Origin: Candidatus Omnitrophota bacterium
Lineage (GTDB): Bacteria > Omnitrophota > Gorgyraeia > Gygaellales > Profunditerraquicolaceae
Reading direction: 5' to 3'
Assembly (NCBI GenBank): GCA_028717245.1
Contig: JAQUOD010000007.1
Coordinates: 16,988 to 80,987 of the forward strand
DNA: 64,000 nucleotides
This document shows, piece by piece, positions 1 to 64,000 of this stretch (the first letter of the stretch is position 1; the number at the start of each line of letters is the position of its first letter). Both the position numbers and the translations under genes were made by a program. The notes beneath the pieces are model-generated. The model ran no database searches, was not told where the DNA came from, and was given only the letters and a program-made list of their open reading frames with translations.

Positions 1-677
1 ATCGTATGTTCTATTGCATCGGGACTGTTAAGAAATTTATCCAGGAATTCCGTAGCTTTAGCGGATAATTCCACGCTGGAATTAAAAAATTTACCAAACA
101 TTCCTGGGGTTGCCGCTGGGTCATCAACAATATCGGAAGCGTAAACTTTGGTGAACCTGACTAAGGCGGGTAACTCATTCCCCTCTTCGTCTTTTTTCTT
201 TGTCCCATCTTCATTTAGCCGATATGCGAAGTCAGCGTCAAAAACTAAAGAAGAACCAAATGCGTCAGGATCGGTCTCAGCCAGATCCATAATATATGTT
301 GCCAGGTCCCCGTTAGGCGTGTTATGCGCCGTTTCATCGATATAAAGGTCTGCGCGGACGAGATCTCCATCCTTCCTGAAATTCTTTGCACGGCCCAAAA
401 ATGTCCCTAGGGCTTCACCGCTTATATTGGGATGGCCAAAACGCGATTTCAGGCCTATATTCTTCTGGTTACCCAGCTCAACAACCTGATCCAGGGAGAT
501 ATCATCCATTTCCCAGTCTCTTATATCCTGGTCATTGAGGGTGCCCTTTGCGATAACCGCATAGCCAAAAATGGCGCCTTTGCCTTTATCGTGCTTAAAA
601 TCCCTATCAACGCCCTTAACATTACCGGAATTTATTCCCCTGGCTATGTCAGCTCTTAAAAAACGCGTCTTTCCCAT
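1..677 (-). CDS. Phage prohead protease/scaffold-like head morphogenesis protein (partial; 3' end lies beyond window start)
   Basis: Minus-strand ORF from ATG at 677 (AGGGGG RBS ~8 nt upstream) reads MGKTRFLRADIARGINSGNVKGVDRDF... with no stop before position 1. It sits directly downstream of the portal gene, which is the lambda gpC/prohead-protease position. Not in the supplied ORF track because it runs off the window. Confidence 0.45.
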   Translation of the reverse strand, partial: MGKTRFLRADIARGINSGNVKGVDRDFKHDKGKGAIFGYAVIAKGTLNDQDIRDWEMDDISLDQVVELGNQKNIGLKSRFGHPNISGEALGTFLGRAKNFRKDGDLVRADLYIDETAHNTPNGDLATYIMDLAETDPDAFGSSLVFDADFAYRLNEDGTKKKDEEGNELPALVRFTKVYASDIVDDPAATPGMFGKFFNSSVELSAKATEFLDKFLNSPDAIEHT

Positions 678-824
678 GCGAGTACCCCCTTTTAAAGGTT
701 AACTTTCTTAACCTTGATGTTTTTTACTTCTTGCAGGCTGATAAGAAAAGTTTTTGGCTTAACCATTGCGTTTAAAGGCACAATAATTATCGGTATCAAA
801 GAAACTGAATGCTGTTTTTTATTA

Positions 825-2468
825 CTACTCTTCTTGGCCATTTGTCGGGACTTCCGGTGGAACTTTTTCCGGTTCAGGATCGGTTTCTTTATTCCCCGGC
901 TGCGATGATTGCGAGGGAGTCATATCGATTCCGTACTTTTCTTCGAGTTCTTTAATTTTTTTCTTTTCCCTGGCCCTTTGCACAAGAACTTCTTCCCAGT
1001 CATATCCCTGGCTGGCCACTTCTTCGGCCAGGGTAGATAAGCCGTTATCCACGGCCTTAATGGATGATTCTATTTCGTTCTTGGGGTCAACCCATTGCCA
1101 TCCGGGGCAGATCCAGCGCGTTTTTATATAAGATTCCCGGTTTGTATAAAAATCAAGGATGGGTAGTTCTCCCTTTAAATAAGCCTCTTCGATAAGCAGC
1201 TCTAAACAGGGCTGCCCGAATTTATCTGCGACAAATTTCTGCTGCATCATAAAGAATCTTCTGGCTTCAAGGAGCGCGCCCCTTAAGTTCGAATAATTTG
1301 ATTGCGAGAAATCTTTTGATAATACTTCATAGGGAATATTCAGGCCGGATGCGATATCCCTCAGGATCCTTACCATAAACGGCGCGAATGATCCTCCTGG
1401 ACGCTGCGGATTGAATGCAGAAATATCTTCACCGGGCTCAAGATATTCAAGTAACCCCGGGCTTAATTCTTCCTGTCGTTTTTCTGTAATAGAATCTTCC
1501 GTTGATCTCCCTACTGCAAATTCAGAGGCATTTTCTTTCTTGATAAATACCGCAAAGCAGGCAGCTACCCGGGCCGCGACAAGCTCTGCCTCCATATAAT
1601 CGAACCTGTCTTTAAATAAATTGATTACCGGGGCCATAAAAGGCTCGCCTCTTGTCTGCCCGGACCTTAGAAGATGATATAAATGGAAAAAATTCTTTGT
1701 TCCGTCAGAGCGTTCAGCTGGATAACGGTTATAATTACTTCTCATATTATTTCCCGTATATCTGCCGTATGTATAATCCCCGGGATGGATTTTTCTTATC
1801 CAATATGCAACTGGTTCGCCGTATTCCCCTATTTCTATACCCTTGCGGATATCTTTATTAGAAACCAAGTCCGAAGGCGTATCTAAACGGTCGGACTCAA
1901 CAGTTTGTAGGGCAAGACTATACAGCCTGTTCTTATTGGTGATTCTTAAGGGAATGATTATCGATTCGCCATTGACAAAGCGTTGGCGTTCTGATAATTC
2001 TTCCAGCTCATAATAATTTGACCGCTTGCCGGCATCGGCTATGGGCACCCAACGTCCCCAGATTTTCTCTATCTGGCGCTGAAGTTGGTCAGCGTATTCT
2101 TCATTGATCTTAAGCGTTTCCATATCCAGGCGGCTCTGGGGTTTAATTCCGGTCCCGATTATATTTGTAATAATGGTGTTTATGGCGCCTGAGGCTATAC
2201 CATCATTCCTTACGAGGTCCCGGCTCTTTTCTCTTAATTTAGAAAGGTCGGCTAATAAGTCCTCGTCCGCTGATCCGCCCCCGGGAATCCAGGACCCACG
2301 CAGCCTTCCGCCTTCCGCGCCGCGGTAAGAATTGAACATGCTCTTAGAAATAAACCTGAACCATCTGCGTTTTGCTGCGATAAAAGGAGAAAAGGCTCCG
2401 ACTATGTTATCTATTCCTTCGGAAAATTTTTCTCCAAAAGATTGTTTTGGTTCTCTTTTATTAATCAT
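825..2468 (-). CDS. Phage portal protein (lambda gpB-like)
   Basis: 547 aa. Sits in the terminase-gpW-portal-protease order typical of lambda-like head modules, with an acidic C-terminal tail. Confidence 0.65.
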   Translation of the reverse strand: MINKREPKQSFGEKFSEGIDNIVGAFSPFIAAKRRWFRFISKSMFNSYRGAEGGRLRGSWIPGGGSADEDLLADLSKLREKSRDLVRNDGIASGAINTIITNIIGTGIKPQSRLDMETLKINEEYADQLQRQIEKIWGRWVPIADAGKRSNYYELEELSERQRFVNGESIIIPLRITNKNRLYSLALQTVESDRLDTPSDLVSNKDIRKGIEIGEYGEPVAYWIRKIHPGDYTYGRYTGNNMRSNYNRYPAERSDGTKNFFHLYHLLRSGQTRGEPFMAPVINLFKDRFDYMEAELVAARVAACFAVFIKKENASEFAVGRSTEDSITEKRQEELSPGLLEYLEPGEDISAFNPQRPGGSFAPFMVRILRDIASGLNIPYEVLSKDFSQSNYSNLRGALLEARRFFMMQQKFVADKFGQPCLELLIEEAYLKGELPILDFYTNRESYIKTRWICPGWQWVDPKNEIESSIKAVDNGLSTLAEEVASQGYDWEEVLVQRAREKKKIKELEEKYGIDMTPSQSSQPGNKETDPEPEKVPPEVPTNGQEE

Positions 2469-2682
2469 CGGCGCCTACAAATTTGGCTTGAGTCTGGCCA
2501 GTACCGGCTGTATCGCTAATTTTCTTTTCTAATTTTCTTCTAAGATCCCACAATTCGGTTAATGTGAAGTATTGGAGGTTTCGGCCGTTAATGCCATAAG
2601 ATTGAACTGCTCCTCCGGTAATGCGGGCATTGATTGCTGTTTTTACTGCATCGAGCATTTCTTGATCGGTAGGTATGGCCAA
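2461..2682 (-). CDS. gpW-like head-tail joining protein
   Basis: 73 aa small ORF between large terminase and portal, the same position and size as lambda W. Sequence is helical and basic/acidic. Confidence 0.5.
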   Translation of the reverse strand: MAIPTDQEMLDAVKTAINARITGGAVQSYGINGRNLQYFTLTELWDLRRKLEKKISDTAGTGQTQAKFVGADD

Positions 2683-2760
2683 TTTTACCTCCTAAAAAAT
2701 GGTGGCAGGAGATGGTGAGGCACCTCACTGCCACCGCGCGGCACCGTCATGCCGCAAAAA

Positions 2761-2806
2761 CAAAAAAGGCAAAACGATGAATCGGCACCGATTTGCCTTT
2801 TTTTAT
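2761..2806. terminator. Bidirectional intrinsic terminator-like hairpin
   Basis: GGCAAAACGATGAATCGGCACCGATTTGCC hairpin flanked by an A-run upstream and a T-run downstream. Lies between the HNH gene stop and the gpW start. Confidence 0.4.
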
Positions 2807-2862
2807 AAATCCGGGGATCGGCCGGAAGTATTCCAGATTGTCTAATTATTATTTTAGAACTT

Positions 2863-3432
2863 TTATTTTAAAAACACAATAGGGTTATTCTGCGTTGCAG
2901 AACGACTTTTTTTATGTAATTTCAGATGTTCGGCGGTATTTTTACATAATTTCAAGTTTTCAAATCTATTATCAGAACGATTACCATTAAGATGGTGTAT
3001 AACTTCTTTTTTATGTAAGGACCGACCTAAATGTTTCTCTACAATTAAACGATGTTCCGCAATATATCCCCATAAATTAGCTGATGGGTGGTCTCTAGGA
3101 ACTTTAACCCAAATATAACCTTTATGATCTTTTATTCTCCCACCTTTCCAAAAAGGACTATTCTTTCCACTTACGCTTTCAATATATTTACGCCTTCGTT
3201 CTTGTGTAATTTTCTCTAATATTTTAGATGCTATTTTACAATCCCTTATAAACTCTTTATCACTTTGTTCAGCCTCTCTTGTCTTAAAATTATATTTGCA
3301 AATTTGGCATTTATAATAACGTATTGGCAGATAAGAACCATAGCAATGTACTTTCCTCGTTCCACATCTTGGACAAGTAACAGGTTTATATAATACGGTA
3401 TTATATATTTTCTTTACTTTATTGCGCCTCAT
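2863..3432 (-). CDS. HNH endonuclease with N-terminal zinc ribbon
   Basis: Zn-ribbon motif CPRCG...CYG...YYKCQICK. C-terminal HHLNGNRSDNRFENL is an HNH motif. An HNH gene next to the terminase is typical of cos/pac packaging modules. Confidence 0.75.
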   Translation of the reverse strand: MRRNKVKKIYNTVLYKPVTCPRCGTRKVHCYGSYLPIRYYKCQICKYNFKTREAEQSDKEFIRDCKIASKILEKITQERRRKYIESVSGKNSPFWKGGRIKDHKGYIWVKVPRDHPSANLWGYIAEHRLIVEKHLGRSLHKKEVIHHLNGNRSDNRFENLKLCKNTAEHLKLHKKSRSATQNNPIVFLK

Positions 3433-3712
3433 TTATATTATTTCTTTCGAAGGCCTTAAATTTAGCTCCACATTTACATTTATAATATCGCGTATCTCCC
3501 TCCGTACCATAGCATCTTATTTTTTTATTTCCGCAAACAGGGCATTTGGGTAGAATAAAAATTACTCCTTTGGCATAGCTATTATTATAATTAATTTTTT
3601 TGCTATCAGCAATAGAAACGATTTGTGTTTCGGGTTGCTTGGTGATAATACGCCGTTCACGCCTTTTAGAATGCGGTATCCATTGTTCTCGTCTTTCTAT
3701 CCAACTACCCAT
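3419..3712 (-). CDS. Zinc-ribbon protein, paralogous to the N-terminal domain of the adjacent HNH endonuclease
   Basis: CPVCGNKKIRCYG...YYKCKCGAKF has the same Cys spacing as the downstream gene. It has no HNH motif and overlaps the next ORF by 14 nt. Confidence 0.45.
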   Translation of the reverse strand: MGSWIERREQWIPHSKRRERRIITKQPETQIVSIADSKKINYNNSYAKGVIFILPKCPVCGNKKIRCYGTEGDTRYYKCKCGAKFKAFERNNINEAQ

Positions 3713-4038
3713 CCTTACCCGGCCTTTTTGTACTATAATTATAGCAACCAGAATAAAATTATTGCGCTTATAAAGAATGCGATTGACAGACTATTTACAA
3801 AGAAAACGATATCTCCTTGAACCCTATAATATTTTTTTATCCATAGTCTTGTCCGTAGCGACCCTGATTGGAATTCTTTTCGTAATTTTAAAAAAGTTCG
3901 TTCATCCAGTAGTAATTTATTTATTTTCCTTTGTAACAGTATGTAGATTAATAATAGGCTTGTTAATATTGTCCTCATTATTTCTATCTTTTGCATGCCT
4001 CCTCCTTTTTAAGAAAAATAGGTGGTATTACCCTGGGC

Positions 4039-5940
4039 TCAGCCATTACGTTTTATCCAGTTTGGTTTTTTCCCTATCCAACTTTCTGGTTTTTTCCCGG
4101 GATCATGGTTTATTATTTCTGTCTGGGGTTTTGGCCTATCTTCTTCTTTTAAAGTAAATACCCGCATCATTTCGGCCGCGGCCATGGCGTATACTTCCGC
4201 ATCCCAGTAATGAGCTTGGGCGTGAGATGAAACCGGCTCCCAAACTTCATAGGTCCTGCCGGTCTTCCGATCACGCTTAATAATCTTATGCTCACCACAA
4301 AACCATCTAAAATACTCTTCGGATGGTTCTTTATGCAAATGCCATGTTGGCGAAGCATGCTCAGTGTGTACAAAGAAACTGATTTTGTCTTTAAAATAGT
4401 TGGTATCAAGGAACCAAAGCTTAAGGCCTCCTTTAATATGCTTCCCATCAGGATATTTATCAATAGTCGCCATCTTATAGGGAACGCCAGTAATTTGATC
4501 CTTCCCTTTAATAGCCCTTGTTAAGGTCGGATATTGACGACAAAAATTATATACTTCACCAGTGCGATAACCGGTATCAAAACAGGTTAACCGCACGCTA
4601 AAAGGCTCAATCCCGGGGATCACTGAGGGATATTGGGTTTTAAATAATATATTCTCAACCTCATTCCAATCATTAACTTTTTCTTCAAGAATTAGCCAAG
4701 ATTGAGGATATGCCCCCCAGGCGCGAATTATTACAATAAAATAATCTTTCTGCATATCAACTCCACCAAACAAGACAATAGCGCCATCAGGGACCGTACC
4801 GCGAGCATAGTCTCCACATAGAATTTTTAATTTTTCCGGTTTTGTTTCTATAGCTTTCTCTTCCCATACCTGGGCAAGCCAGCTGTTGATAAAATTCATT
4901 AACAATTCCGGTCGGTCATGCGAATCAATAAATTCAGCCGTAACATCAGAAAATGTTAACCATGGGGAATATAGCGCATTAAGATGAAAACCTACGTGGG
5001 AGACCTGCGGAAAATCCAATTTATCCGGCAACTGGTCCTTTACATCTAACTTTACTGCTGCGGGGATCCATTTGCCCTTCAAAAGCATATCCTGTTTCAT
5101 TAAATCAGTTATTTTCCCCTGACAATACTCACATTCATACCAGGCAAGGCGCTCCTGCCGGATACGCTCAGGATCTCTTTCCTCTTTAGGGAATTTTACA
5201 TGGTGTTCAAACTCTAATACCTGGTATCCTCCACAATATGGACAGGGCACATAATAACTTCTTTTGTCTGAATGCTCATATTCTCTGTAAATATATCCGT
5301 TTTTTGTTGTAGGGGTTGAGCAATCAATGCTCTTTCTATTCCAGAAGGTATGCGTTCTTTCATTGGATAACTTTATCGGATCGGCCTCTTCTCCTGAAAA
5401 CTTAGGATATTTATCCACTTCATCGCGGAAAACATATCTTACCGGCTTTCCAGAAAGAGCTGCAGGGCTATTGGCTCCGGCAAAGTAGATAAACATCCGA
5501 TTCAATCTCATTTCGAGCTTTGTGATATCATCTGAATCATTTGTAAGATGCTTACTCAGTTCTGGAGAAACCTCAATCATCGGACGAATTCTGCTCTTTG
5601 ATATATATTTGGCATCGGGTTCGCGCGGCATAACTACTAATGCGGGGGCCGGATCCTGGTCTATTATATAAGCCAGCATGTTTAACCATGATTCTGTTTT
5701 ACCTACCTGGGTACAAGACATAATCGTAATTTTCTCTACCAAGGGATTATTAAAAGAATCCATTATCCCGCGCAAATAGGGAGTGCGGTCCGTTCGCCAT
5801 TGCCCCGGTTCGGCAGAAATCATCGGGTCAAGCTTGCGGTATTTATCCGCCCATTGAGATACTGTCAGTTCGTTGGGGATCTGCCAGGCGCTACGAACTG
5901 CTGGCGTCCAAAGCTTTAATGTTGCCAGTTGGGTTTCCAT
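4039..5940 (-). CDS. Phage terminase large subunit (GpA-like)
   Basis: 633 aa. Walker A-like QVGKTES near the N-terminus, a C-terminal nuclease-like region, and lambda-like gene order. Confidence 0.85.
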   Translation of the reverse strand: METQLATLKLWTPAVRSAWQIPNELTVSQWADKYRKLDPMISAEPGQWRTDRTPYLRGIMDSFNNPLVEKITIMSCTQVGKTESWLNMLAYIIDQDPAPALVVMPREPDAKYISKSRIRPMIEVSPELSKHLTNDSDDITKLEMRLNRMFIYFAGANSPAALSGKPVRYVFRDEVDKYPKFSGEEADPIKLSNERTHTFWNRKSIDCSTPTTKNGYIYREYEHSDKRSYYVPCPYCGGYQVLEFEHHVKFPKEERDPERIRQERLAWYECEYCQGKITDLMKQDMLLKGKWIPAAVKLDVKDQLPDKLDFPQVSHVGFHLNALYSPWLTFSDVTAEFIDSHDRPELLMNFINSWLAQVWEEKAIETKPEKLKILCGDYARGTVPDGAIVLFGGVDMQKDYFIVIIRAWGAYPQSWLILEEKVNDWNEVENILFKTQYPSVIPGIEPFSVRLTCFDTGYRTGEVYNFCRQYPTLTRAIKGKDQITGVPYKMATIDKYPDGKHIKGGLKLWFLDTNYFKDKISFFVHTEHASPTWHLHKEPSEEYFRWFCGEHKIIKRDRKTGRTYEVWEPVSSHAQAHYWDAEVYAMAAAEMMRVFTLKEEDRPKPQTEIINHDPGKKPESWIGKKPNWIKRNG

Positions 5941-6655
5941 TCTTTATCCTATTAACTAAGGCCTTACCATCAGCAATTGCTTCGATTACCTCTTTAATGC
6001 GTGCGGTAAGTAAGGCGTCTATCTTCCGTGCCTCAAGGCCTACGAGCTGGGGTGCCACCTGCTGGGGAAGCGCAAGGAGCGCACGTTTAATGCCTATGCT
6101 GATTTGAATAAGCTCTTTTTCCACAATATCCCTAGGGATAAGCTCGCCTATTACTTTCTTTAACGCTATTTCTGCTAATTTGGCCTTATATTCGCGATAT
6201 GTTGCGTCAGCTGTGTCTTTTCTATCTTGTAAATTATTCTTTTTTCCTGATTTGTTGTTTCTACGTTTCTTAAATTCTCTCCATGCGCGGATATCGAGAA
6301 GGTCATATTTCTTATCAGGAGTGATTGGCATGCCATCCTTAACCCAGCGTTCTACTGTTCGCCAAGCTACTCCAAAGATTTTAGCGACTTTTTCACGGCT
6401 ATCGACAACACCTGGAGTTGCGGGATCTCCTTCGTATCTCTCTAATTCGTGGATTTCGGCCTTGGAAAGGGTGGGTGTGGCAGATTTTCCTCTGGCGAGC
6501 TTCTCAACCAAATGTAGGTGTCTGCGCTTTTTGGCCATTTCAATAAGATTGGGTTTAAGCTTAACTTGTTCTTCCATCTCCACATGATAGGCATTGACAA
6601 ATAAAAAACTACCGCTTAAAATGCCTCTTAGCGCATAAGCGGCTGGAAAAACCAC
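5891..6655 (-). CDS. Phage terminase small subunit (Nu1-like winged HTH); true start probably an internal Met
   Basis: KIFGVAWRTVERWVKDGMP matches the Nu1 DNA-binding HTH (IFG...RTI..W...GMP). The gene is immediately upstream of TerL and overlaps it by 50 nt. Confidence 0.6.
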   Translation of the reverse strand: MVFPAAYALRGILSGSFLFVNAYHVEMEEQVKLKPNLIEMAKKRRHLHLVEKLARGKSATPTLSKAEIHELERYEGDPATPGVVDSREKVAKIFGVAWRTVERWVKDGMPITPDKKYDLLDIRAWREFKKRRNNKSGKKNNLQDRKDTADATYREYKAKLAEIALKKVIGELIPRDIVEKELIQISIGIKRALLALPQQVAPQLVGLEARKIDALLTARIKEVIEAIADGKALVNRIKNGNPTGNIKALDASSS

Positions 6656-6771
6656 ATGCCATTATCATGTGGTGGCTCGGTATTACTTATCGGGCCCGGC
6701 CGCCCATATTTTTATAAAGACTTTTTGCCTCCACTTTGTGCATCCCTGCTCGGTTTGCGTGGAGGATTTTC

Positions 6772-6993
6772 TTACTTCTCGACAAAATAGAAACCGTGAG
6801 CTTCATTATTTTCATTTTTTCTCGACAAAGAAGTCACGTGTTCTATTTGCCTACCGTAGGAATCTTCACGCCCGGGGTCATTACTCACAATCACGATATT
6901 AATTAATTCTTGATTGTGAACGTGCTGAACCAAAGCATTCCGTTCCTGTCTGACGGTATCAACATAAAGCACTGCATCGCCGATTTTAACCAT
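6772..6993 (-). CDS. Hypothetical phage protein
   Basis: 73 aa ORF in the phage region with no recognisable motif. Confidence 0.3.
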   Translation of the reverse strand: MVKIGDAVLYVDTVRQERNALVQHVHNQELINIVIVSNDPGREDSYGRQIEHVTSLSRKNENNEAHGFYFVEK

Positions 6994-6997
6994 ATTC

Positions 6998-8290
6998 TCA
7001 CCTCCTTTCAGCTTTCTTTCCTGTAAATTCTTCCCACCTGCGTACTGCTACATCGCAAAATACAGGCTCTAGTTCCATAGCAAAACATCTTCGATTGAGC
7101 CTCTCAGCTGCTATAATCTGTGAACCGGACCCGCTAAACGGCTCATAGCAAATATCCCCTGGCTTTGTATGCACTCGCATAGGAATCGCAAAAATTTCAG
7201 TAGGTTTAACTGTAGGATGCTCTAGCCCGGTATTACGTTTCTTTCCTTCCCAGTCCACTTCCCAGATATCACTATAATATTCAGGGCTTTCCGGATCCCC
7301 TATGCGTAACAAACCCACAACCCATACCGAACCTATTTTGCTTTGAGAAACCTTAAAATAGGGCTTATTACCTTGCTGCCAACCAAAAAGACAAGGTTCA
7401 TGCCCCCAGGGGTAAATTGAATAAGTTAGGACCGTGGCCGGCTTCTTCCAGATAATATGTTGATGGACCAATATATTTAACTCGTGAAGGATCTTAAGGA
7501 TAAGTTCAATCCGCTTAGAGGCATGCCAAAGATAAATTGCTGCATTTTTATCTACATGCTTTAAACCGATAGAATAAAAATCCCTTAGGAATTGTTCGGC
7601 ATTGGGGATATCCACCTCATGATAAACACCGGACCAGTCTTTTCCACCCCCTTCTGGACGATTAGCTCCGGTATAATCCACCATATAGGGCGGATCCGTA
7701 GCAAATAACTGCGCTTTTTGGCCATCCATAAGCCGCGCCACATCCGCTTCGTTAGTGCTGCTGCCGCATAAAAGCCGATGGTCACCAAGGATCCATAGAT
7801 CCCCAAGCTTAGTTATGGCTTCCTTAGGAGCTGGAGGGATATCATCAGGAAGCGTATTCCCAAGATTTTCGGTTTCAAGCTCTGCGCATTCTTCGCGCAG
7901 CTGTTTAAGCCGCAAGTTGAGGTAATCATCAGGCATCTCCTGGCGTAAACGCTCTAAAATCGGTATAAGTGCCTGCGTCCAGTATCCAGCGATTGCCTGG
8001 TTATTAAGCGTGATATTCATGGTCTGCTGCATTAAATCATCAACATCCACCATAATACAGGTTACGGTCTCAATACCCTCAGTCTGTAAAATCTTGAGCC
8101 GTTGGTGGCCGGCAACCAATTCCATGTTGCGCTTATTGACTATCAAGAGGTCAACATAGCCAAATCTTTCTAGACTGGACCGTAAGCCAGACAGTGCTTC
8201 ATCGGTAATATCACGTGGGTTACCTATGTAGGATTTTATATCTGATATATTTATTTCCTGAATGTCAGGTTTGATATTAATTTTAGCCAT
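6998..8290 (-). CDS. ParB-like nuclease domain fused to an N6-adenine/N4-cytosine DNA methyltransferase
   Basis: N-terminal ParB/Srx-like region. It carries a DPPY motif (LFATDPPYMVDY) and motif I (EPFSGSGSQ). This is a common phage orphan methyltransferase architecture. Confidence 0.8.
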   Translation of the reverse strand: MAKINIKPDIQEINISDIKSYIGNPRDITDEALSGLRSSLERFGYVDLLIVNKRNMELVAGHQRLKILQTEGIETVTCIMVDVDDLMQQTMNITLNNQAIAGYWTQALIPILERLRQEMPDDYLNLRLKQLREECAELETENLGNTLPDDIPPAPKEAITKLGDLWILGDHRLLCGSSTNEADVARLMDGQKAQLFATDPPYMVDYTGANRPEGGGKDWSGVYHEVDIPNAEQFLRDFYSIGLKHVDKNAAIYLWHASKRIELILKILHELNILVHQHIIWKKPATVLTYSIYPWGHEPCLFGWQQGNKPYFKVSQSKIGSVWVVGLLRIGDPESPEYYSDIWEVDWEGKKRNTGLEHPTVKPTEIFAIPMRVHTKPGDICYEPFSGSGSQIIAAERLNRRCFAMELEPVFCDVAVRRWEEFTGKKAERR

Positions 8291-8394
8291 ATTTTTTCTC
8301 GTTTTACCGTCGGGTCAGATTATTTCACGTGGAATAATATTTATGACCCTGACATCCCGAAAAAATGAGTTTACCATCAGAAAGTCCGAGCACT

Positions 8395-8661
8395 TCAGCT
8401 GACCCTCGAGTACCGACGCCCGTCGGAAGGACCCATAATTTCATAATATAAATTCAATAACGACTTCGGGTCTTGTGATACAGCGCGCATATATCGATGA
8501 CGCACTGCTCTCCCCACTCCTTGTTTACTAAGAACATAATTAAAAGCATTTAGCATAATAATAGTATGCTCAATCATCTTTAAAACTTTACGATGCTCTC
8601 TCCATTGTCTAAATCGTTTAAAGATATTCATTTTAAAATAACTGTAACTGTTTACCTTCAT
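8395..8661 (-). CDS. Hypothetical phage protein
   Basis: 88 aa ORF in a tight co-directional array of small phage ORFs. Confidence 0.3.
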   Translation of the reverse strand: MKVNSYSYFKMNIFKRFRQWREHRKVLKMIEHTIIMLNAFNYVLSKQGVGRAVRHRYMRAVSQDPKSLLNLYYEIMGPSDGRRYSRVS

Positions 8662-8866
8662 CGGGAAAGACTATCCTATCTTTACTAAACTTTTTAAGTA
8701 ATGCTTTGCTCATCTGCGTAGTATTGTCTTGTGCTTGCTTTAAACCAGCGCCGTGATTATGTCCTCCACATACGCATATACATTTTGAATCTAATGCTTC
8801 ATAACACTTAGCATCGCATCTACCTACTAAGCCGCTACTATTCCTTATTTCAATTAGTGTTGCCAT
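8633..8866 (-). CDS. Hypothetical Cys-rich small phage protein
   Basis: CDAKCY...CICVCGGHNHG is a putative metal-binding cluster. Confidence 0.35.
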   Translation of the reverse strand: MATLIEIRNSSGLVGRCDAKCYEALDSKCICVCGGHNHGAGLKQAQDNTTQMSKALLKKFSKDRIVFPDEGKQLQLF

Positions 8867-9080
8867 CAGCTAACTTAGGTTTAAGTTTTACTTCTGCATA
8901 TACTACAGGTTTAACAAGCAATAGGTGGCTTACTTTGGATGGTTGATTTGGGATTAGAAGCTTTTCTTCTTTGACAAAAGTAATATCAATAGCTGTTCCT
9001 TCCTTCATTAAGTCATGCAATCTAACAGCGTGCTTTCCTATCTCGTTTAAGATATCTCGCAATTCTTCTTTATCAGACAT
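8850..9080 (-). CDS. Hypothetical phage protein
   Basis: 76 aa, packed against its neighbours with overlaps. Confidence 0.3.
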   Translation of the reverse strand: MSDKEELRDILNEIGKHAVRLHDLMKEGTAIDITFVKEEKLLIPNQPSKVSHLLLVKPVVYAEVKLKPKLADGNTN

Positions 9081-9081
9081 A

Positions 9082-9294
9082 TTATTTCCTCCGCAGCGAC
9101 TCTATAAAATTTATTATGTCCTTTAAACATCCTGAACTAAATACGCAATCAGATTCGGGAAAAAAGCAATATTGCCTCCAAGGCCCATACCATTCGATAT
9201 ATCCAATAATAGCTTGCGACTTTATATTCCTTACTTCATAAACTGCTGTCTTAGGTTTTTGGAAAACAATAGTGAATTTTATATATTTACTCAT
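9082..9294 (-). CDS. Hypothetical phage protein
   Basis: 70 aa ORF, co-oriented with its neighbours. Confidence 0.3.
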   Translation of the reverse strand: MSKYIKFTIVFQKPKTAVYEVRNIKSQAIIGYIEWYGPWRQYCFFPESDCVFSSGCLKDIINFIESLRRK

Positions 9295-9296
9295 TC

Positions 9297-9533
9297 TTAT
9301 CTCTTATCCTCCAAGGCTATAAATCCTTTCTGTTCAATCTTCTCATAAAGTGTCTGTCCGGATATCGTCATTTGAATATAAGGCATAAAGACTTCTTGAA
9401 TCTTAACCATATTAGTTTCAACTAAGGCCATCTGCGCCTCTACCCACCGCAAGATCTGTCTCCAAGCTACGCGTTTGGCTTGCTGAGCAATCTTATTGTT
9501 ATTTCTCAAACGCTTCCTCCGCGAGGATAACAT
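9297..9533 (-). CDS. Hypothetical phage protein (basic N-terminus)
   Basis: 78 aa ORF. Confidence 0.3.
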   Translation of the reverse strand: MLSSRRKRLRNNNKIAQQAKRVAWRQILRWVEAQMALVETNMVKIQEVFMPYIQMTISGQTLYEKIEQKGFIALEDKR

Positions 9534-9548
9534 TCTATCTATTGCTTC

Positions 9549-9779
9549 TCACCGGCAGGGCAACCGAAAGGGAATATCTTTACCATTAACATCGATCTTG
9601 AAGGCAACTCCGATAACTTCTCCCTTAGCGTATTCTGTTAAGATTCCCCCAGCGCCATATTTGCCTAAAATCCTTTGAATCTCTGCTACTGTCTGTTCAG
9701 GTTCAATCTTAGTTGTTTCCATAAATAAAGTTTTCATTTCAGCTTCTCCGAGAATTCCTGCCTTAATTCTTCTTTCCAT
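9549..9779 (-). CDS. Hypothetical phage protein
   Basis: 76 aa ORF. Confidence 0.3.
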   Translation of the reverse strand: MERRIKAGILGEAEMKTLFMETTKIEPEQTVAEIQRILGKYGAGGILTEYAKGEVIGVAFKIDVNGKDIPFRLPCR

Positions 9780-10426
9780 ACCGGTCTAAGGTTATCCTTT
9801 AAGAATACCGGGACTTTAAGCTTAGCGGCCTTGGCTATGATATCCCTGATCCACTCTAACTTAGGCCTTAAGAGGTCGGCGTCTTTGCCTGTATAGGCGC
9901 CTATAATAATCCACCTTAATCCTTTCAATTCTTCCGGTTCAATATTCATCCGCGAAAGTAGTGGCTCAAAAGAAACGAATAAGCGTTTTAAGGAATATTG
10001 CTTGGCTATAAAGAGAAAGGCTTTTAGGCGGCTTAAGTACTGTGCTTGTTCGACTGTCACCCCTACCCATATATTAGGCTTGCGCAGGGCATCGGTAAAG
10101 TGGACTATTCTCTCCGGACATTTAGTGAGGAGTTGGAAGGTATGTTGAGGGCACTGGTGGATAGTCCACAGGACCTGTTTTATCCAGTCTTCTATAACCC
10201 ACTCTCCGAATAAATCAGCGGTTGAGCAGACAAAGATCCTGGCGGGTTTCTTTAGCTTAATAGGTTCGCTTAGGCGCTCCGGGTGAAAATGCGGCTGCAT
10301 ATTGTAGCCCCTGAGGCGTTTGACGTAGCAATACCAGCAGTTGCGCTGGCAGCCAGTTACAGGTGTCCATGTGTAATCGCACCAGCCAATGGAGTTATTG
10401 GGTCCGTTCATCTTCCTAACCCCCAT
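9734..10426 (-). CDS. Phage Gp37/Gp68 family protein (DUF5131)
   Basis: N-terminal IGWCDYTWTPVTGCQRNCWYCY matches the IEWTD.TWNP.TGC...C..CY signature of this family. Confidence 0.7.
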   Translation of the reverse strand: MGVRKMNGPNNSIGWCDYTWTPVTGCQRNCWYCYVKRLRGYNMQPHFHPERLSEPIKLKKPARIFVCSTADLFGEWVIEDWIKQVLWTIHQCPQHTFQLLTKCPERIVHFTDALRKPNIWVGVTVEQAQYLSRLKAFLFIAKQYSLKRLFVSFEPLLSRMNIEPEELKGLRWIIIGAYTGKDADLLRPKLEWIRDIIAKAAKLKVPVFLKDNLRPVWKEELRQEFSEKLK

Positions 10427-10523
10427 ATTTGCCGGGTTAAGTTATATTTTGGTGCGTATGGCCAGAATCTGATTTGGTTTAGGATAACCCCAGTGATATA
10501 TGTAACCATACAAAGCATTTTAT

Positions 10524-10931
10524 TTAATACCCCCCCCCCGCTGTTTCGAGCACAGCTTCAACTTTTTTCAGGAAACCCCTCTTATATAACTGGTAGGCCT
10601 GGATAATAAGCTGGGTTAGTTCATCTTGATCCTCATGGTCACATATCTTTATCTTTTTAGCATATTTGCGCTGAGCGGACCGGCGTCTTGGGTTCTCTGC
10701 GGATGCTATCCCGTATTTCTTTAGGTGGACTGCCCGGGATATCTCGCTTTCATCTAATTTTATTTTATAGGTATTCCAGAAAAAATCTATTATCTCCCTG
10801 CCTTTTTTACCATCTGCCTTCATGTTCTTGATCTGTATGATATTCGCTTCTGATAGCTTACTCACATTCCCTCCTTTTTGGCCAGGCTGCCGGCTGGCTG
10901 ATTGCTCGGTATCGCCATGGATTAACCTCAT
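10524..10931 (-). CDS. Hypothetical phage protein; 3' end contains a C9/G9 homopolymer
   Basis: 135 aa. The C-terminal GGGY is encoded by the poly-C run at 10531-10539. Confidence 0.3.
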   Translation of the reverse strand: MRLIHGDTEQSASRQPGQKGGNVSKLSEANIIQIKNMKADGKKGREIIDFFWNTYKIKLDESEISRAVHLKKYGIASAENPRRRSAQRKYAKKIKICDHEDQDELTQLIIQAYQLYKRGFLKKVEAVLETAGGGY

Positions 10932-10956
10932 ACCATGCCGGCATGCGCTGGGTTAT

Positions 10957-11109
10957 TTAAAAAATTCTTCTTATTTTCTTAATTAATAAACTAATAAGTA
11001 TACTTGCCAGGAATATACAAGAAGCCACAAGAAGGCCGAATGTTATCAATAAGGTAATCTGGTCGCCTCTACTAAAGCAGATCATTCCTGGCATGCAGGT
11101 AGTATTCAT
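10957..11109 (-). CDS. Small hydrophobic protein (possible holin-like or membrane peptide)
   Basis: ATG sits directly after the RusA stop (TAGATG). About 50 aa with one transmembrane helix: MNTTCMPGMICF...LLVASCIFLASILISLLIKK. Below the ORF-track size cutoff. Confidence 0.25.
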   Translation of the reverse strand: MNTTCMPGMICFSRGDQITLLITFGLLVASCIFLASILISLLIKKIRRIF

Positions 11110-11487
11110 CTATGCCTCCGATATAATGACTGTGGTCCCTTCCTTCTCTCCGTTTACAAATTGCACCTCTATGGCTTTAAGATGAGCGGCGTCATCGCGG
11201 AAGAAAAAGGTCTTCTTTAAGGCATCTGTGATGAATTTGGTGCCTCCGATGTAGTTATCTAAATCCCGGGTCCGGTTGGAATTGAAAGTGATGATGTATA
11301 GGACCTTTATCGGCTTGAGGAAGATGAACTTATTGCGCGCCATCCACTGCGCCCATGCCCATTGGTCCCAGAGTTTCTGTTCCTTTGTGCGGCCTACCCA
11401 ATGGGTTCTGAGCATGTCGTTAAGAGAGGGCGGTACCCGGGGAATTGTGAAGGAAATTTGGTTAAGCTTTCTTTTTGTCTGTGACAT
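11110..11487 (-). CDS. rusA: RusA-family Holliday junction resolvase
   Basis: PPSLNDMLRTHW, RTRDLDNYIGG, DALKK and FRDDAAH match the conserved RusA blocks, including the catalytic Asp residues. Confidence 0.75.
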   Translation of the reverse strand: MSQTKRKLNQISFTIPRVPPSLNDMLRTHWVGRTKEQKLWDQWAWAQWMARNKFIFLKPIKVLYIITFNSNRTRDLDNYIGGTKFITDALKKTFFFRDDAAHLKAIEVQFVNGEKEGTTVIISEA

Positions 11488-11710
11488 AGGTTATGATGTC
11501 CTGAACGGTTAAGAATTTTGCCGCGTCCTCATCCGGTATTTCGATTCCGAAGGCCTCCTCAAGGGCCATGATGGCTTCGATGCGGTCAAGGTCATCCATG
11601 GCGAGGTCATCGTTGAGGCTATCGGTGAGTTCGATATCCCCGGGTTCTCCCCCTGCGCCTAAGGCAGAGGCGAGTGCTTCTTTGACCTTTGTTTCTATTG
11701 TTGTGTCCAT
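11462..11710 (-). CDS. Acyl carrier protein
   Basis: 82 aa, acidic, with the LTDSLNDDLAMDDLDRIEAIMALEE motif carrying the phosphopantetheine-attachment Ser. Confidence 0.75.
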   Translation of the reverse strand: MDTTIETKVKEALASALGAGGEPGDIELTDSLNDDLAMDDLDRIEAIMALEEAFGIEIPDEDAAKFLTVQDIITYVTDKKKA

Positions 11711-11810
11711 ACCCCCTCCATTTAGTTATAAGGCCTGCGCCGGGATTTGACCACGTTCTTAGAGATAAAGATATTAGTAATCTTCGGTACCTTGTCAGTA
11801 CGCACAGGCC

Positions 11811-12569
11811 TCAACAATATTGCACCCAATCATTTAAGTTATGCTTCTTAAAAAGCATTTCCCTGAATTCATTATATTGACGATTACGGTATTTCAGGTA
11901 TTCTGCCGGCTTGTAGTCGATATAGTTGGCGGTGATGTCAGGTGTCCAGCAGACTTTATGGCCGGATTGCTTATAGCGCCAGAAGAAGTCTTCATGTTCT
12001 CCAGTCTTAAGGGCTTCATCCCATTTGACGGAAAGGATAGTATTTATTTTGGCTAAGAAGAATTGCCGGCAGATGTCGCAGTGCTTGATGCGCAGACCGG
12101 TTGTAGGGTCTGTTTCGATTGTGTCGTTTCTTTTAAGTAGGAAGCGGTTGTCCTGGATATCCATAAAGTATTCCCAGGGGATGCGGTCATTAAGGTCAAA
12201 ACCCAGGATGCCTATGTTTGGGTTGTTTTCCAGGAAGTGGACGGCTTTGTCGAGATTGGTAATGGTTTCGGGAATGAATTCGATTGAGTCGGCGGTTAGG
12301 AGGCAATAGTGGAGGCCTTTCCCAGCTGCTGCTTGTATAAGATAATTGCGTGCATAAGACACTCCGCAATCAAAAGGAAGAGGTTTCCAAGTCTTCGCCT
12401 CTTTAATAAAAAAATCAAAGAACTCTCTTTCATTTTCTGAATCTTCTCTTCCCTGATCTCCGACAAATAAATCAAATCCTGGTATCCAATTTTTAACGAT
12501 GCTAATTATGGTCTTCTTAGCCAGCCAATCCCGTAAGAATGTGGTATAGATAATTGCTATTTCTTCCAT
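11811..12569 (-). CDS. Putative glycosyltransferase-like protein
   Basis: 252 aa. Weak GT-like features only, and it sits in a cluster with other sugar and methyl transfer genes. Confidence 0.35.
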   Translation of the reverse strand: MEEIAIIYTTFLRDWLAKKTIISIVKNWIPGFDLFVGDQGREDSENEREFFDFFIKEAKTWKPLPFDCGVSYARNYLIQAAAGKGLHYCLLTADSIEFIPETITNLDKAVHFLENNPNIGILGFDLNDRIPWEYFMDIQDNRFLLKRNDTIETDPTTGLRIKHCDICRQFFLAKINTILSVKWDEALKTGEHEDFFWRYKQSGHKVCWTPDITANYIDYKPAEYLKYRNRQYNEFREMLFKKHNLNDWVQYC

Positions 12570-13138
12570 TAAAAGTATCCTTTACTTTTAAGCCAAGCTG
12601 CCAACGGTGCGGGAGACTCATAGTGAACATGTTTATCACCCAAATCCTTACACATAAAACCTTCTGCATCCGCGTAATCATCAGCTATGTCGACTACAAG
12701 GAACGGCCCCTTTCTCAGAAGTTCATTCATATAGCGCTGATAAGCTAAGCGCTCATAGTCAGAACTCACAAAGGGGACATCAGGATTCTCCCATGTATCA
12801 GTTCTGCGAGGTGGAGGAGGAATACTGTAAACCCAAATATTAGGGTTAATCTTTCTATTCAGCTCAATAGCCTCGAAATACTTCTCCACCAACATCTCCA
12901 CGGTGGATTTCCAGGGAGGGTGTTTACCCACATGACAACGACAGTCTATCTCTCCAAAACAAAAGCACACCGGGCAATCCGCAGGGAAGTCCTTCACAAT
13001 AATATCCTTATCCCTACCAAGTCGGAACATAGTATAGCTTCCAAGAGTATTGTAACTTACAAATGGAAAATTATTCCAAGGATGCCAAGAATGGCTATCA
13101 CCCACAGTATAAATCCTAAACTTCTGCCTCTCTTCCAT
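12569..13138 (-). CDS. SGNH/GDSL-like hydrolase
   Basis: N-terminal YTVGDSHSW matches the GDSL block I serine motif. Confidence 0.45.
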   Translation of the reverse strand: MEERQKFRIYTVGDSHSWHPWNNFPFVSYNTLGSYTMFRLGRDKDIIVKDFPADCPVCFCFGEIDCRCHVGKHPPWKSTVEMLVEKYFEAIELNRKINPNIWVYSIPPPPRRTDTWENPDVPFVSSDYERLAYQRYMNELLRKGPFLVVDIADDYADAEGFMCKDLGDKHVHYESPAPLAAWLKSKGYF

Positions 13139-14169
13139 TAAACAGGCCTCCCATTAACGCAATATCCCTTTAAACTGTTGGCAGGGTTCATGTCGTGCAG
13201 GCCCCCGGGTTCCTGATCCATTGGCCAATAAATATGCGGTGAATGTGAAATCGCTGCCAGGTTCGCTCCTTTGAATATTTCGGCGTAATGCTTATTCCAT
13301 CCTCCGCAGTGCAGACGCATTGCGCAATGAATGCAGGGTTCGGTTTGGATGGCGGTGCTTTCTCCTAATGCTAAGGCTGCCGGCCAGACTTCACCCCAAG
13401 AAGGCTTATAATATCCATAATCCCACTCCCAGGGGTCATATAGGACGTAGCGCGCATTAACTACGTACTTCCAGTATTCAGGGCTTAAGTGGCAGAAAGG
13501 ATGATACCGGATAGTAAAGAATTTGCCTGAGGCGATTAATAAATCCGCGGCTTTCTCTATATAGGGGCGCAACTCTTGCGGGTGGACCGCAACCTCAGCC
13601 GCGTGCTGCTTCCATTCATAATGAGGAAGAAATCCCAAGAGGGCGATGTGAAAGGCGCCTTTCTCTATAAGACATTGAGTTATTTCGGGGAGCTGTTTAT
13701 AGTTGAGTTGCTGCAAGGATGTATTGGTGCGAAATGGCAGCTTATTTTCTTTTAGCCAGGTTATGAGTTCACCTTGCCTTATCCCGGCGCCTTGGCATTC
13801 CATAATCATTTCCAAGGCCTCTCCAATGGCATGGACGGATATCTGCAGATGGTTAAGGCCGAGCTTAAAAAGGGCTTCGTAGTTTTTGATGGGTAAGGTG
13901 CCGTTGGTGATGATATTGCTCTTTAGGCCTTCACAAGCTGCGGCTAGGATTATTTCGTTGATCTGCGGGTGCAGCATAGGCTCGCCTTCCCCGATTAAGA
14001 CGATTCTATCTATTCCCCGGAAGAGGCCTTTGCGCATTTCCTGGATTATCTCCTGCAGGGGCTTATGGATATTCTTATGCAGGTTGGGATTGCGCCTGTA
14101 AAAGCAGTGCTTGCAGCTGACGTTGCAGGCCCAGGTTACATTAATTCCCAAACACCCACAGGGATTCAT
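13138..14169 (-). CDS. Radical SAM protein
   Basis: CNVSCKHCF is a Cx3Cx2C motif near the N-terminus. Additional C-terminal Cys residues suggest a SPASM-like region. Confidence 0.75.
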   Translation of the reverse strand: MNPCGCLGINVTWACNVSCKHCFYRRNPNLHKNIHKPLQEIIQEMRKGLFRGIDRIVLIGEGEPMLHPQINEIILAAACEGLKSNIITNGTLPIKNYEALFKLGLNHLQISVHAIGEALEMIMECQGAGIRQGELITWLKENKLPFRTNTSLQQLNYKQLPEITQCLIEKGAFHIALLGFLPHYEWKQHAAEVAVHPQELRPYIEKAADLLIASGKFFTIRYHPFCHLSPEYWKYVVNARYVLYDPWEWDYGYYKPSWGEVWPAALALGESTAIQTEPCIHCAMRLHCGGWNKHYAEIFKGANLAAISHSPHIYWPMDQEPGGLHDMNPANSLKGYCVNGRPV

Positions 14170-14794
14170 TTTCAGGTTCCTTTCTGATTATGGCTATGCT
14201 GGACCTAAAAGGCTTGACTATCTCCTGTAAAGCAAATACATCCATGACGGCGGTCACTACTCCGATATGGTCCCGGCTGTAATTGAAGTCGTGTGCGAGA
14301 AGAACTCCTCCGGTCTTTAATTTAGGCCAGTAATCGATGAAGTCATTCTTTGCCGCTATATAGCTATGATCACCATCTATAAAAATCATGTCCAGGGAAT
14401 TGTTCGGGAAACTATCTTTTACCAGGTGCGAATGTTTCTGGTAGTGCGTTGCCTTGATGTGCTCTGTGTTTTTTCTGAATTGGTCTGCTATTTCGGCCAT
14501 CATATCTTTAGGCCCGGAAGTGAAAGGGTCTATTGAGATGAAATTAATGCTTTTACCGGAAGCCTTGGCGGACTCATAGGCGCAGACTAAAGATCCGCCC
14601 AAGTGGCAGCCTATCTCCAGGTATGTGCCGCCTTCGGGGATCTGCTTTACTGCCTTGAATATTTCGAACATATCCCAGATAGTTAGCAAGGCTTTCTCCC
14701 CAATAGTTTCGATGATAGCTTTAGTGAACCCCTCTTTTAAAAATTTGCCTTGGTGGTTTTCGAATTCATTCATTAGCTTGGCTAAGCTCGACAT
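14141..14794 (-). CDS. Class I SAM-dependent methyltransferase (O-methyltransferase-like)
   Basis: LEIGCHLGGS motif I and a GGVLLAHDF motif. Confidence 0.6.
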   Translation of the reverse strand: MSSLAKLMNEFENHQGKFLKEGFTKAIIETIGEKALLTIWDMFEIFKAVKQIPEGGTYLEIGCHLGGSLVCAYESAKASGKSINFISIDPFTSGPKDMMAEIADQFRKNTEHIKATHYQKHSHLVKDSFPNNSLDMIFIDGDHSYIAAKNDFIDYWPKLKTGGVLLAHDFNYSRDHIGVVTAVMDVFALQEIVKPFRSSIAIIRKEPENESLWVFGN

Positions 14795-16103
14795 AATAAT
14801 CCCCTCTTTTGATTATCTGATTGAAGATTTCTTTTTGCTTTAGGTTGGTAATCAAAGTTTCGATGGCTTCGCTCTTCATGCCCATGTTCCCTGCCTTGTC
14901 GCGGATAAGGTCCTGCCAGGACTTCTCTCCGCGGCCAGGATATCTTATTTCTGAAATATGCCTGACCAGGTCGATGTCTACGTTGTATATCCGGTTATTG
15001 CAGGACTTGAAATCGACTCTCTCAAAATCGAGTTCTATTAATCCTACGGTGCCTAAGACCATGTTTAAGTGCAGGATGTGGTGAAGGATTATGGGGTTAT
15101 CCTCCAGTATTGACCCATAAACCCACTCGGCTACTTCGCCTACCCGGGAACCGCGGTATTCGATGATCTGGTGGAAGCGCGGGAAGAAGTCTCCCAGCGC
15201 GTTAAGGACCAGGAAGACGCCATCGGGGTTCATGCGCATATCGAACTTATACCTGCGGTTCTCATATACAAACATGCTGTCGGGGCCGCGGTTAGGGTTG
15301 CATTCGATTAAAATCCCTTTCCTGATTAATTCCCTCCGTAAATTTGCCCCCTCAATGTATTCCATGTCGGGCTTGGCCCTTTTAAAGACTGCGGTGGCCC
15401 TGCCGAGGCCATTATCGCAATGCCTGACCAGTTCGAATTGCGGCTTGAGGTATTCTTCGTATTGGGCGAAGGTATAAAGGCTTTTTACGTAGCTTGACCA
15501 TGACCCTTCGCGGGATAGTTTGGTGACTGCGGGATCGGATATTTCAAAAGGGCCGTCAATGATGAGGTATTTGTCGCATATCCCCGCGAGCTTCTTTAAA
15601 AAGAGCAGTGGCGGCGCGTAAGATTTAGCGCAGTCAAAGAAGAAATAGTGATGGCAATTCCCTATGTAGACAACATCGTATTTATGCTGGAATGGCACGT
15701 CCCTGAATTCTCCGTGCCAGAAGTCTATATTTTTGATGTTGTGGGCTGCTGCCAATTTTATGGAGAAGTCGATATATTCCTTGGCCTTGTCGAATCCCGT
15801 TACTTTCTCGTATTTATCGGCCAGCTTAATACAGAAATATCCTTTATTGGATCCGATTTCCAAAAGAGATTGGCCGCCGGCGAATAGTTCGGGGGCGTTG
15901 TTTTTTAATATCTCTAACCTATGGATAGTCTTTCCCTGCGGCTCCAATGTCTCGGGATCGAAACAGTGGTTATCGGGATAGCTTAATAGCTTGAGCTCTT
16001 CTCTTAATTGATTAAAGGGCATTGCGGCTCCTTCGTTACCAGCGGATGATTTCTGATTGCTTCCGGTAATTCGTTTATGGTGATTTCTTTTATCTTCTGC
16101 CAA
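14766..16103 (-). CDS. SAM methyltransferase fused to a kinase-like (APH/choline-kinase fold) domain
   Basis: N-terminal LLEIGSNKGYF methyltransferase motif. C-terminal HHILHLNMVL...IELDFERV resembles the HxDxxxxN and DFG/DxE blocks of kinases. Confidence 0.45.
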   Translation of the reverse strand: MAEDKRNHHKRITGSNQKSSAGNEGAAMPFNQLREELKLLSYPDNHCFDPETLEPQGKTIHRLEILKNNAPELFAGGQSLLEIGSNKGYFCIKLADKYEKVTGFDKAKEYIDFSIKLAAAHNIKNIDFWHGEFRDVPFQHKYDVVYIGNCHHYFFFDCAKSYAPPLLFLKKLAGICDKYLIIDGPFEISDPAVTKLSREGSWSSYVKSLYTFAQYEEYLKPQFELVRHCDNGLGRATAVFKRAKPDMEYIEGANLRRELIRKGILIECNPNRGPDSMFVYENRRYKFDMRMNPDGVFLVLNALGDFFPRFHQIIEYRGSRVGEVAEWVYGSILEDNPIILHHILHLNMVLGTVGLIELDFERVDFKSCNNRIYNVDIDLVRHISEIRYPGRGEKSWQDLIRDKAGNMGMKSEAIETLITNLKQKEIFNQIIKRGDYYVELSQANE

Positions 16104-16792
16104 CTCTTCTCATAGCCGATTGAGGGATGAAAATTCTCTACGTTGGGGATAGCTGACCAGATGCGCTTAAACCAATCCGGGTGGGATGGCACGTTATCTC
16201 CTATGGATGAGGTATAGAATTTAAGGCGGATATCAGTTTCGCTTTCGCGCACGTAGGTGAAATGGTGCATATAAATGTCGTCAAGATAGGCTTTATCCTG
16301 GATGCTTAAGCCCCGGGGGCCGAAGATGCCATGGGCGCGGGACATATCTATTCCTACTACCGGCCGGCAGGTTTCCGGGGGGTCTATCCTGTAAAAAGGG
16401 CTTTTGATATAGGTGTGCATCCTGCAGCAATATGCCGCGGCTTCCTTGCTTTCCAGGGCTGCTTTTAATTTTACGATATCGGGCTCTTCCCAGATTTCGT
16501 CCGTATCGATAAGCAGGAGCTTTACGTTGCCATATAGCCTTTTTATGATAGTAAAGCCGGTTTCGTATTGCTGGTCCTGCGTTAAAAAAAGGCCGGTGTA
16601 TTGGATAACCGGTATAGAGTGCTCTTTATTCCATTCCATTATCGGCTGCAGGCAATTATTTCCGTAGGCGCCTCCGCCCCAGACCACCTGAGAATGGATA
16701 AATATTATGGCGTCCACGTGCTTATAAATCGAATCCAGGCTGGCTTTGAGCCATTCTCCCCCGCGCAGGGTCTTATATAAGGCGATTAGCAT
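16004..16792 (-). CDS. Hypothetical protein, possible glycosyltransferase
   Basis: 262 aa with a DTDE acidic motif, sitting in the glycan-like cluster. Confidence 0.3.
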   Translation of the reverse strand: MLIALYKTLRGGEWLKASLDSIYKHVDAIIFIHSQVVWGGGAYGNNCLQPIMEWNKEHSIPVIQYTGLFLTQDQQYETGFTIIKRLYGNVKLLLIDTDEIWEEPDIVKLKAALESKEAAAYCCRMHTYIKSPFYRIDPPETCRPVVGIDMSRAHGIFGPRGLSIQDKAYLDDIYMHHFTYVRESETDIRLKFYTSSIGDNVPSHPDWFKRIWSAIPNVENFHPSIGYEKSWQKIKEITINELPEAIRNHPLVTKEPQCPLIN

Positions 16793-17360
16793 AGGTCCTT
16801 TCGAAATATTCCTTGTTTTCCTGCCAGTACTGGCTCTGGCGTTTCATTTCATTTAAGTGCACTACCTTAACCAGGTTATTGATGATGATTTTAGGGCCCA
16901 TGTCAAGGCAGAAGGCGTCGTCCTCGAATCCGCTGCCCTTAAAGTTCTCGTCAAATCTTATTGCGGTCTGGCGAAAGGCAATACAGGCTGTCGGGATTTT
17001 CATTACTATTTCATAGTCATGGCCCAGGTCATATTTACTGGACATCATGGGAGCAGGTGTTGCGTCTTTACGGATAAGGCGGGCTGAAACAATACTCACC
17101 TTAGGGCATACTTCTAAGAGTGAAATTAAAATCTCATTCCAACCTTTGAATAAACCTGTTATGTCGTCATCAACCATAATGACATAGGGAGCGGCTGAGA
17201 GCATGAGGCCGGCATTGCGGTTCTTGGCGGCACTATATTCCGGGTTTGAGGCGATGATCAAATTAAAGGCGCCGGTAGATGTGGCATACACTTCTTCTAT
17301 AAGAGGCAAAAGCCCTTTTGTTTTACAGCTAGGGATGATGATATCTATTTTAGGTTCCAT
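16773..17360 (-). CDS. Family 2 glycosyltransferase (start reassigned to the internal Met MEPKIDIIIPS)
   Basis: KIDIIIPSCK...VIMVDDDI is a GT-A DxD region. The longer ORF in the track overlaps the upstream gene by 160 nt, so the internal start is preferred. Confidence 0.5.
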   Translation of the reverse strand: MEPKIDIIIPSCKTKGLLPLIEEVYATSTGAFNLIIASNPEYSAAKNRNAGLMLSAAPYVIMVDDDITGLFKGWNEILISLLEVCPKVSIVSARLIRKDATPAPMMSSKYDLGHDYEIVMKIPTACIAFRQTAIRFDENFKGSGFEDDAFCLDMGPKIIINNLVKVVHLNEMKRQSQYWQENKEYFERTYANRLI

Positions 17361-17970
17361 CGCGAGTGATAATAATTCCTTGTTTTCCGCATTCTTTGGC
17401 AAGGCAGTCAAACCAGTGCCGTTCATTTGTCCAGCGTCTGTCAGTATGCTGGGTGCGGTAATTCTCCAGGCCCTCAATGAAATACCCCTGGCCGCCCATG
17501 TCCGCTCCATATAACCGGATATCCCTGGCCCCGCTTAATATCGCCAGGGCGATTGCGGGGAAGATGGTAGATTCGCGCCAGTTGATATAATGGCCGAAGG
17601 GGATGATTTGGTTAAATGCTTCTATTGACTCTGCAGGAAAGGCCTCTTTATAAAAGACCTGGAAGTGAGAATTTAACCTGTCATAATCTTTAGGGATATC
17701 AATAAGCCAGCGGCGCGGGATCCAAAGGCGGGTTGCATAGAACCGGGAGATATCGGCCTTTTTGATTATGGTCTCGAAGACTTCGATATCCTGCATGACC
17801 CAGTAATCGAATTTAAAGGCATCCAGGAGTATGGCTCCGTTTACCGCAACCAGGCAGGCAGGGTTATCCTGCAGTATTTTCTTCTGTGTTTTATAAAGCC
17901 CCAGGGAGGGCCCGGGGCAGCAGATGCCCCAGGCTGAGGGTGTAATTATTTTTTGTCCGGGCCTTTCCAT
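17350..17970 (-). CDS. DUF115/Maf-like protein (putative glycan-modifying enzyme)
   Basis: 206 aa with ICCPGPSL...LVAVNGA, resembling the DUF115 N-terminal block. Confidence 0.3.
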   Translation of the reverse strand: MERPGQKIITPSAWGICCPGPSLGLYKTQKKILQDNPACLVAVNGAILLDAFKFDYWVMQDIEVFETIIKKADISRFYATRLWIPRRWLIDIPKDYDRLNSHFQVFYKEAFPAESIEAFNQIIPFGHYINWRESTIFPAIALAILSGARDIRLYGADMGGQGYFIEGLENYRTQHTDRRWTNERHWFDCLAKECGKQGIIITRDGT

Positions 17971-17986
17971 TTATCTCCCTATTTTA

Positions 17987-18070
17987 TTGCGGGGACCGGA
18001 TTCGAACCGGTGATGTCCTTACGGATACAGGGTTATGAACCCTGCGGCCTCGCCACTGGCCAACCCCGCG
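17987..18070 (-). tRNA. tRNA-Met-like (anticodon CAT) with initiator-type features and an unusually long variable arm
   Basis: Minus strand reads CGCGGGG-TT-GGCC...GGCC-G-CAGGG-TTCATAA-CCCTG-TATCCGTAAGGACATC-ACCGG-TTCGAAT-CCGGT-CCCCGCA-A. It has a canonical GGTTCGAATCC T-arm. C1:A72 is mismatched, and three G:C pairs close the anticodon loop, as in bacterial initiator tRNA. The variable region is ~16 nt with its own TCC/GGA hairpin, and no CCA is encoded. Confidence 0.6.
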
Positions 18071-18074
18071 AAAG

Positions 18075-19379
18075 TTAATCCTCCCAAAAAATCAGGAAAC
18101 GGAATATCTCCTCGAGACCGAGCGATTTATTTCCCATGAAATATTCCAGGGCCGATTTTTTGCTTTCTACCTTTTTGGGCGCGAGCTTATATGCAAAAAT
18201 AGCCGCATCAACTTCTTCATCATGATATCCCCTGCCAAATTCTTTAGCGAGGATACCGGCGAAGAAGGCGCGGTCCATTTTAGCCTTGGCGGCCTTGGCC
18301 TTTATTCGTTCGATATTTTTAAGCTTTTCTTGTTCGGCTTTTTTCTGCTCAGCCTCTTCGTGCGCCTTATTCTTTTGCTCAAAACACTCCTTATCCAGGC
18401 AGAGCTCTTTTTTTACCTTTTTGTTTCCGCTGCCATATTGATCCTTAACCAGGGCGACTTTGCGATTAGCGCATTTAACGCAGGCCTTGATATCAAAGCG
18501 GGCATGCCTTAAATCCTGACAGTCTTTGGGGAGCGCGTCTTCTTTAACTACCCTGCCGGAATCAATAGCCTTTTTTATGCGCGTGCTCTCTTCTTTAACC
18601 TTAACGCCCTGTTTCTCTTTCCAGCAATCCGGATTAAAGCAGCGCTTTTTCTTGCCTTCCCAGCCTATATCTACCAGGCGGTTAAGGCCGCATTTTTCGC
18701 AGGGAGTTAAATCGAATTTGGGATCGTCTCCGCCATACTGGCTTTTATATAATGGCTTGGTATGCCTGCGGATGACGTCCTTGGACATGTCGTCAAACTG
18801 GCGCACCGTGATATCCCCGTATTGTTTTATCTGCTCCTTAAGCCGGGTAACCAGGTTATCAATGATCTTCTTGCCGGCATTCTTAAAGATAAGCAGGTAT
18901 TTCGCGTGCCCGGGAAGCAGGGTGCCATTCTCAAGAAAGGCCATTAAGTCCTGCGGGATGTCCAAAAGCGCAAGGCGCAAAGCGATATAACTTTGGCTCT
19001 TGCCTATCTTGGCGGCAAGGGCTTCCTGCTTTAGTTTGCAGATATCAATAAGCTGCTTAAATCCAGTTGCCTCTTCTATGGGCGTTAAGTCATCGCGTTG
19101 GATGTTTTCGATAAGCTGCAATTCGATGACTTCGGAATCGCTAAATTCCTGTTCTATTGCCGGGATAACGGTCAGCTTAGCCTCTTTTGCCGCCTTGAAG
19201 CGCCGCTCCCCGCAGACAAGCTCAAAGCGGTGAGGTATGCCCTTTTTGGGGCGCACAAGAACTGGCTCAAGGACCCCGCGGCGTTTTATAGACTCTACCA
19301 GTTCCTTGAATTTTTCCTCATTGACATGCTTCCTTGGATTTGTTCCGGTTAAACTAATATATTCAAGCTTTAGATCCAT
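18075..19379 (-). CDS. ParB-like nuclease domain protein with C-terminal Zn-ribbon and coiled-coil region
   Basis: N-terminal VRPKKG...ELVCGERRFKAAK and IENIQRDDLTPIEEA match ParB box motifs. C-terminal Cys pairs (CEKCG...CFNPDC, CVKCA...C) are present. Confidence 0.7.
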   Translation of the reverse strand: MDLKLEYISLTGTNPRKHVNEEKFKELVESIKRRGVLEPVLVRPKKGIPHRFELVCGERRFKAAKEAKLTVIPAIEQEFSDSEVIELQLIENIQRDDLTPIEEATGFKQLIDICKLKQEALAAKIGKSQSYIALRLALLDIPQDLMAFLENGTLLPGHAKYLLIFKNAGKKIIDNLVTRLKEQIKQYGDITVRQFDDMSKDVIRRHTKPLYKSQYGGDDPKFDLTPCEKCGLNRLVDIGWEGKKKRCFNPDCWKEKQGVKVKEESTRIKKAIDSGRVVKEDALPKDCQDLRHARFDIKACVKCANRKVALVKDQYGSGNKKVKKELCLDKECFEQKNKAHEEAEQKKAEQEKLKNIERIKAKAAKAKMDRAFFAGILAKEFGRGYHDEEVDAAIFAYKLAPKKVESKKSALEYFMGNKSLGLEEIFRFLIFWED

Positions 19380-20304
19380 TCCCTTCCCCTCCTTTTTCTA
19401 TAACAGTTGCTACCAGTCCTGCAAGCTGGTTTTGGTTTTTCCTGCCTTCTTCTATAAGTTCACGCTGCGCCTCCAGAAACCCCCTACCGCTATCTTGCGG
19501 CCACCGGCGCTTTAAGAAACGCTCCACCTGCCCCCAGGATTCCCTGGGGATATCGCGTAAAAAGGCCTTTATCATATCTTTAGTCGCGATCCTGCCAAAG
19601 CGGACGTTAAGCGCCTCTTCGGATATGATTGGAGCATTAGCGAATTGAGTTGATTTGGGATGGTTGAGCCAATTTACTATAAACCTTTTAAAATCTCGTT
19701 TCTGTTTATCCGGCCGGGTATTAGATATAAGCCAGGCATGCGCCTTATTAAGCTCTTCTTCAAGGTTTACTTTTGGATAAAACTTCTTAAGGCTGGTTAG
19801 CCAGGCCTGGTCAGGGTTGTTAAAGAACCTGTTTACCCCTTCTATATACTTATCTATAGTAGATGTATCTATAGTAGAAGGATCTATATGGTCTTGACAC
19901 TTGAGTCCAGACCCTCTTGACATTTGGGTCAAGACCCTCTTGACATTTGGGTCAAGACCCCCCCTTGTTTTGTTACTTAGTAGGCAGGCCAGGATTTCCC
20001 CATTAAACCGGTAAAAAGTGCGGTTTCCGGCCCCCTGGAAGACCTTAAATTCCACGATTTTAGCCTGTTCAATATTACGTAACCTGCGGCGCAGGGCCAT
20101 CTTATTGTTTATTCCCAGGATAGGGATATCTTCTATGACGGTCTGGTAATTGACCCAAAAATACTCTTTTTCTTCCCAGTAGTGCTTCTCCATCCTGTTG
20201 GTATTGTAGAAGTCCAGCATCCAGCGCAGCAGGACCAGGTCTATGGCATCTAAGCCTAGCCTTAATGCTATCTCCTGCGAAAAGCCTTCTATGGTATATT
20301 TCAT
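19363..20304 (-). CDS. Replication initiator-like protein (lambda O-like organisation, with iterons inside the gene)
   Basis: N-terminal HTH-like region. A central low-complexity linker is encoded by 15 bp and 23 bp tandem repeats. A basic C-terminal domain follows. The gene lies next to a ParB-like gene. Confidence 0.4.
   Translation of the reverse strand: MKYTIEGFSQEIALRLGLDAIDLVLLRWMLDFYNTNRMEKHYWEEKEYFWVNYQTVIEDIPILGINNKMALRRRLRNIEQAKIVEFKVFQGAGNRTFYRFNGEILACLLSNKTRGGLDPNVKRVLTQMSRGSGLKCQDHIDPSTIDTSTIDKYIEGVNRFFNNPDQAWLTSLKKFYPKVNLEEELNKAHAWLISNTRPDKQKRDFKRFIVNWLNHPKSTQFANAPIISEEALNVRFGRIATKDMIKAFLRDIPRESWGQVERFLKRRWPQDSGRGFLEAQRELIEEGRKNQNQLAGLVATVIEKGGEGNGSKA
19850..19959. repeat. Iteron-like direct repeats (putative ori) inside the rep-like gene
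   Basis: TATCTATAGTAGA occurs twice, 15 bp apart, followed by a degenerate third copy (GATCTATATGG). Three 23 bp units follow, a degenerate first copy (GTCTTGACACTTGAGTCCAGACC) then two perfect copies of CTCTTGACATTTGGGTCAAGACC (19891-19959). Each unit carries an internal inverted repeat TCTTGAC/GTCAAGA. Confidence 0.6.
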
Positions 20305-20307
20305 AGC

Positions 20308-20667
20308 CTAAAATATTACCAGCTGGCCGGAAGACTGGACTAGGAATTCCGGTTGGTTTACCTGATCCCTTATCTTTTTTATGGCGCGTTTTTGGATATT
20401 GTAGGTATGCAGCATGTCAAATAATTCACCCCTGAAAGTATCCAGGCATTCGTTGGCTTCTTGTTCGGTAGAAGGTATATAATACCCGCAAGGGGGTTCC
20501 TTAGAGGACCCTATAAAATAGCCTTCCTTGCGCAACAGGCGCACCATTTCGTTTACTTCTCGGATATTTAAATCGAATATAACGGCGAGGTCTATTGCCC
20601 TTTTTGCGGAACTGCGGCCATAACAATGGGACCTTAGGTATTGGTATACTGCGTCTTTCGTCAGCAA
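20308..20667 (-). CDS. Hypothetical protein (possible HTH regulator)
   Basis: 119 aa directly downstream of the rep-like gene. Confidence 0.3.
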   Translation of the reverse strand: MLTKDAVYQYLRSHCYGRSSAKRAIDLAVIFDLNIREVNEMVRLLRKEGYFIGSSKEPPCGYYIPSTEQEANECLDTFRGELFDMLHTYNIQKRAIKKIRDQVNQPEFLVQSSGQLVIF

Positions 20668-20969
20668 CTCTTCACCATAAATTTATTAGTTTGTCTTTTT
20701 CTTTATTGAAATAGGATTATAATATGTTATAGGGCAAGGGTGGGAGTCAAGCCCACCCCCGTAAACGATGCGCCGATAAGAGGGTAAAACTCTTCCAAGA
20801 ACTCGTTTTTCTTGGATAGGCGCGTCGCTGCCCTTCTCTCCTATCTTTTATTTAAAAGAGCAATTAAAATAATAATGCTGGAAACCGCAAAACAAATCAA
20901 TATGACTATTGCGTTGAAAATATTATCTCTTAATCGGCGCTGATAATAAGTGGACATTTTTCTCCCCTC

Positions 20970-21530
20970 CTATCGTTTCCGGGCAAACAATGTAGCTTTA
21001 AGATGAATAGAATTTTTTACATATTGCAAATTAAGCCCTTTGCCCGGGCACTTTTCATGATGGGGGAATATTTCTTTAACACCCAAATTATTTAACAAAA
21101 AAACCAGGCTCTTTGTTTGGGTGGGGGTAAAGGTATCGTATCCGGTTAAGCAGATACCTATGTAATGATTCCTGCCCTTTGCATGCGCGCCTTTTTTAGA
21201 GAGTGGCCTTCCCTTTTCGATTTTGCCGTCCACCCTGATTACAAAATGGTATCCGATTCCGCTCCAACCTCTTTCCTTGTGCCATTTATCGATAGTTTTC
21301 GCGGATACGTCCGGACTTGCTGAATGATGGATAACTGCCCTGGTTAAATCCATCTCCTCCGCGCATGCTATTGCCGAAATCATAAATAAGATAAATAAAA
21401 TAACCCCGGCGCCTGGGAGCTTATGCAACCTTTCGGAAGCATAAAAAAACCGCAGAATTCCGTTAAAAGAATTGCGGTCTTTAACCGGGGCGTTTAATAG
21501 CTTATTTTTGACTCCCAGGGCTTTCTGCAT
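20970..21530 (-). CDS. N-acetylmuramoyl-L-alanine amidase (Amidase_2/PGRP fold) with N-terminal signal/TM segment
   Basis: HHSASPD...GIGYHFVI...GAHAKGRNHYIGICLTG are the Zn-binding His and conserved blocks of AmpD/PGRP-type amidases. Confidence 0.7.
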   Translation of the reverse strand: MQKALGVKNKLLNAPVKDRNSFNGILRFFYASERLHKLPGAGVILFILFMISAIACAEEMDLTRAVIHHSASPDVSAKTIDKWHKERGWSGIGYHFVIRVDGKIEKGRPLSKKGAHAKGRNHYIGICLTGYDTFTPTQTKSLVFLLNNLGVKEIFPHHEKCPGKGLNLQYVKNSIHLKATLFARKR

Positions 21531-21610
21531 TAGTACCTTTTTATTTTACAATTCCCCCTCCTTTTCCTTTTTTTTCTTTACCAATCAATATTTTAGATTA
21601 TAATAAGGCT

Positions 21611-23488
21611 ATGCTTTACGACCGTTTCCAGCAAGAAGCGATTGACTATATCAACCAGGGCCACTCCGTAATCGTCTCAGCCCCCACAGGCGCCGGCAAG
21701 ACCGCCATAGCAGAACATGTAATTTCCGAATGCATCCACTGTAAAGTCGGGGTCATCTATACCGCTCCCATCAAAGCCCTCTCCAACCAGAAATTCCGCG
21801 ATTTTGAAAGCCAATTCGGGGATGATATCGGCATCTTAACCGGAGACGTATCCTTAAACGCGGGCGCGCCGGTGCTCATCATGACTACGGAAATATTCCG
21901 CAATAAAATCCTGGATGAACCAGAGAGCCTGAAGCGCTATTCCTGGGTTATCTTTGACGAAGTGCATTACCTGGATAACCCCGAACGCGGCACGGTCTGG
22001 GAAGAATCCCTGATGCTTTTACCTGCCCACATGAAGATACTCTGCCTCTCTGCCACCATACCCAATATCAATCAGTTGGCTGCTTGGATTGAATCCATAC
22101 ACAATAAGCCCGTCGAGAAAGTCATCGAAGAAAAGAGGCCTGTGCCATTACATTTCTTCTTTCAGTGCCAGAACGAAATCGTAGATAATATCAATGCCTT
22201 AAAAAAATTGGGGCCCGGCCGGCCGAATAAAATGGCCGCGCTGATTAACTACATCCGCCAGAAAGAAGGCCTGGCCTGCATCTATTTTGTTTTCGGAAGA
22301 AGAAGGGCCGAAGAACTGGCACAGGAACTATATAGTTACGATTTCCTGAATGTTAAGCAGAGGCAGGAGATTTTATCTTTGTATGATTCCCTCTGCGAAC
22401 GCTTTGACTTAAAACACGAAAAATCCGCGCAGGAATTATATTCCCTGATCCAAAAAGGCGTTGCTTATCATCATGCCGGAATGCTGCCCACCTTAAAAGA
22501 AGTAGTGGAAAGATTATTTACCAGCCGGCTCTTAAAAGTTATCTTCACCACCGAAACCTTTGCCTTGGGTATTAATATGCCCAGCCGAACGGTCGTCTTT
22601 GATGACTTAAGGAAATTCTACGGCCGTTATATGCGCACCTTAAAAACGCGCGACTTCTATCAGATGGCCGGGCGTGCCGGCCGGCGCGGAATAGATAAAG
22701 AGGGCTTTGTTTACTGCCGGGTCAATCCGGCGCGGATAAATATGGAGGAAGTAAAACGCATCATCTACGGAAAATCAGAGGAAGTAAAGAGCCAGTTCAA
22801 CACCTCTTATGCCACAATCTTAAACCTGTACGAGAAACATCAAGAAGGCCTTTATAAAATTTATCCTCTCTCCCTGCATTATTTTCAGTCCAAGAAATAC
22901 GAGCAGAAAGAAGCGCTGCGTTTAATTGAGGCAAAATTAAAACTACTCAAGGAGCTGGGTTACATAGAAAACAACGCCTTGACCCAGAAAGGCCAATTCG
23001 CCAAAACCGTCTATGGTTATGAATTAATCCTCTCTGAACTCTATGCGCAGAATATCTTAGAGCAGCTGGATGAATTCGGCCTGGGGATTCTGGCAGTAGC
23101 GGCGGTCTTTGAGCCCAGAAAGAACCAACATATGCCGCACCTCTCTAAGGCCGCGCGCAAAATAAAGCGGGTCTGCGAAGAGATATACGAAAAGATAAAA
23201 GCCAAGGAATTAAAATACCGGATTTATCCTTTCAGTAAACAGCCTACCTTTAATTTAAGCGGCGGTATTGAAGGGTGGCTGCGCGGGACAAACTTCGATA
23301 AAACCCTGCAATTCACGGATACCGACGAAGGCGAGGTCGTGCGTTACTTCCGCATGGCTATCCAGATTTTAAGGGAAGTTTCCGACGCGCCGGTTGCCTC
23401 TTATGTCCTCAAAGAAAAAATCAAAGAAACCGTCCGCGTGATTAACCGCGATATCGTAGATGCGGAAAAGCAGCTGCGCGAAGGTTAA
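21611..23488 (+). CDS. DEAD/DEAH-box SF2 helicase (Ski2/Lhr-like)
   Basis: Walker A APTGAGKTAIAE, DEVHYL (DExH), SATIPN, a C-terminal HAGM...TTETFALGINMP block and MAGRAGRRG motif VI. This is the only long plus-strand gene in the window. Confidence 0.8.
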   Translation: MLYDRFQQEAIDYINQGHSVIVSAPTGAGKTAIAEHVISECIHCKVGVIYTAPIKALSNQKFRDFESQFGDDIGILTGDVSLNAGAPVLIMTTEIFRNKILDEPESLKRYSWVIFDEVHYLDNPERGTVWEESLMLLPAHMKILCLSATIPNINQLAAWIESIHNKPVEKVIEEKRPVPLHFFFQCQNEIVDNINALKKLGPGRPNKMAALINYIRQKEGLACIYFVFGRRRAEELAQELYSYDFLNVKQRQEILSLYDSLCERFDLKHEKSAQELYSLIQKGVAYHHAGMLPTLKEVVERLFTSRLLKVIFTTETFALGINMPSRTVVFDDLRKFYGRYMRTLKTRDFYQMAGRAGRRGIDKEGFVYCRVNPARINMEEVKRIIYGKSEEVKSQFNTSYATILNLYEKHQEGLYKIYPLSLHYFQSKKYEQKEALRLIEAKLKLLKELGYIENNALTQKGQFAKTVYGYELILSELYAQNILEQLDEFGLGILAVAAVFEPRKNQHMPHLSKAARKIKRVCEEIYEKIKAKELKYRIYPFSKQPTFNLSGGIEGWLRGTNFDKTLQFTDTDEGEVVRYFRMAIQILREVSDAPVASYVLKEKIKETVRVINRDIVDAEKQLREG

Positions 23489-23687
23489 ACCAACAGGGAC
23501 TGTCCCCGCAGATATCAAACCTAATTAGAAACCAACAGGGACTATCCCTAATTTTTTAGCGGGTCCTGTCTTGGCTTGTTCTCGCAACGAGGTAGCGGGT
23601 CCTGCCGAGCAGGACGAAGCGAACCTTGCCCGCTCAAATTTTCAACGTGCTGTTCAAAGCCCGCCTCGTCACCCGCTAAAAAATAAA

Positions 23688-23726
23688 AAATCCCAAGCAG
23701 AATTCAGCTTGGGATTACAAATTAGT
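23688..23726 (-). terminator. Intrinsic terminator downstream of the YjbQ-like gene
   Basis: AATCCCAAGC-tgaattc-GCTTGGGATT hairpin followed by TTTTTTATTTTTT on the minus strand. Confidence 0.55.
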
Positions 23727-23768
23727 AAAATAGGGAAACACGACGTTTTATCAGGAAAGAAACGCGTC

Positions 23769-24212
23769 CTAATCGCCTATTATCTTTATTAAGACCCGCT
23801 TTTTGCGCTGGCCGTCGAATTCGCCGTAAAATATCTGTTCCCACGGGCCAAAGTCAAGCTTGCTATTGGTAATTGCCACGGTAACTTCTCTGCCCATTAT
23901 TGTTCTTTTCAGGTGGGCATCCCCGTTATCCTCACCAGAAAAGTTGTGCTTATATTTATCTTTACCGTATGGCGCGAGCTTTTCCAACCAGCTGCTGAAA
24001 TCGCTATGCAGGCCTGACTCGTCATCATTGATAAAAACAGAACTGGTTATATGCATGGCATTAACAAGGCAAAGCCCTTCCTTAACTGCGCCTTCCTTAA
24101 CTGCTTCTGCCACCTGCGGGGTTATGTTTATAAATTCCTGCCGGTTTTTTGTATTAAACCATAAATATTGAGTATGAGACTTCATTTTTCTTTCAACGCC
24201 CTGATCGCCCAA
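23769..24212 (-). CDS. YjbQ/UPF0047 family protein (secondary thiamine-phosphate synthase-like)
   Basis: [28 protein letters not shown] is the characteristic YjbQ block. Confidence 0.55.
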
Positions 24213-24466
24213 AGGACAAAACGAATAAAGGCAATAACAGGATAACCAAATATAGCTATGTTTAAGCCAAAAGACATCATCCTGATATATGGAGTATAAC
24301 CCAGGAGGGAATATTGCATATTTTGCATGACTTTGAATTTGGCTTCCTGGTGCTGGATGAGATAAACATTATTGAAATGCCTGGCTATAAAATATACAGC
24401 TAGTCCTGTGATTACGATTCCCAATAAAATTAACCCTTCTCTTGCTACGGTTTTCTTATTGTTCAT
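24182..24466 (-). CDS. Small membrane protein
   Basis: 94 aa with two predicted TM helices. Confidence 0.3.
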
Positions 24467-24526
24467 CTGATTATGCTCCTCATATTGTACAGGTTTATTG
24501 TAACGCTAAGTGAGCATTTGTCAAAC

Positions 24527-24557
24527 AAATAAGGCGCCGATTTCCGGCGCCTTATTG
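24527..24557. terminator. Intrinsic terminator hairpin
   Basis: AATAAGGCGCCG-gaaat-CGGCGCCTTATT perfect stem, followed by TTTGTTTG on the minus strand downstream of the lipoprotein gene. Confidence 0.55.
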
Positions 24558-24584
24558 TGGCTTTAAACCAATTACTTCTTATGC

Positions 24585-25004
24585 TTAAGGGTTTACAGGT
24601 GCAGGTTCTGTTGTGGGTGTTTGAGGCAATTCCGGCGCTGGCGTAGGAGTTGATGCCGGGGCTTGTTCCGAAACCGGCGCTGATTCAGGTGCTGGTGCCG
24701 GCGCTTGAGCTGGTGCGGGTTCAGAAGCTGGTGTCACAACTGAAACGCTAATACTCTGTTTTACCGCATCCAGTTCTTTCTTAACATTAGCCAATTCTTC
24801 TTTAGTGCCGGACAGTTCCTTTTCTTTAACATCCAACTGATCAGTAAGCGTCTTTATCTGGGTGTCTTTCTGCTGGATTACCTGATTCAACTGGCTGACT
24901 TCACTCTGAAGCTGCTTTACCTTTCCCGCTTCACATCCGTTAAAAAGAAGTACGGCTACTGCTAAACCTAAAACCATAAACATAATTCCCTTGCTCTTCA
25001 TCAT
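24585..25004 (-). CDS. Lipoprotein with coiled-coil region and Pro/Ala-rich C-terminus
   Basis: Signal peptide with lipobox LLFNGC, a heptad-like Q/L/K region, then PAPAQAPAP repeats. Confidence 0.45.
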   Translation of the reverse strand: MMKSKGIMFMVLGLAVAVLLFNGCEAGKVKQLQSEVSQLNQVIQQKDTQIKTLTDQLDVKEKELSGTKEELANVKKELDAVKQSISVSVVTPASEPAPAQAPAPAPESAPVSEQAPASTPTPAPELPQTPTTEPAPVNP

Positions 25005-25153
25005 TGCTCCTCCTTTATTGTAGGTTTTATTTTAGCGCTAAATAATGTTTTGTCAATGAAGTTTATAACTAGTAGGTTTTTAGTCTATTTTAGCAGAGTG
25101 TACCCTGCCTATGCCATTTGGTTTCTGGCGGAATTTCCGGATAAACGAAGCTC

Positions 25154-27136
25154 TTATTTTCTGAAAGGGGCCAATAACAGCGAGGTATTGGACTTTCTGA
25201 TTACAGCGTGCGCTACGCCTCCAATGAATACTTCTTCAATCCAACCTCGTCCCTGCGTACCCATAATAACCAAATTATAATCCTTACTGTTAATTTCATT
25301 GATAATCAATTGCTTAGTGTGGCCCGTTTCAAGTTTTGTAATTACATTTTTTGCCCCCGCGTTCAACAAAGATTCTTTTAACGTATTTAGCCTCCCGGTA
25401 TCTATGCGATTAAATTCCTCTAATTTGTGGCTAAGATGCGGGAATAAAATGTTTTTGTCCTGGATATGGTATAGGGTAACTATAGGATTGTAGTTACTAA
25501 CAACGTTTCCTAGAGTAGCAAAGGCGGCTTTTGCGTTTTCTGAAAAATCCGTAGGGAAAAGTATATTCCCGGAGAATACGAGAGGGCAAACCGTATGTTT
25601 TTCTCCTTTACATTTAATAAGGAGGGCGGGTACGGTAAGGTTCCTTATGATGCTGTCCGAAACGCTACCCAAGAGCATTTCTTTGCCTAAACTTTTACTA
25701 TGCGAACCCAAGACTAATAATTGATAATTTTCTTCGGCGATAAGGCGGTTTATTTCCATAAAAGGGATACCATACAAAAACTCATAAGATGCATCTATCC
25801 CTGTGACTTTTAACCTTTCAACCTGTTCTTCAATAACCGGCTTATGCGCTTTTTCAATCACATCCTCAATGCCCCCGGCAGTTTCTACAGAGATAACGTG
25901 CACTAATTTCGCTGTTTTCGTAAAATCTTTCCCTTCCTTTGCAACGCACTCCACAACTTCGTTAGAGGCTTCGGATAAATCAGTAGCAATAAGTGTTTTT
26001 TTCCAAAGGAGTTTTCTTCCTTTTATCATTGTCACCTCCGGGTGTATTCTTTCTCCTGCGGCGAACCAAAGACGGGTCCTATTGGAAAATTTGACCAAGC
26101 TAAGCATTATGGGCACCTCTGTTAAAACCCCTACTACAGTAGCCAAGGCCGCACCGCTCTTTAAACCGAAAAGAGAAATAGCAACTGCTACTGCCAGCTC
26201 AAAAAAGTTGCTTGCGCCAATAAGCGCTGCCGGAGAAGCAATTGAATGCTCCACTCGCCACTTCCTTGCCCAGAAATAACCGACGGCAAAAATAAAATAT
26301 GTCTGGATAGTAAGAGGAATGGCGATTAAAAAAATGTGTAACGGGTTTTCGATTATAATCTTGCCCTGAAACGCAAAGAGCAAGATCAAAGTCAAAAGGA
26401 GCCCTAAAATCGTGACTGGTTTTAATATCTTCAAGAATACATTTTCGAACCAGGCAACACCTTTATGCTTTATAAGCTGCTGCCTGGAAATATAACCACT
26501 CGCTAAAGGCACGACAACAAAAAGAATGGTAGAATATATTAGGGTATCATAAGGCACCGTTATTTGGTTTACCCCCAGCAGAAATTTAACGATAGGGACA
26601 AAAGCTATTAAAATTACAAGGTCATTAACAGCAACTTGAACCAGCGTATGGGCAGGGTTTCCTTTAGTCAAATAACTCCAGACAAAAACCATTGCCGTAC
26701 AGGGAGCGGCGCCCAAGAGGATTGCCCCGGCTATATATTCCTTAGCCAATACAGGATTTATAAATGCGGAAAATAAATATTTCAAAAAGACCACGGCAAA
26801 TACAGCCATGGTAAATGGTTTTATAATCCAATTAACCACCAAAGTTATTGCCAATCCTTTTGGTTTTTTACCGACTTTGACAATACTTGAAAAATCAATC
26901 TGCACCATCATAGGATAGATCATTAACCAGATAAGAATAGCAACCGGTATGTTAACTTTAGCTACCTCAATCCGATTCAAAAAATCTACTGCTTGCGGAA
27001 ATACTTTACCGAAAAGAATACCGCAAATAATACACAAAATTACCCATATAGAAAGATAACGTTCAAAAATAGGCAACTTTACACTAACGCTATTTGCCGA
27101 CATAAGGACCTCCTTAAATTCCCAAAGCCCCTGCAA
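25154..27136 (-). CDS. acr3: Arsenite efflux permease ACR3 fused to two universal stress protein (UspA) domains
   Basis: N-terminal ~350 aa is polytopic with ACR3/BART-superfamily features. The C-terminal ~300 aa has two Usp-like repeats (LVLGSHS...GSVS and LVIMGTQGRG...GGVAHAV). Confidence 0.7.
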   Translation of the reverse strand: MQGLWEFKEVLMSANSVSVKLPIFERYLSIWVILCIICGILFGKVFPQAVDFLNRIEVAKVNIPVAILIWLMIYPMMVQIDFSSIVKVGKKPKGLAITLVVNWIIKPFTMAVFAVVFLKYLFSAFINPVLAKEYIAGAILLGAAPCTAMVFVWSYLTKGNPAHTLVQVAVNDLVILIAFVPIVKFLLGVNQITVPYDTLIYSTILFVVVPLASGYISRQQLIKHKGVAWFENVFLKILKPVTILGLLLTLILLFAFQGKIIIENPLHIFLIAIPLTIQTYFIFAVGYFWARKWRVEHSIASPAALIGASNFFELAVAVAISLFGLKSGAALATVVGVLTEVPIMLSLVKFSNRTRLWFAAGERIHPEVTMIKGRKLLWKKTLIATDLSEASNEVVECVAKEGKDFTKTAKLVHVISVETAGGIEDVIEKAHKPVIEEQVERLKVTGIDASYEFLYGIPFMEINRLIAEENYQLLVLGSHSKSLGKEMLLGSVSDSIIRNLTVPALLIKCKGEKHTVCPLVFSGNILFPTDFSENAKAAFATLGNVVSNYNPIVTLYHIQDKNILFPHLSHKLEEFNRIDTGRLNTLKESLLNAGAKNVITKLETGHTKQLIINEINSKDYNLVIMGTQGRGWIEEVFIGGVAHAVIRKSNTSLLLAPFRK

Positions 27137-27920
27137 TCTCGTTCATAATTTTTCTGTTTTCAGAGAATTCCTGCTCGTGCGACAATGGTATACAATTATC
27201 TAGTTTCTGTTCCCCTTGAAGGAGTCTCACCGCAAATGCAAGGCAGGTTGCTTCACCGCAGGCCTTACAATTGGTTTTGGGAAGCCAGCCGTATATCTGC
27301 AGAGCGGTTACTTTAACTTTCTCTTCATAATTAGGTTTTATCTTATCCTTATCCCGGAAGGTTTTATTTACCAATTCTTTAATTTCATTTAAGATATTCC
27401 AAGTATCAATAATGTCGTCTGCCTTGGCAATCGCTACCTTAATATTATAAAGATTAATCATCCTGCGGCCTTTAGTATAGGTCAATACAGGAAGATTCTT
27501 GTTGTAAGAAGCGCCTTTTATTATTGCATTAAGATAGGGTAAGATTTCTGAGATATCATAGTAAAAATAAGCAATGAGGCGAATTTTTGTTTCATCTGCA
27601 ATACAAGGAGCAACATAACAAAGGGTAATCGATTTTAAGAACTCTTCTTCTACGGCAGAGGGTTTATAGCCTTGCGCTTTCCTAAAAAAATCTTCTTCAT
27701 AATCACGGTACAAAAATTTATAATAACCGCTAATAATAACACCTTCATCTATTAGAAGGCGGCAGACTTCTTGGCGCCTTCCCTCCGGGACAACAACTGC
27801 TAAAGTAGATATGTGTTTAAAGCCTACTTGTCTTGTAACCAAAATCTGTTGAGCCTTTAGCCCTACGTCTTGATTAGGTAAAACTATTATTTCGTAATTT
27901 TTATCTCTATCTATTTCCAA
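27114..27920 (-). CDS. Uncharacterised protein with C-terminal RnfB/AcsC-type putative Fe-S domain
   Basis: C-terminal LPKTNCKACGEATCLAFAVRLLQGEQKLDNCIP matches the Cx2Cx4C...C 'FeS' domain found at the N-terminus of RnfB and the corrinoid Fe-S protein. The N-terminal 220 aa is not recognised. Confidence 0.4.
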   Translation of the reverse strand: MEIDRDKNYEIIVLPNQDVGLKAQQILVTRQVGFKHISTLAVVVPEGRRQEVCRLLIDEGVIISGYYKFLYRDYEEDFFRKAQGYKPSAVEEEFLKSITLCYVAPCIADETKIRLIAYFYYDISEILPYLNAIIKGASYNKNLPVLTYTKGRRMINLYNIKVAIAKADDIIDTWNILNEIKELVNKTFRDKDKIKPNYEEKVKVTALQIYGWLPKTNCKACGEATCLAFAVRLLQGEQKLDNCIPLSHEQEFSENRKIMNEIAGALGI

Positions 27921-27929
27921 TTTTAATCC

Positions 27930-28619
27930 CTAAAATATCTTTAGCAAATATACCCTTGCATAATACAGGCCAACAAGTATAAATACGATACCGGTGATCT
28001 TTCGCATGTAATATTCCAGCTTTGTCATTCGGTTAAACCAAGGCTTAAGTGATGTTACCCCAAGCGTAATCACAAAGGCAAATAACAAAACCGGTAAACC
28101 CGTTCCAAGGCCGTAAATAAACGGAAGCGTTGTTCCTAATTGAGATTTAAGCGCAAGCGGTATGAGGCTGCCGAAAAAGAGGGCCGTAGAGATTGGACAA
28201 AAAACCAGGGCAAAAATCAGGCCTAAAGCAAATGCCCCACCCGCTCCTGCTTGGGCAAGCCTATTTTGATGTTTTTCAGAAAGCGAGAAACTGGGGATAT
28301 TGAATTTGATCATGTCTAATAAAAACAACCCTGTAAAAATCAGAATCGGGCCGAATGCCTTATTCATGTATTTCTGCAAGAAATTTGCCATCACCGGTAC
28401 GCTAAGAATAGAACTTATAGTGACAAAACCTAACGTAGCATACGAGAGCATCCTGCCAATTGTATAAGAGAACCCCGATATTAATACTGCTTTGGGATGA
28501 ATGATTTTCTTAGATAGGAAAGAAATAGCAGCGATATTTGTAGCAAGAGGGCAAGGGCTGATAGAAGTTAATATGCCCAGCCAAAGCGCTGATATTAACC
28601 CGACAAATATACTGTCCAT
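27930..28619 (-). CDS. CcdA/DsbD-family transmembrane thiol-disulfide electron transporter
   Basis: Polytopic membrane protein with conserved Cys in SPCPLA and FCPIS, as in DsbD_2/CcdA. Confidence 0.65.
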   Translation of the reverse strand: MDSIFVGLISALWLGILTSISPCPLATNIAAISFLSKKIIHPKAVLISGFSYTIGRMLSYATLGFVTISSILSVPVMANFLQKYMNKAFGPILIFTGLFLLDMIKFNIPSFSLSEKHQNRLAQAGAGGAFALGLIFALVFCPISTALFFGSLIPLALKSQLGTTLPFIYGLGTGLPVLLFAFVITLGVTSLKPWFNRMTKLEYYMRKITGIVFILVGLYYARVYLLKIF

Positions 28620-29059
28620 TAAAGCTCCTTTAAAAATGCAGCTATTTCATCCCGGACATAATTGTAAAATCTCTGCTTATTACCGGCATATCCCCATATC
28701 TTTGTAAGATTCTTAAATTTTTCTTCCTTACCACCCCTTACGAGGGAAATCATCAGCGATTTGGTGTAAAGTTGATAATCGTTAACAAAATGCTCGTTGG
28801 ATTTTTCGTCAACATTAACTGTTTTAAACACTATCTTTCCGGATGTAAGCTCATCCTTGAAGTTAGCCTCTATTGCCTCCTTTGAGTATTGTTCTAATTT
28901 GTGACAAGTCGGGCAACGGAATGTACCGTGGAAATAATAGGCCATAACATAATTCTTCGGCACAAAAGTAGCGGCTTCTTCGGAAAAACATTTAAGCGTA
29001 AAGATAACGGCAAAAAAGAACAAAAAGGAAAGTATCATAAAGAGAAGCTTGCTTCGCAT
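28619..29059 (-). CDS. Membrane-anchored thioredoxin-fold protein (CxxC)
   Basis: N-terminal TM/signal anchor, then FRCPTCHKLE with a CPTC active-site-like motif. Confidence 0.5.
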   Translation of the reverse strand: MRSKLLFMILSFLFFFAVIFTLKCFSEEAATFVPKNYVMAYYFHGTFRCPTCHKLEQYSKEAIEANFKDELTSGKIVFKTVNVDEKSNEHFVNDYQLYTKSLMISLVRGGKEEKFKNLTKIWGYAGNKQRFYNYVRDEIAAFLKEL

Positions 29060-29078
29060 GTCAACTCCTTTTAACTTA

Positions 29079-29438
29079 TTACGGATTATTTTTGATTATT
29101 TCTTTTATGGCTGAAACCGCCTCTTCCGTGGTTTTATTTCTGATATCTAGTGGGATATGCTTTGTTTTATCAAAACCCACTGCCTCAAAGGCATCCCTGA
29201 ACATCTTCTGCTGCATTAAAGGGTCGCATGCCGCGACATACAGTTTATCTATATCCTTATTATCAAGTAAAATTTTAAGATATTGGTCGCCGTCATCCGC
29301 GCAAAGCTGGGGGTGCAAAGAAACAAAATCTACAATTTTCTCCCTACGGATAGCATTTAGAACTTCTATAGTATCCATTTTCTTAAACGATGGGCAGGTG
29401 CCTTGGCAGATACAAAGAATTAAACCTTTTTTAGCCAT
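29079..29438 (-). CDS. Small Cys-rich putative redox protein (distant MvhD/FlpD-like?)
   Basis: LILCICQGTCPSF and a VAACDP motif. The family assignment is uncertain. Confidence 0.3.
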   Translation of the reverse strand: MAKKGLILCICQGTCPSFKKMDTIEVLNAIRREKIVDFVSLHPQLCADDGDQYLKILLDNKDIDKLYVAACDPLMQQKMFRDAFEAVGFDKTKHIPLDIRNKTTEEAVSAIKEIIKNNP

Positions 29439-29439
29439 G

Positions 29440-29655
29440 CTATTTGCCTCCTTTTCTATCGCCGAAAAATTTTATTGCCTTCTGATCGCAGATTTTGCCG
29501 CACCCTTTACAGAATTCTACACAGTTTTCCGGATGCGAAACTTTAGACTTTCCATCAGGCCCTATTTCGAATACTCCGTGCGGGCAAAAATTATAACATT
29601 GCATACATCCGGCGCATTTAGTATAATCTATTATAGGATACCAGTTCTTAGCCAT
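29440..29655 (-). CDS. 2x[4Fe-4S] ferredoxin
   Basis: CAGCMQCYNFCP and CVEFCKGCGKIC are two Cx2Cx2Cx3CP-type motifs in 71 aa. Confidence 0.7.
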   Translation of the reverse strand: MAKNWYPIIDYTKCAGCMQCYNFCPHGVFEIGPDGKSKVSHPENCVEFCKGCGKICDQKAIKFFGDRKGGK

Positions 29656-29666
29656 TTATCGTTCCT

Positions 29667-29903
29667 TTACTTTGCCAAGATCCATTTTTTTATTTCATCC
29701 GGCGTAGGGATTCTGCCCGCAGCCTTCACCTCGCCGTCTATCGCAATCGCAGGCGTTGTCATAATACCGTAACCAATGATTTTCTGTATATCTTCCACTT
29801 TAACCACCTCTGCCTGCGCATTCAGCTCCTTTATTGCAACTTGAGCGTTTTCGTAGAGTTTCTTGCATTTTGGGCAACCCATGCCTAGAATTTCAATCTT
29901 CAC
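29667..29903 (-). CDS. Thioredoxin-family 'redox-active disulfide protein 2'
   Basis: 78 aa, MKIEILGMGCPKCKKL with CPKC in a thioredoxin-like fold. The size and motif fit the small thioredoxin-like proteins recurrently linked to ars and DUF318 permease genes. Confidence 0.7.
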   Translation of the reverse strand: MKIEILGMGCPKCKKLYENAQVAIKELNAQAEVVKVEDIQKIIGYGIMTTPAIAIDGEVKAAGRIPTPDEIKKWILAK

Positions 29904-29922
29904 CTTGCTCCTCCGTTTAACG

Positions 29923-30393
29923 TTAAAGCGCCACTACTTTACATCCTTTATCTTTAATGATCAAAACAGCGCACGAAGCTTTTCGTGCTACCTTTTCTGC
30001 TGTAGAGCCCAAGAGCGCGTGTTTTATGTCGCTTCTACCCCGGCTTGACATAACAATCAGGTCCATACATCTACTCCTAGCAAACTTCACAATCTCCACA
30101 AAAGGATGGCCTTCCTTTATCAGGCCACCGACATAAAGGTGTTTTGGGATATAGGATTTAAACTCTTCAAGCCTTTTTCTGTTTTCAACTATAAAATCTT
30201 TATGGATTTTATTGCAAATGCCTTCCAATGGAGGGTGGACTTTATGGATTTGCTCCATATGGAATAGGTCTTCTTCCACGTGAAGGAGAAAAATCTTTCC
30301 GCCACAGCATTCGGCTAACTTTACCGCTTCAGCCAATGCCTTTCTTGAAAAATGCGAAAAATCAATCGGCACTAATATCTTCTTAAACTGCAT
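29923..30393 (-). CDS. Universal stress protein (UspA family)
   Basis: 156 aa with ILVPIDFS...LIVMSSRGRS...GSTAEKV blocks. Confidence 0.7.
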   Translation of the reverse strand: MQFKKILVPIDFSHFSRKALAEAVKLAECCGGKIFLLHVEEDLFHMEQIHKVHPPLEGICNKIHKDFIVENRKRLEEFKSYIPKHLYVGGLIKEGHPFVEIVKFARSRCMDLIVMSSRGRSDIKHALLGSTAEKVARKASCAVLIIKDKGCKVVAL

Positions 30394-30406
30394 TTGGCTC
30401 CTCCTT

Positions 30407-31201
30407 TTATTTTTTTACAGCCGAAACTTTTATGCTTACTACCACATCTTGAGCGGCCTTAAGATTATCAAACATGGCATCCACCGGATAGCTCGATTCG
30501 TTAATCACCTCAACATCCCGAAAACCTGCCATTGTTATTAGATTTAAATATTTATCCTTCTTGATCGCTCCGGCAAGACAGCCTACATACGCCTCAACTG
30601 AATCCTTAATCTCTTTAGGCAGATCTTTAGCAAGCGCCAAATCTGAAACCATCAGTCTTCCTCCAGGCCTTAAAACCCTAAAGGCTTCCTTAAAGACACT
30701 TTGTTTATCCAGAGATAAATTAATCACGCAGTTGGAAATAATCACATCGATAGAATTATCCTCGACTGGCAATTTTTCAATCTCGCCAAGCCTGAATTCA
30801 ACGTTTTTATAGTTGCCTTTCCTGGCATTTGCGTTAGCCTTTTCTATCATTTCAGGGGTCATATCAACGCCAATAACTTTGCCTGTATTTCCGACGCGAG
30901 ACGAGGCAAGAAAAACATCAAACCCGGCACCGCTACCTAAGTCAAGCACAACATCGCCTTCTTGAAGCGAGATGACAGCCACCGGATTGCCGCAACCTAA
31001 TCCGAGATTAGCGCCTTCGGGGACAATATTTATTTCTTCATCGCTATAACCTACGCTTTTACTTATAACCTTGGACGAACCGGTATTTCCACAGCAAGAG
31101 CTGTTTGGACAACACGAAACACCTTGTGTCGCAACTTTAGCGTATCCTTCTTTTACAATTTTTTTTATCTCATTCGATTTGTTTTTCATAGACCGCCTCA
31201 A
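30407..31201 (-). CDS. arsM: Arsenite S-adenosylmethionine methyltransferase
   Basis: VLDLGSGAGFD SAM motif I plus the N-terminal Cys pair (CCPNSSCCG) and later Cys residues typical of ArsM. It sits in an ars context. Confidence 0.75.
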   Translation of the reverse strand: MRRSMKNKSNEIKKIVKEGYAKVATQGVSCCPNSSCCGNTGSSKVISKSVGYSDEEINIVPEGANLGLGCGNPVAVISLQEGDVVLDLGSGAGFDVFLASSRVGNTGKVIGVDMTPEMIEKANANARKGNYKNVEFRLGEIEKLPVEDNSIDVIISNCVINLSLDKQSVFKEAFRVLRPGGRLMVSDLALAKDLPKEIKDSVEAYVGCLAGAIKKDKYLNLITMAGFRDVEVINESSYPVDAMFDNLKAAQDVVVSIKVSAVKK

Positions 31202-31204
31202 TAG

Positions 31205-32377
31205 TTATTTAACGATAAAACCAAAAACCATTCCGGTTATTGTAGCCATAATCACCACTAAACTTACATAAACAGCCGTCTTTTTTATACCCATTATGCT
31301 GCGAAGAACAAGCATACTCGGTAGGCTTAAGGTCGGGCCTGCTAAAAGTAGCGCTAAGGCCGGCCCCTTGCCCATACCCGCATTCATCAAACCCTGCAGT
31401 ATTGGCACCTCAGTAAGCGTAGCAAAATACATGAATGCTGCGACGATTGACGAGAAAAAATTTGCCCAAAGAGAATTACCACCTACGAGCGCCATTACAT
31501 AACGTGAGGGAATGACACCTTCGTGACCTACCCGCCCAAGCAGAAAACCGGAAATAAGCACTCCGCCTAATAATAAAGGAAGGATTTGTAAAGCAAAACC
31601 CCACGTCGCTCCAGTCCACTCTTTTAATTCTTCTTTTTTGAACCATTTAATAAACATAACGGCTAAGCTCACAAGCGAAAAACCGGCAATCCACCATTTG
31701 TACTGGTAAATTAATGACCATATCCCATTATTACCCTCAAGAGGCTTCCCCCAGTTAGCAAATACGAGGAACGTAACCATCGAAGCAAAATAAAGAACCG
31801 TTTTACCTAAAGAACGAGCCTCTTTTATTTCACCTGTATTAAAATCGCCGTTTGCATGGCGCGCTCTTTCTTCTTTTAAGAATATCAGGTGCATTAATAA
31901 ACCAATAATTACACTAAATGCCACCGCGCCTATTGCCCTAGCTAATCCAAGCTGCCATCCGAGGATACGCGCAGTCAAGATAATCGCGAGAACGTTTATA
32001 GCCGGTCCGGAATAAAGGAATGCAATAGCAGAACCAAGCCCGGCTCCTCTTTTATAAATACCGGCAAAAAGCGGCAGGACCGTGCAAGAACATACTGCTA
32101 AGATTGTTCCTGAAACAGAAGCAACGCTATAGGAGAGGAATTTATTTGCTTTTGTGCCGAAGTACTTCAAGACAGACGCCTGACTGACAAATACTGAAAT
32201 GGCCCCTGCGATAAAAAATGCCGGAATAAGACAAAGAAGCACGTGTTCTCTGGCATACCATTTCACCAATGCCAATGCTTCAAATATCGCATTACTAAAA
32301 CGCACGTTCTCTATGGGCAGGTAAAAACATGCCAGAAATATAGCGGTAATATATAAGAATTTCTTCCATTCTTTCAT
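31205..32377 (-). CDS. arsP: DUF318/ArsP-like permease (putative organoarsenical efflux permease)
   Basis: Polytopic membrane protein of 390 aa with a CSC motif in a TM segment (ILAVCSCTVLP). Adjacent to arsM and to the redox-active disulfide protein. Confidence 0.55.
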   Translation of the reverse strand: MKEWKKFLYITAIFLACFYLPIENVRFSNAIFEALALVKWYAREHVLLCLIPAFFIAGAISVFVSQASVLKYFGTKANKFLSYSVASVSGTILAVCSCTVLPLFAGIYKRGAGLGSAIAFLYSGPAINVLAIILTARILGWQLGLARAIGAVAFSVIIGLLMHLIFLKEERARHANGDFNTGEIKEARSLGKTVLYFASMVTFLVFANWGKPLEGNNGIWSLIYQYKWWIAGFSLVSLAVMFIKWFKKEELKEWTGATWGFALQILPLLLGGVLISGFLLGRVGHEGVIPSRYVMALVGGNSLWANFFSSIVAAFMYFATLTEVPILQGLMNAGMGKGPALALLLAGPTLSLPSMLVLRSIMGIKKTAVYVSLVVIMATITGMVFGFIVK

Positions 32378-32679
32378 TTTTTTCTCCTACCTACAACTTT
32401 GCAACAACCGCCTTCGATACGAATGGCCTTAATATTAACCAGGCCATCGGCGATTTTCCTGTGAGCTGATGTTATAATACGCGAGAATGTCGGGCGCGAG
32501 ATCTTCATCTTCTTCGCAGCATCAATTTGTTTTAAGCCCTCTAAGCACCCAAGCCTTATCGCTTCAAATTCATCAAGGGTTAAATATACGCCCTCTAATT
32601 TATTTAAAGGCCTGCAACGCGGCTTAAAACACCGCTCGCCAGGCATACACTTTATCCATCTCGTCTTTTTAGGCCGCAA
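32374..32679 (-). CDS. DUF134/UPF0251 family predicted DNA-binding protein (putative operon regulator); TTG start
   Basis: LTLDEFEAIRLGCLEGLKQIDAAKKMKISRPTFSRIITSAHRKIADGL has the sigma-70 region 4-like HTH typical of DUF134. AAAGGAG RBS is present. It is the first gene of the operon and overlaps arsP by 4 nt. Confidence 0.6.
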   Translation of the reverse strand: MRPKKTRWIKCMPGERCFKPRCRPLNKLEGVYLTLDEFEAIRLGCLEGLKQIDAAKKMKISRPTFSRIITSAHRKIADGLVNIKAIRIEGGCCKVVGRRKK

Positions 32680-32694
32680 AATATACTCCTTTAG

Positions 32695-32714
32695 TTATGA
32701 ACACATGTTCATAA
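32695..32714. promoter_or_regulatory. Perfect 20 bp palindrome (putative operator) in the promoter region of the ars/redox operon
   Basis: TTATGAACA-CA-TGTTCATAA lies 15-35 nt upstream of the DUF134 start codon. Confidence 0.5.
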
Positions 32715-32792
32715 CAATTTTACCATAATAAGCTATTTTGTCAATAAAGAATTATTGGAATTAAATTTGTAATGCGGGTTTTAAATAGAGGG

Positions 32793-33740
32793 CTAGAAAG
32801 GATCCTGGCCTTTTTTGTATTTCAAATAGTCCTGCAGGATTTCCTTATGGTCAAAAACGAAACTCAACTTTTCAATTTCATCTATTTTTACTACTTTTAA
32901 TGCTGCTGCGTCGTCTCCAGCCTTAGGTTTACCCTTGCCTTTTGCGATAAATACCGTGCCTATGGTGTGAAAGCGCGGGTCGCGCTCAGCCTTAGAATAA
33001 GTATGGAATTGTTTTAAACCTTCTAAATCCAAGCCGGTCTCTTCCTTTGCTTCTCTGGTTACTGCCTCTTCTAAACTCTCCCCGTAATCCACAAATCCTC
33101 CGGGGATAGCCCAGCCAAAAGGAGGATTACTCCTCTCTATGATTACTATGTCCTCGTCAATTTCAATTATGGCATCCACGGTAGTAAAGGGTCCGCTCTG
33201 TAACTTCTGGGTAATATATTCCAGATAGCTTGTCACGCCTTTATGAAAAATATCAAATGCTTCTTTATCGTAAAGACAAAATATAATTTCCTTGAGGCTG
33301 GGCCCGTCTTCCCTCAAATGCCTGAACACCTCCTGGGACATTATTTTGGCAGCCGCTAATAAAGAAAAACCCCCCACTCCGCAGCCTAAGGCCGGAAAGG
33401 CAACAGATCTTATTTTTAAATCCCTGGCTGCCCGCAGCGCGTTTTTACAGGATTCCCGGATTTTTATTTCATCGGTTTTGAAATCCATACCCATGGTGGC
33501 AGCGTGAATTACATATTTAGCGGATAAGTTACCCGCAGAAGTAAAAATTGCCTCGCCTATTTTTATCGGCCCTTTTTTTACTGCCTCATCTTCAATTGCT
33601 TTACCGCCCTTCTGTTTGATGGCGCCGGCAACACCCCCGCCCATCACCAGTTTATTATTAGCGGCATTCACTATGGCATCAACCTTTAACGCGGTAATAT
33701 CACCCTGGATAATTTTTATTTCTGTATCTTTAATAAACAT
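32793..33740 (-). CDS. Macro domain (ADP-ribose/O-acetyl-ADP-ribose processing) fused to NUDIX hydrolase
   Basis: N-terminal [32 protein letters not shown] is a macro domain. C-terminal [24 protein letters not shown] is a Nudix box. Confidence 0.8.
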
Positions 33741-34108
33741 TCTCCACCCCGTTTATTTTTATATTTAAGGAAAAGATAAAACCCGATTATCCCCAAGGTA
33801 TCAATGATGACGTCCGGAATATTACCGGACCTGCCGAAAACAAAGAGTTGATGTATTTCATCCGAAACGGCATATAAAAACGTTAAACTAAAAGGCCAGA
33901 AAAATAAACTCCAGAAAGAAAGGCGAAAAGTCCCTTTAAACGCGCGGTATAAGAGAAAAACCAGAATAAAATATTCGCTCATATGCGCGAGCTTCCTGAA
34001 AAACAAATCCCAAATCCCCCAGCCCGTGCTTAATTGCGGGATACTGGAAAGAAAGAAGATGGCCGCGCACCAGAAAAAAACCGGTAACCATAACTTAATA
34101 AATTTCAT
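33716..34108 (-). CDS. VanZ-like family membrane protein
   Basis: [14 protein letters not shown]...[25 protein letters not shown] matches the VanZ conserved blocks. Confidence 0.6.
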
Positions 34109-34214
34109 AAATTAATATTTTATAGATAATATTATATTTAGCGGGTGGCACTAAGGATGCCTCGAGCCAAATTTGGCGAGAGGCGCCCCGTGTGACAGGA
34201 CCCGCTAAATATCA

Positions 34215-35648
34215 TTATTTAATAAATTTTCTGGCTAATTTTAGGGCTTCCTTTTTAGTCTTTATTTTACCGATTGCCTGCAATTCCTCGATCTCGCGCA
34301 GGATCTTCCCAATTAAAGGCGAAGGCTCCAGTTTAAAATTCCTGATCAGGTCATCGCCGCTAACGAGGCGCGCGGGTTTCTTCTCTTTTTTTCTTTTAAA
34401 ATATTCCTTAAGTAAATCTAAGGCGACTTTTTCATGCTGCAGGCGCGATTTCCTGGAAGTTAACGGCCCTCTTGTTGAACGCTGGTCAGCCAGAGAGATT
34501 AAAAGGATGCTTGCTGCCTCATTACCCGTATCGCGAAAATAGCGGAATATGGCACGGCTAGTTAAACTCTGGTTATCCGCAAGATAACCCGGCCTTAAAT
34601 GCCAAAGGACCATCTTTTCCAAGGAACTCAATTCATCATTAGAAAGTTTCAGGCGCTGGGCAACTGCCCTGGTAATATCCCTGCCTATCCTCTCGTGGCC
34701 GTGAAACTTGGTCTTGCCGTCTTCGCGGCGCAAGGCAGCGGGTTTTCCTGTATCATGCAGGAGCGCGCCTAATTTAATAATCGTGCGCCTGCGGCGGTTA
34801 ACCGAAATAAATTCATCCAGATAATCCTGCACCTGGCGGTTATTTTTTAATTCCGTAATTAAAAGCTCAAGCTGCCTCAACGTCTCTAAGGTGTGCCCCC
34901 AGACATCCAAATGATGATACGGCCCCTGCCTTAACTTACGCATCACTTCAATTTCAGGGATAATGATTCTCAGGAGTTTTAATTTATCCAACTGCAAAAT
35001 ATAAATGAAAGAATCCGGCCTCTCCAGGATTTTATATAATTCATCGCGTATGCGTTCAAAAGAAACGCCTGATAAACGCCTGGCCTTTAATTTTACGCCC
35101 CTTAGCGTGTCTTTATCTATTTTGAAACCTAAAGTAGCTGCCAAACTAAAGGCGCGTAATAAGCGTAGAGGATCTTCATCAAATGCTTTCTCATTCACCA
35201 ACCGGATTATCCTGGCTTTTAAATCTTCCCTGCCCTGGTAAGGATCAATGAGCAGCTCCTCTAATCTATTATCCCGCAAAGACTCTCCCAATTCCACAGC
35301 CAGGGCATTAATGGTAAAATCGCGGTGTTTAAGGTCATCCTCCAGGGTCTTTCCGCGAAAATCCGTAAAATCCAGGGTATAGGTTTTATCCTTTATTTTC
35401 TTTACTAGACGCGCGCAGCCATGCTCCTTATCCAAAACCACAAAACCCGCCCGGATTTCTCTGGCAAGGTTCCTGGCAAAATTTATCGCGCCTTTTTTAA
35501 GGCAGAAGTCAATATCCGGGTTGTCTTTTTCTCTCTGAAGGAGCGCATCACGCAGATATCCTCCTACCAAATAGAGTTTTATCTTTTTAGTTTGAGATAA
35601 CTTTAAAATTATTTTTAGCAGATTGCTTACGGCAGGTGGGAATTCCAT
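34215..35648 (-). CDS. cca: CCA-adding tRNA nucleotidyltransferase with HD domain
   Basis: LVGGYLRDALL...DIDF is the pol-beta NT motif, and HDTGK is the HD domain. Confidence 0.8.
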   Translation of the reverse strand: MEFPPAVSNLLKIILKLSQTKKIKLYLVGGYLRDALLQREKDNPDIDFCLKKGAINFARNLAREIRAGFVVLDKEHGCARLVKKIKDKTYTLDFTDFRGKTLEDDLKHRDFTINALAVELGESLRDNRLEELLIDPYQGREDLKARIIRLVNEKAFDEDPLRLLRAFSLAATLGFKIDKDTLRGVKLKARRLSGVSFERIRDELYKILERPDSFIYILQLDKLKLLRIIIPEIEVMRKLRQGPYHHLDVWGHTLETLRQLELLITELKNNRQVQDYLDEFISVNRRRRTIIKLGALLHDTGKPAALRREDGKTKFHGHERIGRDITRAVAQRLKLSNDELSSLEKMVLWHLRPGYLADNQSLTSRAIFRYFRDTGNEAASILLISLADQRSTRGPLTSRKSRLQHEKVALDLLKEYFKRKKEKKPARLVSGDDLIRNFKLEPSPLIGKILREIEELQAIGKIKTKKEALKLARKFIK

Positions 35649-35660
35649 AGAGAAAGGTAT

Positions 35661-36077
35661 TTATTCTATCGGTTTTTTGTTAAAGACCTCTGACTGTTTA
35701 ATGATATCGTCCTCGACGAATATCGGCGCGTGCGCCCTGACTGCCAAGGCAATGCTGTCTGAAGGCCGGGCATCAATGACCTTAGTTTCTCCGGAACGCG
35801 TCTTGATTACGAGTTTAGCATGAAAGGTATTTTCTTCCAGTTTATCGATAATAACCTTTTCAATATTCGCTTCCAGGTTTTCAATCATAGTATGCAGCAA
35901 GTCGTGGGTTAAGGGGCGTGGCGGCACAAAACCACTGATCTTCAATTTTATCGCCGAGGCCTCATGCAGCCCGATAACGATAGGCAGAATCCTGTTTCCT
36001 GCCTTCTCCTTTAAAACGATGAGCTGGTCATGCCTCTTCTCATCAATCACGATTTTGTTTAACTCCATCTCAACCAT
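35661..36077 (-). CDS. Bifunctional nuclease family protein (DUF151/BFN)
   Basis: ARPSDSIALAVRAHAPIFV is the characteristic DUF151 motif. Confidence 0.65.
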   Translation of the reverse strand: MVEMELNKIVIDEKRHDQLIVLKEKAGNRILPIVIGLHEASAIKLKISGFVPPRPLTHDLLHTMIENLEANIEKVIIDKLEENTFHAKLVIKTRSGETKVIDARPSDSIALAVRAHAPIFVEDDIIKQSEVFNKKPIE

Positions 36078-36095
36078 CGATTATTACCTCTTATA

Positions 36096-36590
36096 TTATT
36101 TAGCCAAACGGCCGCCGGATTTCTGCGCCGGGCGCTTCTCTTTGCCTAAGATATCTTTTAACTCTACCATAAACTGCCCGACATCCTTAAACTGCCTGTA
36201 TACCGAGGCAAACCGCACATAAGCCACGTCGTCTAAAGACTTTAATTTTTCCATAACCAGTTCACCTATCTTAGAAGAAGGCGCTTCGCGGTCGGATTTC
36301 TTCTGCAGCGCCCGCTCCACCAGTGTCACAATCTCTTCCATCTTCTCGGTGCTAATCGGCCTCTTCTCGCAGGCCTTGGCCACTCCTGATAAAAGCTTTT
36401 TGCGGTCAAAGGGCTCTCGCCGGCCGTCTTTTTTTATCACTAATAAGGAAACCTCTTCAATGTATTCGTAAGTAGTAAACCGCTTGCCGCATTTTAAACA
36501 TTCTCGCCTGCGCCGGACAGCGGATTCCTCTGCGGTAGAGCGCGAATCTACAACCTTATCTTCTTTATAGCCGCAATAGGGACATTTCAT
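36096..36590 (-). CDS. nrdR: Transcriptional repressor NrdR
   Basis: [17 protein letters not shown]...[12 protein letters not shown] Zn-ribbon plus ATP-cone. Confidence 0.9.
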
Positions 36591-36606
36591 TTAGTTTTAG
36601 ATAATC

Positions 36607-36680
36607 CGTTATTGCGTTTTTGCGTTACTTGCGTTATTGCGCTCAAACGCTATAACGCTATAACCCTATAACGCAATAAT
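36607..36680. repeat. Long imperfect palindrome built from three tandem 8-9 bp units per arm
   Basis: One arm is TTATTGCGTT / TTTGCGTTAC / TTGCGTTATTGCG. The other arm is CGCTATAACG / CTATAACC / CTATAACGCAATAA. It lies between the dCMP deaminase stop and the nrdR start. Confidence 0.55.
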
Positions 36681-36685
36681 CTTTT

Positions 36686-37156
36686 TTATTTCTTAATTCT
36701 TCTTACCTTTATCTTCGCCTCTTTTAGGAACTGCTTGGCTAATTTATCCGGATAATCCCCAGAGATGACAATCTCTTTGATCCCGGCATTAATGAGCATC
36801 TTGGCGCAGATGATACAGGGTTGGTTGGTGATATAAAGGGTGCTGCCTTTTGTGCCTACCCCGTATAATGCTGCCTGGAGCAAGACATTTTGCTCCGCAT
36901 GCAGCCCGCGGCAGAGTTCGTGGCGTTCTCCCGACGGAATTTTTAATTTATCGCGCAGGCAGCCGATATCCAAACAGTGCCCTAATCCCGACGGAGCGCC
37001 GTTATATCCGGTAGCCAGTATTTTTTTATCCCTGACCAGGACCGCTCCTACATAACGCCGCAGGCAGGTTGCCCTCTTAGAGACCAGTTGCGCTACCTCT
37101 AAGAAATATTCATCCCAACTAGGCCGTGTATGTATCTTTTTTTTCTTTTTCATCAT
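36686..37156 (-). CDS. comEB: dCMP/cytidine deaminase (ComEB-like)
   Basis: HAEQNVL...[14 protein letters not shown] is the zinc-binding H(A)E...PCxxC deaminase motif. Confidence 0.8.
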
Positions 37157-38397
37157 AAGAGGCCCGGGTATAAAGGAAAGCGCCCGGTAAGTTTTAGGAC
37201 TTCTTTTTTTATGGCTTTTAATTTCCCGGGGTCATCGCTAGCTTCAAGTGCCTCGTGGATAAACCGCGCTATCAGGCGCATATGGGATTCTTTCATGCCC
37301 CGGCTGGTTACGGCAGCAGTCCCTAAACGTATGCCGCTGGTGGTTGCCGGGCTCTTCCTGTCAAAAGGTATAAGATTTTTATTCACCGTGATATTCACCT
37401 GCTCTAATATCCGTGAGGCATCCGCGCCGATAATGCCCTTATCGCTTAAATCTACGAGCAATAAATGCGTATCTGTGCCTCCGGAGACAATCCGAAAACC
37501 ACGCCTGGTTAAACCCCTGGCGAGTTCCCGGGCGTTTTTCACTACCTGCCTCTGGTAATTCCTGAATTTAGGAGTCATGGCCTGGCGAAAGGCAATGGCC
37601 TTGGCGGCAATCACATGCATCAAAGGCCCGCCCTGGATTCCCGGAAAGACTTCCATATCAATTTTTTTGGCAAATTCTTTTTTACAGATGATAAAACCTC
37701 CACGCGGCCCGCGTAAAGTCTTATGGGTAGTAGAGGTGACAAAATCCGCGTAAGGGACCGGCGAAGGGTGCACACCGGCAGCCACTAAGCCGGCGATGTG
37801 CGCCATATCCACAAATAAATAAGCGCCTACTTTATCCGCAATTTTACGCAAGGCCTTAAAATCCATTCTTCTGGGATAGGCAGAAGCACCGGCTAAAATT
37901 ATTCTGGGCTTATGTTTTTTAGCCAGAGACAGGATGTTATCATAATCCAGCATCTCGGTTTTCTTATCTACCCCGTAAGTCACTATGTTATAAAACATCC
38001 CGGAAAAATTATGCGGGTGGCCGTGGCTTAAATGCCCTCCGCAGGCTAAATCCATAGCCAGGACCGTATCTTTTAATTCCAGGGCGGCAAAATATACGGC
38101 CATATTCGCCTGCGTGCCTGAATGCGGCTGGACATTGACGTGTTCGGCGCCGAATAATTTCTTGGCCCGCTCAATGGCCAGGCGTTCTGCATCATCTACG
38201 TATTCGCAACCACCATACCAGCGCGCGCGAGGATAACCTTCGGCGTATTTATTAGTCAAGACCGAACCCTGGGCTTCCAATACCGCCAGAGAAGTAAAAT
38301 TCTCAGAAGCAATCAACTCCAGGTTATCGTCCTGTCTCTTAATCTCGTTCTTTATGGCAGCGTAAATTTCCGGGTCAACAGTTTTTATGTGTCTCAT
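37153..38397 (-). CDS. glyA: Serine hydroxymethyltransferase
   Basis: [12 protein letters not shown] is the PLP-Lys motif. Full-length 414 aa. Confidence 0.95.
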
Positions 38398-38855
38398 CTT
38401 TTATTACCCCGTAGTTTCCTTTCCATTAATTTTATCTGGTCCAAGCGCCGCTTGTGCCTGCCTCCTGAAAATTTAGTATTTAGCCAAACATTAAGGATTC
38501 TTTTGGCTGAATCCGTCTTTACGAAAGTAGAGCCTAAAACTAAAACATTACTATCATTGTGTTCGCGGGAGAGGCGGGCGGCCTTGGCATTATAACATAA
38601 GGCAGCGCGCACTCCGGAAAGCCTGTTTGCCACAATAGAGTTACCGATGCCGGTCTTACAAATCAGGATGCCTTGTTTGTACCTTCCGTGCGAGACCTCT
38701 TCTGCCAGGCGGTAAGCAATCGGAGGATAATCGCAACGCTCTATTGAATAGGCACCTAAGTCTTTTACCTGAAAATTCTTCTTCTCAAGAAAAGACCTTA
38801 TCTTTTCTTTGAGGCGAAATCCGCCATGGTCAGAACCAATAATTATTTTCTTCAT
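38394..38855 (-). CDS. rpiB: Ribose-5-phosphate isomerase B
   Basis: [12 protein letters not shown]...ILICKTGIG matches the RpiB/LacAB blocks. Confidence 0.85.
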
Positions 38856-39913
38856 ATTAATTTACTCACCCTTTCTACGGCCTCTTTTATTATCCTTAAA
38901 GAATCGGCATAAAATTCCGGGGCCCTGCCGATAGGGTCAGCAATATCCAAGTTATTATCTTTTATTTTAGCAAATTCTTTTAATAAAAACAGTTTATTTT
39001 TTGCCTCCGGGGCCATTTCCAGGATTCTCTGTTCATGCAGCCTCTCCATAACCAGGATAAGGTCAGCCCTGGCGAGCATCTCTTTATTTACTCTTTGCGA
39101 ATGATGCGCGGATACATCCATGCCCTCCTGTTTCATCAACTCCCGGACTTCTTCTGTGGCGCCTAAACCTTCTACTGCCATTATCCCCGCGGATAAAACT
39201 TCTATATCCTGGCGGCTTTGTTCTTTAAGCTTCTTCTCAAGGAGGGCTTTGGCCATAACCGAACGGCAGGAATTTCCTGTGCAGAGAAAAAGGATAACTT
39301 TCTTCTTTAACGCTGCCTCAATCTCTGCTTTTTTTATTGCCCCCTCCCTTAATATCCGTAACTGAGCGCCGGTTAAATCTACAACTGATGACTCCAGGCC
39401 CAATCTTGTATGGCCTGCGTCAATGGCAAAATCCACCAGGCCATCTAAATCTTTTATCGCCTCCGGAAAATTTATAGGCGCGTTTCCCCCGGAGATATTT
39501 GCCGACGGACAGACTACAGGGACCCCGGATAAGGCGATTACCTTTAAGGCAACAGCGTCATCAGGCATACGTATGCCGATGGTGCCTTTATCCTTAGCTT
39601 TTAAAATCAGGGTCAATGGCCCCGGCCAAAATTTAGCCATAAGTTTATACGCCAAAGCCGGTACATCCTGGGTGAACTCTTCTATTTTTTCTTTTTTATC
39701 TATGTGCAGAGAAAAAGGCTTATCCTGCGGGCGTTTCTTTATGGCATAGAGCCTCTTTACTGCCTGCTCATCTGCCATATGCGCGGCAATACCATAGACT
39801 GTTTCAGTAGGAATAACCACTAAGCCCCCTTTTGCCAGGATAGCGGCTGCTTCCTGGAGATGATTCTCATCGGGATTAAGGGGGTCTACTTTAACTATCT
39901 TGGTAGAATTCAT
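38852..39913 (-). CDS. L-threonylcarbamoyladenylate synthase (TsaC/Sua5/YwlC) fused to low-molecular-weight protein phosphatase (YwlE-like)
   Basis: N-terminal YrdC-like region (VVIPTETVYGIAA). C-terminal LFLCTGNSCRS is a CX5R P-loop. The ywlC-ywlE-rpiB-glyA neighbourhood resembles Bacillus. Confidence 0.75.
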   Translation of the reverse strand: MNSTKIVKVDPLNPDENHLQEAAAILAKGGLVVIPTETVYGIAAHMADEQAVKRLYAIKKRPQDKPFSLHIDKKEKIEEFTQDVPALAYKLMAKFWPGPLTLILKAKDKGTIGIRMPDDAVALKVIALSGVPVVCPSANISGGNAPINFPEAIKDLDGLVDFAIDAGHTRLGLESSVVDLTGAQLRILREGAIKKAEIEAALKKKVILFLCTGNSCRSVMAKALLEKKLKEQSRQDIEVLSAGIMAVEGLGATEEVRELMKQEGMDVSAHHSQRVNKEMLARADLILVMERLHEQRILEMAPEAKNKLFLLKEFAKIKDNNLDIADPIGRAPEFYADSLRIIKEAVERVSKLI

Positions 39914-40395
39914 ATCTTGAGTTTTATTCTTTTAATTTTAGACTGCATTTCTTTTTTGTAAACCATGAGTTTTGCCTGTATTTTCTTATCGGCAATGCCT
40001 AAAATCTCTAAGGCAAATATGGCGGCGTTTTTAGCGCCTGCCTTACCTATACTCATAGAAGCTACCGGAATGCCTGAAGGCATCTGCACCGTTGATAACA
40101 ACGAATCCAGGCCCTTGAGGCTCTTTGTCTCAATGGGTATGCCGATAACCGGTAAAGTGGTATGAGCCGCGATTACCCCGGCCAAGGCTGCAGCGCCTCC
40201 GGCAGCAGCGATAAAAACTCTTATGCCTCTTTTAGGCGCTTCTTCTACGTATCGGGCTAATTCTTGGGGCGTCCTGTGCGCGGACAGAACCCTAACCTCA
40301 AAACTTACCCTGAATTTCTTTAATAAATCTATCGCCTCTTTTACTATCTCTAAATCCGACTGACTGCCCATGATTATACTTATCGGTTTACGCAT
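39910..40395 (-). CDS. purE: N5-carboxyaminoimidazole ribonucleotide mutase
   Basis: PISIIMGSQSD...AAGGAAALAGV motifs. Confidence 0.9.
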   Translation of the reverse strand: MRKPISIIMGSQSDLEIVKEAIDLLKKFRVSFEVRVLSAHRTPQELARYVEEAPKRGIRVFIAAAGGAAALAGVIAAHTTLPVIGIPIETKSLKGLDSLLSTVQMPSGIPVASMSIGKAGAKNAAIFALEILGIADKKIQAKLMVYKKEMQSKIKRIKLKI

Positions 40396-40445
40396 TATGC
40401 CTCCATTTCTAATTTTAACATTTTAACATTCAAACATTAAAACTT

Positions 40446-41720
40446 TCAAACTAAAATGGCTTTCCCCCCGATATCGCGACGATAATGCATCCCCTCAAAA
40501 TGAATCTTCCCTACTGCCTGGTATGTCTTGTCAATGGCATCTTTTATATTATTACCTAAACCCGTTACCCCTAACACCCTTCCTCCGTTAGTAATATATT
40601 TATCTGACAACTTCTTCGTGCCGGCGTGAAATACGACTACGTCTTTAACCTTTGCGGCGTCTTCTAAACCAGAAATCTCTTTTCCTTTTTCATAATTACC
40701 CGGGTATCCGCCTGATGCGCAGACCACGCAGACACAGGCGCGGTTATCCCACTTCAGGCCCTGGAAACGGGATAATTTTCCCTCGCTGGCAGCCAGCATC
40801 ACTTCTACTAAGTCCGACTGCATCCGGGGTAATATCGCCTCTGTCTCAGGATCGCCGAAACGCACGTTAAACTCCAGGGTCTTCGGGCCATCTTTAGTAA
40901 TCATTACGCCGGCGTACAAAACGCCTTTATAAATAATGCCTTCTTTGGCTAAACCGCCTATAGTCCTATAGATAATCTTATCTAAAATTTCCAGTAATAA
41001 TTCTTTTGTTACTACCGGGGCAGGCGAATATGCCCCCATACCTCCCGTATTGGCGCCCTTATCGTCATCAAAAATTCTTTTATGGTCCTGGCTAGAGGCT
41101 AAGGCAATAACCTTATGGGGATCAGTAATCACCAGGATAGAAGCCTCCTGCCCCTCTAAACAATCTTCAATGATGACTTTATTCCCGGCAGGGCCAAAAA
41201 TCTTTTCTTCCAGTATGGAGGATACTGCCTGCTTTGCTTCATCTGGAGTCTTAGCCACTACTACGCCCTTACCTTGGGCCAGGCCGTCTGCTTTTATTAC
41301 GCAGGGCCCGCCTACCTTCTCGATATATTTCTTTGCTTCTGAGGCATCGGTGAAAATTTTAAAATCTGCGGTAGGAACATGATATTTAGCCATCAGCTCT
41401 TTGGCAAAAACCTTGCTTGCCTCTAATTGCGCTGCGGCTTTAGGGGGGCCGAATATCTTTAATTTATAATTACTGAACTCATCAACTATCCCGGCGGCCA
41501 GAGGCGCCTCCGGACCGACGACGGTTAAGCCTATCTTTTCTTTTCTGGCAAAATCCAATAAGGACGCCGTATCTTCTGCTTTAATCTCCAGGCACTCGGC
41601 GAGATTCGCGATACCGCCGTTTCCGGGCGCGCAGAAAATCTTATCTGCCAGCTTGGACTGAGCAATCTTCCAGACTAAGGCGTGTTCCCTGCCGCCTGAA
41701 CCAATAACTAAAACTCTCAT
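40446..41720 (-). CDS. purD: Phosphoribosylamine-glycine ligase
   Basis: MRVLVIGSGGREHAL and ATP-grasp blocks. Confidence 0.9.
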   Translation of the reverse strand: MRVLVIGSGGREHALVWKIAQSKLADKIFCAPGNGGIANLAECLEIKAEDTASLLDFARKEKIGLTVVGPEAPLAAGIVDEFSNYKLKIFGPPKAAAQLEASKVFAKELMAKYHVPTADFKIFTDASEAKKYIEKVGGPCVIKADGLAQGKGVVVAKTPDEAKQAVSSILEEKIFGPAGNKVIIEDCLEGQEASILVITDPHKVIALASSQDHKRIFDDDKGANTGGMGAYSPAPVVTKELLLEILDKIIYRTIGGLAKEGIIYKGVLYAGVMITKDGPKTLEFNVRFGDPETEAILPRMQSDLVEVMLAASEGKLSRFQGLKWDNRACVCVVCASGGYPGNYEKGKEISGLEDAAKVKDVVVFHAGTKKLSDKYITNGGRVLGVTGLGNNIKDAIDKTYQAVGKIHFEGMHYRRDIGGKAILV

Positions 41721-41731
41721 AACTGGTTATA

Positions 41732-42415
41732 TTATTCTAATTTAGTTCCGTCCCAGGGACAGAATTTGTAAGCGCCGCTTATTTTTTCGCCACAGGTAGG
41801 ACAAATCTTAGATGGCAACAATGAACCCAGGGGCAATTTCCATCTAAACTCTCTCTCGTCTAATTTTACTAAGAATATTCCGTCTTTTTTGGCATCCGCA
41901 ATACTCCGGCCCTCTTTGTTCTGACCAGGAAAGAGAAAAAAATGCATATTCTGACCGATTGGTCCGAAGTTATTTGCCCATGCCGGCTTCATCATGGCCA
42001 ATAAACCCTTAATATCTGCATTAATCTCTTCTTCGCCTAAAGGTAAATATTTATTACCTGCGCTATCAATAACACTTAGATTACCGCGAATCTCTGCTTC
42101 GGTTTTATAGGTAACCGTCCCGAAGCTACCCATATTTCCGTCAACTGCCGCTACCAGCGTATATGGCCTAAAGACTTTAAGAAAATCATCGATCTGGGCA
42201 GGGGTCATGCTCGGATTCTGGGTGAAGCTTGCCTGCCAGTATTCTTCAGGGATCCACCAGATAAAGGTCATCTCGCCTGGTTTATCTGAGCGCTTCTGAG
42301 TCTCCTGGCCTAAGGCATTCAGATCTACCTGCTCTGTCTGGGCAAAAGAAGATACCCCGGCTGCGGCCAGAAAGAATGCCACGGCGATAAAACAGCGGCA
42401 AATTATTTTTTTCAT
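41732..42415 (-). CDS. Secreted hypothetical protein with C-terminal zinc-ribbon-like motif, embedded in the pur operon
   Basis: Signal peptide followed by CPTCGEKISGAYKFCPWDG at the C-terminus. It is wedged between purM and purD with spacers under 20 nt. Confidence 0.4.
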   Translation of the reverse strand: MKKIICRCFIAVAFFLAAAGVSSFAQTEQVDLNALGQETQKRSDKPGEMTFIWWIPEEYWQASFTQNPSMTPAQIDDFLKVFRPYTLVAAVDGNMGSFGTVTYKTEAEIRGNLSVIDSAGNKYLPLGEEEINADIKGLLAMMKPAWANNFGPIGQNMHFFLFPGQNKEGRSIADAKKDGIFLVKLDEREFRWKLPLGSLLPSKICPTCGEKISGAYKFCPWDGTKLE

Positions 42416-42434
42416 TCCCTACCTCCTCAAAAGC

Positions 42435-43466
42435 CTATAATATTCTTACCTGTCTCCTGCCTTTAATTATCTCCCCAATAACCCAGGAACGTAGGTGGGA
42501 TTTTTCTAAAGCGGATTTTATCCTGGATACGCTCTTTGGCTTAACTATTAAAACCATGCCAATACCCATATTAAAAGTTCGGTACATTTCCTCTTGTGGC
42601 ACATTGCCCTTTTTCTGCATTAGCCGGAAAATCTCCAGGGCTCTCCAGGAATCCTTGTCTATAACTACATCTACACCCCCCGGAATAACTCTGGCAATTT
42701 TATTGTAAAAAGCGCCGCCGGTGATGTGCGCTATCCCTGTAACCTGTAACCTGTAACCTGTAACCTGTAACAACGATAAAATGGGCTTGACATAAATACG
42801 CGTAGGTTTCAGTAATTCCTTATGCATACGCTTTAATTTATTTTCAGAAAAGATCTTCCTGACTAAAGAATAGCCGTTAGAGTGTATGCCGCTGGATTCT
42901 AAGCCGATAACTTTATCCCCGGGTGAGATTCTAGAGCCGTCAATAATCTTTTCTCTCTCTACCACCCCCACGCAAAAACCGGCGACGTCATAATCTCCGG
43001 CATTATACATCCCCGGCATCTGGGCAGTTTCACCGCCCACCAAAGAACAACCTGCCTGGATACAGCCGTTATTTATACCCTTGACTACGTCAAAGAGCAC
43101 ACCTGTCTCTAATTTGCTGTAAGCAATATAATCTAAGAAAAACAGAGGTTCTGCGCCGACGCATAATATATCGTTGACGTTCATAGCTACGGCGTCAATG
43201 CCTATTGTATCGTGTTTATTGGCCAGGATGGCAATCTTTAATTTTGTGCCTACTCCGTCAGAAGAAGAGACCAGGACCGGGTCTTTGTATTTTTCTTTGG
43301 GGAACCTGAAAAAACTACCGAAACCGCCGATGTCTTTTAGGACTTCTTTACGGAAAGACTTCCTGGCTAAAGTTTTCAACCGGCCCTTGAAGGCATCGGC
43401 CTTTTGGATATCTACGCCTGATTTTTGATAGGTCAAGCTCCTCATGGATGCCTCCCGGTCCAGCAA
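42435..43466 (-). CDS. purM: Phosphoribosylformylglycinamidine cyclo-ligase (AIR synthetase)
   Basis: AHITGGAF block and N-terminal PurM fold. It contains an in-frame heptanucleotide repeat insertion. Confidence 0.9.
   Translation of the reverse strand: MLDREASMRSLTYQKSGVDIQKADAFKGRLKTLARKSFRKEVLKDIGGFGSFFRFPKEKYKDPVLVSSSDGVGTKLKIAILANKHDTIGIDAVAMNVNDILCVGAEPLFFLDYIAYSKLETGVLFDVVKGINNGCIQAGCSLVGGETAQMPGMYNAGDYDVAGFCVGVVEREKIIDGSRISPGDKVIGLESSGIHSNGYSLVRKIFSENKLKRMHKELLKPTRIYVKPILSLLQVTGYRLQVTGIAHITGGAFYNKIARVIPGGVDVVIDKDSWRALEIFRLMQKKGNVPQEEMYRTFNMGIGMVLIVKPKSVSRIKSALEKSHLRSWVIGEIIKGRRQVRIL
42737..42771. repeat. In-frame heptanucleotide microsatellite (CTGTAAC)x5 inside purM
   Basis: Encodes the duplicated peptide LQVTGYRLQVTG immediately before the conserved AHITGG block. 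Confidence 0.8.
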
Positions 43467-44839
43467 TACAAACAGATCTTTTCTTTAGGCAGGCCTATGG
43501 CAGAAATCATATCATTGAGCCTCTGGTATTTCAAAGTAGTTGCGCCCAAATCTTTGGTAATCCACTCTACCAACTTCTTATGCTTGGAAGAATTCTCATC
43601 CAGGTATTCTTTAATGTCCTTTATATCTTTGCCTTCTATTGCCTTTATCGCCCGGCGCGCCACCAGTTCCTGTATGCTGCGCGTAGAATAATTGAATTTA
43701 CAGGGAAACATCAACGGCGGACAGGCAATCCTCAGGTGTATTTCTTTTACCGCGCATTCCTTGAGTTTCTGGATGGTATAATTTTTCAGTTGCGTGCCCC
43801 TGACAATGGAGTCGTCGCAACAGACAATACTTTTGCCATTGATTATTTCCGGGATAGGGATAAGTTTCATCTTGGCAATCAGGTCGCGCCTCTCCTGCGA
43901 AGCCGGCGTGTAACTACGGTCAAATCCCGGCGTATATTTTACCAGCGGCCTGCGAAAAGGGACCTTGGATTCCATGGCATAACCGATGGCATGTGTTGTC
44001 CCTGAATCCGGGATGCCTGAAACGATATCTGCCTTAATGTTATCGCGCTTGGCCAGGAACCTACCACATCTTTCCCTGACTACCTCCACGGTTATACCCT
44101 CATAAGAGGAACCGGGAAACCCTGTATATATCCATAAAAAGGAACAGATTTGATTTGTGTTATCGCCTTTGCGCTTAGATTTTAAACCGGATTCATCCAA
44201 CAAAATAACCTCTCCCGGCTGGATATATTTTATGGTCTTAAATCCTAAATTCCCAAAAGCCGTAGTCTCCGTAGTTACCGCATAGTCTTTGCCCCTCTGG
44301 CCCAAAGCTAAAGGCGTATAACCATACCTGTCCCTGGCAGCATAAATCCCTTCCTTGTTTAACAAAAGCAAAGAACAGGAACCGTCAATCTTGGAGAACA
44401 TATATTCAATACCACTCATGATAGTCTTCTCGCGGATGATCAATTTTGCCACCAGCTCCGTTAAATTAATCCTTCCGTCGGTCACTTCACTGAAGGATTT
44501 GCCCTCCTTAAAGAGCTCTTTAGCTAACTCATCGGCATTATCAATAAAGCCGTTAGTCATAATGGCAAAGGGCCCGAACTTAGAGTTAACGCATACGGGC
44601 TGTTCGTCCCTGGCGCTGATTACGCCTATGCCTTTATTGCCCGGCATCTTCTTGTAATCTTCGTAAAACTTTGCCTTGAACTGGCTTCCTCTAATATCGT
44701 GAATTTTACGGCTTAAACCTTCACTGCCATAGACTGCCAGGCCCGCAAATTGCGTGCCCAGATGCGAATGGTAATCCGTGCCATAAAAAAGGTCTTCCAG
44801 GCAATCACTCTTGGAGACCACGCCAAAAATACCGCTCAT
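43442..44839 (-). CDS. purF: Amidophosphoribosyltransferase
   Basis: MSGIFGV with Ntn Cys2 and a PRTase motif. Confidence 0.9.
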   Translation of the reverse strand: MSGIFGVVSKSDCLEDLFYGTDYHSHLGTQFAGLAVYGSEGLSRKIHDIRGSQFKAKFYEDYKKMPGNKGIGVISARDEQPVCVNSKFGPFAIMTNGFIDNADELAKELFKEGKSFSEVTDGRINLTELVAKLIIREKTIMSGIEYMFSKIDGSCSLLLLNKEGIYAARDRYGYTPLALGQRGKDYAVTTETTAFGNLGFKTIKYIQPGEVILLDESGLKSKRKGDNTNQICSFLWIYTGFPGSSYEGITVEVVRERCGRFLAKRDNIKADIVSGIPDSGTTHAIGYAMESKVPFRRPLVKYTPGFDRSYTPASQERRDLIAKMKLIPIPEIINGKSIVCCDDSIVRGTQLKNYTIQKLKECAVKEIHLRIACPPLMFPCKFNYSTRSIQELVARRAIKAIEGKDIKDIKEYLDENSSKHKKLVEWITKDLGATTLKYQRLNDMISAIGLPKEKICLYCWTGRHP

Positions 44840-44849
44840 ATTACCCCCT

Positions 44850-45656
44850 TTAAAAGTTTTTCCTTATATATTCTACCCCGTTTCTAAATATTTGTAAACC
44901 ATCTCCTTCGCTTTTCTTCTTTGCTGTCTGCCATTTCCGGGGATGCTGGAAGGCTTCGATGTGCCTCTCCGGATGAGGCATAAGCCCTAAAATCCTGCCG
45001 CTATCGTCAATAATCCCGGCAATATTATCCTGCGAGCCGTTAGGGTTATATGGATAGCCCGTAGATCTTCCTTGTTCATCGCAATACTGAAAAACAATCT
45101 GGTTATTATCTCTAATCCTCTGTAAAACTGCTTTATCCTTAGTAATAAACTTCCCTTCGCCATGCGCCACGGGCAGGTAAATTATTTCCGGTAGATTTTT
45201 TGTCCAAATGCATTTATTTTGGGATTTGGGATTTGGGATTTGGGATTTCTTTAGATACACCCAGCGGTCCTCAAATTTACCCGAATCGTTGATCACAAGC
45301 GAAGCCTCCTGCGTTAATTCATTATTGCCGGGCAATAGGCCGCTTTTTACCAGGACCTGAAAACCGTTACAGATACCGATGATTATCTTGCCTTCCTGGA
45401 TAAATTTTTTTATATCGCCTGTTAATTTATGCCTTAGTTCATTGGCTAAAATTTTTCCCGCAGCGATATCGTCTCCGTAAGTAAAGCCTCCGGGTATAGC
45501 TAAAATCTGATAATCCCTAAGGCGCTTTCTTAGTCTGATGAGGCTATTAATATGCAAAAGCTCGATAGCTGCTCCCGCCTTATGAAAGGCAAAAGCTGTC
45601 TCTCGGTCGCAATTAGTACCGGCGGTTCTTAAGATACAGGCCTTAGGTTTTTTCAT
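44850..45656 (-). CDS. purQ: Phosphoribosylformylglycinamidine synthase glutaminase subunit
   Basis: GICNGFQVL with the catalytic Cys, and HPER. It contains an in-frame TTTGGGA x4 repeat. Confidence 0.85.
   Translation of the reverse strand: MKKPKACILRTAGTNCDRETAFAFHKAGAAIELLHINSLIRLRKRLRDYQILAIPGGFTYGDDIAAGKILANELRHKLTGDIKKFIQEGKIIIGICNGFQVLVKSGLLPGNNELTQEASLVINDSGKFEDRWVYLKKSQIPNPKSQNKCIWTKNLPEIIYLPVAHGEGKFITKDKAVLQRIRDNNQIVFQYCDEQGRSTGYPYNPNGSQDNIAGIIDDSGRILGLMPHPERHIEAFQHPRKWQTAKKKSEGDGLQIFRNGVEYIRKNF
45218..45245. repeat. In-frame heptanucleotide microsatellite (TTTGGGA)x4 inside purQ
   Basis: Encodes KSQIPNPKSQNK. Confidence 0.8.
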
Positions 45657-46302
45657 AGAATCTATCTATGACGCCCACTGCTTCTTTGGGGCTGTCTACT
45701 ACTTTAAAAATGTTTAAATCCTCCTTACTGATATTGCCGTTTTTCAATACCGTGTCTTTAAGCCAGCTCAGCATGCCCTCCCAATATTCGCTGCCAAATA
45801 ATACCACGGGAAACTTAGAAATCCTCAACGTCTGGATAAGATTGATGGCCTCGGTAAATTCATCTAAAGTGCCGTAGCCTCCGGGCATAATCACAAAGGC
45901 CTTGGCGTATTTGACAAACATGACTTTACGCACGAAAAAATAACGGAAATCTAAAAGCGTATCCACGTAACTATTAGGTTTCTGCTCGCTGGGAATCTGG
46001 ATATTCAAGCCTACGGAACGGCCGCCGGCCCTCTTTGCGCCTTTATTGGCTGCCTCCATAATACCCGGGCCGCTACCGGTAATGACGGCATAGCCTTTTT
46101 TCGCCAGAAGATAGGCGAGCTCTTCGGCGAGCTTATAATATTTATCCTTCGGGCTCATACGGCTTGAGCCGAATATGGAAACCGCCTTGCCTATCCTGGA
46201 AAGAATCTCAAAACCGTCTACAAATTCAGACATGATGCGGAAGACCCGCCAGGGGTCTTCCTGGGTAAAATCGTCTTTAATAATAACTTTTGTTTTTTTC
46301 AT
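45643..46302 (-). CDS. LOG-family nucleotide 5'-monophosphate nucleosidase (lysine decarboxylase-like)
   Basis: PGGYGTLDEFTEAINLIQT matches the PGGxGTxxE signature. Confidence 0.75.
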   Translation of the reverse strand: MKKTKVIIKDDFTQEDPWRVFRIMSEFVDGFEILSRIGKAVSIFGSSRMSPKDKYYKLAEELAYLLAKKGYAVITGSGPGIMEAANKGAKRAGGRSVGLNIQIPSEQKPNSYVDTLLDFRYFFVRKVMFVKYAKAFVIMPGGYGTLDEFTEAINLIQTLRISKFPVVLFGSEYWEGMLSWLKDTVLKNGNISKEDLNIFKVVDSPKEAVGVIDRFYEKT

Positions 46303-46303
46303 C

Positions 46304-49243
46304 CTACCACCTCAATGGTTTTTGCCAGGCCTCTTTTAATGCCCCAAGTTCGGCTTTCAGGCAGACCTTATTATCCAATCCATAAACCTTAAACTCTTTA
46401 TTTTTATTCACGCAACCGATTAAGCCGAAAGGGACGCCTTTCAAAATCTTCTCAAATACTTTCTGTTTTTTCTTTTCTACCTCCACGATAAAACGTGAAT
46501 TTGACTCTGAAAATAGAATATAATCATTTCTCAAGTTTGGTCGTTGGTCGTTGGTCGTTGGTCGTTGGTCATATGGCACTTCCTTTAAGAATATCTCCAT
46601 CCCTAATCCGCCGGAAAAAGCCATCTCTGCCGCAGCAACGCCTATGCCGCCTTCTGAACAATCATGCATGGCTTTAATCAGGCCTAACGAAGATGCCCTG
46701 CTTAATGCCTCAAAGGTCAACCTTGCCTCACTGGGAAATACCTTAGGCACATCATTACCTATAAAACCTAATGTATCATAATAATGCGAGCCCCCTAATT
46801 CATCATAAGTAGGGCCGGCTATATAAATTAAATCACCTGCTTCTCTGGCATACGTGGAGATGGCCTTTTCGGTATCTTCCATTACTGCGATTGCGGAAAT
46901 CAAAAGTGTCCCCGGTATAGCCATAGATTTGTTTTTTACGGCGTATTCGTTGTTAAGGCTGTCTTTACCGGAAATAAAAGGCGCCCCGAAGGCCTTGGCA
47001 ATATCGTAACAGCCGTAGGCTGCCCTGACCAGGCCCCCTAACCTATCCGGTTTGTCGGGATTACCCCAGCAGAAATTATCCAAGAGCGCCACTTCTTTTA
47101 ATGAGCCACCGACGGCAATAACCTGGCGCAGGGCCTCGTCAATACACCCGGCAGCCATCCAGTAAGGGTCAATAAAACCAAACCTGAAGTTTATGCCGTT
47201 GGAAACGATGACGCCTTTTTTAGAATTTAAAATCGGCTTAACCACGCTAGCATCGGCAGGGCCGTCATTAGCAATGCCGACCAGGGGTTTTAAAACCGAG
47301 CCTCCCTGCACCTCATGGTCGTATTGCCTGATAACCCATTCCTTAGAACAGACGTCATAATGAGAAAGTAATTGTAAGAGGCAGGGCGTAAGGTTCCTAG
47401 GACAGCTAAACTCCGGTTCTCTGTGTTTAGGCTGGATGAATACGGCTTTTTTTTCTATTTCCGGCAGGCCCTCATGCAAGAACTGCATATCCAAATCACA
47501 GGTTAAACTGTCTTTATAGTAAAGTTTTAACCCTCGGCTACCGGTAAATTCTCCGATAACCGTGGCCTCAACATCTTCTTTATGAAAAACATCCATAAGG
47601 GCACCGAGCTTTCCCTTAGGGACCGACAGCACCATCCTTTCCTGCGATTCCGAAATCCAGATTTCGGTGTAAGAGAGGCCGGAATATTTTAAAGGGACTT
47701 TATCCAAGTCTATACGGGCCCCTAAATCGCTCCCCATTTCTCCGACAGCGCTGGATAAGCCTCCTGCGCCGCAGTCGGTAATCGCATTATACAGATTTCT
47801 ATCGCGGGCCTGTAATATCGTATCTACCATCTTTTTTTCCTGGATAGGATTGCCGATCTGCACTGCGCCGCTGGATATCTTTTCGGATTCATGCGTCAAT
47901 TCTCCCGAAGAAAAGGTAGCCCCGTGTATCCCGTCCCTGCCTGTCCTGCCTCCTACTACTACCACGAAATCACCTTTTTTTACCTGTTTAAACGATTTAT
48001 CTTTAGGCAGGATACCCGCGGTTCCGCAGTAAACTAAAGGGTTACCTGTAAAACCTTCATGGAAGAGTATTGCGCCGTTTACCGTCGGAATGCCCATTTT
48101 ATTTCCGTAGTCACGTACGCCCGAAACTACGCCCTTCATTATGCGCTTAGGGTGCAGCGTGCCGGTTGGCAGCTTGCTAAAAGGATAATCAGGCGGTCCA
48201 AAACAAAAAACATCGGTATTCAAAAAAGGCCTTGCGCCTAAACCCGTACCTAAAGGGTCACGGATTACCCCGCCTATACCTGTGTTCGCGCCGCCAAAAG
48301 GCTCCAGGGCCGACGGATGATTATGCGTTTCTACTTTAAAACAGACATTGTATTTATCGTCGAACCTGATCACTCCGGAATTATCCTGAAACACAGAGAC
48401 ACACCAGGGCTTATCCAATTCTTTAGTCACCTTCATTATCGTGGATTTAAGAAGATTATTTATTAATTTTGGCGTTAGGTTTTTGGTGTTAGGTTTTTGG
48501 TGTTTATCCTGACACCTCTCATAATATTTTATCTTACCGCGAAACGTCTTATGCCCGCAGTGCTCAGACCATGTCTGGGCAATAGTTTCTAATTCACAGT
48601 CAGTGGGGTTACGTTTTAATTTTTTGAAGTAATTCTTTATCTGCTGCATCTCCGTCACATTCAAAAATAGCTGCCCATCCTGAGAGATTCTCTTCAACCT
48701 CTCGCTTGAGGCACCCAATAAATCTACGGTGATTAAATTAAACCGGTAGCTTGATTGCGCGACGGACGAAGGGCGGCGGGCGGCGGACGAAGGATTAACA
48801 ATATGCTGGATTAATTTATTATAAAGCAGCTTCTCGGAAACCGTCTTTAACTGGTGGCGGTTGAGCCTGCCTTTGATAATATATTTTTTGGCAGTCCTTA
48901 TTGATTCTACCCCTTCTATGCCGAGATCTCTTATTCCTTTTAACACGGATTCTTCGGCGGGATCCATTACGCCCGTATTATAAGCTATTTCTATAGTGTG
49001 GTATTGCTTGGGGTCGCGGATAAGCGGCAGGAGGTTAAAGTCCTGGGTAATTTTATCTGCCAGCAGTTCTTGCGAAATCAGTCTTATTTTTTCCTCGGCT
49101 ACCCTGCCTTCAATGGCATAAACCTGCACAAAACGGACCTCTTCCACAGAATTTATCCCGAGGTCGCGGATATCCCTTTCGATGCCGCTGCCGACGGCAT
49201 CAAAGATACCCGGTTTATCGCTTACTTCAATGTGCCAAAGCAT
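46304..49243 (-). CDS. purL: Phosphoribosylformylglycinamidine synthase, PurS-PurL fusion
   Basis: 979 aa. The N-terminal ~80 aa is PurS-like, and the remainder is PurL (AIR synthase-related) domains. It contains two in-frame microsatellites. Confidence 0.85.
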   Translation of the reverse strand: MLWHIEVSDKPGIFDAVGSGIERDIRDLGINSVEEVRFVQVYAIEGRVAEEKIRLISQELLADKITQDFNLLPLIRDPKQYHTIEIAYNTGVMDPAEESVLKGIRDLGIEGVESIRTAKKYIIKGRLNRHQLKTVSEKLLYNKLIQHIVNPSSAARRPSSVAQSSYRFNLITVDLLGASSERLKRISQDGQLFLNVTEMQQIKNYFKKLKRNPTDCELETIAQTWSEHCGHKTFRGKIKYYERCQDKHQKPNTKNLTPKLINNLLKSTIMKVTKELDKPWCVSVFQDNSGVIRFDDKYNVCFKVETHNHPSALEPFGGANTGIGGVIRDPLGTGLGARPFLNTDVFCFGPPDYPFSKLPTGTLHPKRIMKGVVSGVRDYGNKMGIPTVNGAILFHEGFTGNPLVYCGTAGILPKDKSFKQVKKGDFVVVVGGRTGRDGIHGATFSSGELTHESEKISSGAVQIGNPIQEKKMVDTILQARDRNLYNAITDCGAGGLSSAVGEMGSDLGARIDLDKVPLKYSGLSYTEIWISESQERMVLSVPKGKLGALMDVFHKEDVEATVIGEFTGSRGLKLYYKDSLTCDLDMQFLHEGLPEIEKKAVFIQPKHREPEFSCPRNLTPCLLQLLSHYDVCSKEWVIRQYDHEVQGGSVLKPLVGIANDGPADASVVKPILNSKKGVIVSNGINFRFGFIDPYWMAAGCIDEALRQVIAVGGSLKEVALLDNFCWGNPDKPDRLGGLVRAAYGCYDIAKAFGAPFISGKDSLNNEYAVKNKSMAIPGTLLISAIAVMEDTEKAISTYAREAGDLIYIAGPTYDELGGSHYYDTLGFIGNDVPKVFPSEARLTFEALSRASSLGLIKAMHDCSEGGIGVAAAEMAFSGGLGMEIFLKEVPYDQRPTTNDQRPNLRNDYILFSESNSRFIVEVEKKKQKVFEKILKGVPFGLIGCVNKNKEFKVYGLDNKVCLKAELGALKEAWQKPLRW
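46538..46572. repeat. In-frame heptanucleotide microsatellite (TGGTCGT)x4 plus TGGTCAT inside purL
   Basis: Encodes YDQRPTTNDQRPN. Confidence 0.8.
48467..48504. repeat. In-frame 14 nt tandem repeat (GTTAGGTTTTTGGT, ~2.5 copies) inside purL
   Basis: Encodes HQKPNTKNLTPKL. Confidence 0.75.
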
Positions 49244-49286
49244 AAAGTTTTTAAAGATAGGGGGGTTATTTCGCGGCGGGTCTTAA

Positions 49287-50579
49287 TTATAACCCGACTT
49301 TTCGGAAAATCTTATTTACGTTACGCAGATAATAATCTAAATCAAAAATCTCATTTAACGCCTTCCGGTTGAGATAGCATAAAACTTCTTTATCCCTTAA
49401 AAGCGCTTCTTTAAAGTCCAGACTCTCCTTCCAAGACTTCATGGCATTCCTCTGTACCAGCTCATAAGCCTTCATGCGGACGATGCCTTTATCCATCAAT
49501 GCCAGAAGGACCCTCTGGGAAAAAATCAGGCCTCTCGTTTTTACTAAATTCGCCAGCATATTTTCCGGATAAACCACCAATCCCTCTATAACCTCAATAA
49601 ATTTATTCAGCATATAATCTAAGGCAAGGGTAGAATCCGGTATGATTATCCGCTCTACGGAAGAATGGCTGATATCGCGTTCATGCCACAAAGCCACATT
49701 TTCCATCGCTGCCAGGGCATTGCCGCGTAAAAGACGGGCCAGCCCGCAGATGCGTTCGCAGATAACAGGGTTACGCTTATGCGGCATGGCAGATGAACCC
49801 TTCTGTCCCTTACCAAAAGGCTCTTCCGCCTCTAAGACTTCTGTTCTCTGTAAATGCCTGATTTCAGTGGCAAACTTTTCTAAACTTGCGCCAATAACAG
49901 CTAAGGTAGCCATATATTGGGCATATACATCTCTTTGTATAACCTGGGTAGCAATGCGCGCGGGTTTAAGTCCAAGTTTCCCACAGGCATAGGCCTCTAC
50001 TTCAGGAGAAACATTGGCATAGGTACCGACTGCTCCGGAAATCTTACCGACTGCTACTTCTTCTTTTGCCAGTTTAAGGCGCTCTAAATTGCGCCTGGTC
50101 TCATCAAACCAAAGAGCGAATTTTAGGCCGAAGGTAGTAGGTTCTGCGTGCACCCCGTGGGTCCTGCCGATACAAACCATCTCCTTATATCTCTTGGCTT
50201 TCTTAGCAAGCAGATTAAGCAGATTGCTTAAGTCATTGAGTAATATATCCGAGGCTGCTTTCAGCTGTACCCCTAAAGTTGTATCCAAAAGGTCGGAAGA
50301 AGTCAGGCCAAGATGCAGGTATTTGGCATCCGTCCCAATATATTGTGCCACGTTAGCCACAAATGCCACTATATCGTGTTGCGTCTTGGTTTCTATTTTC
50401 TTAATCTGGCTTAGGTTAAACTTTGCTTTTTTCCTGACTCTCTTCGCCACATCTTGCGGGATTTTCTTTTCTTTAGCGAGGGCTTCTAGGGTGAGTATTT
50501 CTATATCCAGCATGGTTTTGAATTTAAACTCATCCTGCCAGATACTATTCATCTTGGGTAGGGTATATCTTTCGATCAT
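49287..50579 (-). CDS. purB: Adenylosuccinate lyase
   Basis: GSSAMPHKRNP fumarate-lyase signature. Confidence 0.9.
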   Translation of the reverse strand: MIERYTLPKMNSIWQDEFKFKTMLDIEILTLEALAKEKKIPQDVAKRVRKKAKFNLSQIKKIETKTQHDIVAFVANVAQYIGTDAKYLHLGLTSSDLLDTTLGVQLKAASDILLNDLSNLLNLLAKKAKRYKEMVCIGRTHGVHAEPTTFGLKFALWFDETRRNLERLKLAKEEVAVGKISGAVGTYANVSPEVEAYACGKLGLKPARIATQVIQRDVYAQYMATLAVIGASLEKFATEIRHLQRTEVLEAEEPFGKGQKGSSAMPHKRNPVICERICGLARLLRGNALAAMENVALWHERDISHSSVERIIIPDSTLALDYMLNKFIEVIEGLVVYPENMLANLVKTRGLIFSQRVLLALMDKGIVRMKAYELVQRNAMKSWKESLDFKEALLRDKEVLCYLNRKALNEIFDLDYYLRNVNKIFRKVGL

Positions 50580-50605
50580 ATCTCCTCCTTAGTGCAGAGA
50601 GGATT

Positions 50606-50633
50606 ATTATAACAAAAATTTTAAATTTAGCAA
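50606..50633 (-). promoter_or_regulatory. Sigma70-type promoter for purB with extended -10
   Basis: On the minus strand: TTGCTA, 16 nt spacer, TGTTATAAT, then AAGGAGGAG RBS and the purB ATG. Confidence 0.5.
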
Positions 50634-50635
50634 AT

Positions 50636-50675
50636 AAAAAACCCGCCATTTTTCCGATATCCTTGGCGGGTTTTT
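50636..50675. terminator. Bidirectional intrinsic terminator
   Basis: AAAAACCCGCCA-N15-TGGCGGGTTTTT. Confidence 0.6.
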
Positions 50676-50776
50676 CTAAGTTGCGGGGGCAAGATTTTCC
50701 CGCTGTTGCTACCTTTTATCACCAGCGGGATCCCGCCTCTTGACAGTATGACTATTAAGGCGGGAGAACTTGCTGA

Positions 50777-50816
50777 TTATATTTATTTGCGGGGAGAGGA
50801 TTTGAACCTCTGACCT
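50777..50816 (-). pseudogene. Orphan 3' half of an initiator-type tRNA-Met gene (anticodon loop through acceptor 3' strand)
   Basis: Minus strand reads CATAACCTGAAGGTCAGAGGTTCAAATCCTCTCCCCGCAA. This matches position for position the 3' half of bacterial tRNA-fMet (CAUAACCCGAAGGUCGUCGGUUCAAAUCCGGCCCCCGCAA), with compensatory changes in the T-stem. The 35 nt upstream cannot form an acceptor or D-arm. Confidence 0.55.
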
Positions 50817-50948
50817 TCAGGTTATGCTTACCACTACAGTTTTCACTGCTCCGCCACAAATCTTGGCGGATTTGTAGTCTGGACTATACCTTAATCCCAA
50901 AATTCAGGACCTCTGCCATCTAGTCTCTACACCTTCCCGTCGTAAAAC

Positions 50949-51488
50949 TTAACGGGCTTGGCTCGGTATTACCTTAGAACCTTGAGGCTCCACCGAATTT
51001 GGCAGACTATCCTTCAGTCGTCTCCGGCTGAGGAGCCCATTGAATAACAAATCCCAACGTTCCCTGTATTCAGCTGACTTTGGCTTACGCTGCCTTTTAT
51101 CCGTCTCTATCAGACTTGTAGTACTACCGTAAGCTGAAAATATAGAAATAGGCATGACGTAAAACACATGCAGGGAATCAAGATACAGGATTGCGAAATC
51201 AAAATCATCTTTATCATAACGGTCCCTCAACATATGTCGGCGATTAGTCTTAGTTCTTCTTACATCAACCCCGTAAGATTTCGTCTTACGATTAAACCAA
51301 GCGCTCTTCACTTGTATGCGGATAAGTTTGCCATTAAGGTCAAGCGCTAAATCGTAGGGAAGACGATCCCCTATAGGCTTTAGCACTTTAAAGCCCCTTC
51401 TTAGCAATTCCGTTATGACTGCTGATTCCGCAATATCTGCCTTGAGCTTTGTATCCATTGAGCCTGACGAGCTACCAGACTGCTCCAC
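50949..51488 (-). CDS. Hypothetical protein, PD-(D/E)xK nuclease-like
   Basis: ESAVITELLRRGFKVL...DRLPYDLALDLNGKLIRIQVKS resembles the YraN/Hjc-like PD-(D/E)xK pattern (E...G...D...hxhQ/ExK). Confidence 0.3.
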   Translation of the reverse strand: MEQSGSSSGSMDTKLKADIAESAVITELLRRGFKVLKPIGDRLPYDLALDLNGKLIRIQVKSAWFNRKTKSYGVDVRRTKTNRRHMLRDRYDKDDFDFAILYLDSLHVFYVMPISIFSAYGSTTSLIETDKRQRKPKSAEYRERWDLLFNGLLSRRRLKDSLPNSVEPQGSKVIPSQAR

Positions 51489-51594
51489 CCCGCGAAAATC
51501 ACTTGCTATAACTTAACGAGCTAACAAAGAACAATTTACTTCTACCTATCTATATGATTATGATACCGTAACCATCCTGATAACGCAAGGATTA

Positions 51595-53138
<1,544 letters not shown>

Positions 53139-53227
53139 TTAATAATAAGCAGAAAAATTCTATCACGAATAATCCTTTAGTCAATAGAAAACAATTTTTA
53201 AGGCAAGGGACAGGTACAAGATTGAAT

Positions 53228-53279
53228 CCGCACCAGGTGCCCGATTAGCTTCGCACCAGGTGCGAAAGATAGGTTGACA
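53228..53279 (+). promoter_or_regulatory. ftsH promoter region with two GCACCAGGTGC palindromes upstream of TTGACA
   Basis: CGCACCAGGTGC occurs twice, 23 bp apart. It is followed by TTGACA, a 17 nt spacer, then TATTTT just before the ftsH start. Confidence 0.4.
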
Positions 53280-53305
53280 GGGGTATAAAATTATGATATT
53301 TTATT

Positions 53306-55015
53306 TTGCATAGGATAAATATGAACTGGCGAAAGATTAAATTATTTATTAAGTTGCACTGGATCGGCATCACCATAGCCGCTTGTGCTGCTATTATCGG
53401 CATATCCCTCATAATATTCCTGCGCAATGCCATTATCGCCTGGCAGACCTCCGAATCCTATTTCAAAAAAGCCACCCTCGCCCAATCAGTAATAAGTTTT
53501 TACATCTGGATAGTAGTTTACATCATCTCTATGCCGCTAATGGGCTTGACTTGGATGTGGATAATGTCAGGCGGGGTCGCCAAATTCGGCCGCCTGCATA
53601 AAAAGGCGGTAAGCGGCGAAGATATCCGTATACACTGGGCAGATGTCATCGGCATGGAAGAATCCAAGGAAGAGGCAAAGGAAGTAATGGGCCTGATTAC
53701 TGACCGCGCCCACCTGCAGCGCATCGGAGGGCAGATTTTAAGGGGCATACTGATGATCGGGCCTCCGGGTTGCGGAAAAACTTACCTGGCCAAGGCCATT
53801 GCCACAGAAGCGAACCTGCCCTTTATAGCTATGTCAGGCTCGGAATTTATCGAGATGTTTGTAGGGGTTGGCGCAAGCCGCATCCGTAAGCTTTTTAAAC
53901 AGGCGCGCCAACTGGCTTACGCTGAAGGCGGATGCATCATATTTATTGATGAATTAGACGCCGTAGGCGCGCAACGCGCGGTTGACCGGGGTTTCGGCGG
54001 GCAGACAGAATCTAACACTACCTTAAACCAGCTCCTCATAGAAATGGATGGGATGAAAGAAAAGGATTGCAACGTCGTGATCATCGGCGCCACTAACGCC
54101 CCTGAAGGGTTCTTAGACGCTGCCCTTATGAGGCCGGGCAGGTTCGACCGTAAAATCTACATTGACCTGCCTAATTTAGAGGAACGCGAGAAATTATTCG
54201 CCTATTATTTAAAAGACGTAAAATATGACCCCTCCATTGACCGTATGAGGCTAGCCAGGTTAACCGTGGGCAACAGCCCCGCGGATATTGCTAACCTTAT
54301 TAAAGAATCGGCGCTTATTGCCGTCCGGAATAAAAAAGAAGTAATCTCTATGAAAGAAATCTCCGAGGCCTATGACCGCGTGGAGATGGGCATTAAACAC
54401 AAAATCGTATTTAGCCAAAGGGACCGGGAAAAGATTGCCTATCATGAAGCAGGGCATGCTATTGCCATGTATTTCTTTGCCCCGCATCAGGACGTATTCA
54501 AGGCTACGATTTTATCCAGGGGCGGCGCCTTGGGATTTGTCATGCCGCACCCCCGCGAAGAAATACACGTGCGCAACAAAGAACAGTATCTGGGGGATAT
54601 CAAGGTAAACTTAGGTTCCTATGCGGCGGAAAAACTGAAATTAAATATTACCACTTCCGGCGTAAGCCAGGACTTCACCACAGCCATGTGGATTGCCAAG
54701 CGCATGGTCTGGGAATGGGGCATGGGAAAATCCGGCCTGGTAGGCAATTATAGTCTATTAGAAACGATGAGTTCGGATTACGGGATATTTAGAGGAGAGA
54801 ATGTTTCCTTCGTCTCGGAAAAAATCAAAGAGCAATTAAATAATGAAGTGCAGGAGATACTACAGGAATGCCTTAAAGAAGTAGAAGGTTTGCTCAAAAG
54901 GGAATCTGCCCTGCTTGACCGCTTTGCCCAGGAGCTGCTCGCCAAAGAAGAACTCAATTATGATGAAATTGAAGCTATCTTTAAAGAATTCGGTAAGGCC
55001 CGCCCTCCTTTTTAG
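53306..55015 (+). CDS. ftsH: ATP-dependent zinc metalloprotease FtsH (short N-terminal region; start may be the Met at 53321)
   Basis: AAA+ Walker A GPPGCGKT, Walker B IIFIDELD, SRH, and HEAGHAI as the M41 HExxH motif. Confidence 0.85.
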   Translation: MHRINMNWRKIKLFIKLHWIGITIAACAAIIGISLIIFLRNAIIAWQTSESYFKKATLAQSVISFYIWIVVYIISMPLMGLTWMWIMSGGVAKFGRLHKKAVSGEDIRIHWADVIGMEESKEEAKEVMGLITDRAHLQRIGGQILRGILMIGPPGCGKTYLAKAIATEANLPFIAMSGSEFIEMFVGVGASRIRKLFKQARQLAYAEGGCIIFIDELDAVGAQRAVDRGFGGQTESNTTLNQLLIEMDGMKEKDCNVVIIGATNAPEGFLDAALMRPGRFDRKIYIDLPNLEEREKLFAYYLKDVKYDPSIDRMRLARLTVGNSPADIANLIKESALIAVRNKKEVISMKEISEAYDRVEMGIKHKIVFSQRDREKIAYHEAGHAIAMYFFAPHQDVFKATILSRGGALGFVMPHPREEIHVRNKEQYLGDIKVNLGSYAAEKLKLNITTSGVSQDFTTAMWIAKRMVWEWGMGKSGLVGNYSLLETMSSDYGIFRGENVSFVSEKIKEQLNNEVQEILQECLKEVEGLLKRESALLDRFAQELLAKEELNYDEIEAIFKEFGKARPPF

Positions 55016-55832
55016 CCTCCTTATCTGTTTTAATCTCACCGGCTGCCAGTGCCGGCCTATTGAACCTACCTATAAGGAAGAAAACCTCATTTCCACGGTA
55101 AAACAAATCTGCAAGGACGAATATAGCCTGGATGTGGCCACCGGAAGGACCCCCACCACCCTCTGGGTTTATGCGCCCGTGGATAAAATCCTGCATAAAG
55201 ATTATGGAAAACAAGAAGACAAAATATTCGATGATGAGATAACAGAAAAATTAAGGAACATACTCATCACTATCGGCCGGGTATTACTCAGCTCTGACCA
55301 TACCCCGGAATTTTTCGTGCTGGTAATCTCGGATATAAAAATCGGCATAGATTATGCTATTTTCGCCAATGTGCTGGATATCAAAAAGACTTACGCCGAC
55401 TCCATGCCTTTTACCGAAACCCAAAAAAGGTACGTCTTCAGGTTTGCCCTGGCCCCGCAAGCCATAGGAGATAAGACCGGAAAACACATCCAGATATACG
55501 ATATCAAGTTAGGGGATTTTCTCGCCCAACAAATAACGCAAAGGGTCTCTATTATTTTTCAGGGGGAAGATTTTAAGAAATATTTTAAATTAGAAAAAAT
55601 TGACGGGCTCTTCAATAACGGAAATTTTATCTTCGCGTATTCCATACGGGAGACAACCAGGCCTGACAAAGGCATAAACGCGATGAAAGAAATATTGGAT
55701 ACAGCCGCCTATTGCATCAGGACGTATGAATTCGGGGATTTTAACACTCTGGAAATAAACGATTTACTCAGGCAGGACAAGCTGATCTTAAACCGGCAGG
55801 AAATTTTAACCCGGCCCCTTTCTCCTAAGTAG
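54960..55832 (+). CDS. Lipoprotein (start reassigned to the MMKLKL Met; overlaps ftsH 3' end by 56 nt)
   Basis: Signal peptide MMKLKLSLKNSVRPALLFSLLICFNLTGC with lipobox LTGC. No in-frame start codon exists downstream of the ftsH stop. Confidence 0.45.
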   Translation: MMKLKLSLKNSVRPALLFSLLICFNLTGCQCRPIEPTYKEENLISTVKQICKDEYSLDVATGRTPTTLWVYAPVDKILHKDYGKQEDKIFDDEITEKLRNILITIGRVLLSSDHTPEFFVLVISDIKIGIDYAIFANVLDIKKTYADSMPFTETQKRYVFRFALAPQAIGDKTGKHIQIYDIKLGDFLAQQITQRVSIIFQGEDFKKYFKLEKIDGLFNNGNFIFAYSIRETTRPDKGINAMKEILDTAAYCIRTYEFGDFNTLEINDLLRQDKLILNRQEILTRPLSPK

Positions 55833-56427
55833 AGGCCAAAACTCTCCTCCCTTCTATTTTTAATTTACCTTCCGTATAAAGCCTGATTGCTTCAGGATAA
55901 AGACGGTGTTCTATGCTGTGGATTTTTTTCTCTAAAGATTCCGGCGTCTCATCATTCTCTATATTTACGGCTTTTTGTAAAATTATCGGGCCATGGTCCA
56001 TCTTTTCATCCACAAAATGCACGGTAACGCCGGTAACTTTGACCCCATAATCAAAGGCGTCTTTTATTGATTCCGTGCCCTTAAAGGACGGCAGCAAAGC
56101 AGGATGGATATTTAATATGCGGCCCAAATATTTAATCACGAATTCCGGGCTTAAAATGCGCATAAAACCCGCCAGGACAATTAAATCTATTTTATTTTCT
56201 TCTAAATGCCGGATAATTCCGGCTTCAAAATCCTTTTTGTCCGCGCAGTCCTCTCTTTTGAGCAAAGCTACCTTTATCCCTGCCCGTTTTGCCCGCCCAA
56301 TCGCGCCGGCTTTAGGATTATCGCAGACTAAAAGCGCTAAATTGGCCTTGATCCTGCCTTTCTTTACTGCCCTGATGATAGCGCCAAAATTCGTGCCTCT
56401 TCCTGAAGCAAAAACGGCAATATTCAT
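55825..56427 (-). CDS. purN: Phosphoribosylglycinamide formyltransferase
   Basis: MNIAVFASGRGTNF...NIHPALLP motifs. Confidence 0.9.
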   Translation of the reverse strand: MNIAVFASGRGTNFGAIIRAVKKGRIKANLALLVCDNPKAGAIGRAKRAGIKVALLKREDCADKKDFEAGIIRHLEENKIDLIVLAGFMRILSPEFVIKYLGRILNIHPALLPSFKGTESIKDAFDYGVKVTGVTVHFVDEKMDHGPIILQKAVNIENDETPESLEKKIHSIEHRLYPEAIRLYTEGKLKIEGRRVLAST

Positions 56428-56579
56428 TTTTCCAATTCCTTTCTCAAAAACCTTTCATTCACCGGGCCAAAATCTTCGGCCTTATCCGGGTTATTCATCA
56501 AAGAGGCGATTACCGGACGGATATAATTTTTGTTTCCGCAGCAGCCGTGAATGTAATTTACCCGTGGGACTTTTCCCAC
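56424..56579 (-). CDS. Possible small ORF (~51 aa, GTG start) translationally coupled to purN
   Basis: Reads VGKVPRVNYIHGCCGNKNYIRPVIASLMNNPDKAEDFGPVNERFLRKELEK. Its stop TGA overlaps the purN ATG (ATGA). It is in the same frame as, and directly after, the metzincin stop. There is no ATG start and it is below the track cutoff. Confidence 0.2.
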   Translation of the reverse strand: MGKVPRVNYIHGCCGNKNYIRPVIASLMNNPDKAEDFGPVNERFLRKELEK

Positions 56580-56597
56580 TAAATCACCCCACCACTC

Positions 56598-57167
56598 TTA
56601 CGCTTCCTCTTTAGTAGTAGCACAGTTAGGCGGGCCGGGTGGACAAAGCTTGCCACAATCAATGCACTCATCGCGCAGGCCCAAAGAATGCCCTAATTCA
56701 TGCAAGAACCCCTTGGAGAAACTCTGCGCATTAGCATATCTGGCTCTGCCTAAAATAACCAAGGAGAGTTTATCGCGCGAAGATAGCTCCGCGCAGGAAA
56801 CCGAACCTTGCGCATCAATTATAATCAATTTATATTCGGATTTAAGCTTATTCTTGATGCCGTCCAAAAAATCCTGGCGTACCTTTAGCGGCGGAAAGCC
56901 CTGGGCTTTTTTAAAATTCTTCTCTCCTTCATCCAGCGGCATCTGCACCTGCCAAGCATTTATTACATCCGTGAATTCATCAAAGGGCCTGGCCTTTTTT
57001 AATCTCTCCAGAATTACGCCGATATCCTTTGAAGAATCATCCCTATCAGAATAATGCAGCGGGCAAAAGACTAAATTAAGCCGCGGCTTATTCTGCTCTT
57101 TATTTGTCGGCTCTATGGTCCAACTAAGGCCATTATTTAAGAAAGAGGCCAAGAAAAAAAACAACAA
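56598..57167 (-). CDS. Secreted zinc metalloprotease, metzincin-like
   Basis: HELGHSLGLRDE is an HExxHxxGxxD/H motif. There is an N-terminal hydrophobic signal-like segment. Confidence 0.55.
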   Translation of the reverse strand: MLFFFLASFLNNGLSWTIEPTNKEQNKPRLNLVFCPLHYSDRDDSSKDIGVILERLKKARPFDEFTDVINAWQVQMPLDEGEKNFKKAQGFPPLKVRQDFLDGIKNKLKSEYKLIIIDAQGSVSCAELSSRDKLSLVILGRARYANAQSFSKGFLHELGHSLGLRDECIDCGKLCPPGPPNCATTKEEA

Positions 57168-57268
57168 GAATAATTACCTTCATCATATAAATCCCCCGTT
57201 CCACCTGCGATGTGGAACGGGTGTGGAACGATCTATCTTAAAACAATTTCGTAGGATTCGTAGGATTT

Positions 57269-57922
57269 TTATTGTTTCTGACACCATTGCTCGCAAAAAC
57301 CGCCGGTGTAGGTCAATGTGCACGCATTACTGCCGCTGTCAGCCGTGTTTGGTGTTGTATGCTGATGGGTAAATGTGGTTATACAGCCCCCAAAATCAGT
57401 AACTGGAATCCAGCCTGTTGGACACTCTGGAGGAGTACAGGACGATTCACCGGTACAATGATATTGTGTAACATACGCGGCACAAGCCGAACAATTACGC
57501 TGCCACCCACACTTTAAAGAAACCATTGCGCCGCCGCCTCCCTGTGTCACCCAGCCTCCAGCACCATAATAATAGAATGCTCCAGGAGTAGAGTCAGCGG
57601 GATTATTGTCTATATAAACCAACTCACCCTCTTTAGCATTAGATTCCGGGAGTTCACTCTGCGGTTTATAGATTACGCTCCTGGCCACATACAGCTGGCC
57701 ATTCTCCGGCGGCTGGTCATTGGCATCTAAGCTGCCACCGCTATCGTTTGTATCACCCACGGCAAACCTGTTGGTCTGTAGTTGGTTGTAGACACCGTAA
57801 GGCGAAGGGTAATAGGTGGTAATAGTGAAAGTTTCTCCTTCGTCTTCTGGGGCTCCTTGGGCAAGACAAGGCAAACTAAAGAAAACTAAAATGAAACCTA
57901 AGGCTAAACCTTTTTTTAGCAT
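57269..57922 (-). CDS. Secreted Cys-rich protein, paralog B (tandem duplicate)
   Basis: Signal peptide MLKKGLALGFILVFFSLPCLAQG. The N-terminal ~95 aa is nearly identical to the ORF at 58052-58714. The C-terminus is divergent with 10 Cys. Confidence 0.6.
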   Translation of the reverse strand: MLKKGLALGFILVFFSLPCLAQGAPEDEGETFTITTYYPSPYGVYNQLQTNRFAVGDTNDSGGSLDANDQPPENGQLYVARSVIYKPQSELPESNAKEGELVYIDNNPADSTPGAFYYYGAGGWVTQGGGGAMVSLKCGWQRNCSACAAYVTQYHCTGESSCTPPECPTGWIPVTDFGGCITTFTHQHTTPNTADSGSNACTLTYTGGFCEQWCQKQ

Positions 57923-58051
57923 CGGTCACCTCCTGATTATACATTTTACCGGACAGGCCTCTATACACTTACCGCAGGATGTACATTTATTATATTTCTA
58001 TCCCCTATTTCCTTAAAAAATAGAAACGTCCCCTATTTCATATATTAAATG

Positions 58052-58714
58052 CTATTTGCAACAAATCGCCTGGCTGCTGAGATAGTTCCAGCTGCTGGTG
58101 CAATCGCCGAAAGCCCTACTGCACTTTGACGAACACTGCTCTACTCCATCCAGCCTAAGCGACTCAAAAGATTCTAGGCACGATCCACCAGCATAATACG
58201 ATGCGCTGGTGATGGTTACGCTCCAGTTTCCACCCCAGGCAGGCTTATTCCCAAAATCTTGACCAGCACACCCATTCCCGCTTGCGTACGTTACCATGGT
58301 CCATCCCTCTCCCAGCGAGGAACAGGTTGGGTTGTTATCGCTAAAACAAAGACCTTTACATGTCGAATAGGGAATCTCGGCTTCTCCCAATAGTTTCCAA
58401 CCCGAGCTAGTGTAGAAATAAAACTTTTCATCATTACCATAAACCAGTTCGCCTCGTTGAGGGTTGGCAAGCCCATCTTTATTCACAGGGTTGTAGATAA
58501 CACTTCTGGCCACAGCTATCTGTCCCTTCTCCGGCGGCTGGTCAGTATCGCCTACGGCGAACTTATTGGTCTCTAGTTCATTATACGAGCCGTAAGGCGA
58601 AGGGTAATAGGTAGCAATAGTGAAAGTTTCTCCTTCGTCTTCTGGGGCTCCTTGGACAAGACAAGGCAGGATAAACAAAAGTAAAAAACCTAAGATTAAA
58701 CCTTTTTTCAGCAT
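58052..58714 (-). CDS. Secreted Cys-rich protein, paralog A, translationally coupled to rnfB
   Basis: ATG lies 4 nt after the rnfB stop, using an AGGAGGTGA RBS inside rnfB. It has a signal peptide and a C-terminus with 10 Cys and no CxxCH motif. Confidence 0.6.
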   Translation of the reverse strand: MLKKGLILGFLLLFILPCLVQGAPEDEGETFTIATYYPSPYGSYNELETNKFAVGDTDQPPEKGQIAVARSVIYNPVNKDGLANPQRGELVYGNDEKFYFYTSSGWKLLGEAEIPYSTCKGLCFSDNNPTCSSLGEGWTMVTYASGNGCAGQDFGNKPAWGGNWSVTITSASYYAGGSCLESFESLRLDGVEQCSSKCSRAFGDCTSSWNYLSSQAICCK

Positions 58715-58717
58715 CGG

Positions 58718-59503
58718 TCACCTCCTGATAATACATTTTACCGGACAGACCTCTATACACTTACCGCAGGATGTACATTTATTATAGTCTATTATTGCCA
58801 GATTGTCTATGACATGTATAGCGTCAACCGGACAAACCTGTTCGCACTTACGGCAGGCAATACAGCCTACCGGACAGACTAGCCGGGTATCTTTTCCTAA
58901 ATCATGGGAGCTGCAGGCAACATAGACATCATGTGTTACAGGCACAAGGGTGAATAATTTCTTCGGGCAGATGAGCACGCATTTATTACAGGCCTTGCAT
59001 TTATCCTTATCCACTACGGGTAAACCTGTATCAGACATCTTGATGGCGTCAAAAGGGCAAACTCTCACACAACTACCAAATCCTAAACAGCCCCAAACGC
59101 ACTCCTTCTGTCCGCCTAAAACTAAATTAGCAGCCACACAATCTTCTATGCCCGAATACAGGAACCTGTCCTTTACTTTTGTGCCGCCAGCGCAGTGTAA
59201 AACCGCAACTGCCTTTTCTATTTTTTGCAGCTTCCTGCCTAAAGCCTCGGCAATTTGCTTCTTGGTTTCATCGCTGCTGACCCGGCAGGCATCTATTTTC
59301 AGCTTACCGCTGAGCACCGATTCCGCAAAGCCAAAACAACCTGCCCCGCCGCAGGCGCCGCAGTTTGAACCCGGCAGCAAACCATGGATTTTTTCTAAAC
59401 GGGCATCCACATGGACTGCCAGCTTTTTAGAAGCGAGTGCCAAACCCACCCCAAATAAAAGGCCCAAAACACCCAAAGTTAAAATCGGTATCAGAATTTC
59501 CAT
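58718..59503 (-). CDS. rnfB: Rnf electron transport complex subunit B
   Basis: N-terminal TM, a CGACGGAGC...C 'FeS' domain, then several CxxCxxCxxxCP ferredoxin motifs. Confidence 0.85.
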   Translation of the reverse strand: MEILIPILTLGVLGLLFGVGLALASKKLAVHVDARLEKIHGLLPGSNCGACGGAGCFGFAESVLSGKLKIDACRVSSDETKKQIAEALGRKLQKIEKAVAVLHCAGGTKVKDRFLYSGIEDCVAANLVLGGQKECVWGCLGFGSCVRVCPFDAIKMSDTGLPVVDKDKCKACNKCVLICPKKLFTLVPVTHDVYVACSSHDLGKDTRLVCPVGCIACRKCEQVCPVDAIHVIDNLAIIDYNKCTSCGKCIEVCPVKCIIRR

Positions 59504-59622
59504 ATAAAATTTAAATTAAATCACTTGTAACCTACAACATAATTAAGATTTTTTACCCCCTAAAACCTTCCCGCCAAACTACCTTTATACGATAGCGGGA
59601 TCCCGCTTGCTAATTAATTAGC

Positions 59623-60231
59623 TTAGCGGGAAAATCCATTAAACCCCAAGAAACTCAAACTCATAATTGAGGCAATAATAAAAGCAAGCGGAAATTCTTT
59701 TAAGGCCTTTGGGCAATTACAAAAATCCAGCCTCTCCCTTATCCCCGACATTAAAAGCATGGCCAGGGTATAGCCTAACCCCACGCAGATACCCTGGAAT
59801 AAGGAATAGTAAAAACTGCCTGCTATGGCCTTGCCGTTCCTAAAAAACATATCTATATTTAAAACTGCTACGCCCAATACCGCGCAGTTTACCGTAATCA
59901 AAGGCAGGTATATGCCGAAAAACCTGTATAAGGATGGGCTAATCTTCCTAATAGCCATCTCCACCAACTGCACAAAGGTAGCAATGACTAAAATAAAAGA
60001 TATGGTGCGCAGGTATGTAAGTCCAAAGGGGATGAGTAAAAAACGGTAGATAAACCAGGTAATAATAGATGACATGGTGACTACAAACATTACCGCAAGA
60101 CTCATCGCCAGGGCCGGCTTGGTTTCTTTGGAGATAGCGATAAAAGAGCATAATCCCAAAAAGCGGGAGAGTATGACATTATAGACAAAGACCGCGGAGA
60201 TAAATATGCTTAAAAACTGCGCCACATTCAT
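59623..60231 (-). CDS. rnfA: Rnf complex subunit A
   Basis: ~200 aa polytopic membrane protein of the RnfA/E family, sitting in the A position of the C-D-G-E-A-B order. Confidence 0.8.
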   Translation of the reverse strand: MNVAQFLSIFISAVFVYNVILSRFLGLCSFIAISKETKPALAMSLAVMFVVTMSSIITWFIYRFLLIPFGLTYLRTISFILVIATFVQLVEMAIRKISPSLYRFFGIYLPLITVNCAVLGVAVLNIDMFFRNGKAIAGSFYYSLFQGICVGLGYTLAMLLMSGIRERLDFCNCPKALKEFPLAFIIASIMSLSFLGFNGFSR

Positions 60232-60821
60232 ATTTTCTTACTCTTTAAGACATTAAAAAAGCCGAGCAAAAGCCCAATTACCAAAAGCGCGCCCGAGGGC
60301 ATACCCAAAACAAATGCCGGTTCATAACTTTTAATCAGGTTATGCCCCATAATTGTCCCTGCGCCTAAGAACTCCCTTATGCCGGAGATTAAGATTAAAG
60401 CCAGGGTAAAACCAATGCCCATACCCAATCCGTCAAACAGGGAATTTAAGGCCGTCTGCTTCTGGGCATAAGCCTCAGCGCGGCCTAAGACCATACAATT
60501 GACGACGATTAAAGGCACATAAATGCCCAGGGCGCGGTTTAACGCCGGGCTGTACGCCTTCATAGTCAGTTCAGCAATAGTCACGAAGGTGGCAATGACT
60601 ACAATAAAACAGGGAATGCGGATCCTCGCAGGGACAATATTCTTAATCAGAGAAACAATTATGTTAGAACCTACAAGCACAAAAGTAGCGGCAATACCCA
60701 TGCCTAGGCCATTCGTTACTGACGTAGATACTGCCAGGGTAGGACATAAGCCCAAGGCCAAAACAAAAGTGGGGTTCTCTTTAATAATACCTTTTAAGAA
60801 TTCAGCAAATAAATTTTTCAT
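60228..60821 (-). CDS. rnfE: Rnf complex subunit E
   Basis: RnfA/E family paralogue, assigned by its position between rnfG and rnfA. Confidence 0.8.
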   Translation of the reverse strand: MKNLFAEFLKGIIKENPTFVLALGLCPTLAVSTSVTNGLGMGIAATFVLVGSNIIVSLIKNIVPARIRIPCFIVVIATFVTIAELTMKAYSPALNRALGIYVPLIVVNCMVLGRAEAYAQKQTALNSLFDGLGMGIGFTLALILISGIREFLGAGTIMGHNLIKSYEPAFVLGMPSGALLVIGLLLGFFNVLKSKKI

Positions 60822-61810
60822 CTTGTCCCGTAGATACGATTTTTTGTATACCTGTCAATTATAGGTGTAGCAGCGTTCATCATCAATATAGCATAAGAGA
60901 CACCTTCCGGGTAACCGCCCCAGAGCCGGATTACCGCAGTAATTATCCCGCATCCTATGCCAAAGATAATCTGCCCCTTACGCGTCAGAGGCGAGGTAAC
61001 ATAATCCGTAGCCATAAAAAAAGCGCCCAGGATAAGGCCGCCGGATAAAATATGCAATAGCCAATCGCCGCTAAAAAGGCCTTGCGGAGCGAATATATAG
61101 GTAAATAATCCTACGGTAATTATATAAGGTACAGGGATGTGCCAGGAGATATAACCCTTAATCAAAAGAAACGCGGCACCCAATAAAAGCGCCGCTATAC
61201 AGACCTCGCCGATACAGCCGCCTCTTTTGCCTAAAAATAAATCCAGATAGGAGATGTTTTCTAACACCTTGCCTTCTTTTAATAAGGCAAGGGGCGTAGC
61301 TGAAGTGATGGCGTCAAAATTTAAGGGCTTGGTAAACCCCGCTCTTCCTCCAAATATACTGTAACTGTGAAGGAAGGGCGGGGTAAAATTAGTCAGATAT
61401 TTCGGCCAGGAGGCCATCAGGAATACCCTGCCCACCAGCGCAGGATTAAAGATATTCTGCCCCAAGCCGCCGAAAACCTGTTTACCTATAATCACGGCAA
61501 AAAACGAACCAATAACGGGTATCCAGAAAGGAACTTTAGGCGGCAGATTATAGGCAAGCAATAATCCCGTAAGCACTGCGCTGCCGTCTAAAATAGTGAT
61601 TTTTCTTCTGGTGAATACCTCTATCAACCACTCTGCGGCTACTGCCGAAAAAATACCTAAGATAATCACCCGGAGCGCATCTAAACCAAAAATAAAAACA
61701 CCGGCTGCACCAGCGGGTATCAGACTGGCTACTACTAGCCACATAATCTTACTGACTGATTCATCTTTATGCAGGTGCGGGGAAATAGAAACAATAAACT
61801 TATTTTGCAT
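60818..61810 (-). CDS. rnfD: Rnf complex subunit D
   Basis: 330 aa polytopic membrane protein of the NqrB/RnfD family, with the C-terminal SGGL...T FMN-attachment region. Confidence 0.8.
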   Translation of the reverse strand: MQNKFIVSISPHLHKDESVSKIMWLVVASLIPAGAAGVFIFGLDALRVIILGIFSAVAAEWLIEVFTRRKITILDGSAVLTGLLLAYNLPPKVPFWIPVIGSFFAVIIGKQVFGGLGQNIFNPALVGRVFLMASWPKYLTNFTPPFLHSYSIFGGRAGFTKPLNFDAITSATPLALLKEGKVLENISYLDLFLGKRGGCIGEVCIAALLLGAAFLLIKGYISWHIPVPYIITVGLFTYIFAPQGLFSGDWLLHILSGGLILGAFFMATDYVTSPLTRKGQIIFGIGCGIITAVIRLWGGYPEGVSYAILMMNAATPIIDRYTKNRIYGTR

Positions 61811-62354
61811 TTTTTGTTAACTCCTGGATGTCTTTTAATTTTTCCCGGACCGAATCCATTACTGCCTTGGAAGAAATAGTAGCGCCGGTAATCGCCTGGA
61901 CTTCGCTTAATCCTCGGATATCTTTGTTGCTGAACTGGCTGGTAAAGGCAGGCTGGGCCACGCGGCTCCCCAGGCCAGGGGTTTCATTCTGGTTTAATAT
62001 CTTGATATTAGTAATCTTTCCGTCGCTGGTTACCCCTGCCATAGTTTCGATCTGGCTGGAATAGCCTTTAGCGGATGCCTTAAATACTGTGCCGATTATT
62101 TTTTCCTGTTCATCGTAGGCATTATAATAAACAATTGCCTCGCCTGATTTCGCTGCCTCAAAACGAACGGCTTGCGGCATTACTTCCTTAAGGCCTGCCT
62201 CTTCTTCGGCCTGGGCCTGGGCAATAATCCTGGATTTAGTCAGAGAATTCACCGATGCCAAAAGCCCGGCTGCTACCGCGCATATTAACGCCAGGATAAG
62301 ACCGTAACGCAACATCTCTTTCACCCCGCTCTTCCTCCTTATCTCTACCCCCAC
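61800..62354 (-). CDS. rnfG: Rnf complex subunit G (FMN-binding)
   Basis: Single N-terminal TM and a C-terminal TGATISSKAV FMN-binding motif. Confidence 0.8.
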   Translation of the reverse strand: MGVEIRRKSGVKEMLRYGLILALICAVAAGLLASVNSLTKSRIIAQAQAEEEAGLKEVMPQAVRFEAAKSGEAIVYYNAYDEQEKIIGTVFKASAKGYSSQIETMAGVTSDGKITNIKILNQNETPGLGSRVAQPAFTSQFSNKDIRGLSEVQAITGATISSKAVMDSVREKLKDIQELTKNAK

Positions 62355-62373
62355 CCGTCAGGAAGGGCGGGGT

Positions 62374-63645
62374 TCATTTTATCGCCTCTAATTTCGCCCT
62401 TTTTATATGTTGGACTAACCTGATATTTGCCGGGCAGACATAGTTACATAAACCGCATTCAATACAGTCAAGGGCGCCGTAAATCTTAGCCTGCGGCCAA
62501 AGCTCTTTTTGAGAAGCCAAACTTATTAAAGTGGGCATAAGAAATACCGGACATTCCCTGACGCAGGCGCCGCAACGGATACAAAATTCTTCTTCCTGCA
62601 AGGCAGCCTCTTTTTTATTTAATAAGATAACTCCTGTGGTAGATTTTATCACCGGCACATCCAGCGTATATTGGGCGATCCCCATCATCGGTCCGCCCAT
62701 AATTACCTTTACGGGTTCTTCTTTTAAGGGTGTGCAGAAATCAATTAACTCTTTAATAGGCGTGCCGATTTTTGCTAAAAGATTCTTAGGCTTTGAGAGG
62801 CAACTGCCTGTTACCGTAACCACGCGTTCGTATAAAGGCTTATTCTTATAAACTGCCTCATAAATAGCAAAACAGGTGGCAACGTTATGCACGGCCACGC
62901 CGATATCAAAGGGAAGCTTAGCCTGCGGGACTTCTTTATTCAGGATATTTTTTATTAATTGCTTCTCTCCTCCTTGCGGATAAGCTGATTTTAAAACTTT
63001 TACTGCGAACTGTGAACTATGAACTGTGAACTCTTTTATCGCTTCAGGCTTATTATCCTCAATAGCTATATAAACTTTCTCAACCCCCAAACATCTTGCG
63101 ACAAGCCCTACGCCTTGTAAAATCTCTTTAGTCTTCTCTACCATCAAGCGGTAATCGCCGGTCAGGTAAGGCTCGCATTCTGCGCCGTTAATAATTAGGG
63201 TATCTACCGGTTTAGGGGGATTAAGTTTTATATGCGTGGGAAAACTTGCCCCGCCCATACCCACAATACCCGCTTCAAAAACAAGATTACGAATTTGCTC
63301 TGGCGTCAAATTCTCTATTTCGGTTTGTGATTTAGGGATAGCAGGATATGCTTTATCGCTTCGCTCACCATCAATAATTATTGACTTACAGCGGCCTGAA
63401 AACGGATGAGGCCAATCTTGAATTGAGATAACTTTACCCGATATGGACGCATGTATGGGGCTGGACACATTCGCCTGGACCCCGGCAATCTTCTGGCCGG
63501 CCAAAACAGTATCGCCTATTTTTACTTCAGGGCTGCAGATCCTACCTATATGCTGGCTTAAAGGGATATAGGCCCTGCCGGGTGAGGGCATCTTCTCTAT
63601 GGCCTTATTTTCCGTTTCTAGCTTATACTCTTCTAATCTAACCAT
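62374..63645 (-). CDS. rnfC: Rnf complex subunit C
   Basis: Two 4Fe-4S motifs (CIRCGACVRECP and CIECGLCNYVCP) and a GGASFPTH NADH/FMN region. It contains an in-frame GAACTGT-type repeat. Confidence 0.85.
   Translation of the reverse strand: MVRLEEYKLETENKAIEKMPSPGRAYIPLSQHIGRICSPEVKIGDTVLAGQKIAGVQANVSSPIHASISGKVISIQDWPHPFSGRCKSIIIDGERSDKAYPAIPKSQTEIENLTPEQIRNLVFEAGIVGMGGASFPTHIKLNPPKPVDTLIINGAECEPYLTGDYRLMVEKTKEILQGVGLVARCLGVEKVYIAIEDNKPEAIKEFTVHSSQFAVKVLKSAYPQGGEKQLIKNILNKEVPQAKLPFDIGVAVHNVATCFAIYEAVYKNKPLYERVVTVTGSCLSKPKNLLAKIGTPIKELIDFCTPLKEEPVKVIMGGPMMGIAQYTLDVPVIKSTTGVILLNKKEAALQEEEFCIRCGACVRECPVFLMPTLISLASQKELWPQAKIYGALDCIECGLCNYVCPANIRLVQHIKRAKLEAIK
63007..63033. repeat. In-frame heptanucleotide repeat GAACTGT/GAACTAT x4 inside rnfC
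   Basis: Encodes EFTVHSSQFAV. Confidence 0.75.
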
Positions 63646-64000
63646 GGAATTTTACGGTGATAGATAAAATTTATGACGCCTAAAAAGCTGAATATTATCC
63701 CCACAATAACCAAAATCAGGACGTGAGAAAACTTATCCGCCAGCACGCTGCTGATAAACATAAATAACAAAAACCCCAAATGCATGATAATCTCCATGGA
63801 ACTAAAAATCTTCCCCCTCATTTCGCTATCGCTTGCATTATGGATAATGGTATTGGAGGCAATCATAATGGGCGAGACCAGAAGCCCTAATAAAAATGAA
63901 AGTGCTGCGGCAATAAAAAAATCAGGATAACGCTCTATAACCAGGGCAAAAATAACGAGCATTATACCGCTTAAGACAAGAGATAAAAATATTATTTTAT
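63633..64000 (-). CDS. Polytopic membrane protein (transporter-like), 5' end beyond window
   Basis: The ORF stays open in frame to the window edge, and the visible part contains only TM helices. Confidence 0.4.
   Translation of the reverse strand, partial: KIIFLSLVLSGIMLVIFALVIERYPDFFIAAALSFLLGLLVSPIMIASNTIIHNASDSEMRGKIFSSMEIIMHLGFLLFMFISSVLADKFSHVLILVIVGIIFSFLGVINFIYHRKIPWLD

Follow-up and report, generated by a model that had tools for sequence, protein, structure and literature searches.

Gene content and phage setting of the locus

In a window of 64,000 nucleotides from the contig JAQUOD010000007.1 of a Candidatus Omnitrophota bacterium we found nine co-oriented open reading frames (g1 to g9) encoded on the minus strand at 11462-17970. 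They lie inside phage DNA, between a gene for RusA (11110-11487) and a ParB gene (18075-19379) accompanied by a tRNA-Met. Further phage genes flanking this cassette encode a portal protein (825-2468), a large terminase (4039-5940), a ParB-N6/N4 methyltransferase (6998-8290) and a DUF5131/Gp37-68 protein (9734-10426). The tRNA-Met (CAU, 86 nt; 17986-18071, minus strand), predicted by ARAGORN, marks the upstream boundary and lies outside the cassette; none was present in nine related loci. This arrangement of nine co-directional genes surrounded by phage genes and a tRNA was exactly as described in the initial annotation. Host housekeeping genes are found on the same contig, and the phage's structural genes fall off the contig.

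Neighbouring genes abut or overlap throughout g2 to g9, and g1 alone is separated, by a gap of 100 bp. The cassette genes are embedded in an early/middle lytic operon, and promoter or terminator signals at the cassette did not exceed chance. The promoter model may not fit Omnitrophota, and the genes may therefore also be expressed in lysogens. No membrane segment was predicted in any of the nine proteins, and neither a GtrA/GtrB/flippase-type gene nor a polyprenyl-phosphate glycosyltransferase was found with the cassette. Of the earlier suggestions, a seroconversion module of the classical type is not supported, given the missing membrane components and the position within a lytic operon.

The first gene, g1 (11462-11710, minus strand), encodes a protein of 82 aa (pI 4.05) with homology to acyl carrier proteins (ACP; PF00550 at 4.5e-11, NF002148 at 72.9 bits). 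In the ACP alignment AMDDLD stands opposite GADSLD, so that Asp40 (codon GAC) replaces the phosphopantetheine serine. Of the earlier ACP label the fold therefore stands and the carrier site does not, and in the absence of this serine g1 would carry no acyl group in this phage. The gene has its own GGAGG ribosome-binding site and overlaps with RusA. Among cassette-carrying relatives an ACP was present only in the sister phage L012, where a canonical DSLD ACP gene bounds the block on the opposite side; a g1-type ACP was undetected in L001 and in the distant loci tested. The combination of ACP and radical SAM enzyme, once singled out as the unusual part of the cluster, loses its basis with an ACP that is lacking its serine, not conserved and displaced in L012. 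Only loosely associated with the cassette, g1 is probably not a catalytic member of the pathway.

Glycosyltransferase-like proteins

The predicted structure of g7 (16004-16792, minus strand; AF2, pLDDT 94.3) identifies it with certainty as a glycosyltransferase of a new family with a GT-A fold. The family comprises 26 proteins among 5.8 billion, with an invariant D96-x-D98-E99 (DxDE) motif. Foldseek matches in the PDB included the peptide S-glycosyltransferases SunS/ThuS on top, SpsA and WrtF. The resemblance to protein glycosyltransferases was weak (TM ~0.5) and common to the polysaccharide glycosyltransferases SpsA, WrtF and hyaluronan synthase. In the BFVD, g7 matched phage 'Fringe-like' and 'GT17' proteins with TM up to 0.71; fold matches to giant-virus GT-A proteins in the same database were generic. 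A profile of g7 also matched the flagellin O-GlcNAc transferase GmaR at 1.4e-5.

The neighbouring g8 (16773-17360, minus strand) was assigned to the GT2 family through its orthologues. The copy in the window reached 16.6 bits against the PF00535 cut-off of 23.3, whereas five orthologues (L012, L009, L008, L003 and L001) passed at 26-49 bits. Its start is most likely at M51, predicting a protein of 195 aa, as homologues align from residue 54 on and the gene in L012 has the same length. For g2 (11811-12569, minus strand; 252 aa) a GT-A/GT2-like function is putative. It had no Pfam match, a weak match (1e-5) to the N-terminus of the HpsN glycosyltransferase and, with a three-sequence profile, a match to SpsA alone, nearly full length (E=0.039). 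TADS and GEHEDFFWR motifs are conserved in the g2 family, with orthologues at 83% in L012 and 69% in L001. Of the three glycosyltransferase-like proteins noted at first, g7 and g8 were thus corroborated and g2 keeps an unconfirmed label.

The variable slot that follows ParB opens with g9 (17350-17970, minus strand), which belongs to a family of 31 proteins among 5.8 billion with CPGPS and YGADM motifs. Its model (AF2, pLDDT 91) has a sialyltransferase/MptE(DUF115)-like fold with Foldseek matches to ST8SiaIII, Cst-II, ST6GalNAc2 and MptE HPPK. For PF01973 there were no more than faint matches, in 3 of 30 relatives. The early description of g9 as DUF115/Maf-like agrees with this fold. In the related phage L013 the same slot holds a g9 homologue together with a B12-rSAM, a GT29 enzyme (Glyco_transf_29) and a CMP-sugar synthetase (CTP_transf_3), and these neighbours and the sialyltransferase-like fold suggest that CMP-sugars are probably used.

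Radical SAM enzyme, methyltransferases and accessory genes

The radical SAM enzyme g4 (13138-14169, minus strand) was confirmed by a match to PF04055 at 2.9e-19 and by its CX3CX2C motif (C15/C19/C22); no NCBIfam model was matched above its cut-off. Seven cysteines are invariant among 27 family members (C15, C19, C22, C226, C279, C282 and C288), the latter four forming a second four-Cys site. With a threshold of E<=1e-30 we retrieved 34 cluster representatives out of 1.84 billion. The enzyme represents a new, nearly phage-restricted radical SAM family predicted to be of the two-cluster type. Distant relatives (27-35% identity over ~300 aa) occur as fusions with GT2, GT1, UDP-GlcNAc 2-epimerase or TPR domains. 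As this clade is repeatedly fused or adjacent to glycosyltransferases, a link of g4 to glycans is suggested.

The N-terminal half of g4 also matched peptide maturases of the SPASM/twitch type, among them PqqE and SkfB, all below their cut-offs. Together with the glycocin S-glycosyltransferases SunS and ThuS as best fold matches of g7 and the adjoining ACP-fold gene, this might indicate a small diffusible product, either a glycosylated rSAM-crosslinked peptide (glycocin/sactipeptide-like RiPP) or an ACP-assembled glycolipid. We consider such a product highly improbable. The block encodes no precursor peptide, leader protease or exporter, and the rSAM relatives are fused to polysaccharide-type glycosyltransferases and not to RiPP recognition elements. 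For the glycolipid, the ACP is neither conserved nor equipped with a carrier serine, and ketosynthase, acyltransferase and acyl-ACP ligase are all missing.

Two further genes encode class I SAM methyltransferase domains. The protein g5 (14141-14794, minus strand) matched Methyltransf_24 (PF13578) at 1.8e-17, which confirms the methyltransferase of the first annotation, its "O-" specificity being putative. In relatives it is fused to g7 or g8 (L001, 677 aa; L012, 465 aa; L003, 633 aa; L005; L006; L007), with the fusion types GT2::GT-A::MT24, GT2::FkbM::MT24 and GT-A::MT24. The second, g6, most likely starts at M28 (14766-16022, minus strand; 418 aa, as in the deposited protein) and belongs to a family of only 9 members among 5.8 billion proteins. 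Its N-terminal domain matched Methyltransf_31, _25 and _11 as well as GenN and the methyltransferase domain of WbdD. The conserved C-terminal domain of ~200 aa carries the invariant pattern R..R-x-K..N..G..D-x-D and had no PDB or Pfam match, also when searched with a profile; of the proposed methyltransferase-kinase fusion the methyltransferase half is thus confirmed and the kinase half is not. This accessory gene occurs in L002 and L005 and is missing from L001 and L012. The other accessory gene, g3 (12569-13138, minus strand; 189 aa), is found in this phage only and is missing from all related loci. It showed a weak match to phrog_13881 (4e-4) and none in Pfam, NCBIfam or the PDB; a GDSH motif at the N-terminus is all that recalls the SGNH hydrolase it had been taken for.

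Distribution of the cassette

A core of g4 (rSAM), g7 (GT-A), g5 (Methyltransf_24) and g8 (GT2) is conserved. We found it in ~11 other phage contigs with differing backbones, among them eight IMG/VR contigs and L012, always adjoined by terminase, portal, head or tail genes. Thus, a P22-like portal gene lies directly downstream of the module in L002, a head protein gene upstream in L007, and tail genes nearby in L004. Three different terminase families accompany it (in the window, in L003, and in L005, L008 and L009). Carriers are phages assigned to different phyla, namely Omnitrophota and a Sedimentisphaerales MAG. A search of 185,579 species genomes gave one match, which was also phage-like and beside a terminase; since genome and viral collections were searched by peptide patterns, the phage restriction is a lower-bound statement. 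No tblastn match to g7 or g9 was found in 50,697 deposited phage genomes.

Phage genes flank the block on both sides and the block recurs in other phages related to this one, namely L001, L012 and eight more contigs, so that the cluster is phage cargo, as initially proposed, and not a host locus abutting a prophage. Nor is the core a host glycan locus picked up by phages, since cellular genomes almost entirely lack it. Within this temperate phage lineage, in which L013 encodes an integrase and cI/cro-like genes, the slot that holds the cassette is variable, and the core moves between unrelated phage backbones. The cassette is previously unstudied and its core almost confined to phages.

Predicted function and candidate acceptors

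The cassette encodes up to three GT-A-type transferases (g7, g8 and, weakly, g2), the sialyltransferase-like g9, and two or three methyltransferases. This enzyme set, the GT-GT-MT fusions in relatives and the GT2/GT1 fusions of rSAM relatives support the earlier methylated-glycan reading, and the product is most likely a methylated glycan attached to a macromolecule of the phage or of the host. Our tentative reading is that g2 to g9 form a phage cassette for cytoplasmic glycan assembly and tailoring with the phage's own virion proteins as the most likely acceptor. The genes would be transcribed together with the early/middle lytic operon, and the transferases, drawing on nucleotide sugars of the host, would assemble a short oligosaccharide on an acceptor macromolecule, with a CMP-activated ulosonic or nonulosonic acid as the probable donor for g9. 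The oligosaccharide would then be methylated by g5 and g6, g4 with its auxiliary Fe-S cluster might perform a radical step on a sugar (e.g. oxidation, epimerisation or deoxygenation), and g3 and the C-terminal domain of g6 might add or trim a further substituent.

Virion proteins are the most likely acceptor by analogy to capsid glycosylation in mycobacteriophages and chloroviruses, and progeny particles would gain a glycan coat. Hints at a protein acceptor are the profile match of g7 to GmaR, the SunS/ThuS fold matches and a TcdA/TcdB-like DXD glycosyltransferase domain in L008. The packaging and structural neighbours on different backbones favour virion proteins, although the slot just upstream of the terminase is also typical for DNA methyltransferases and general cargo.

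Alternatively, the cassette might remodel a host envelope glycoconjugate and mask the phage receptor, with soluble transferases acting at the cytoplasmic face on LPS core/O-units, capsule, S-layer, flagellin or pilin glycans. This would result in superinfection exclusion or prevent adsorption of progeny to infected cells and debris. Maf-type flagellin glycosyltransferases share the fold class of g9, the methyltransferase domain of g6 resembles the O-antigen chain terminator WbdD, and the integrase and cI/cro-like genes of L013 and the host genes on the contig of the window point to a temperate lineage. Soluble prophage GT-A enzymes modifying wall polymers are known, such as TarP as cited in 10.1101/2023.12.21.572611, and the Undecim cluster of phage WO, with a predicted role in EPS/LPS synthesis, pairs a GT::rSAM fusion with methyltransferases (PMC9203015). 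We nevertheless regard envelope remodelling as rather unlikely, because membrane protein, flippase and polyprenyl-phosphate glycosyltransferase are all absent, the genes lie within a lytic operon without promoter or terminator signals of their own above chance, and the core is almost missing from cellular genomes. A core common to phages of different phyla and backbones would also be unexpected for a host-specific acceptor.

Hypermodification of phage DNA, also proposed at the outset, would place a sugar on a nucleobase by one glycosyltransferase, elaborated by the other glycosyltransferases, the methyltransferases and the rSAM enzyme, and block host nucleases. It fits the location between ParB and RusA near the ParB-fused DNA methyltransferase and DUF5131, the DNA methyltransferase following the module in L003, and the resemblance of g9 to the pyrophosphokinase MptE, whose target is a hydroxymethyl group. 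Phage GT-A/GT-B enzymes building 5hmC glycans are documented and are found together with ParB, methyltransferases, secondary glycosyltransferases and terminase (10.1101/2023.12.21.572611). With this preprint as the reference set for companion enzymes, however, neither a C5-methyltransferase with a TET-like dioxygenase nor a thymidylate-synthase-like hydroxymethylase was found in Pfam tables for the ~22 kb of phage in the window, L012 and L013, so that neither precursor route is apparent there. TarP/JGT-type matches, reported for DNA GT-A enzymes, were outside the top 50 PDB matches of g7, and all proteins of the cassette have acidic to neutral pI values (5.6-7.6), compared with pI 9.2-10 for the flanking DNA-binding proteins. 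To our knowledge, no DNA role has been reported for sialyltransferase-like enzymes or CMP-sugar synthetases. DNA modification thus appears improbable. Our favoured order of acceptors is virion proteins, then host envelope glycoconjugates, then DNA, which is the least likely as a source of 5hmC or 5hmU is lacking.

Comparison with known systems

Flagellin glycosylation islands (Maf/DUF115, GmaR) resemble the cassette in the fold class of g9 and the g7-GmaR profile match, and WbdD resembles g6 in joining a methyltransferase domain to a second domain, with the match covering the methyltransferase domain. The Omnitrophota cassette differs from both in being phage-borne and phage-restricted, and from the islands in that the window is without nonulosonic-acid biosynthesis genes. 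The A064R-type protein of chlorovirus PBCV-1, with two glycosyltransferase domains and a methyltransferase, builds a methylated capsid glycan. Its GT::GT::MT order is that of the 677-aa relative in L001, although it stems from a eukaryotic virus without an rSAM enzyme and no relationship at the sequence level was detected.

DNA glycan hypermodification clusters (C5-MT + 5mYOX/TET or ThyS + GT-A/GT-B; 10.1101/2023.12.21.572611) likewise contain phage GT-A enzymes, encoded in operons with several glycosyltransferases close to ParB, methyltransferases and terminase, mostly in uncultured phages. They differ by 5hmC/5hmU-generating enzymes, absent from the phage regions visible here, and by the reported fold neighbours of their GT-A enzymes, and radical SAM is mentioned 0 times in that preprint. 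The 'Undecim Cluster' of phage WO (WD0611-WD0621; PMC9203015) is also prophage-associated, functionally uncharacterised and combines glycosyltransferase, radical SAM and methyltransferase genes. Its UC3 is a GT::rSAM fusion matching the distant g4 relatives, a likeness of architecture, and unlike the Omnitrophota cassette the cluster has transporters as well as GlmU-like and further metabolic genes, and sits in the eukaryotic association module.

[quoted passage not shown] 2023, as summarised there. These phages infect Actinobacteria, their cassettes have no radical SAM enzyme or sialyltransferase-like protein, and tblastn with g7 and g9 revealed no sequence relationship. Both systems nevertheless share tandem soluble phage glycosyltransferases with a SAM methyltransferase, no membrane components and action during lytic growth, which is predicted for the Omnitrophota cassette.

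Genomic setting of the gene block

Positions 11462-17970 of the window are filled by nine ORFs, all on the minus strand (g1-g9), as the initial annotation had described. Genes g2-g9, to which we refer as the cassette, abut or overlap their neighbours throughout. Gene g1, which overlaps RusA, is separated from g2 by 100 bp and preceded by a GGAGG ribosome-binding site of its own. The start of g6 was set at M28 (14766-16022), which yields 418 aa, the length of the deposited protein, and that of g8 was moved to M51 (16773-17360) because homologues align only from about residue 54 and the sister gene encodes 195 aa.

On one side of the block, PHROGs and Pfam searches identified a lambda-type portal (825-2468), a GpA-type large terminase (4039-5940), a ParB-N6/N4 DNA methyltransferase (6998-8290), a DUF5131/Gp37-Gp68 protein (9734-10426, minus strand) and RusA (11110-11487), with an HNH_3 endonuclease detected by Pfam (2863-3432, minus strand) between large terminase and portal. 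On the other side a tRNA-Met (CAU; 17986-18071, minus strand) is followed by ParB (18075-19379), two small proteins of the replication region and an amidase. From approximately 24 kb on, the window consists of host housekeeping DNA (SHMT, PurD, PurL, enolase, FtsH, RnfC). Since phage genes flank the block and host genes follow, the block sits inside a prophage, or in a phage joined to host DNA, with the phage-host junction somewhere within 21.5-24 kb. The contig stops shortly after the portal gene, which truncates the phage and leaves its structural genes off-contig. GC skew was approximately 0 to +0.05 over positions 10001-18000 (cassette, RusA and a 135-aa ORF) versus -0.06 to -0.2 in the flanking minus-strand phage and host genes, which fits acquired cargo, perhaps of recent origin.

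Several features of this region were compared with related loci (L001-L016, mostly phage contigs, with L001 and L012 as close relatives). A DEAD/DSHCT (Ski2-like) helicase gene (21611-23488, plus strand) adjoins the phage early region both in the window and in L012 (3179-5068; 75% identity), and the genes beyond it differ between the two. An independent Logan contig of 21.9 kb has one end 189 nt into this helicase gene and the other just past the portal. With 86 nt, the phage tRNA with CAU anticodon exceeds the usual length of a tRNA-Met, whether elongator or initiator, which hints at an extended variable arm. None of nine related loci carried a tRNA; its interpretation as an island integration scar was unsupported, as no relative has a tRNA at that site. 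The DUF5131/Gp37-Gp68 protein contains a CX3CX2C-like motif (GCQRNCWYC, residues 25-33), by which it may represent a second radical-SAM-like enzyme. Its gene lies no more than a few kb from the cassette in the window and also in L012 (16003-16695), L003 (6612-7226) and L008 (5565-6323), across three different phage backbones, and a functional tie to the cassette is possible.

A radical SAM enzyme with seven invariant cysteines

Gene g4 encodes a protein of 343 aa with a radical SAM domain (PF04055, 2.9e-19, 70.3 bits versus a cut-off of 29.5). The motif C15-x3-C19-x2-C22 was invariant in 27 of 27 relatives, down to approximately 27% identity, as were four further cysteines (C226...C279-x2-C282-x5-C288), making seven in total. 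Owing to their invariance, the four additional residues are predicted to bind one auxiliary Fe-S cluster. Radical SAM enzymes of the SPASM/twitch subclass carry a Cys-rich domain at the C-terminus that holds one auxiliary cluster in twitch enzymes and two in SPASM enzymes; the SPASM domain (PF13186) was not detected in g4, and each named NCBIfam model scored far below its cut-off. Some related loci encode a second, different radical SAM protein beside the g4 homologue (L002 8463-9356, L004 1456-2403), and a SPASM domain was recognisable in that of L004.

We found 34 relatives of g4 at E<=1e-30 among 1.84 billion representative sequences. Beyond this shell, relatives with 27-35% identity over approximately 300 residues were frequently multidomain proteins, in which the radical SAM domain was fused to GT2, GT1, UDP-GlcNAc-2-epimerase or TPR domains. 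These Rosetta-stone fusions suggest that the g4 clade acts on glycans or together with glycosyltransferases. Judged by its sequence, g4 represents a new clade of seven-Cys radical SAM enzymes physically linked to glycosyltransferases, and the repeated linkage of a predicted two-cluster enzyme to GT2 domains hints at an undescribed radical step in glycan tailoring. The full-length g4 sequence had no exact record, because gene callers chose a shorter start. In 50,697 phage genomes the sole tblastn match was a radical SAM gene of the Campylobacter CP220 group (24% identity), which has no glycosyltransferase neighbours and is hence uninformative for g4.

Transferases and accessory proteins of the cassette

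The gene inventory of the initial annotation proved largely right, in that g4 carries the radical SAM domain with its CX3CX2C motif, g5 is a Methyltransf_24 enzyme, g6 contains a methyltransferase domain, g7 has a GT-A fold and g8 can be placed in GT2 through orthologues. Among the three proteins described there as glycosyltransferase-like, g7 was well supported, g8 was supported through its orthologues, and g2 was weakly so, with matches to the HpsN N-terminus (1e-5) and, over nearly its full length, to SpsA (E=0.039). For g7, neither a Pfam GT2 domain nor a prior family assignment was found. Its AF2 model (pLDDT 94) gave 321 PDB matches at E<=1e-3 in Foldseek, led by SunS, SpsA and WrtF, and D96-x-D98-E99 was invariant in a 25-sequence alignment. 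The g7 profile also weakly matched GmaR, the Listeria flagellin O-GlcNAc transferase (1.4e-5), and its best viral fold neighbours were phage proteins labelled Fringe-like or GT17 (TM up to 0.71). The window copy of g8 scored 16.6 bits with PF00535, below the cut-off of 23.3, whereas orthologues with 39-65% identity passed it (L012 26.0, L009 27.5, L008 26.3, L003 30.6 and L001 48.9 bits). Through these five orthologues g8 is assigned to the predicted GT2 transferases.

Gene g9 had been called DUF115/Maf-like, which was borne out at the level of fold but not by Pfam. The best Foldseek matches of its model (pLDDT 91) were the sialyltransferases ST8SiaIII (1.6e-4), Cst-II (6.6e-4) and ST6GalNAc2, followed by the HPPK MptE (3.1e-3), with TM values of approximately 0.5. 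The archaeal MptE pyrophosphokinase is the founding DUF115 member. An N-terminal G-P-S nucleotide-binding motif within a conserved CPGPS and a sialyltransferase-type modified Rossmann fold were both present in g9. The DUF115 model PF01973 did not match g9, and 3 of 30 relatives matched it, with a best E-value of 0.017. Both g7 and g9 belong to small families, with 26 and 31 relatives, respectively, among 5.8 billion clustered proteins. Neither had a tblastn match in 50,697 deposited phage genomes, and single-sequence PDB searches with either gave chance-level matches only.

The N-terminus of g6 is a class I methyltransferase domain, closest among solved structures to GenN, a gentamicin N-methyltransferase, and to the methyltransferase domain of WbdD (approximately 1e-4). 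In WbdD, the kinase part is a protein-kinase-like domain with a catalytic Lys, a catalytic-loop Asp and a DFG-type Asp. The 200-aa C-terminal domain of g6, which the initial annotation had proposed to be kinase-like, is conserved and contains an invariant R..RxK..N..G..DxD pattern, in which R-x-K and D-x-D are fixed and the putative catalytic-loop Asp is variable. This domain had no PDB or Pfam match, even by profile search against PDB and per-member Pfam scans. The g6 family comprised nine members among 5.8 billion clustered proteins, and peptide patterns of g6 used as bait gave no match in viral contigs. SGNH/GDSL hydrolases, to which the initial annotation had assigned g3, are characterized by a Ser-His(-Asp) triad and by blocks I (GDS), II (G), III (GxND) and V (DxxH). 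In g3 only block I was recognisable (GDSH, residues 13-16), GxND and DxxH were not clear, no Pfam, NCBIfam or PDB match was found, and the single-sequence PDB search remained at chance level. All nine proteins of the block are acidic to neutral, and the flanking DNA-binding proteins are basic. No membrane-spanning segment was predicted in any of the nine; the highest 19-residue Kyte-Doolittle mean (1.72) fell inside a conserved soluble domain.

The ACP-fold protein

Gene g1 has the four-helix PP-binding (ACP) fold (PF00550 4.5e-11; NF002148 72.9 bits versus a cut-off of 71; 105 PDB ACP matches), and to that extent its annotation as an ACP was correct. However, the 4'-phosphopantetheine-bearing Ser, which belongs to a D-S-L motif where helix II begins, is replaced by Asp (codon GAC). 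In three HMMER alignments with solved ACP chains, AMDDLD stood opposite the canonical GADSLD, DDLD opposite DSLD, and the equivalent in a second chain was DXLD. With this substitution g1 cannot serve as a carrier in the window phage; perhaps it has decayed, or it mimics an ACP in some role other than that of a carrier. The ACP homologue of sister phage L012 (9418-9654) keeps DSLD and lies on the far side of the block, flanked by ParB and g9. Where the window has its ACP, an unrelated ORF of 75 aa was found in L001, and the small ORFs that L001, L002 and L003 have in the corresponding place were not PP-binding. In more distant related loci no ACP was detected, and no acyl-loading enzyme was found. 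An ACP as integral pathway carrier was thus ruled out, and the combination of ACP and radical SAM enzyme, which had been singled out as the unusual part, is not the functional core of the cluster. A small molecule or RiPP as product, for which a working carrier, a precursor peptide or an exporter would be expected and none was present, is the least probable of the readings we considered.

Related loci and mobility of the module

The block was found to recur in related phages. A DNA search of 50,697 phage genomes with the 7.1-kb block gave no match. With g4 as bait we retrieved eight IMG/VR viral contigs and, from 185,579 species represented by one genome each, a single match on a Sedimentisphaerales MAG contig, where the module likewise lies near a large terminase. 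Loci L012, L013/14 and L015/16 were found by the context of g9 relatives. Synteny mapping showed an invariant core of radical SAM enzyme, g7-type GT-A protein and Methyltransf_24 enzyme, usually together with the GT2 protein g8. These components were often fused, as GT2::GT-A::MT24 in L001, GT-A::MT24 in L012, L005, L006 and L007, GT2::FkbM-MT::MT24 in L003, and GT2::TcdA/B-like DXD-GT in L008. Of the remaining genes, g6 was present in L002 and L005, g2 and g9 only in the close relatives L001 and L012, and g3, among mapped loci, in the window phage only.

The backbones carrying the core encompass three terminase families. In L002 the core is directly followed by a P22-like portal, in L007 a head protein lies upstream of it, and L004 has tail genes. 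A host glycan locus merely abutting the prophage was ruled out: phage genes lie on both sides in the window, in all related loci the core adjoins genes for terminase, portal, head or tail, and the single match among species genomes is also near a terminase. Uncultured phages from little-known phyla (Omnitrophota, Planctomycetota) are the setting in which the module circulates.

Within the window's own lineage, which has ParB, RusA and DUF5131 in common, the slot after ParB is variable and was occupied by three cassette versions. The radical SAM cassette was found in the window, L012 and L001. In L013 (JGI Ga0265297_10001144, 10001-16800) a g9 homologue was followed by a B12-binding radical SAM protein, a GT2-like protein, a Glyco_transf_29 sialyltransferase, a CTP_transf_3 CMP-sugar synthetase and a methyltransferase, and L015 contained a g9 homologue and a methyltransferase only. 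This slot represents a natural comparison set for experiments. L013 also encodes an integrase and cI/cro-like genes, which argues for a temperate lifestyle of the lineage. Parts of a diversity-generating retroelement (reverse transcriptase, bAvd-like protein and two Lcl_C/C-type-lectin-fold targets) lie just downstream of cassette and RusA in relatives (L013 17556-20243, L001 14033-15133); none were seen in the phage portion of the window.

Predicted function and acceptor

In all likelihood, g2-g9 constitute a glycan-assembly and tailoring cassette with several transferases, one of them of CMP-sugar type, SAM-dependent methylation and a radical step. No promoter or terminator signals above chance were detected in the block with a promoter model that may be ill-suited to this phylum, and from this and the overlap of the genes we infer that they would ride in the early/middle lytic transcript of the phage.

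As acceptor we tentatively favour virion proteins. The module is soluble, self-contained and almost confined to phages; it moves from one backbone and host phylum to another and adjoins packaging and structural genes. Weak affinities to protein or peptide glycosyltransferases (GmaR, SunS/ThuS, the Maf/sialyltransferase class and the TcdA/B-like domain) point in the same direction. There is experimental precedent, described in PMC11600133, for three phage glycosyltransferases and an O-methyltransferase that decorate capsid and tail tube proteins. Glycoconjugates of the host envelope are a less likely acceptor, in favour of which speak the temperate lineage and the precedents of TarP and the Undecim cluster of phage WO. 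The seroconversion module suggested in the initial annotation was not borne out, as the block lacks membrane proteins, and Gtr- or Oac-type families (GtrA flippase, GtrB bactoprenol glycosyltransferase, serotype-specific membrane glycosyltransferase, acyltransferase_3) were not found by Pfam.

DNA as acceptor appears improbable. All described phage DNA-glycan routes require a C5-methyltransferase with a TET-like enzyme, or a ThyS-like enzyme, as companions (bioRxiv 10.1101/2023.12.21.572611). Neither the visible 22 kb nor the sister loci contained such companions: Pfam families for a C5-methyltransferase and 5mYOX/TET, or for a ThyS-like hydroxymethylase, were not detected in the window at approximately 0-21.8 kb, L012 or L013, with the rest of the phage off-contig. 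Sialyltransferase/CMP-sugar chemistry and acidic proteins do not fit this acceptor either. It is highly improbable that the cassette writes a radical SAM-tailored, methylated glycan onto phage DNA by dispensing with 5-hydroxymethyl-pyrimidine precursor enzymes, for example through activation of the base by the MptE-like g9 or the radical SAM enzyme g4. If true, such a direct route would establish a novel class of DNA hypermodification, borne by temperate phages of Omnitrophota and Planctomycetota.

Comparison with known phage glycosylation systems

If virion proteins are the acceptor, as we favour, glycan-coated phage particles would reach well beyond phages of Actinobacteria; with DNA or the host envelope as acceptor, it would be a new anti-defence or exclusion device that the module represents. 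To our knowledge, phage-encoded glycosylation is known from few systems, namely T-even DNA glucosylation, Gtr seroconversion, TarP, actinophage virion glycans and TET-linked DNA glycans, to which the cassette adds a self-contained mobile module. Glycosylation cassettes of phages as such are already known, and what is new here are component families without a studied member and the clade of seven-Cys radical SAM enzymes.

Follow-up and report, generated by a model that had tools for sequence, protein, structure and literature searches.

The minus strand of the window, by which we mean the whole 64 kb stretch of DNA analysed here, carries a run of 11 closely spaced genes that begins with a DUF134 gene and ends with a gene for an ACR3 permease fused to two universal stress protein (Usp) domains (Table 1). 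In the ORF listing, the successive intergenic gaps from DUF134 to ACR3 are -4, 3, 13, 19, 11, 1, 19, -1, 9 and -23 nt. The initial annotation had described one ars-type operon at this locus, and such tight packing behind one promoter-like site bears this out; its count of about twelve genes, however, comes down to 11. Of the operon span it gave (24182-32714), the part at 25154-32679 stands, whereas the part at 24182-25004 is detached on account of its gaps and its own promoter-like sites. The two genes there (24585-25004 and 24182-24466) are preceded by gaps of 149 and 118 nt, respectively, each has a promoter-like site of its own with 11/12 matches, and a clean hairpin lies between them at 24528-24556. 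We regard them as probably being transcription units apart from the 11-gene operon.

Table 1. Features of the 11-gene cluster and its upstream region, in the order of the minus strand
Feature	Position	Strand	Length or form	Basis
Promoter-like site	32717..32744	-	TTGACA, 16 nt, TG-extended TAAAAT (TGnTAAAAT)	11/12 matches
Candidate operator	32694..32715	-	inverted repeat GTTATGAACA-tg-TGTTCATAAC	between -10 element and DUF134 ribosome-binding site
DUF134/UPF0251 helix-turn-helix protein	32374..32679	-	101 aa	PF02001, 75 bits; weak HTH matches
ArsP_1 family permease	31205..32377	-	390 aa	PF03773, 258 bits
ArsM, arsenite S-adenosylmethionine methyltransferase	30407..31201	-	264 aa	NF008823, 351 bits (cut-off 263)
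Free Usp	29923..30393	-	156 aa	PF00582
ArsE, MTH895/ArsE-family small thioredoxin-like protein	29667..29903	-	78 aa, CPKC	TIGR00412, 108 bits (cut-off 62); Thioredoxin_3
Small dicluster-type ferredoxin	29440..29655	-	71 aa	Fer4_10, 32 bits
Stand-alone HdrA N-terminus-like domain	29079..29438	-	119 aa	weak HdrA matches; no Pfam family
ArsF-family protein	28619..29059	-	146 aa, CPTC	NF040494, 120 bits (cut-off 60); no Pfam family
ArsG-family CcdA/DsbD_2 membrane protein	27930..28619	-	229 aa	NF040495, 273 bits (cut-off 200); DsbD_2, 62.5 bits
FeS268	27114..27920	-	268 aa	N-terminal ferredoxin-like, TBP-like and AcsC/RnfB-type [4Fe-4S] domains; C-terminal PF04060
ACR3 arsenite efflux permease with two fused Usp domains	25154..27136	-	660 aa	TIGR00832, 399.5 bits (cut-off 282.8); SBF and Usp (two stretches)

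Profile HMM searches confirmed nearly all of the initial family calls, among them ArsM, the ArsP-like permease, the ACR3-Usp fusion and the free Usp. The proposed ferredoxin matches Fer4_10, the protein described as a 119-aa Cys-rich one has five conserved cysteines (C9, C11, C15, C46 and C71), PF04060 falls on the C-terminus of the 268-aa protein (FeS268) where an RnfB/AcsC-type Fe-S domain had been placed, and the CcdA/DsbD-type call for ArsG is supported by the DsbD_2 profile and by both membrane cysteines. Only in part does this hold for ArsF, taken at first for a membrane-anchored CPTC thioredoxin-fold protein: its signal or anchor sequence and CPTC motif are there, but the searches lend no support to the fold, since none of the thioredoxin families matches ArsF significantly by sequence. 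In the ArsP_1 permease, which scores under the cut-offs for SO_0444 and SaoE, the membrane CSC motif (C96, C98) is invariant; the Cys columns of ArsM are conserved for the most part.

The order DUF134, ArsP_1, ArsM or a CDF protein, ArsE, the optional ferredoxin and 119-aa protein, ArsF, ArsG, FeS268 and ACR3 recurs in three loci (L005, L006 and L007), and the same DUF134-to-ACR3 order is found in about 15 more Omnitrophota-type loci. Neighbourhood comparison finds the whole cluster, redox and ars genes together, conserved in many Omnitrophota contigs, and the cluster is common in Omnitrophota from groundwater, lake and sediment. The free Usp gene is also present in L007, L014 and L026, and the ACR3-Usp-Usp fusion in L007. 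In L006 and L007 a CDF cation exporter takes the place of ArsM; the ArsP_1 family, for its part, takes in Cu/Zn exporters too. Given these two observations, some of the genes in the cluster may be directed at metals besides arsenic.

A candidate regulator and its putative operator

The operon shares ACR3, ArsM and an ArsP_1-type permease with canonical arsR-acr3/arsB-arsC operons that include arsM and arsP, but it departs from them in its two Usp domains fused to ACR3 and in its regulatory gene. As first reported, ArsR, ArsC and ArsD are absent, and this holds across the whole 64 kb window: four ArsR queries returned no match, no ArsC candidate was found (the sole LMW-phosphatase domain belongs to a Sua5/YrdC fusion at 38852-39913), and for ArsD there is only a sub-threshold match of ArsE (E = 0.0056). 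With the ArsR queries negative in the window, DUF134, initially named as the only candidate regulator, is the best candidate. Among 121 orthologues, each of six cysteines (C11, C17, C22, C45, C92 and C93) is retained in 98% or more, and judged from the sequence of DUF134 we consider it a candidate both for the repressor and for the sensor of the operon.

The palindrome upstream of DUF134 is real, although what was described as a perfect 20 bp palindrome is not a continuous 20-mer but has the form 10 + 2 + 10. Of 13 orthologous loci, 11 have it at this same position ahead of DUF134, and orthologous loci share the -35 and -10 elements as well. A single copy of the core motif is present in the window (0.01 expected), and 11 of the 12 motif matches in 1.17 Mb of fetched loci lie just upstream of DUF134. 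Two loci (L019 and L024) carry a symmetric variant, TAATGCATA..TATGCATAA, together with an altered recognition helix (IHQSTISRI vs ISRPTFSRI); this co-variation of helix and operator comes from a single variant clade, made up of two loci, and from one paralogue. The palindrome could instead be a 5' RNA hairpin (-11.5 kcal/mol, z = -3.1), and the symmetric changes are compatible with both readings. As a DNA operator, it would be bound by a DUF134 dimer that represses the operon, and DUF134 would be released from it by a redox signal or by As(III), which reacts with thiols, so that DUF134 would stand in for the missing ArsR. On present sequence comparisons, this Cys-rich candidate regulator with a conserved putative DNA operator looks new.

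The ArsE/ArsF/ArsG trio and a predicted thiol relay

Each member of the trio retains the cysteines expected of a disulfide pathway. ArsE has an invariant CxxC and lacks a hydrophobic segment in 48 sequences, and is predicted to be cytoplasmic. ArsG has about six segments, with the SPCP cysteine (C23) conserved in all sequences and the FCP cysteine (C141) in 89%. The CxxC of ArsF is likewise invariant; full-length homologues begin with a signal or anchor sequence, from which ArsF is predicted to be exported and its CxxC domain should be extracytoplasmic. The thiol relay first suggested fits this anatomy. In thioredoxin -> CcdA -> ResA/CcsX/TlpA pathways of cytochrome c maturation, a small cytoplasmic donor passes through a six-helix CcdA/DsbD_2 protein with a cysteine per half to an exported or anchored CxxC acceptor. 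ArsE, ArsG and ArsF supply the same donor, CcdA/DsbD_2 and acceptor parts, but cytochrome c maturation genes are absent nearby and the context is arsenic resistance.

The further suggestion that these redox genes lie outside known ars operons and might be undescribed did not survive, because the trio scores above the NCBIfam cut-offs for ArsG, ArsF and ArsE. [quoted passage not shown] With the curated family scores, the names in GenBank and these two papers, the gene set is in part a standard annotated ars variant. The ArsEFG of Shewanella putrefaciens 200 (Environ Sci Technol 53:6182) comprises the same three families, likewise inside an ars operon, and both modules have a CxxC, CxxC and two-membrane-Cys chemistry in common. 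In the Omnitrophota module, by contrast, ferredoxin and HdrA-N-terminal-like genes split arsE from arsF-arsG, the TBP-like/[4Fe-4S] gene follows, and DUF134 rather than an ArsR gene is present; the organism that carries it belongs to an anaerobic candidate phylum, and there is no adjoining ArsC, whereas Castillo and Saier found arsC in 7/8 cases (PMC2963123).

We interpret the 11-gene cluster, with moderate confidence, as an arsenic and organoarsenical resistance operon, in an uncultured Omnitrophota bacterium, with one promoter; this is the best explanation of the whole, DUF134 repression and thiol relay included. Transcription would start from the single promoter at 32744-32717. We envision that ACR3 would export As(III), that ArsM would methylate As(III) and the ArsP_1 permease export the trivalent methylated products, and that ArsE -> ArsG -> ArsF would carry cytoplasmic reducing equivalents across the membrane to its outer face.

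The literature ties ArsEFG to resistance against nitro-aromatic arsenicals, and in an unlikely alternative ArsE and ArsF would act as reductases on the nitro group of trivalent roxarsone or nitarsone, and the amino-aromatic arsenicals so formed would leave the cell through ArsG, with no transmembrane thiol relay. The NCBIfam names point this way (ArsF, nitrophenyl compound nitroreductase subunit; ArsG, aromatic aminobenzylarsenical efflux permease; both, and ArsE, above cut-offs), GenBank (PGAP) gives the exact window proteins the same ArsF- and ArsG-family names, and PMC9144182 places ArsG with efflux transporters and ArsE and ArsF with organoarsenical resistance proteins. Nitroreduction is harder to reconcile with the signal peptide or anchor of ArsF homologues and with the retention of both CcdA-type membrane cysteines in ArsG. 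In Geobacter, moreover, a classical thioredoxin (PF00085) with a signal peptide stands in the ArsF position, and exposure of groundwater, lake and sediment Omnitrophota to synthetic feed additives seems unlikely.

Iron-sulfur companions of the trio

Under the resistance-operon reading, the ferredoxin, the HdrA-N-terminal-like protein and FeS268 would be low-potential redox partners, and the ferredoxin may, as first suggested, supply the relay. The top NCBIfam match of the ferredoxin is HgcB-like, under cut-off, and the 119-aa protein aligns with HdrA residues 7-89 of 9sfi (E = 4.9e-4). This gene pair, an apparently new lead, recurs in L007, L008 and L009, and in Thermotoga and Geobacter its neighbour is an ArsR-family gene.

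FeS268 has a conserved C106 in its TBP-like domain and [4Fe-4S] cysteines at C218, C221, C226 and C243. Its C-terminal 50-60 residues share 41-45% identity, at 1.3-2.5 A rmsd, with the N-terminal [4Fe-4S] domain of the large subunit of the corrinoid iron-sulfur protein (AcsC/CdhE) and with that of RnfB, and all four cysteines are invariant; unlike those proteins, FeS268 has no TIM-barrel, corrinoid domain or Rnf context, and its [4Fe-4S] domain is fused to TBP-like and ferredoxin-like domains. An ars-type gene lies within 10 kb in 61 of 80 loci of the family, drawn from many phyla, and within 500 nt in 49 of the 80; in 59 of the 61 the two share a strand.

This family also bears on a rival reading, in which the cluster would be an island for thiol, metal and envelope redox stress in general, its arsenic genes being interchangeable passengers, and DUF134 would sense redox or Fe-S status in place of arsenic. 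L006 and L007, which replace ArsM by CDF, add OsmC, SufBC-like, DGC and Lgt genes, rhodanese genes flank the Geobacter relative, and the Cu/Zn efflux proteins within ArsP_1 and the Usp domains in the cluster would suit such an island. We nevertheless hold it to be quite improbable: ACR3 stands at the cluster end in 18/25 Omnitrophota-type loci, ArsM recurs in several, and across phyla, genes for ACR3, ArsR and LMW phosphatases (ArsC-type) accompany the FeS268 family.

That FeS268 acts in place of DUF134 as arsenic- or redox-responsive acr3 regulator, the DUF134 palindrome being only an autoregulatory site or RNA hairpin, is very unlikely, given that a helix-turn-helix domain was not found in FeS268, the region upstream of the FeS268-ACR3 pair has no conserved palindrome, the gene is mostly mid or late in operons, 37/80 family loci have an ArsR homologue, a JGI label is not traceable to any paper, and the TBP-like fold occurs in non-regulator proteins too. 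As an alternative to a redox role within the resistance operon, FeS268 may be a sensor or partner of ACR3. In L001 it stands alone with ACR3, so that it has no need of ArsE, ArsF or ArsG; this widespread arsenic-linked family looks new.

Layout and limits of the arsenic operon

The operon comprises eleven minus-strand genes between 32679 and 25154, separated by gaps of -4, 3, 13, 19, 11, 1, 19, -1, 9 and -23 nt (Table). Most products of the region, those of DUF134 and the 268-aa gene among them, match GenBank proteins from a Candidatus Omnitrophota metagenome-assembled genome at 100% identity. Profile searches identify in them the same families that the initial annotation had called from motifs, so those calls were correct. 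A promoter scan of 10 kb returned three 11/12 sites, all of them intergenic: one precedes the DUF134 gene, and the other two precede the genes for a 139-aa lipoprotein and a 94-aa membrane protein, which come after gaps of 149 and 118 nt. Between these two genes lies a perfect 12-bp hairpin with a T run. Because the lipoprotein and membrane protein genes have their own promoters, wider gaps and this terminator-like hairpin, they are ruled out as members, and the predicted operon extends from 32744 to 25154. The interval 24182-32714, originally proposed to be one operon, therefore stands for 32744-25154, whereas its lower 970 bases form separate units. No obvious terminator follows the ACR3 gene, so read-through past it is possible.

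Features of the operon, of the rest of the window and of the related loci discussed here (L numbers denote loci fetched from other genomes or contigs; scores are in bits, against the model cut-off)
Feature	Locus	Coordinates	Strand	Basis
Gene 1, DUF134/UPF0251	window	32374-32679	-	profile search
Gene 2, ArsP_1 permease	window		-	profile search
Gene 3, ArsM	window		-	NF008823, 351 vs 263
Gene 4, Usp	window		-	profile search
Gene 5, Thioredoxin_3, MTH895/ArsE family	window		-	TIGR00412, 108.3 vs 62
Gene 6, small ferredoxin	window	29440-29655	-	profile search
Gene 7, 119-aa Cys-rich protein	window	29079-29438	-	profile search
Gene 8, 146-aa ArsF-family protein	window		-	NF040494, 120 vs 60
Gene 9, DsbD_2 protein, ArsG family	window		-	NF040495, 273.3 vs 200
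Gene 10, 268-aa protein, C-terminal PF04060 FeS domain	window	27114-27920	-	profile search, 53
Gene 11, ACR3 fused to two Usp domains	window		-	TIGR00832, 399.5 vs 282.8
Candidate operator	window	32715-32694		inverted repeat
Promoter-like site before DUF134 gene	window	32744-32717		promoter scan
Promoter-like site before 139-aa gene	window	25056-25029		promoter scan
Promoter-like site before 94-aa gene	window	24524-24497		promoter scan
Hairpin and T run	window	24528-24556		
Two small envelope genes (139 and 94 aa)	window	24182-25004	-	
Macro domain-NUDIX hydrolase fusion	window	32793-33740	-	
Sua5/YrdC-LMW-phosphatase fusion	window	38852-39913	-	
RnfB-like protein	window	58718-59503	-	PF04060 and several Fer4
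Group I intron	window	50854-51058	-	Rfam RF00028, 58.4 vs 50 (gathering score)
tRNA-like T-arm and acceptor end	window	~50780-50830	-	
Thermotoga ferredoxin cluster	L008	7523-8351		
Geobacter ars cluster	L009	6619-10627		
Second DUF134 paralogue	L030	~12359 onward		
26-bp palindrome (Aminicenantes MAG)	L069	~739-764		
54-aa ORF	L006	8464-8628		
54-aa ORF	L007	2564-2728		

Each of the two small envelope genes has a near-consensus promoter. The lipoprotein is coiled-coil and Pro/Ala-rich; the 94-aa membrane protein has no family, and its ORF shares 31 nt with a YjbQ/UPF0047 ORF. On the other side, a 315-aa Macro domain-NUDIX hydrolase fusion is encoded directly upstream of the operon promoter.

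Among the arsenic genes, ACR3, the arsenite efflux pump of canonical ars operons, is present above its cut-off. The Cys columns 30/31, 36/37, 70, 158 and 208 of ArsM are kept in 74-89% of 21 homologues. The ArsP_1 permease, a candidate ArsP, matches PF03773 with 258 bits and carries a membrane CSC motif without variation in 46 homologues; the SO_0444 and SaoE equivalog models give it sub-cut-off scores. The absence of ArsR and ArsC noted from the first inspection holds across the 64 kb window. A phmmer search of the window with four ArsR sequences from related loci found no ArsR/SmtB-family repressor at E <= 0.01, and no arsenate reductase ArsC is encoded in the operon. The sole LMW-phosphatase domain in the window is ruled out as ArsC, being fused to Sua5/YrdC among housekeeping genes. 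This fusion gene has RpiB-like and AIR carboxylase genes on either side and no ars context.

The ArsE, ArsF and ArsG trio

The central redox genes of this operon were initially taken for a new module. Their NCBIfam scores and GenBank names instead identify them as a published and automatically annotated trio: ArsE, ArsF and ArsG all exceed their NCBIfam cut-offs, the ArsG model being an equivalog, and PGAP names these exact sequences ArsF family and ArsG family in GenBank. The trio was named ArsEFG by Chen, Zhang and Rosen 2019, as cited in PMC9144182, where ArsG is grouped with efflux transporters, and ArsE and ArsF with organoarsenical resistance proteins. The observation itself stands and its interpretation survives in part, the exception being the claim of an undescribed redox module; what is central to the finding has been described before, and the system is not an undescribed one. 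What remains as real leads is the operator system of DUF134 together with an ars-linked TBP-like/[4Fe-4S] family.

The anatomy of the three proteins nevertheless still reads as that of a putative thiol relay. ArsE has no hydrophobic segments, and its CxxC is invariant in 48 homologues. ArsG matches PF13386 (62.5 bits vs 24.9) and PF02683 (38.1 bits vs 27.1), and about six hydrophobic segments show in its hydropathy scan, as expected for a DsbD-type transmembrane domain; each half holds one Pro-adjacent Cys, with C23 (SPCP) present in 27/27 sequences and C141 (FCP) in 24/27. ArsF has a single N-terminal hydrophobic segment and a CxxC that is invariant in 24 homologues, and the N-termini of its full-length homologues resemble typical signal peptides or a lipobox. 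In the Geobacter relative, the place of ArsF between the Thioredoxin_3 and DsbD_2 genes is taken by a PF00085 thioredoxin that has a signal peptide. As for the fold of ArsF, sequence comparison with the PDB gave only noise, hhalign found no significant similarity to E. coli TrxA or to the periplasmic thioredoxin of Geobacter (probability <=1%), all matches to Thioredoxin_2, Thioredoxin_4 and OST3 were sub-threshold, and a single-sequence structure model was unusable (pLDDT 46).

For trivalent roxarsone and nitarsone, reduction of the nitro group is reportedly the task of ArsEF, and ArsG is said to export the product; the NCBIfam names are one basis of this account. The curated names "nitroreductase subunit" and "efflux permease" fit poorly with an ArsF that is predicted to be exported and an ArsG that keeps its CcdA cysteines intact, and settling this conflict would correct an annotation that is now spreading to many genomes.

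The DUF134 protein and its candidate operator

The first gene product is a member of DUF134 (PF02001, 75.4 bits vs 27) that misses the NCBIfam equivalog PRK04217 (56.9 bits vs 115), and six of its cysteines are kept in at least 98% of 121 orthologues. Upstream of the gene lies a candidate 22-bp operator site, GTTATGAACATGTGTTCATAAC, whose palindrome core TTATGAACA-NN-TGTTCATAA is found a single time in the window, against 0.01 occurrences expected. With up to 3 mismatches, the core occurs 12 times in 1.17 Mb of fetched loci, and 11 of these copies stand ahead of a DUF134 orthologue, in the stretch from its -10 element to its ribosome-binding site. Two loci, L019 and L024, have a symmetric variant, TAATGCATA-NN-TATGCATAA, at the same position; exactly these two encode the predicted recognition helix IHQSTISRI in place of ISRPTFSRI. 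Taken together, the recurrence of the operator, its co-variation with the helix, the six cysteines and the lack of ArsR in the window support, but do not prove, a reading of the Cys-rich DUF134 protein as a putative repressor in place of ArsR. It is also possible that the operator sequence has a role as an RNA hairpin.

To our knowledge, DUF134/UPF0251 is a large family without an assigned function, and a literature search found nothing tying either it or PF04060 to arsenic. The candidate operator and the co-varying helix of the putative repressor offer a practical way of assigning the family its first function, possibly as a new metalloid or redox sensor.

Palindromes were also seen at two further loci. 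L030 holds a second DUF134 paralogue, of a more typical kind, that comes with a palindrome of its own, TTATTAGCATATGCCAATAA, and a different recognition helix, ISRQTFGSI. In an Aminicenantes MAG (L069), the gene for a distant homologue of the 268-aa protein is preceded, at about 250 nt, by a 26-bp palindrome with the same core as the DUF134 operator, GATATATGAACATATATTCATATATC; ArsR-like and LMW-phosphatase genes adjoin it, and the 3.2 kb contig showed no DUF134 gene. Neither the DUF134 operator nor any other palindrome was found upstream of the isolated pairs of 268-aa and ACR3 genes in L001 and L013.

Iron-sulfur proteins and the wider cluster

The 119-aa protein aligns, cysteines included, to the N-terminal Fe-S domain of HdrA, covering HdrA residues 7-89 only. 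Unlike HdrA, it lacks the full-length FAD and Fe-S form of about 650 aa, and its scores with the NCBIfam HdrA models, 24-27 bits, fall short of the cut-offs of 1100-1400. Among Omnitrophota, Thermotogae, Geobacter and Margulisbacteria its identity is 66-95%. In Thermotoga, an ArsR-family gene is followed by the ferredoxin and the 119-aa homologue; the Geobacter order is ArsR, ArsP_1, the 119-aa homologue, ferredoxin, an unnamed gene, Thioredoxin_3, thioredoxin, DsbD_2 and rhodanese. Distant phyla thus share a conserved pair, the ferredoxin and the HdrA-N-terminal-like gene, beside an ArsR-family gene. The 66-72% identity of the Thermotoga and Geobacter small proteins to the window copy suggests either horizontal spread or very strong constraint.

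The 268-aa protein shares with the large subunit of the corrinoid iron-sulfur protein and with RnfB the FeS domain only; it has no corrinoid or polyferredoxin body, and the rest consists of TBP-like and ferredoxin-like domains. The sole other PF04060 protein in the window is RnfB-like. Its conserved core, some 175 residues long (query 94-265), retrieves 333 clusters (50% identity) at E <= 1e-10; the family spans many anaerobic phyla and occurs in Omnitrophota, Planctomycetota, Bacillota, Chloroflexota, Acidobacteriota, Desulfobacterota and others, with C218, C221, C226 and C243 invariant and C106 nearly so. An ACR3, ArsP_1, ArsE, ArsG, ArsF or ArsM homologue lies within 10 kb in 61 of the 80 genome loci, on the same strand in 59 of those 61, and the nearest ars-type gene is at most 500 nt away in 49/80; ArsR homologues occur in 37 of the 80 and LMW-phosphatase (ArsC-type) genes in 20. 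The gene is also found in minimal settings, as a lone pair with ACR3 (L001) or beside ArsR alone (L003). The protein could serve as redox partner, sensor or chaperone, and its ars-linked family is a candidate for a component still missing from anaerobic arsenic metabolism. Our literature search turned up no paper with the JGI label "ArsR family metal-binding transcriptional regulator".

The same cluster order recurs in L005, L006, L007 and many Omnitrophota-type genome loci: DUF134 and ArsP_1, then ArsM and/or a CDF exporter; next ArsE, followed by optional Usp, DGC, ferredoxin and 119-aa genes; and finally ArsF, ArsG, the 268-aa gene and ACR3. Since the neighbours differ among L005, L006 and L007 and the operon GC (0.385-0.42 in window 26001-32000) is lower than that of the flanks (0.44-0.47), the cluster behaves like an island, consistent with one that moves or rearranges. 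We consider improbable the broadest reading, in which DUF134/UPF0251 proteins of this type would form a new Cys-based, metalloid-responsive repressor family replacing ArsR in Omnitrophota, and in which the ferredoxin, HdrA-N-terminal-like and TBP-like/[4Fe-4S] proteins would together reduce ArsE with electrons from ferredoxin, independently of NAD(P)H, and so power a relay from ArsE through ArsG to ArsF, for arsenic handling on the outer face of the membrane in strict anaerobes without ArsC.

A 54-aa ORF without an assigned family is conserved after the CDF cation-efflux gene in L006 and L007, with homologues in 8 of the 80 loci. Elsewhere in the window, ARAGORN calls no tRNA near the group I intron, trial splicing included, and no 5' acceptor strand matching the tRNA-like end, AGAGGTTCAAATCCTCTCCCCGCA, was found nearby; the intron lies just 5' of this end.

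Follow-up and report, generated by a model that had tools for sequence, protein, structure and literature searches.

In-frame heptanucleotide arrays at conserved positions in core enzymes of Candidatus Omnitrophota and their possible spread as small repeat cassettes

Five short tandem arrays were located in genes for purine biosynthesis and Rnf proteins within a 64,000-nucleotide stretch of a Candidatus Omnitrophota genome (the window), and all five occupy hot positions that are conserved in Omnitrophota. On balance, the arrays probably belong to a phylum-wide class of small (~30–36 nt) repeat cassettes that spread by copy-and-paste and were subsequently altered by slippage and filtered by the reading frame. 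The original prediction took their perfection to suggest recent expansion; a comparison of orthologues demonstrated that they are not a recent peculiarity of this one genome, since the same positions hold arrays throughout the phylum. Its suggestion of a lineage-wide repeat-generating process was well founded, as period 7 prevails across Omnitrophota.

All five arrays of the original prediction were recovered by Tandem Repeats Finder at their coordinates, with units that are rotations of those first described. The prediction had counted five host ORFs; Pfam analysis identified four, namely PurM, PurQ, a PurS-PurL fusion that carries both purL arrays, and RnfC. In each case the coding strand is the minus strand, the array is in frame, as had been noted, and the ORF is intact. 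The description of the arrays as perfect applies to three and fails for the rnfC array and array b of the fusion (Table 1). The 14-nt period of array b was also found; however, the unit is made up of a pair of heptamers that have diverged and alternate, AACACCA and AAAACCT.

Table 1. Coordinates of the arrays, their host genes and related repeats in the window.
Feature	Position	Strand	Description
purM array	42736..42771	-	(GTTACAG) x 5.1, 36 nt, 100% match (Tandem Repeats Finder)
purQ array	45218..45248	-	(AAATCCC) x 4.4, 31 nt, 100% match (Tandem Repeats Finder)
purS-purL array a	46537..46570	-	(GACCAAC) x 4.9, 34 nt, 100% match (Tandem Repeats Finder)
purS-purL array b	48467..48504	-	14-nt unit x 2.7, 95% match (Tandem Repeats Finder)
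rnfC array	63002..63032	-	7-nt unit x 4.4, 87% match (Tandem Repeats Finder)
purM host gene	42435..43466	-	AIRS + AIRS_C domains
purQ host gene	44850..45656	-	GATase_5 domain
purS-purL fusion host gene	46304..49243	-	979 aa
rnfC host gene	62374..63645	-	Pfam
Second copy of purQ unit	34004..34018	+	CAAATCC, 2.1 units; VanZ-like ORF; inverted repeats I13, I25
Intergenic inverted pair of 8-nt arrays	36607..36679	.	each ~4.2 copies, 34 nt (Tandem Repeats Finder; fold)

The purM array encodes LLQVTGYRLQVT, immediately N-terminal to G-IAHITGG, at a point where there is a 4-aa gap relative to E. coli PurM; the peptide LLQVTGYRLQVTG was correctly placed directly ahead of IAHITGG. The purQ array encodes KSQIPNPKSQ between RWVYL and C(V/I)WT. 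In the fusion protein, array a encodes DQRPTTNDQRP (aa. 892–903) and array b encodes KHQKPNTKNLTPK (aa. 247–259), C-terminal of the FGAR-AT linker domain. The proposed location in surface loops agrees with PurM, PurQ and PurSL, where the segments vary in length and are gapped against solved homologues, but does not strictly apply to RnfC. The rnfC array (AGTTCAC AGTTCAT AGTTCAC AGTTCGC AGT; peptide EFTVHSSQFAV) is predicted to span the end of a helix, a turn and the start of a strand (pLDDT = 85–88). It had been described as an insert; instead, it takes the place of a segment whose length is normal, with no net change relative to orthologues. The window PurQ and RnfC are 100% identical to proteins P0162 (NCBI) and P0001, respectively, each from a metagenome-assembled Candidatus Omnitrophica genome.

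A chance origin of the arrays is excluded: 26 perfect period-7 arrays of at least three copies were observed in 1.29 Mb (three in the window) against ~0.007 expected. That the arrays are artefacts of assembly or polishing is extremely improbable. The general point that all sequences are consensus assemblies of metagenome-derived genomes was the only one found in its favor; against it, more than 100 arrays from independent projects and assemblers (MEGAHIT, SPAdes, JGI, ENA, NCBI) lie at homologous positions and always in frame, an array is shorter than one read, and the two alleles of the strain polymorphism described below (L164/L165) were each recovered from at least three samples.

The phylum survey covered ~1.9 Mb from ~155 other Candidatus Omnitrophota loci, and the counts by period 2.02 Mb, with arrays defined by at least three copies and at least 90% match. 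Period 7 accounted for 81 of the 101 short tandem arrays, with smaller numbers for period 8 (n = 12) and period 5 (n = 5). The distribution of array lengths has its mode at 30–34 nt (4.3–4.9 copies) and no array was longer than 36 nt. ORFs of at least 150 aa contain 93 of 107 arrays (87%), and all of the coding arrays are in frame and free of stops. They are translated into segments of 10–12 residues with a 7-residue period, which are hydrophilic because the coding strand is T-poor.

Could these arrays have arisen where they stand? By local slipped-strand mispairing, direct repeats spaced 7 nt apart would give rise to arrays that are homogenised by slippage and filtered for frame and fold, without transfer between sites. 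We consider this a possible but doubtful account of the whole. A heptanucleotide excess in prokaryotes, with a polymerase-slippage hypothesis, has been published (Mrazek 2007, as related in PMC4679880 and PMC4692102), and the run lengths of 21 nt plus 2 to 6 nt fit microhomology-primed events. Against it, isolated arrays of two to three copies in the survey, non-coding DNA included, are not more common with period 7 than with period 6 or 8, and periods 6 and 9 are essentially missing from the survey although they are frame-neutral (one array each, that of period 6 being A-rich low-complexity sequence).

Coding arrays are concentrated at a handful of conserved, permissive positions of PurSL, PurQ, PurM, PurD, RnfC and a few further proteins. 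The distribution among proteins is uneven, with 36 arrays in PurSL, 27 in PurQ, 15 in PurM, 6 in RnfC, 3 in PurD, 1 in PurF and 0 in PurB. The main PurQ hot position holds 24 of the 27 PurQ arrays, and the single PurM hot position all 15 of those found in other Omnitrophota; the window purQ and purM arrays lie at the same positions. Of the two fusion arrays, a falls on the C-terminal PurSL hot position and b on a PurSL hot position where the orthologue loop ranges from 7 to >30 aa; the rnfC array lies at RnfC hot position A. At the site of array b, locus L010 carries AACCTAA, a rotation of AAAACCT, while the array a unit, as AACGACC, recurs at PurQ or PurM sites of L006, L100 and L021. At each given hot site, many species have no insert. 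The recurrence of hot sites might reflect only the tolerance of loops for inserts. Across species, the units at the PurM hot site have a common core of GYTAYNN and those of RnfC a core of AGTTCNN; such a common core per site would also be expected if arrays persisted in place for long and were homogenised internally, and to that extent favors slippage.

Changes in length also speak for slippage. It had been reasoned that the frame is kept only by steps of three units, and this is what the data demonstrate. PurQ loops are 5–6, 11–13 or 19–21 aa long, in quanta of 7 aa, with at least 25 state changes among 131 taxa and a lag-7 peptide identity of 35% compared to ~7% at other lags. The rnfC genes of L164 and L165 are 97% identical, yet two adjacent arrays differ by exactly 21 nt each: one strain has (TCGGTTA)4.57 and (CGAACAC)4.86, and the other 1.57 and 1.86 copies, with lag-7 seeds of 4 and 6 nt retained in the short allele. 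This three-unit polymorphism is a classical slippage signature. The lack of a lag-7 signal in the short-state PurQ loops (0.26, with the background at 0.25) counts against slippage.

Both the occupancy and the sequence of the sites evolve fast. Related strains can be exactly three units apart, which amounts to 21 nt or 7 aa, or can have wholly different units at one site. Across species, a single RnfC position of constant length carries four units in four species, perfect AAATTCC, GAAGTTC and ACGCAAT and the imperfect AGTTCAC-type of the window (87%). Change at this position is concerted: the RnfC lag-7 identity within species was 117/212, compared to a between-species mean of 82 and a maximum of 94 in 1000 shuffles.

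Within a genome, arrays at separate sites tend to agree in both unit and phase, and it is here that local slippage fails. Units at a distance of at most 1 made up 16 of 82 within-locus pairs and 183 of 5913 between-locus pairs (permutation p < 0.0005), and 25% versus 5.7% of such pairs when unit GC was matched. Between genomes, unit identity was 0.42% against ~0.09% for random units; chance identity between arrays is inflated because fewer units are possible under selection for hydrophilic character and freedom from stops. In L166, the 8-mer AAGAGCAC x 4.0–4.4 is present at four hot sites. Three of the arrays end in phase GCACAAG and the last ends a base later, whereas L167 (96–97% identical to L166) and a third strain have unrelated 7-mers at those four sites. 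A 57-nt array-plus-hairpin block is identical in the unrelated MiaB-like and PurM genes of L101, and an imperfect 24-nt array is identical in two genes of L100. In the window, the second copy of the purQ unit runs opposite to the purQ array. Slippage, which the original prediction had invoked, thus accounts for the three-unit changes, but in its simple local form does not explain the sharing of units, the 8-mer at four sites or the 57-nt block. Since unrelated units are found at the sites of several genomes, that of the window included, copying between sites would be episodic and not universal. The surveyed loci yielded neither an enzyme nor a master copy.

The inverted pair at 36607..36679 represents this kind of array in non-coding DNA. 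It folds into a hairpin with an energy of -18.3 kcal/mol (z = -5.0), and similar inverted pairs are present in L019, L146 and L165. Non-coding arrays are often such hairpin-forming inverted pairs, whereas coding arrays as single strands have no secondary structure. A 21-nt hairpin element, CTGCCTGTCCGGCAGGCAG(GC), is nested within arrays in at least eight cases with the array phase preserved. The flanks of arrays are T-rich upstream and A-rich downstream.

A selected function is unlikely. The arrays might provide several purine-pathway and Rnf enzymes with a genome-specific peptide tag, used perhaps in assembly or recognition; they might act in mRNA or DNA as an A/C-rich element without structure; or they might be contingency loci, at which slippage by one unit switches the genes off. 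The sites are conserved across the phylum, the RnfC segment is of fixed length and predicted to be structured, the single-stranded arrays are unstructured, and one peptide may occur on several enzymes of a genome (LRSTVYG in L057, AQEHKSTR in L166). In opposition, units and peptides vary almost freely among species and close strains, the insert is missing from many species at each site, intergenic DNA has these arrays too, and identity extends to the DNA in the form of common imperfections and the nested hairpin, not the peptide alone. No frameshift at an array was found among 380 orthologues (134 PurSL, 150 PurQ and 96 PurM), and the consensus sequences therefore give no hint of off states.

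In the copy-and-paste explanation that we favor, a cassette, in which a 7-nt or more rarely an 8-nt unit stands four to five times in tandem, would be copied within a genome either as a tiny non-autonomous mobile element or by microhomology-primed templated repair between AT-rich flanks. Three-unit slipped-strand deletion or expansion, point mutation and recombination between strains may then reshape it. Purifying selection would eliminate versions that are out of frame, contain stops or disturb the structure, and this filter would account for the restriction of the arrays to a few loops and to multiples of 21 or 24 nt.

Among known systems, the Rickettsia palindromic elements of Ogata et al. 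(2000) are reportedly selfish, in-frame and translated at tolerated positions of conserved housekeeping genes, and are said to be palindromes of 100–150 bp in few families. The Omnitrophota cassettes resemble them as in-frame, translated repeats at tolerated positions of housekeeping genes, but are direct tandem arrays of 30–36 nt without secondary structure. Cyanobacterial short tandemly repeated heptamers, and small dispersed repeats of 21–27 nt in Nostoc, were reportedly described by Mazel in 1990 and Elhai in 2008 (the latter cited in PMC3116915). These heptamers are said to co-occur with tiny hairpin-forming dispersed elements nested in them; their units are said to be few and fixed, and their arrays to be often long and to lie mostly between genes. 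The nested small repeats have a counterpart in the 21-nt hairpin of Omnitrophota arrays; in contrast, Omnitrophota arrays are mostly coding, have many units and reach at most ~5.7 copies. Nostoc GGGGATT reaches up to 26 copies (PMC4692102).

REP sequences are palindromic, extragenic and tied to REP-associated tyrosine transposases, and REPINs are inverted hairpin doublets (PMC3116915). They are likewise short and dispersed, and intergenic Omnitrophota arrays also form inverted hairpin doublets; the coding arrays, however, are neither palindromic nor extragenic. The fast-evolving, perfect intragenic tandem repeats of Borg elements also create new hydrophilic or disordered protein segments, but have units divisible by three, originate independently and show no link to orthologous hot sites (PMC9879509), while Omnitrophota units are of 7 or 8 nt. 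In marine Beggiatoaceae, the heptamer TAACTGA forms genome-wide, possibly mobile direct repeats that occasionally lie in ORFs near protein termini. The overwhelming majority lie between genes, upstream of start codons, and the forward orientation has stops in all frames (PMC4679880); this is a single unit, compared to dozens in Omnitrophota.

The original prediction did not recognise heptanucleotide arrays as a known pattern, but their over-representation in prokaryotes (PMC4692102, PMC4679880) and the intragenic four-heptamer elements of Geobacter (PMC2700814) are already known. In Geobacter metallireducens, 49 copies of a GGACCGG element of about four heptamers are dispersed within and between genes, sometimes more than one per gene, each family having a single consensus unit within that genome, and are interpreted as regulatory RNA (PMC2700814). 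The Omnitrophota arrays differ in their dozens of units, phylum-wide orthologous hot sites, in-frame constraint and strain polymorphism. According to the accounts of Mrazek, Guo and Shah 2007 in PMC4679880 and PMC4692102, 7 nt is the most abundant length among prokaryotic units of 5–11 nt, polymerase slippage was proposed as the cause with the length of 7 left unexplained, and intragenic repeats are mostly multiples of three. Heptamers prevail in Omnitrophota as well; compared to what those accounts relate, however, their intragenic units are mostly not multiples of three, and the arrays are set apart by conserved hot positions, a sharp mode of four to five copies and the sharing of units between sites.

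A Tandem Repeats Finder analysis of the window recovered each of the five arrays of the original prediction, in purM, purQ, purL (two arrays) and rnfC, at the place assigned to it. All five had been described as perfect, which is correct for purM, purQ and one purS-purL array but not for the 14-mer or the rnfC array. The 14-mer is a pair of diverged heptamers in alternation. The host ORFs are intact, lie on the minus strand and match PurM, PurQ, a PurS-PurL fusion and RnfC in Pfam. The gene order is purE, purD, an unassigned ORF, purM, purF, purQ, a LOG-family gene, purSL and purB, beyond which are found enolase, ftsH, purN and rnfBAEGDC. Proteins with 100% identity to the window's RnfC and PurQ are recorded at NCBI for a metagenome-assembled Candidatus Omnitrophota / Omnitrophica genome. 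Among the indexed genome and metagenome contigs, no relative of the window was closer than 76-79% amino-acid identity, and the exact purQ product had no match in the indexed contigs. No known RNA family overlaps the arrays.

Features of the window (nucleotide positions) and array-bearing positions in orthologous Omnitrophota proteins (amino-acid positions)
Feature	Position	Strand	Detail
purM array	42736-42771	minus	coding-strand unit GTTACAG x 5.1, 100% match
purQ array	45218-45248	minus	coding-strand unit AAATCCC x 4.4, 100% match
purS-purL array	46537-46570	minus	coding-strand unit GACCAAC x 4.9, 100% match
second purS-purL array	48467-48504	minus	14-mer x 2.7, 95% match
rnfC array	63002-63032	minus	coding-strand unit AGTTCAC x 4.4, 87% match
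group I intron	50854-51058	minus	Rfam RF00028, 58.4 bits
intron ORF	50949-51488	minus	PD-(D/E)XK endonuclease domain PF11645
lambda-type portal	825-2468		block at 1-20300
large terminase	4039-5940		block at 1-20300
ParB-methylase	6998-8290		block at 1-20300
tRNA-Met	17986-18071		block at 1-20300
ParB	18075-19379		block at 1-20300
PurSL	aa ~73-99, ~157-178, ~245-297, ~889-921		36 arrays, 134 orthologues
PurQ	aa ~135-145 (24 of the arrays)		27 arrays, 150 orthologues
PurM	directly N-terminal of IAHITGG (every array)		15 arrays, 96 orthologues
PurD	single position		3 arrays, 65 orthologues
RnfC	two positions		6 arrays, 5 orthologues
PurF			1 array, 103 orthologues
PurB			0 arrays, 99 orthologues

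Repeats of related kinds are present elsewhere in the window. A further short copy of the purQ unit lies at 34004-34018. In the intergenic stretch between two minus-strand ORFs, 8-nt arrays of ~4.2 copies each form an inverted pair (36607-36679) that folds as a hairpin with ~34-bp arms (-18.3 kcal/mol, z = -5.0). The 50-nt purE-purD spacer contains an AT-rich 8-nt array at 40412-40451 (ATTTTAAC / AACATTCA, 3.4-4.4 copies).

The remaining features are of other types. Positions 1-20300 form a prophage-like or plasmid-like block that also encodes a radical SAM gene and a methyltransferase; no heptamer arrays were found in it. Adjoining ParB at 19851-19960, a 15-nt unit (2.5 copies) and a 23-nt unit (3.0 copies) are contained within a 313-aa ORF that has no Pfam match. 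The 23-nt unit has an internal palindrome (TCTTGAC..GTCAAGA) and its three copies keep the reading frame; these repeats could represent a partition site or iterons. At 50790-51495 on the minus strand, the group I intron splits a tRNA-fMet(CAU)-like gene within its anticodon loop, and ARAGORN made no call for this split gene. Two tandem paralogous ORFs without a Pfam match (57269-57922 and 58052-58714, in the segment 57269-58786) have ~330 nt in common at 81-95% identity, upstream regions included.

The arrays were then considered across the phylum with 80 loci around purSL (one genome per species), 80 metagenome loci around purQ, and seven around rnfC and purQ. At thresholds of at least three copies and at least 90% match, 2.02 Mb of sequence contained 81 arrays of period 7, 12 of period 8, 5 of period 5 and 1 of period 6. 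Periods 6 and 9 are scarce despite being frame neutral, with the period-6 matches consisting only of A-rich low-complexity sequence and period 9 essentially absent. Perfect period-7 arrays of at least three copies occur 26 times in 1.29 Mb where ~0.007 would be expected; head-to-tail copies of a short unit are thus well beyond chance, as they are in slippage-driven simple sequence repeats. The length distribution of the arrays peaks sharply at 30-34 nt (4.3-4.9 copies), none exceeds 36 nt, and the maximum copy number is ~5.7. There is no excess of isolated two- to three-copy period-7 arrays relative to periods 6 or 8.

Most of the non-redundant arrays (93/107, 87%) are contained in ORFs 150 aa or more in length. 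Dozens of different units are represented across the loci, and the peptides encoded by the coding arrays are rich in S, R, T, K, Q and P. The T content of the coding strand is 17% in arrays and 27% in their host ORFs. Upstream flanks are T-rich and downstream flanks A-rich; no common flanking target motif beyond AT-richness was apparent in ~12 independent sites, too few to reveal more. DNA or RNA structure was rejected as a reason for the coding arrays since their folding energies are near zero.

All five window arrays occupy hot positions, that is, conserved places in a protein that recurrently carry arrays across Omnitrophota. In orthologue alignments these are variable-length loops, many with peptides of 7-residue period, and the PurM and PurQ arrays coincide with gaps or variable regions of solved homologues. 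The PurQ loop falls into three length states with almost no intermediates, namely 5-6 aa (69 species), 11-13 aa (45) and 19-21 aa (5), and a neighbour-joining tree of 131 taxa requires at least 25 changes between them. The loop peptides have 35% identity between positions seven residues apart (lag 7) compared to ~7% at other lags. The possibility that short PurQ loops are collapsed arrays that act as seeds was rejected since they lack the lag-7 signal; most are therefore a true baseline. The insertions are in frame at tolerated positions of conserved genes, and constraints on frame and stop codons suggest that the arrays are translated. At the consensus level, none of 380 orthologues is frameshifted at an array. 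As a result, phase variation through OFF alleles was rejected at that level. A broader proposal, that the arrays are maintained by a selected function, is considered unlikely.

RnfC offers a view of how such sites age. Its ~120 orthologues are nearly uniform in length, and the array segment aligns to a normal segment of solved RnfC. In the AlphaFold model, this segment forms a helix end, a turn and the start of a strand (pLDDT 85-88). Almost every species has an internal 7-residue repeat with co-varying variable residues, for example FTVHSSQFTV, FKVQSSKFKV, FEVRSSKFEV and NYELRITNYELR. Lag-7 identity within species is 117/212; between species, the mean is 82 and the maximum 94 over 1000 shuffles. 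At the DNA level, four species present four different units of the same length at the same position: AAATTCC, GAAGTTC and ACGCAAT in perfect arrays and the AGTTCAC-type unit of the window in an imperfect one (87%). The sites are thus old and their contents young.

When proteins are clustered at 90% identity, most of the variation inside a cluster falls in the hot-site segment. Two loci fetched for comparison, L164 and L165, have rnfC genes that are 97% identical and differ solely in two directly adjacent arrays, (TCGGTTA) with 4.57 vs 1.57 copies and (CGAACAC) with 4.86 vs 1.86 copies, a difference of exactly three units in each. Copy number in coding DNA therefore differs between close strains by whole units and in multiples of three only, which bears out the earlier expectation of frame-keeping three-unit steps. 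The short allele is of standard RnfC length, as an expansion would predict; a contraction nevertheless appears more parsimonious, since chance would rarely place seeds of 1.57 and 1.86 copies side by side. Each allele was present in at least three samples, and near-identical pairs among the fetched loci have a single array in common that is identical in both members. It is unlikely that the arrays are an artefact. An intergenic, hairpin-forming inverted array pair in L165 (3976-4089) is absent from L164.

Local slippage, acting at each site on the sequence already there, is a serious rival as an explanation for part of this pattern. It is insufficient for the sharing of units within genomes. 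Units at a distance of one or less make up 16/82 within-locus pairs vs 183/5913 between-locus pairs (permutation p <0.0005). Composition accounts for only part of this, since with unit GC matched the values are 25% and 5.7%, respectively. One 8-nt unit, AAGAGCAC, recurs in the L166 locus in four arrays of 4.0-4.4 copies, three at PurSL hot sites and one at the PurQ hot site; three of the four share the unit phase in which they end, and the other ends one base further. The sites shared with L167 (96-97% identical) and a third strain have unrelated 7-mers in those strains, which points to a recent sweep of several sites by one cassette. In L101, a 57-nt block is identical and in the same frame in a MiaB-like radical-SAM gene and the PurM hot site, and in L100 an imperfect 24-nt array is identical in two genes. 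With units, phases and the 57-nt block shared within genomes, the loci do not appear to have evolved independently from local sequence. Further points against local slippage are the flank bias, the purQ-unit copy at 34004-34018, the intergenic arrays, which are often inverted pairs that fold as hairpins, and a nested hairpin. The latter is a 21-nt GC-rich element, CTGCCTGTCCGGCAGGCAG(GC) (-8.8 kcal/mol), located within arrays, without disturbing their phase, in at least eight cases.

The CTGCCTGTCCGGCAGGCAG(GC) element is dispersed in many Omnitrophota genomes (L006 17951, L014 2234, L022 1455, L076 11614, L101 622 and 4710, L128 5202, L005 8171 and elsewhere), often nested in phase in heptamer arrays with the predicted translation ..PxxPAGRQA... 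Other REP-like palindromic repeats, GGGACAGTCCCC and AATGGGGACGGTTCTATTTTT among them, have several copies in a single locus (L015, L052 (PurSL loop after the linker domain), L047, L018, L019, L156), some with GTVP as the predicted peptide in the array-bearing hot loop of PurSL. Relative to L167, L166 has a 21-nt insertion, TTGCCTGCCTCGGTGGCAGGC, at a second PurQ site (6750-6770) flanked by a GCAGGC direct repeat. It has no heptamer period, is partly complementary to its own flank, and resembles a snap-back or templated insertion. Blocks of ~100 nt interrupt purB and purD in L035 (~7212-7326 and 18507-18609) and in L053 (~8168-8269, compared to L123), accompanied by 55-nt direct repeats at a spacing of 155 nt; they may have arisen as artefacts of scaffolding or as small insertions.

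The best-supported interpretation is that the arrays are very small repeat cassettes copied between positions within a genome. Copying could proceed via a non-autonomous mini-element or, alternatively, via templated repair primed on AT-rich microhomology. Slippage by three units, point mutations and inter-strain recombination would later reshape the cassettes, and selection would filter them for frame, lack of stops, hydrophilicity and structural tolerance. A more speculative proposal, which we hold to be rather doubtful, is that a trans-acting process in Omnitrophota, and perhaps in other heptamer-rich lineages, writes or copies ~32-nt cassettes of 7-8-nt units into defined positions whatever sequence pre-exists. 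It could be a templated repair pathway or else a novel, ultra-small mobile element served by a mobilising enzyme of its own; in overwriting several core-enzyme loops in concert, it would act as a dedicated generator of loop variation. If true, such a cassette writer would account mechanistically for the prokaryotic heptanucleotide-repeat excess noted since the 1990s.

From this study, core metabolic enzymes throughout a phylum can harbour non-triplet tandem repeats that are stable, inherited and quick to evolve and that remodel loops in 7-residue quanta. The origin of bacterial heptanucleotide repeats, long unexplained, may now be tested in Omnitrophota, which offer hot sites at orthologous positions, pairs of strains separated by three units or by entire cassettes, and genomes in which a single unit has swept several sites. 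The predictions of the slippage and copy-paste models differ and can be checked with metagenome reads and closed genomes that already exist. In practical terms, marker and metabolic genes of Omnitrophota seem more diverged and richer in indels because of the cassettes, which could also serve as strain-level markers.

Heptanucleotide repeats are already known to be in excess among prokaryotes, as related in two papers that summarise Mrazek 2007 (PMC4679880, PMC4692102). Four-heptamer elements occur within Geobacter genes (PMC2700814), TAACTGA repeats in Beggiatoaceae (PMC4679880), and GGGNATC repeats with a preference for four units in Xanthomonas and Nostoc. Borg in-gene tandem repeats have unit lengths divisible by three (PMC9879509), which the Omnitrophota in-gene units, mostly of 7 or 8 nt, do not. 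Our literature search found no report on Omnitrophota repeats, nor on conserved in-frame hot sites with one-unit sweeps within a genome. Slippage-driven simple sequence repeats and contingency loci are alike in their tandem copies and whole-unit polymorphism; however, they differ from the Omnitrophota arrays in locus independence and, at the consensus level, in OFF alleles. The short tandem heptamers and small dispersed repeats of cyanobacteria also combine heptamer arrays with nested small hairpins, and Elhai is said to have described such elements within Nostoc arrays in 2008. The cyanobacterial heptamers, however, comprise few fixed units per genome in long, mainly intergenic arrays, whereas Omnitrophota have dozens of units, 87% of arrays in ORFs and at most ~5.7 copies. 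REP and REPIN sequences are palindromic, extragenic and arranged as inverted doublets; in Omnitrophota, inverted doublets occur among the intergenic arrays, and the coding arrays are direct repeats without a fold. No REP-associated tyrosine transposase gene was identified among the annotated window ORFs, a scan that covered part of the ORFs. In-frame selfish repeats are known from Rickettsia. Like these palindromic elements, the Omnitrophota arrays are in frame at tolerated positions of conserved genes and are probably translated; the Rickettsia elements are palindromic and 100-150 bp in length, while the Omnitrophota arrays are neither.
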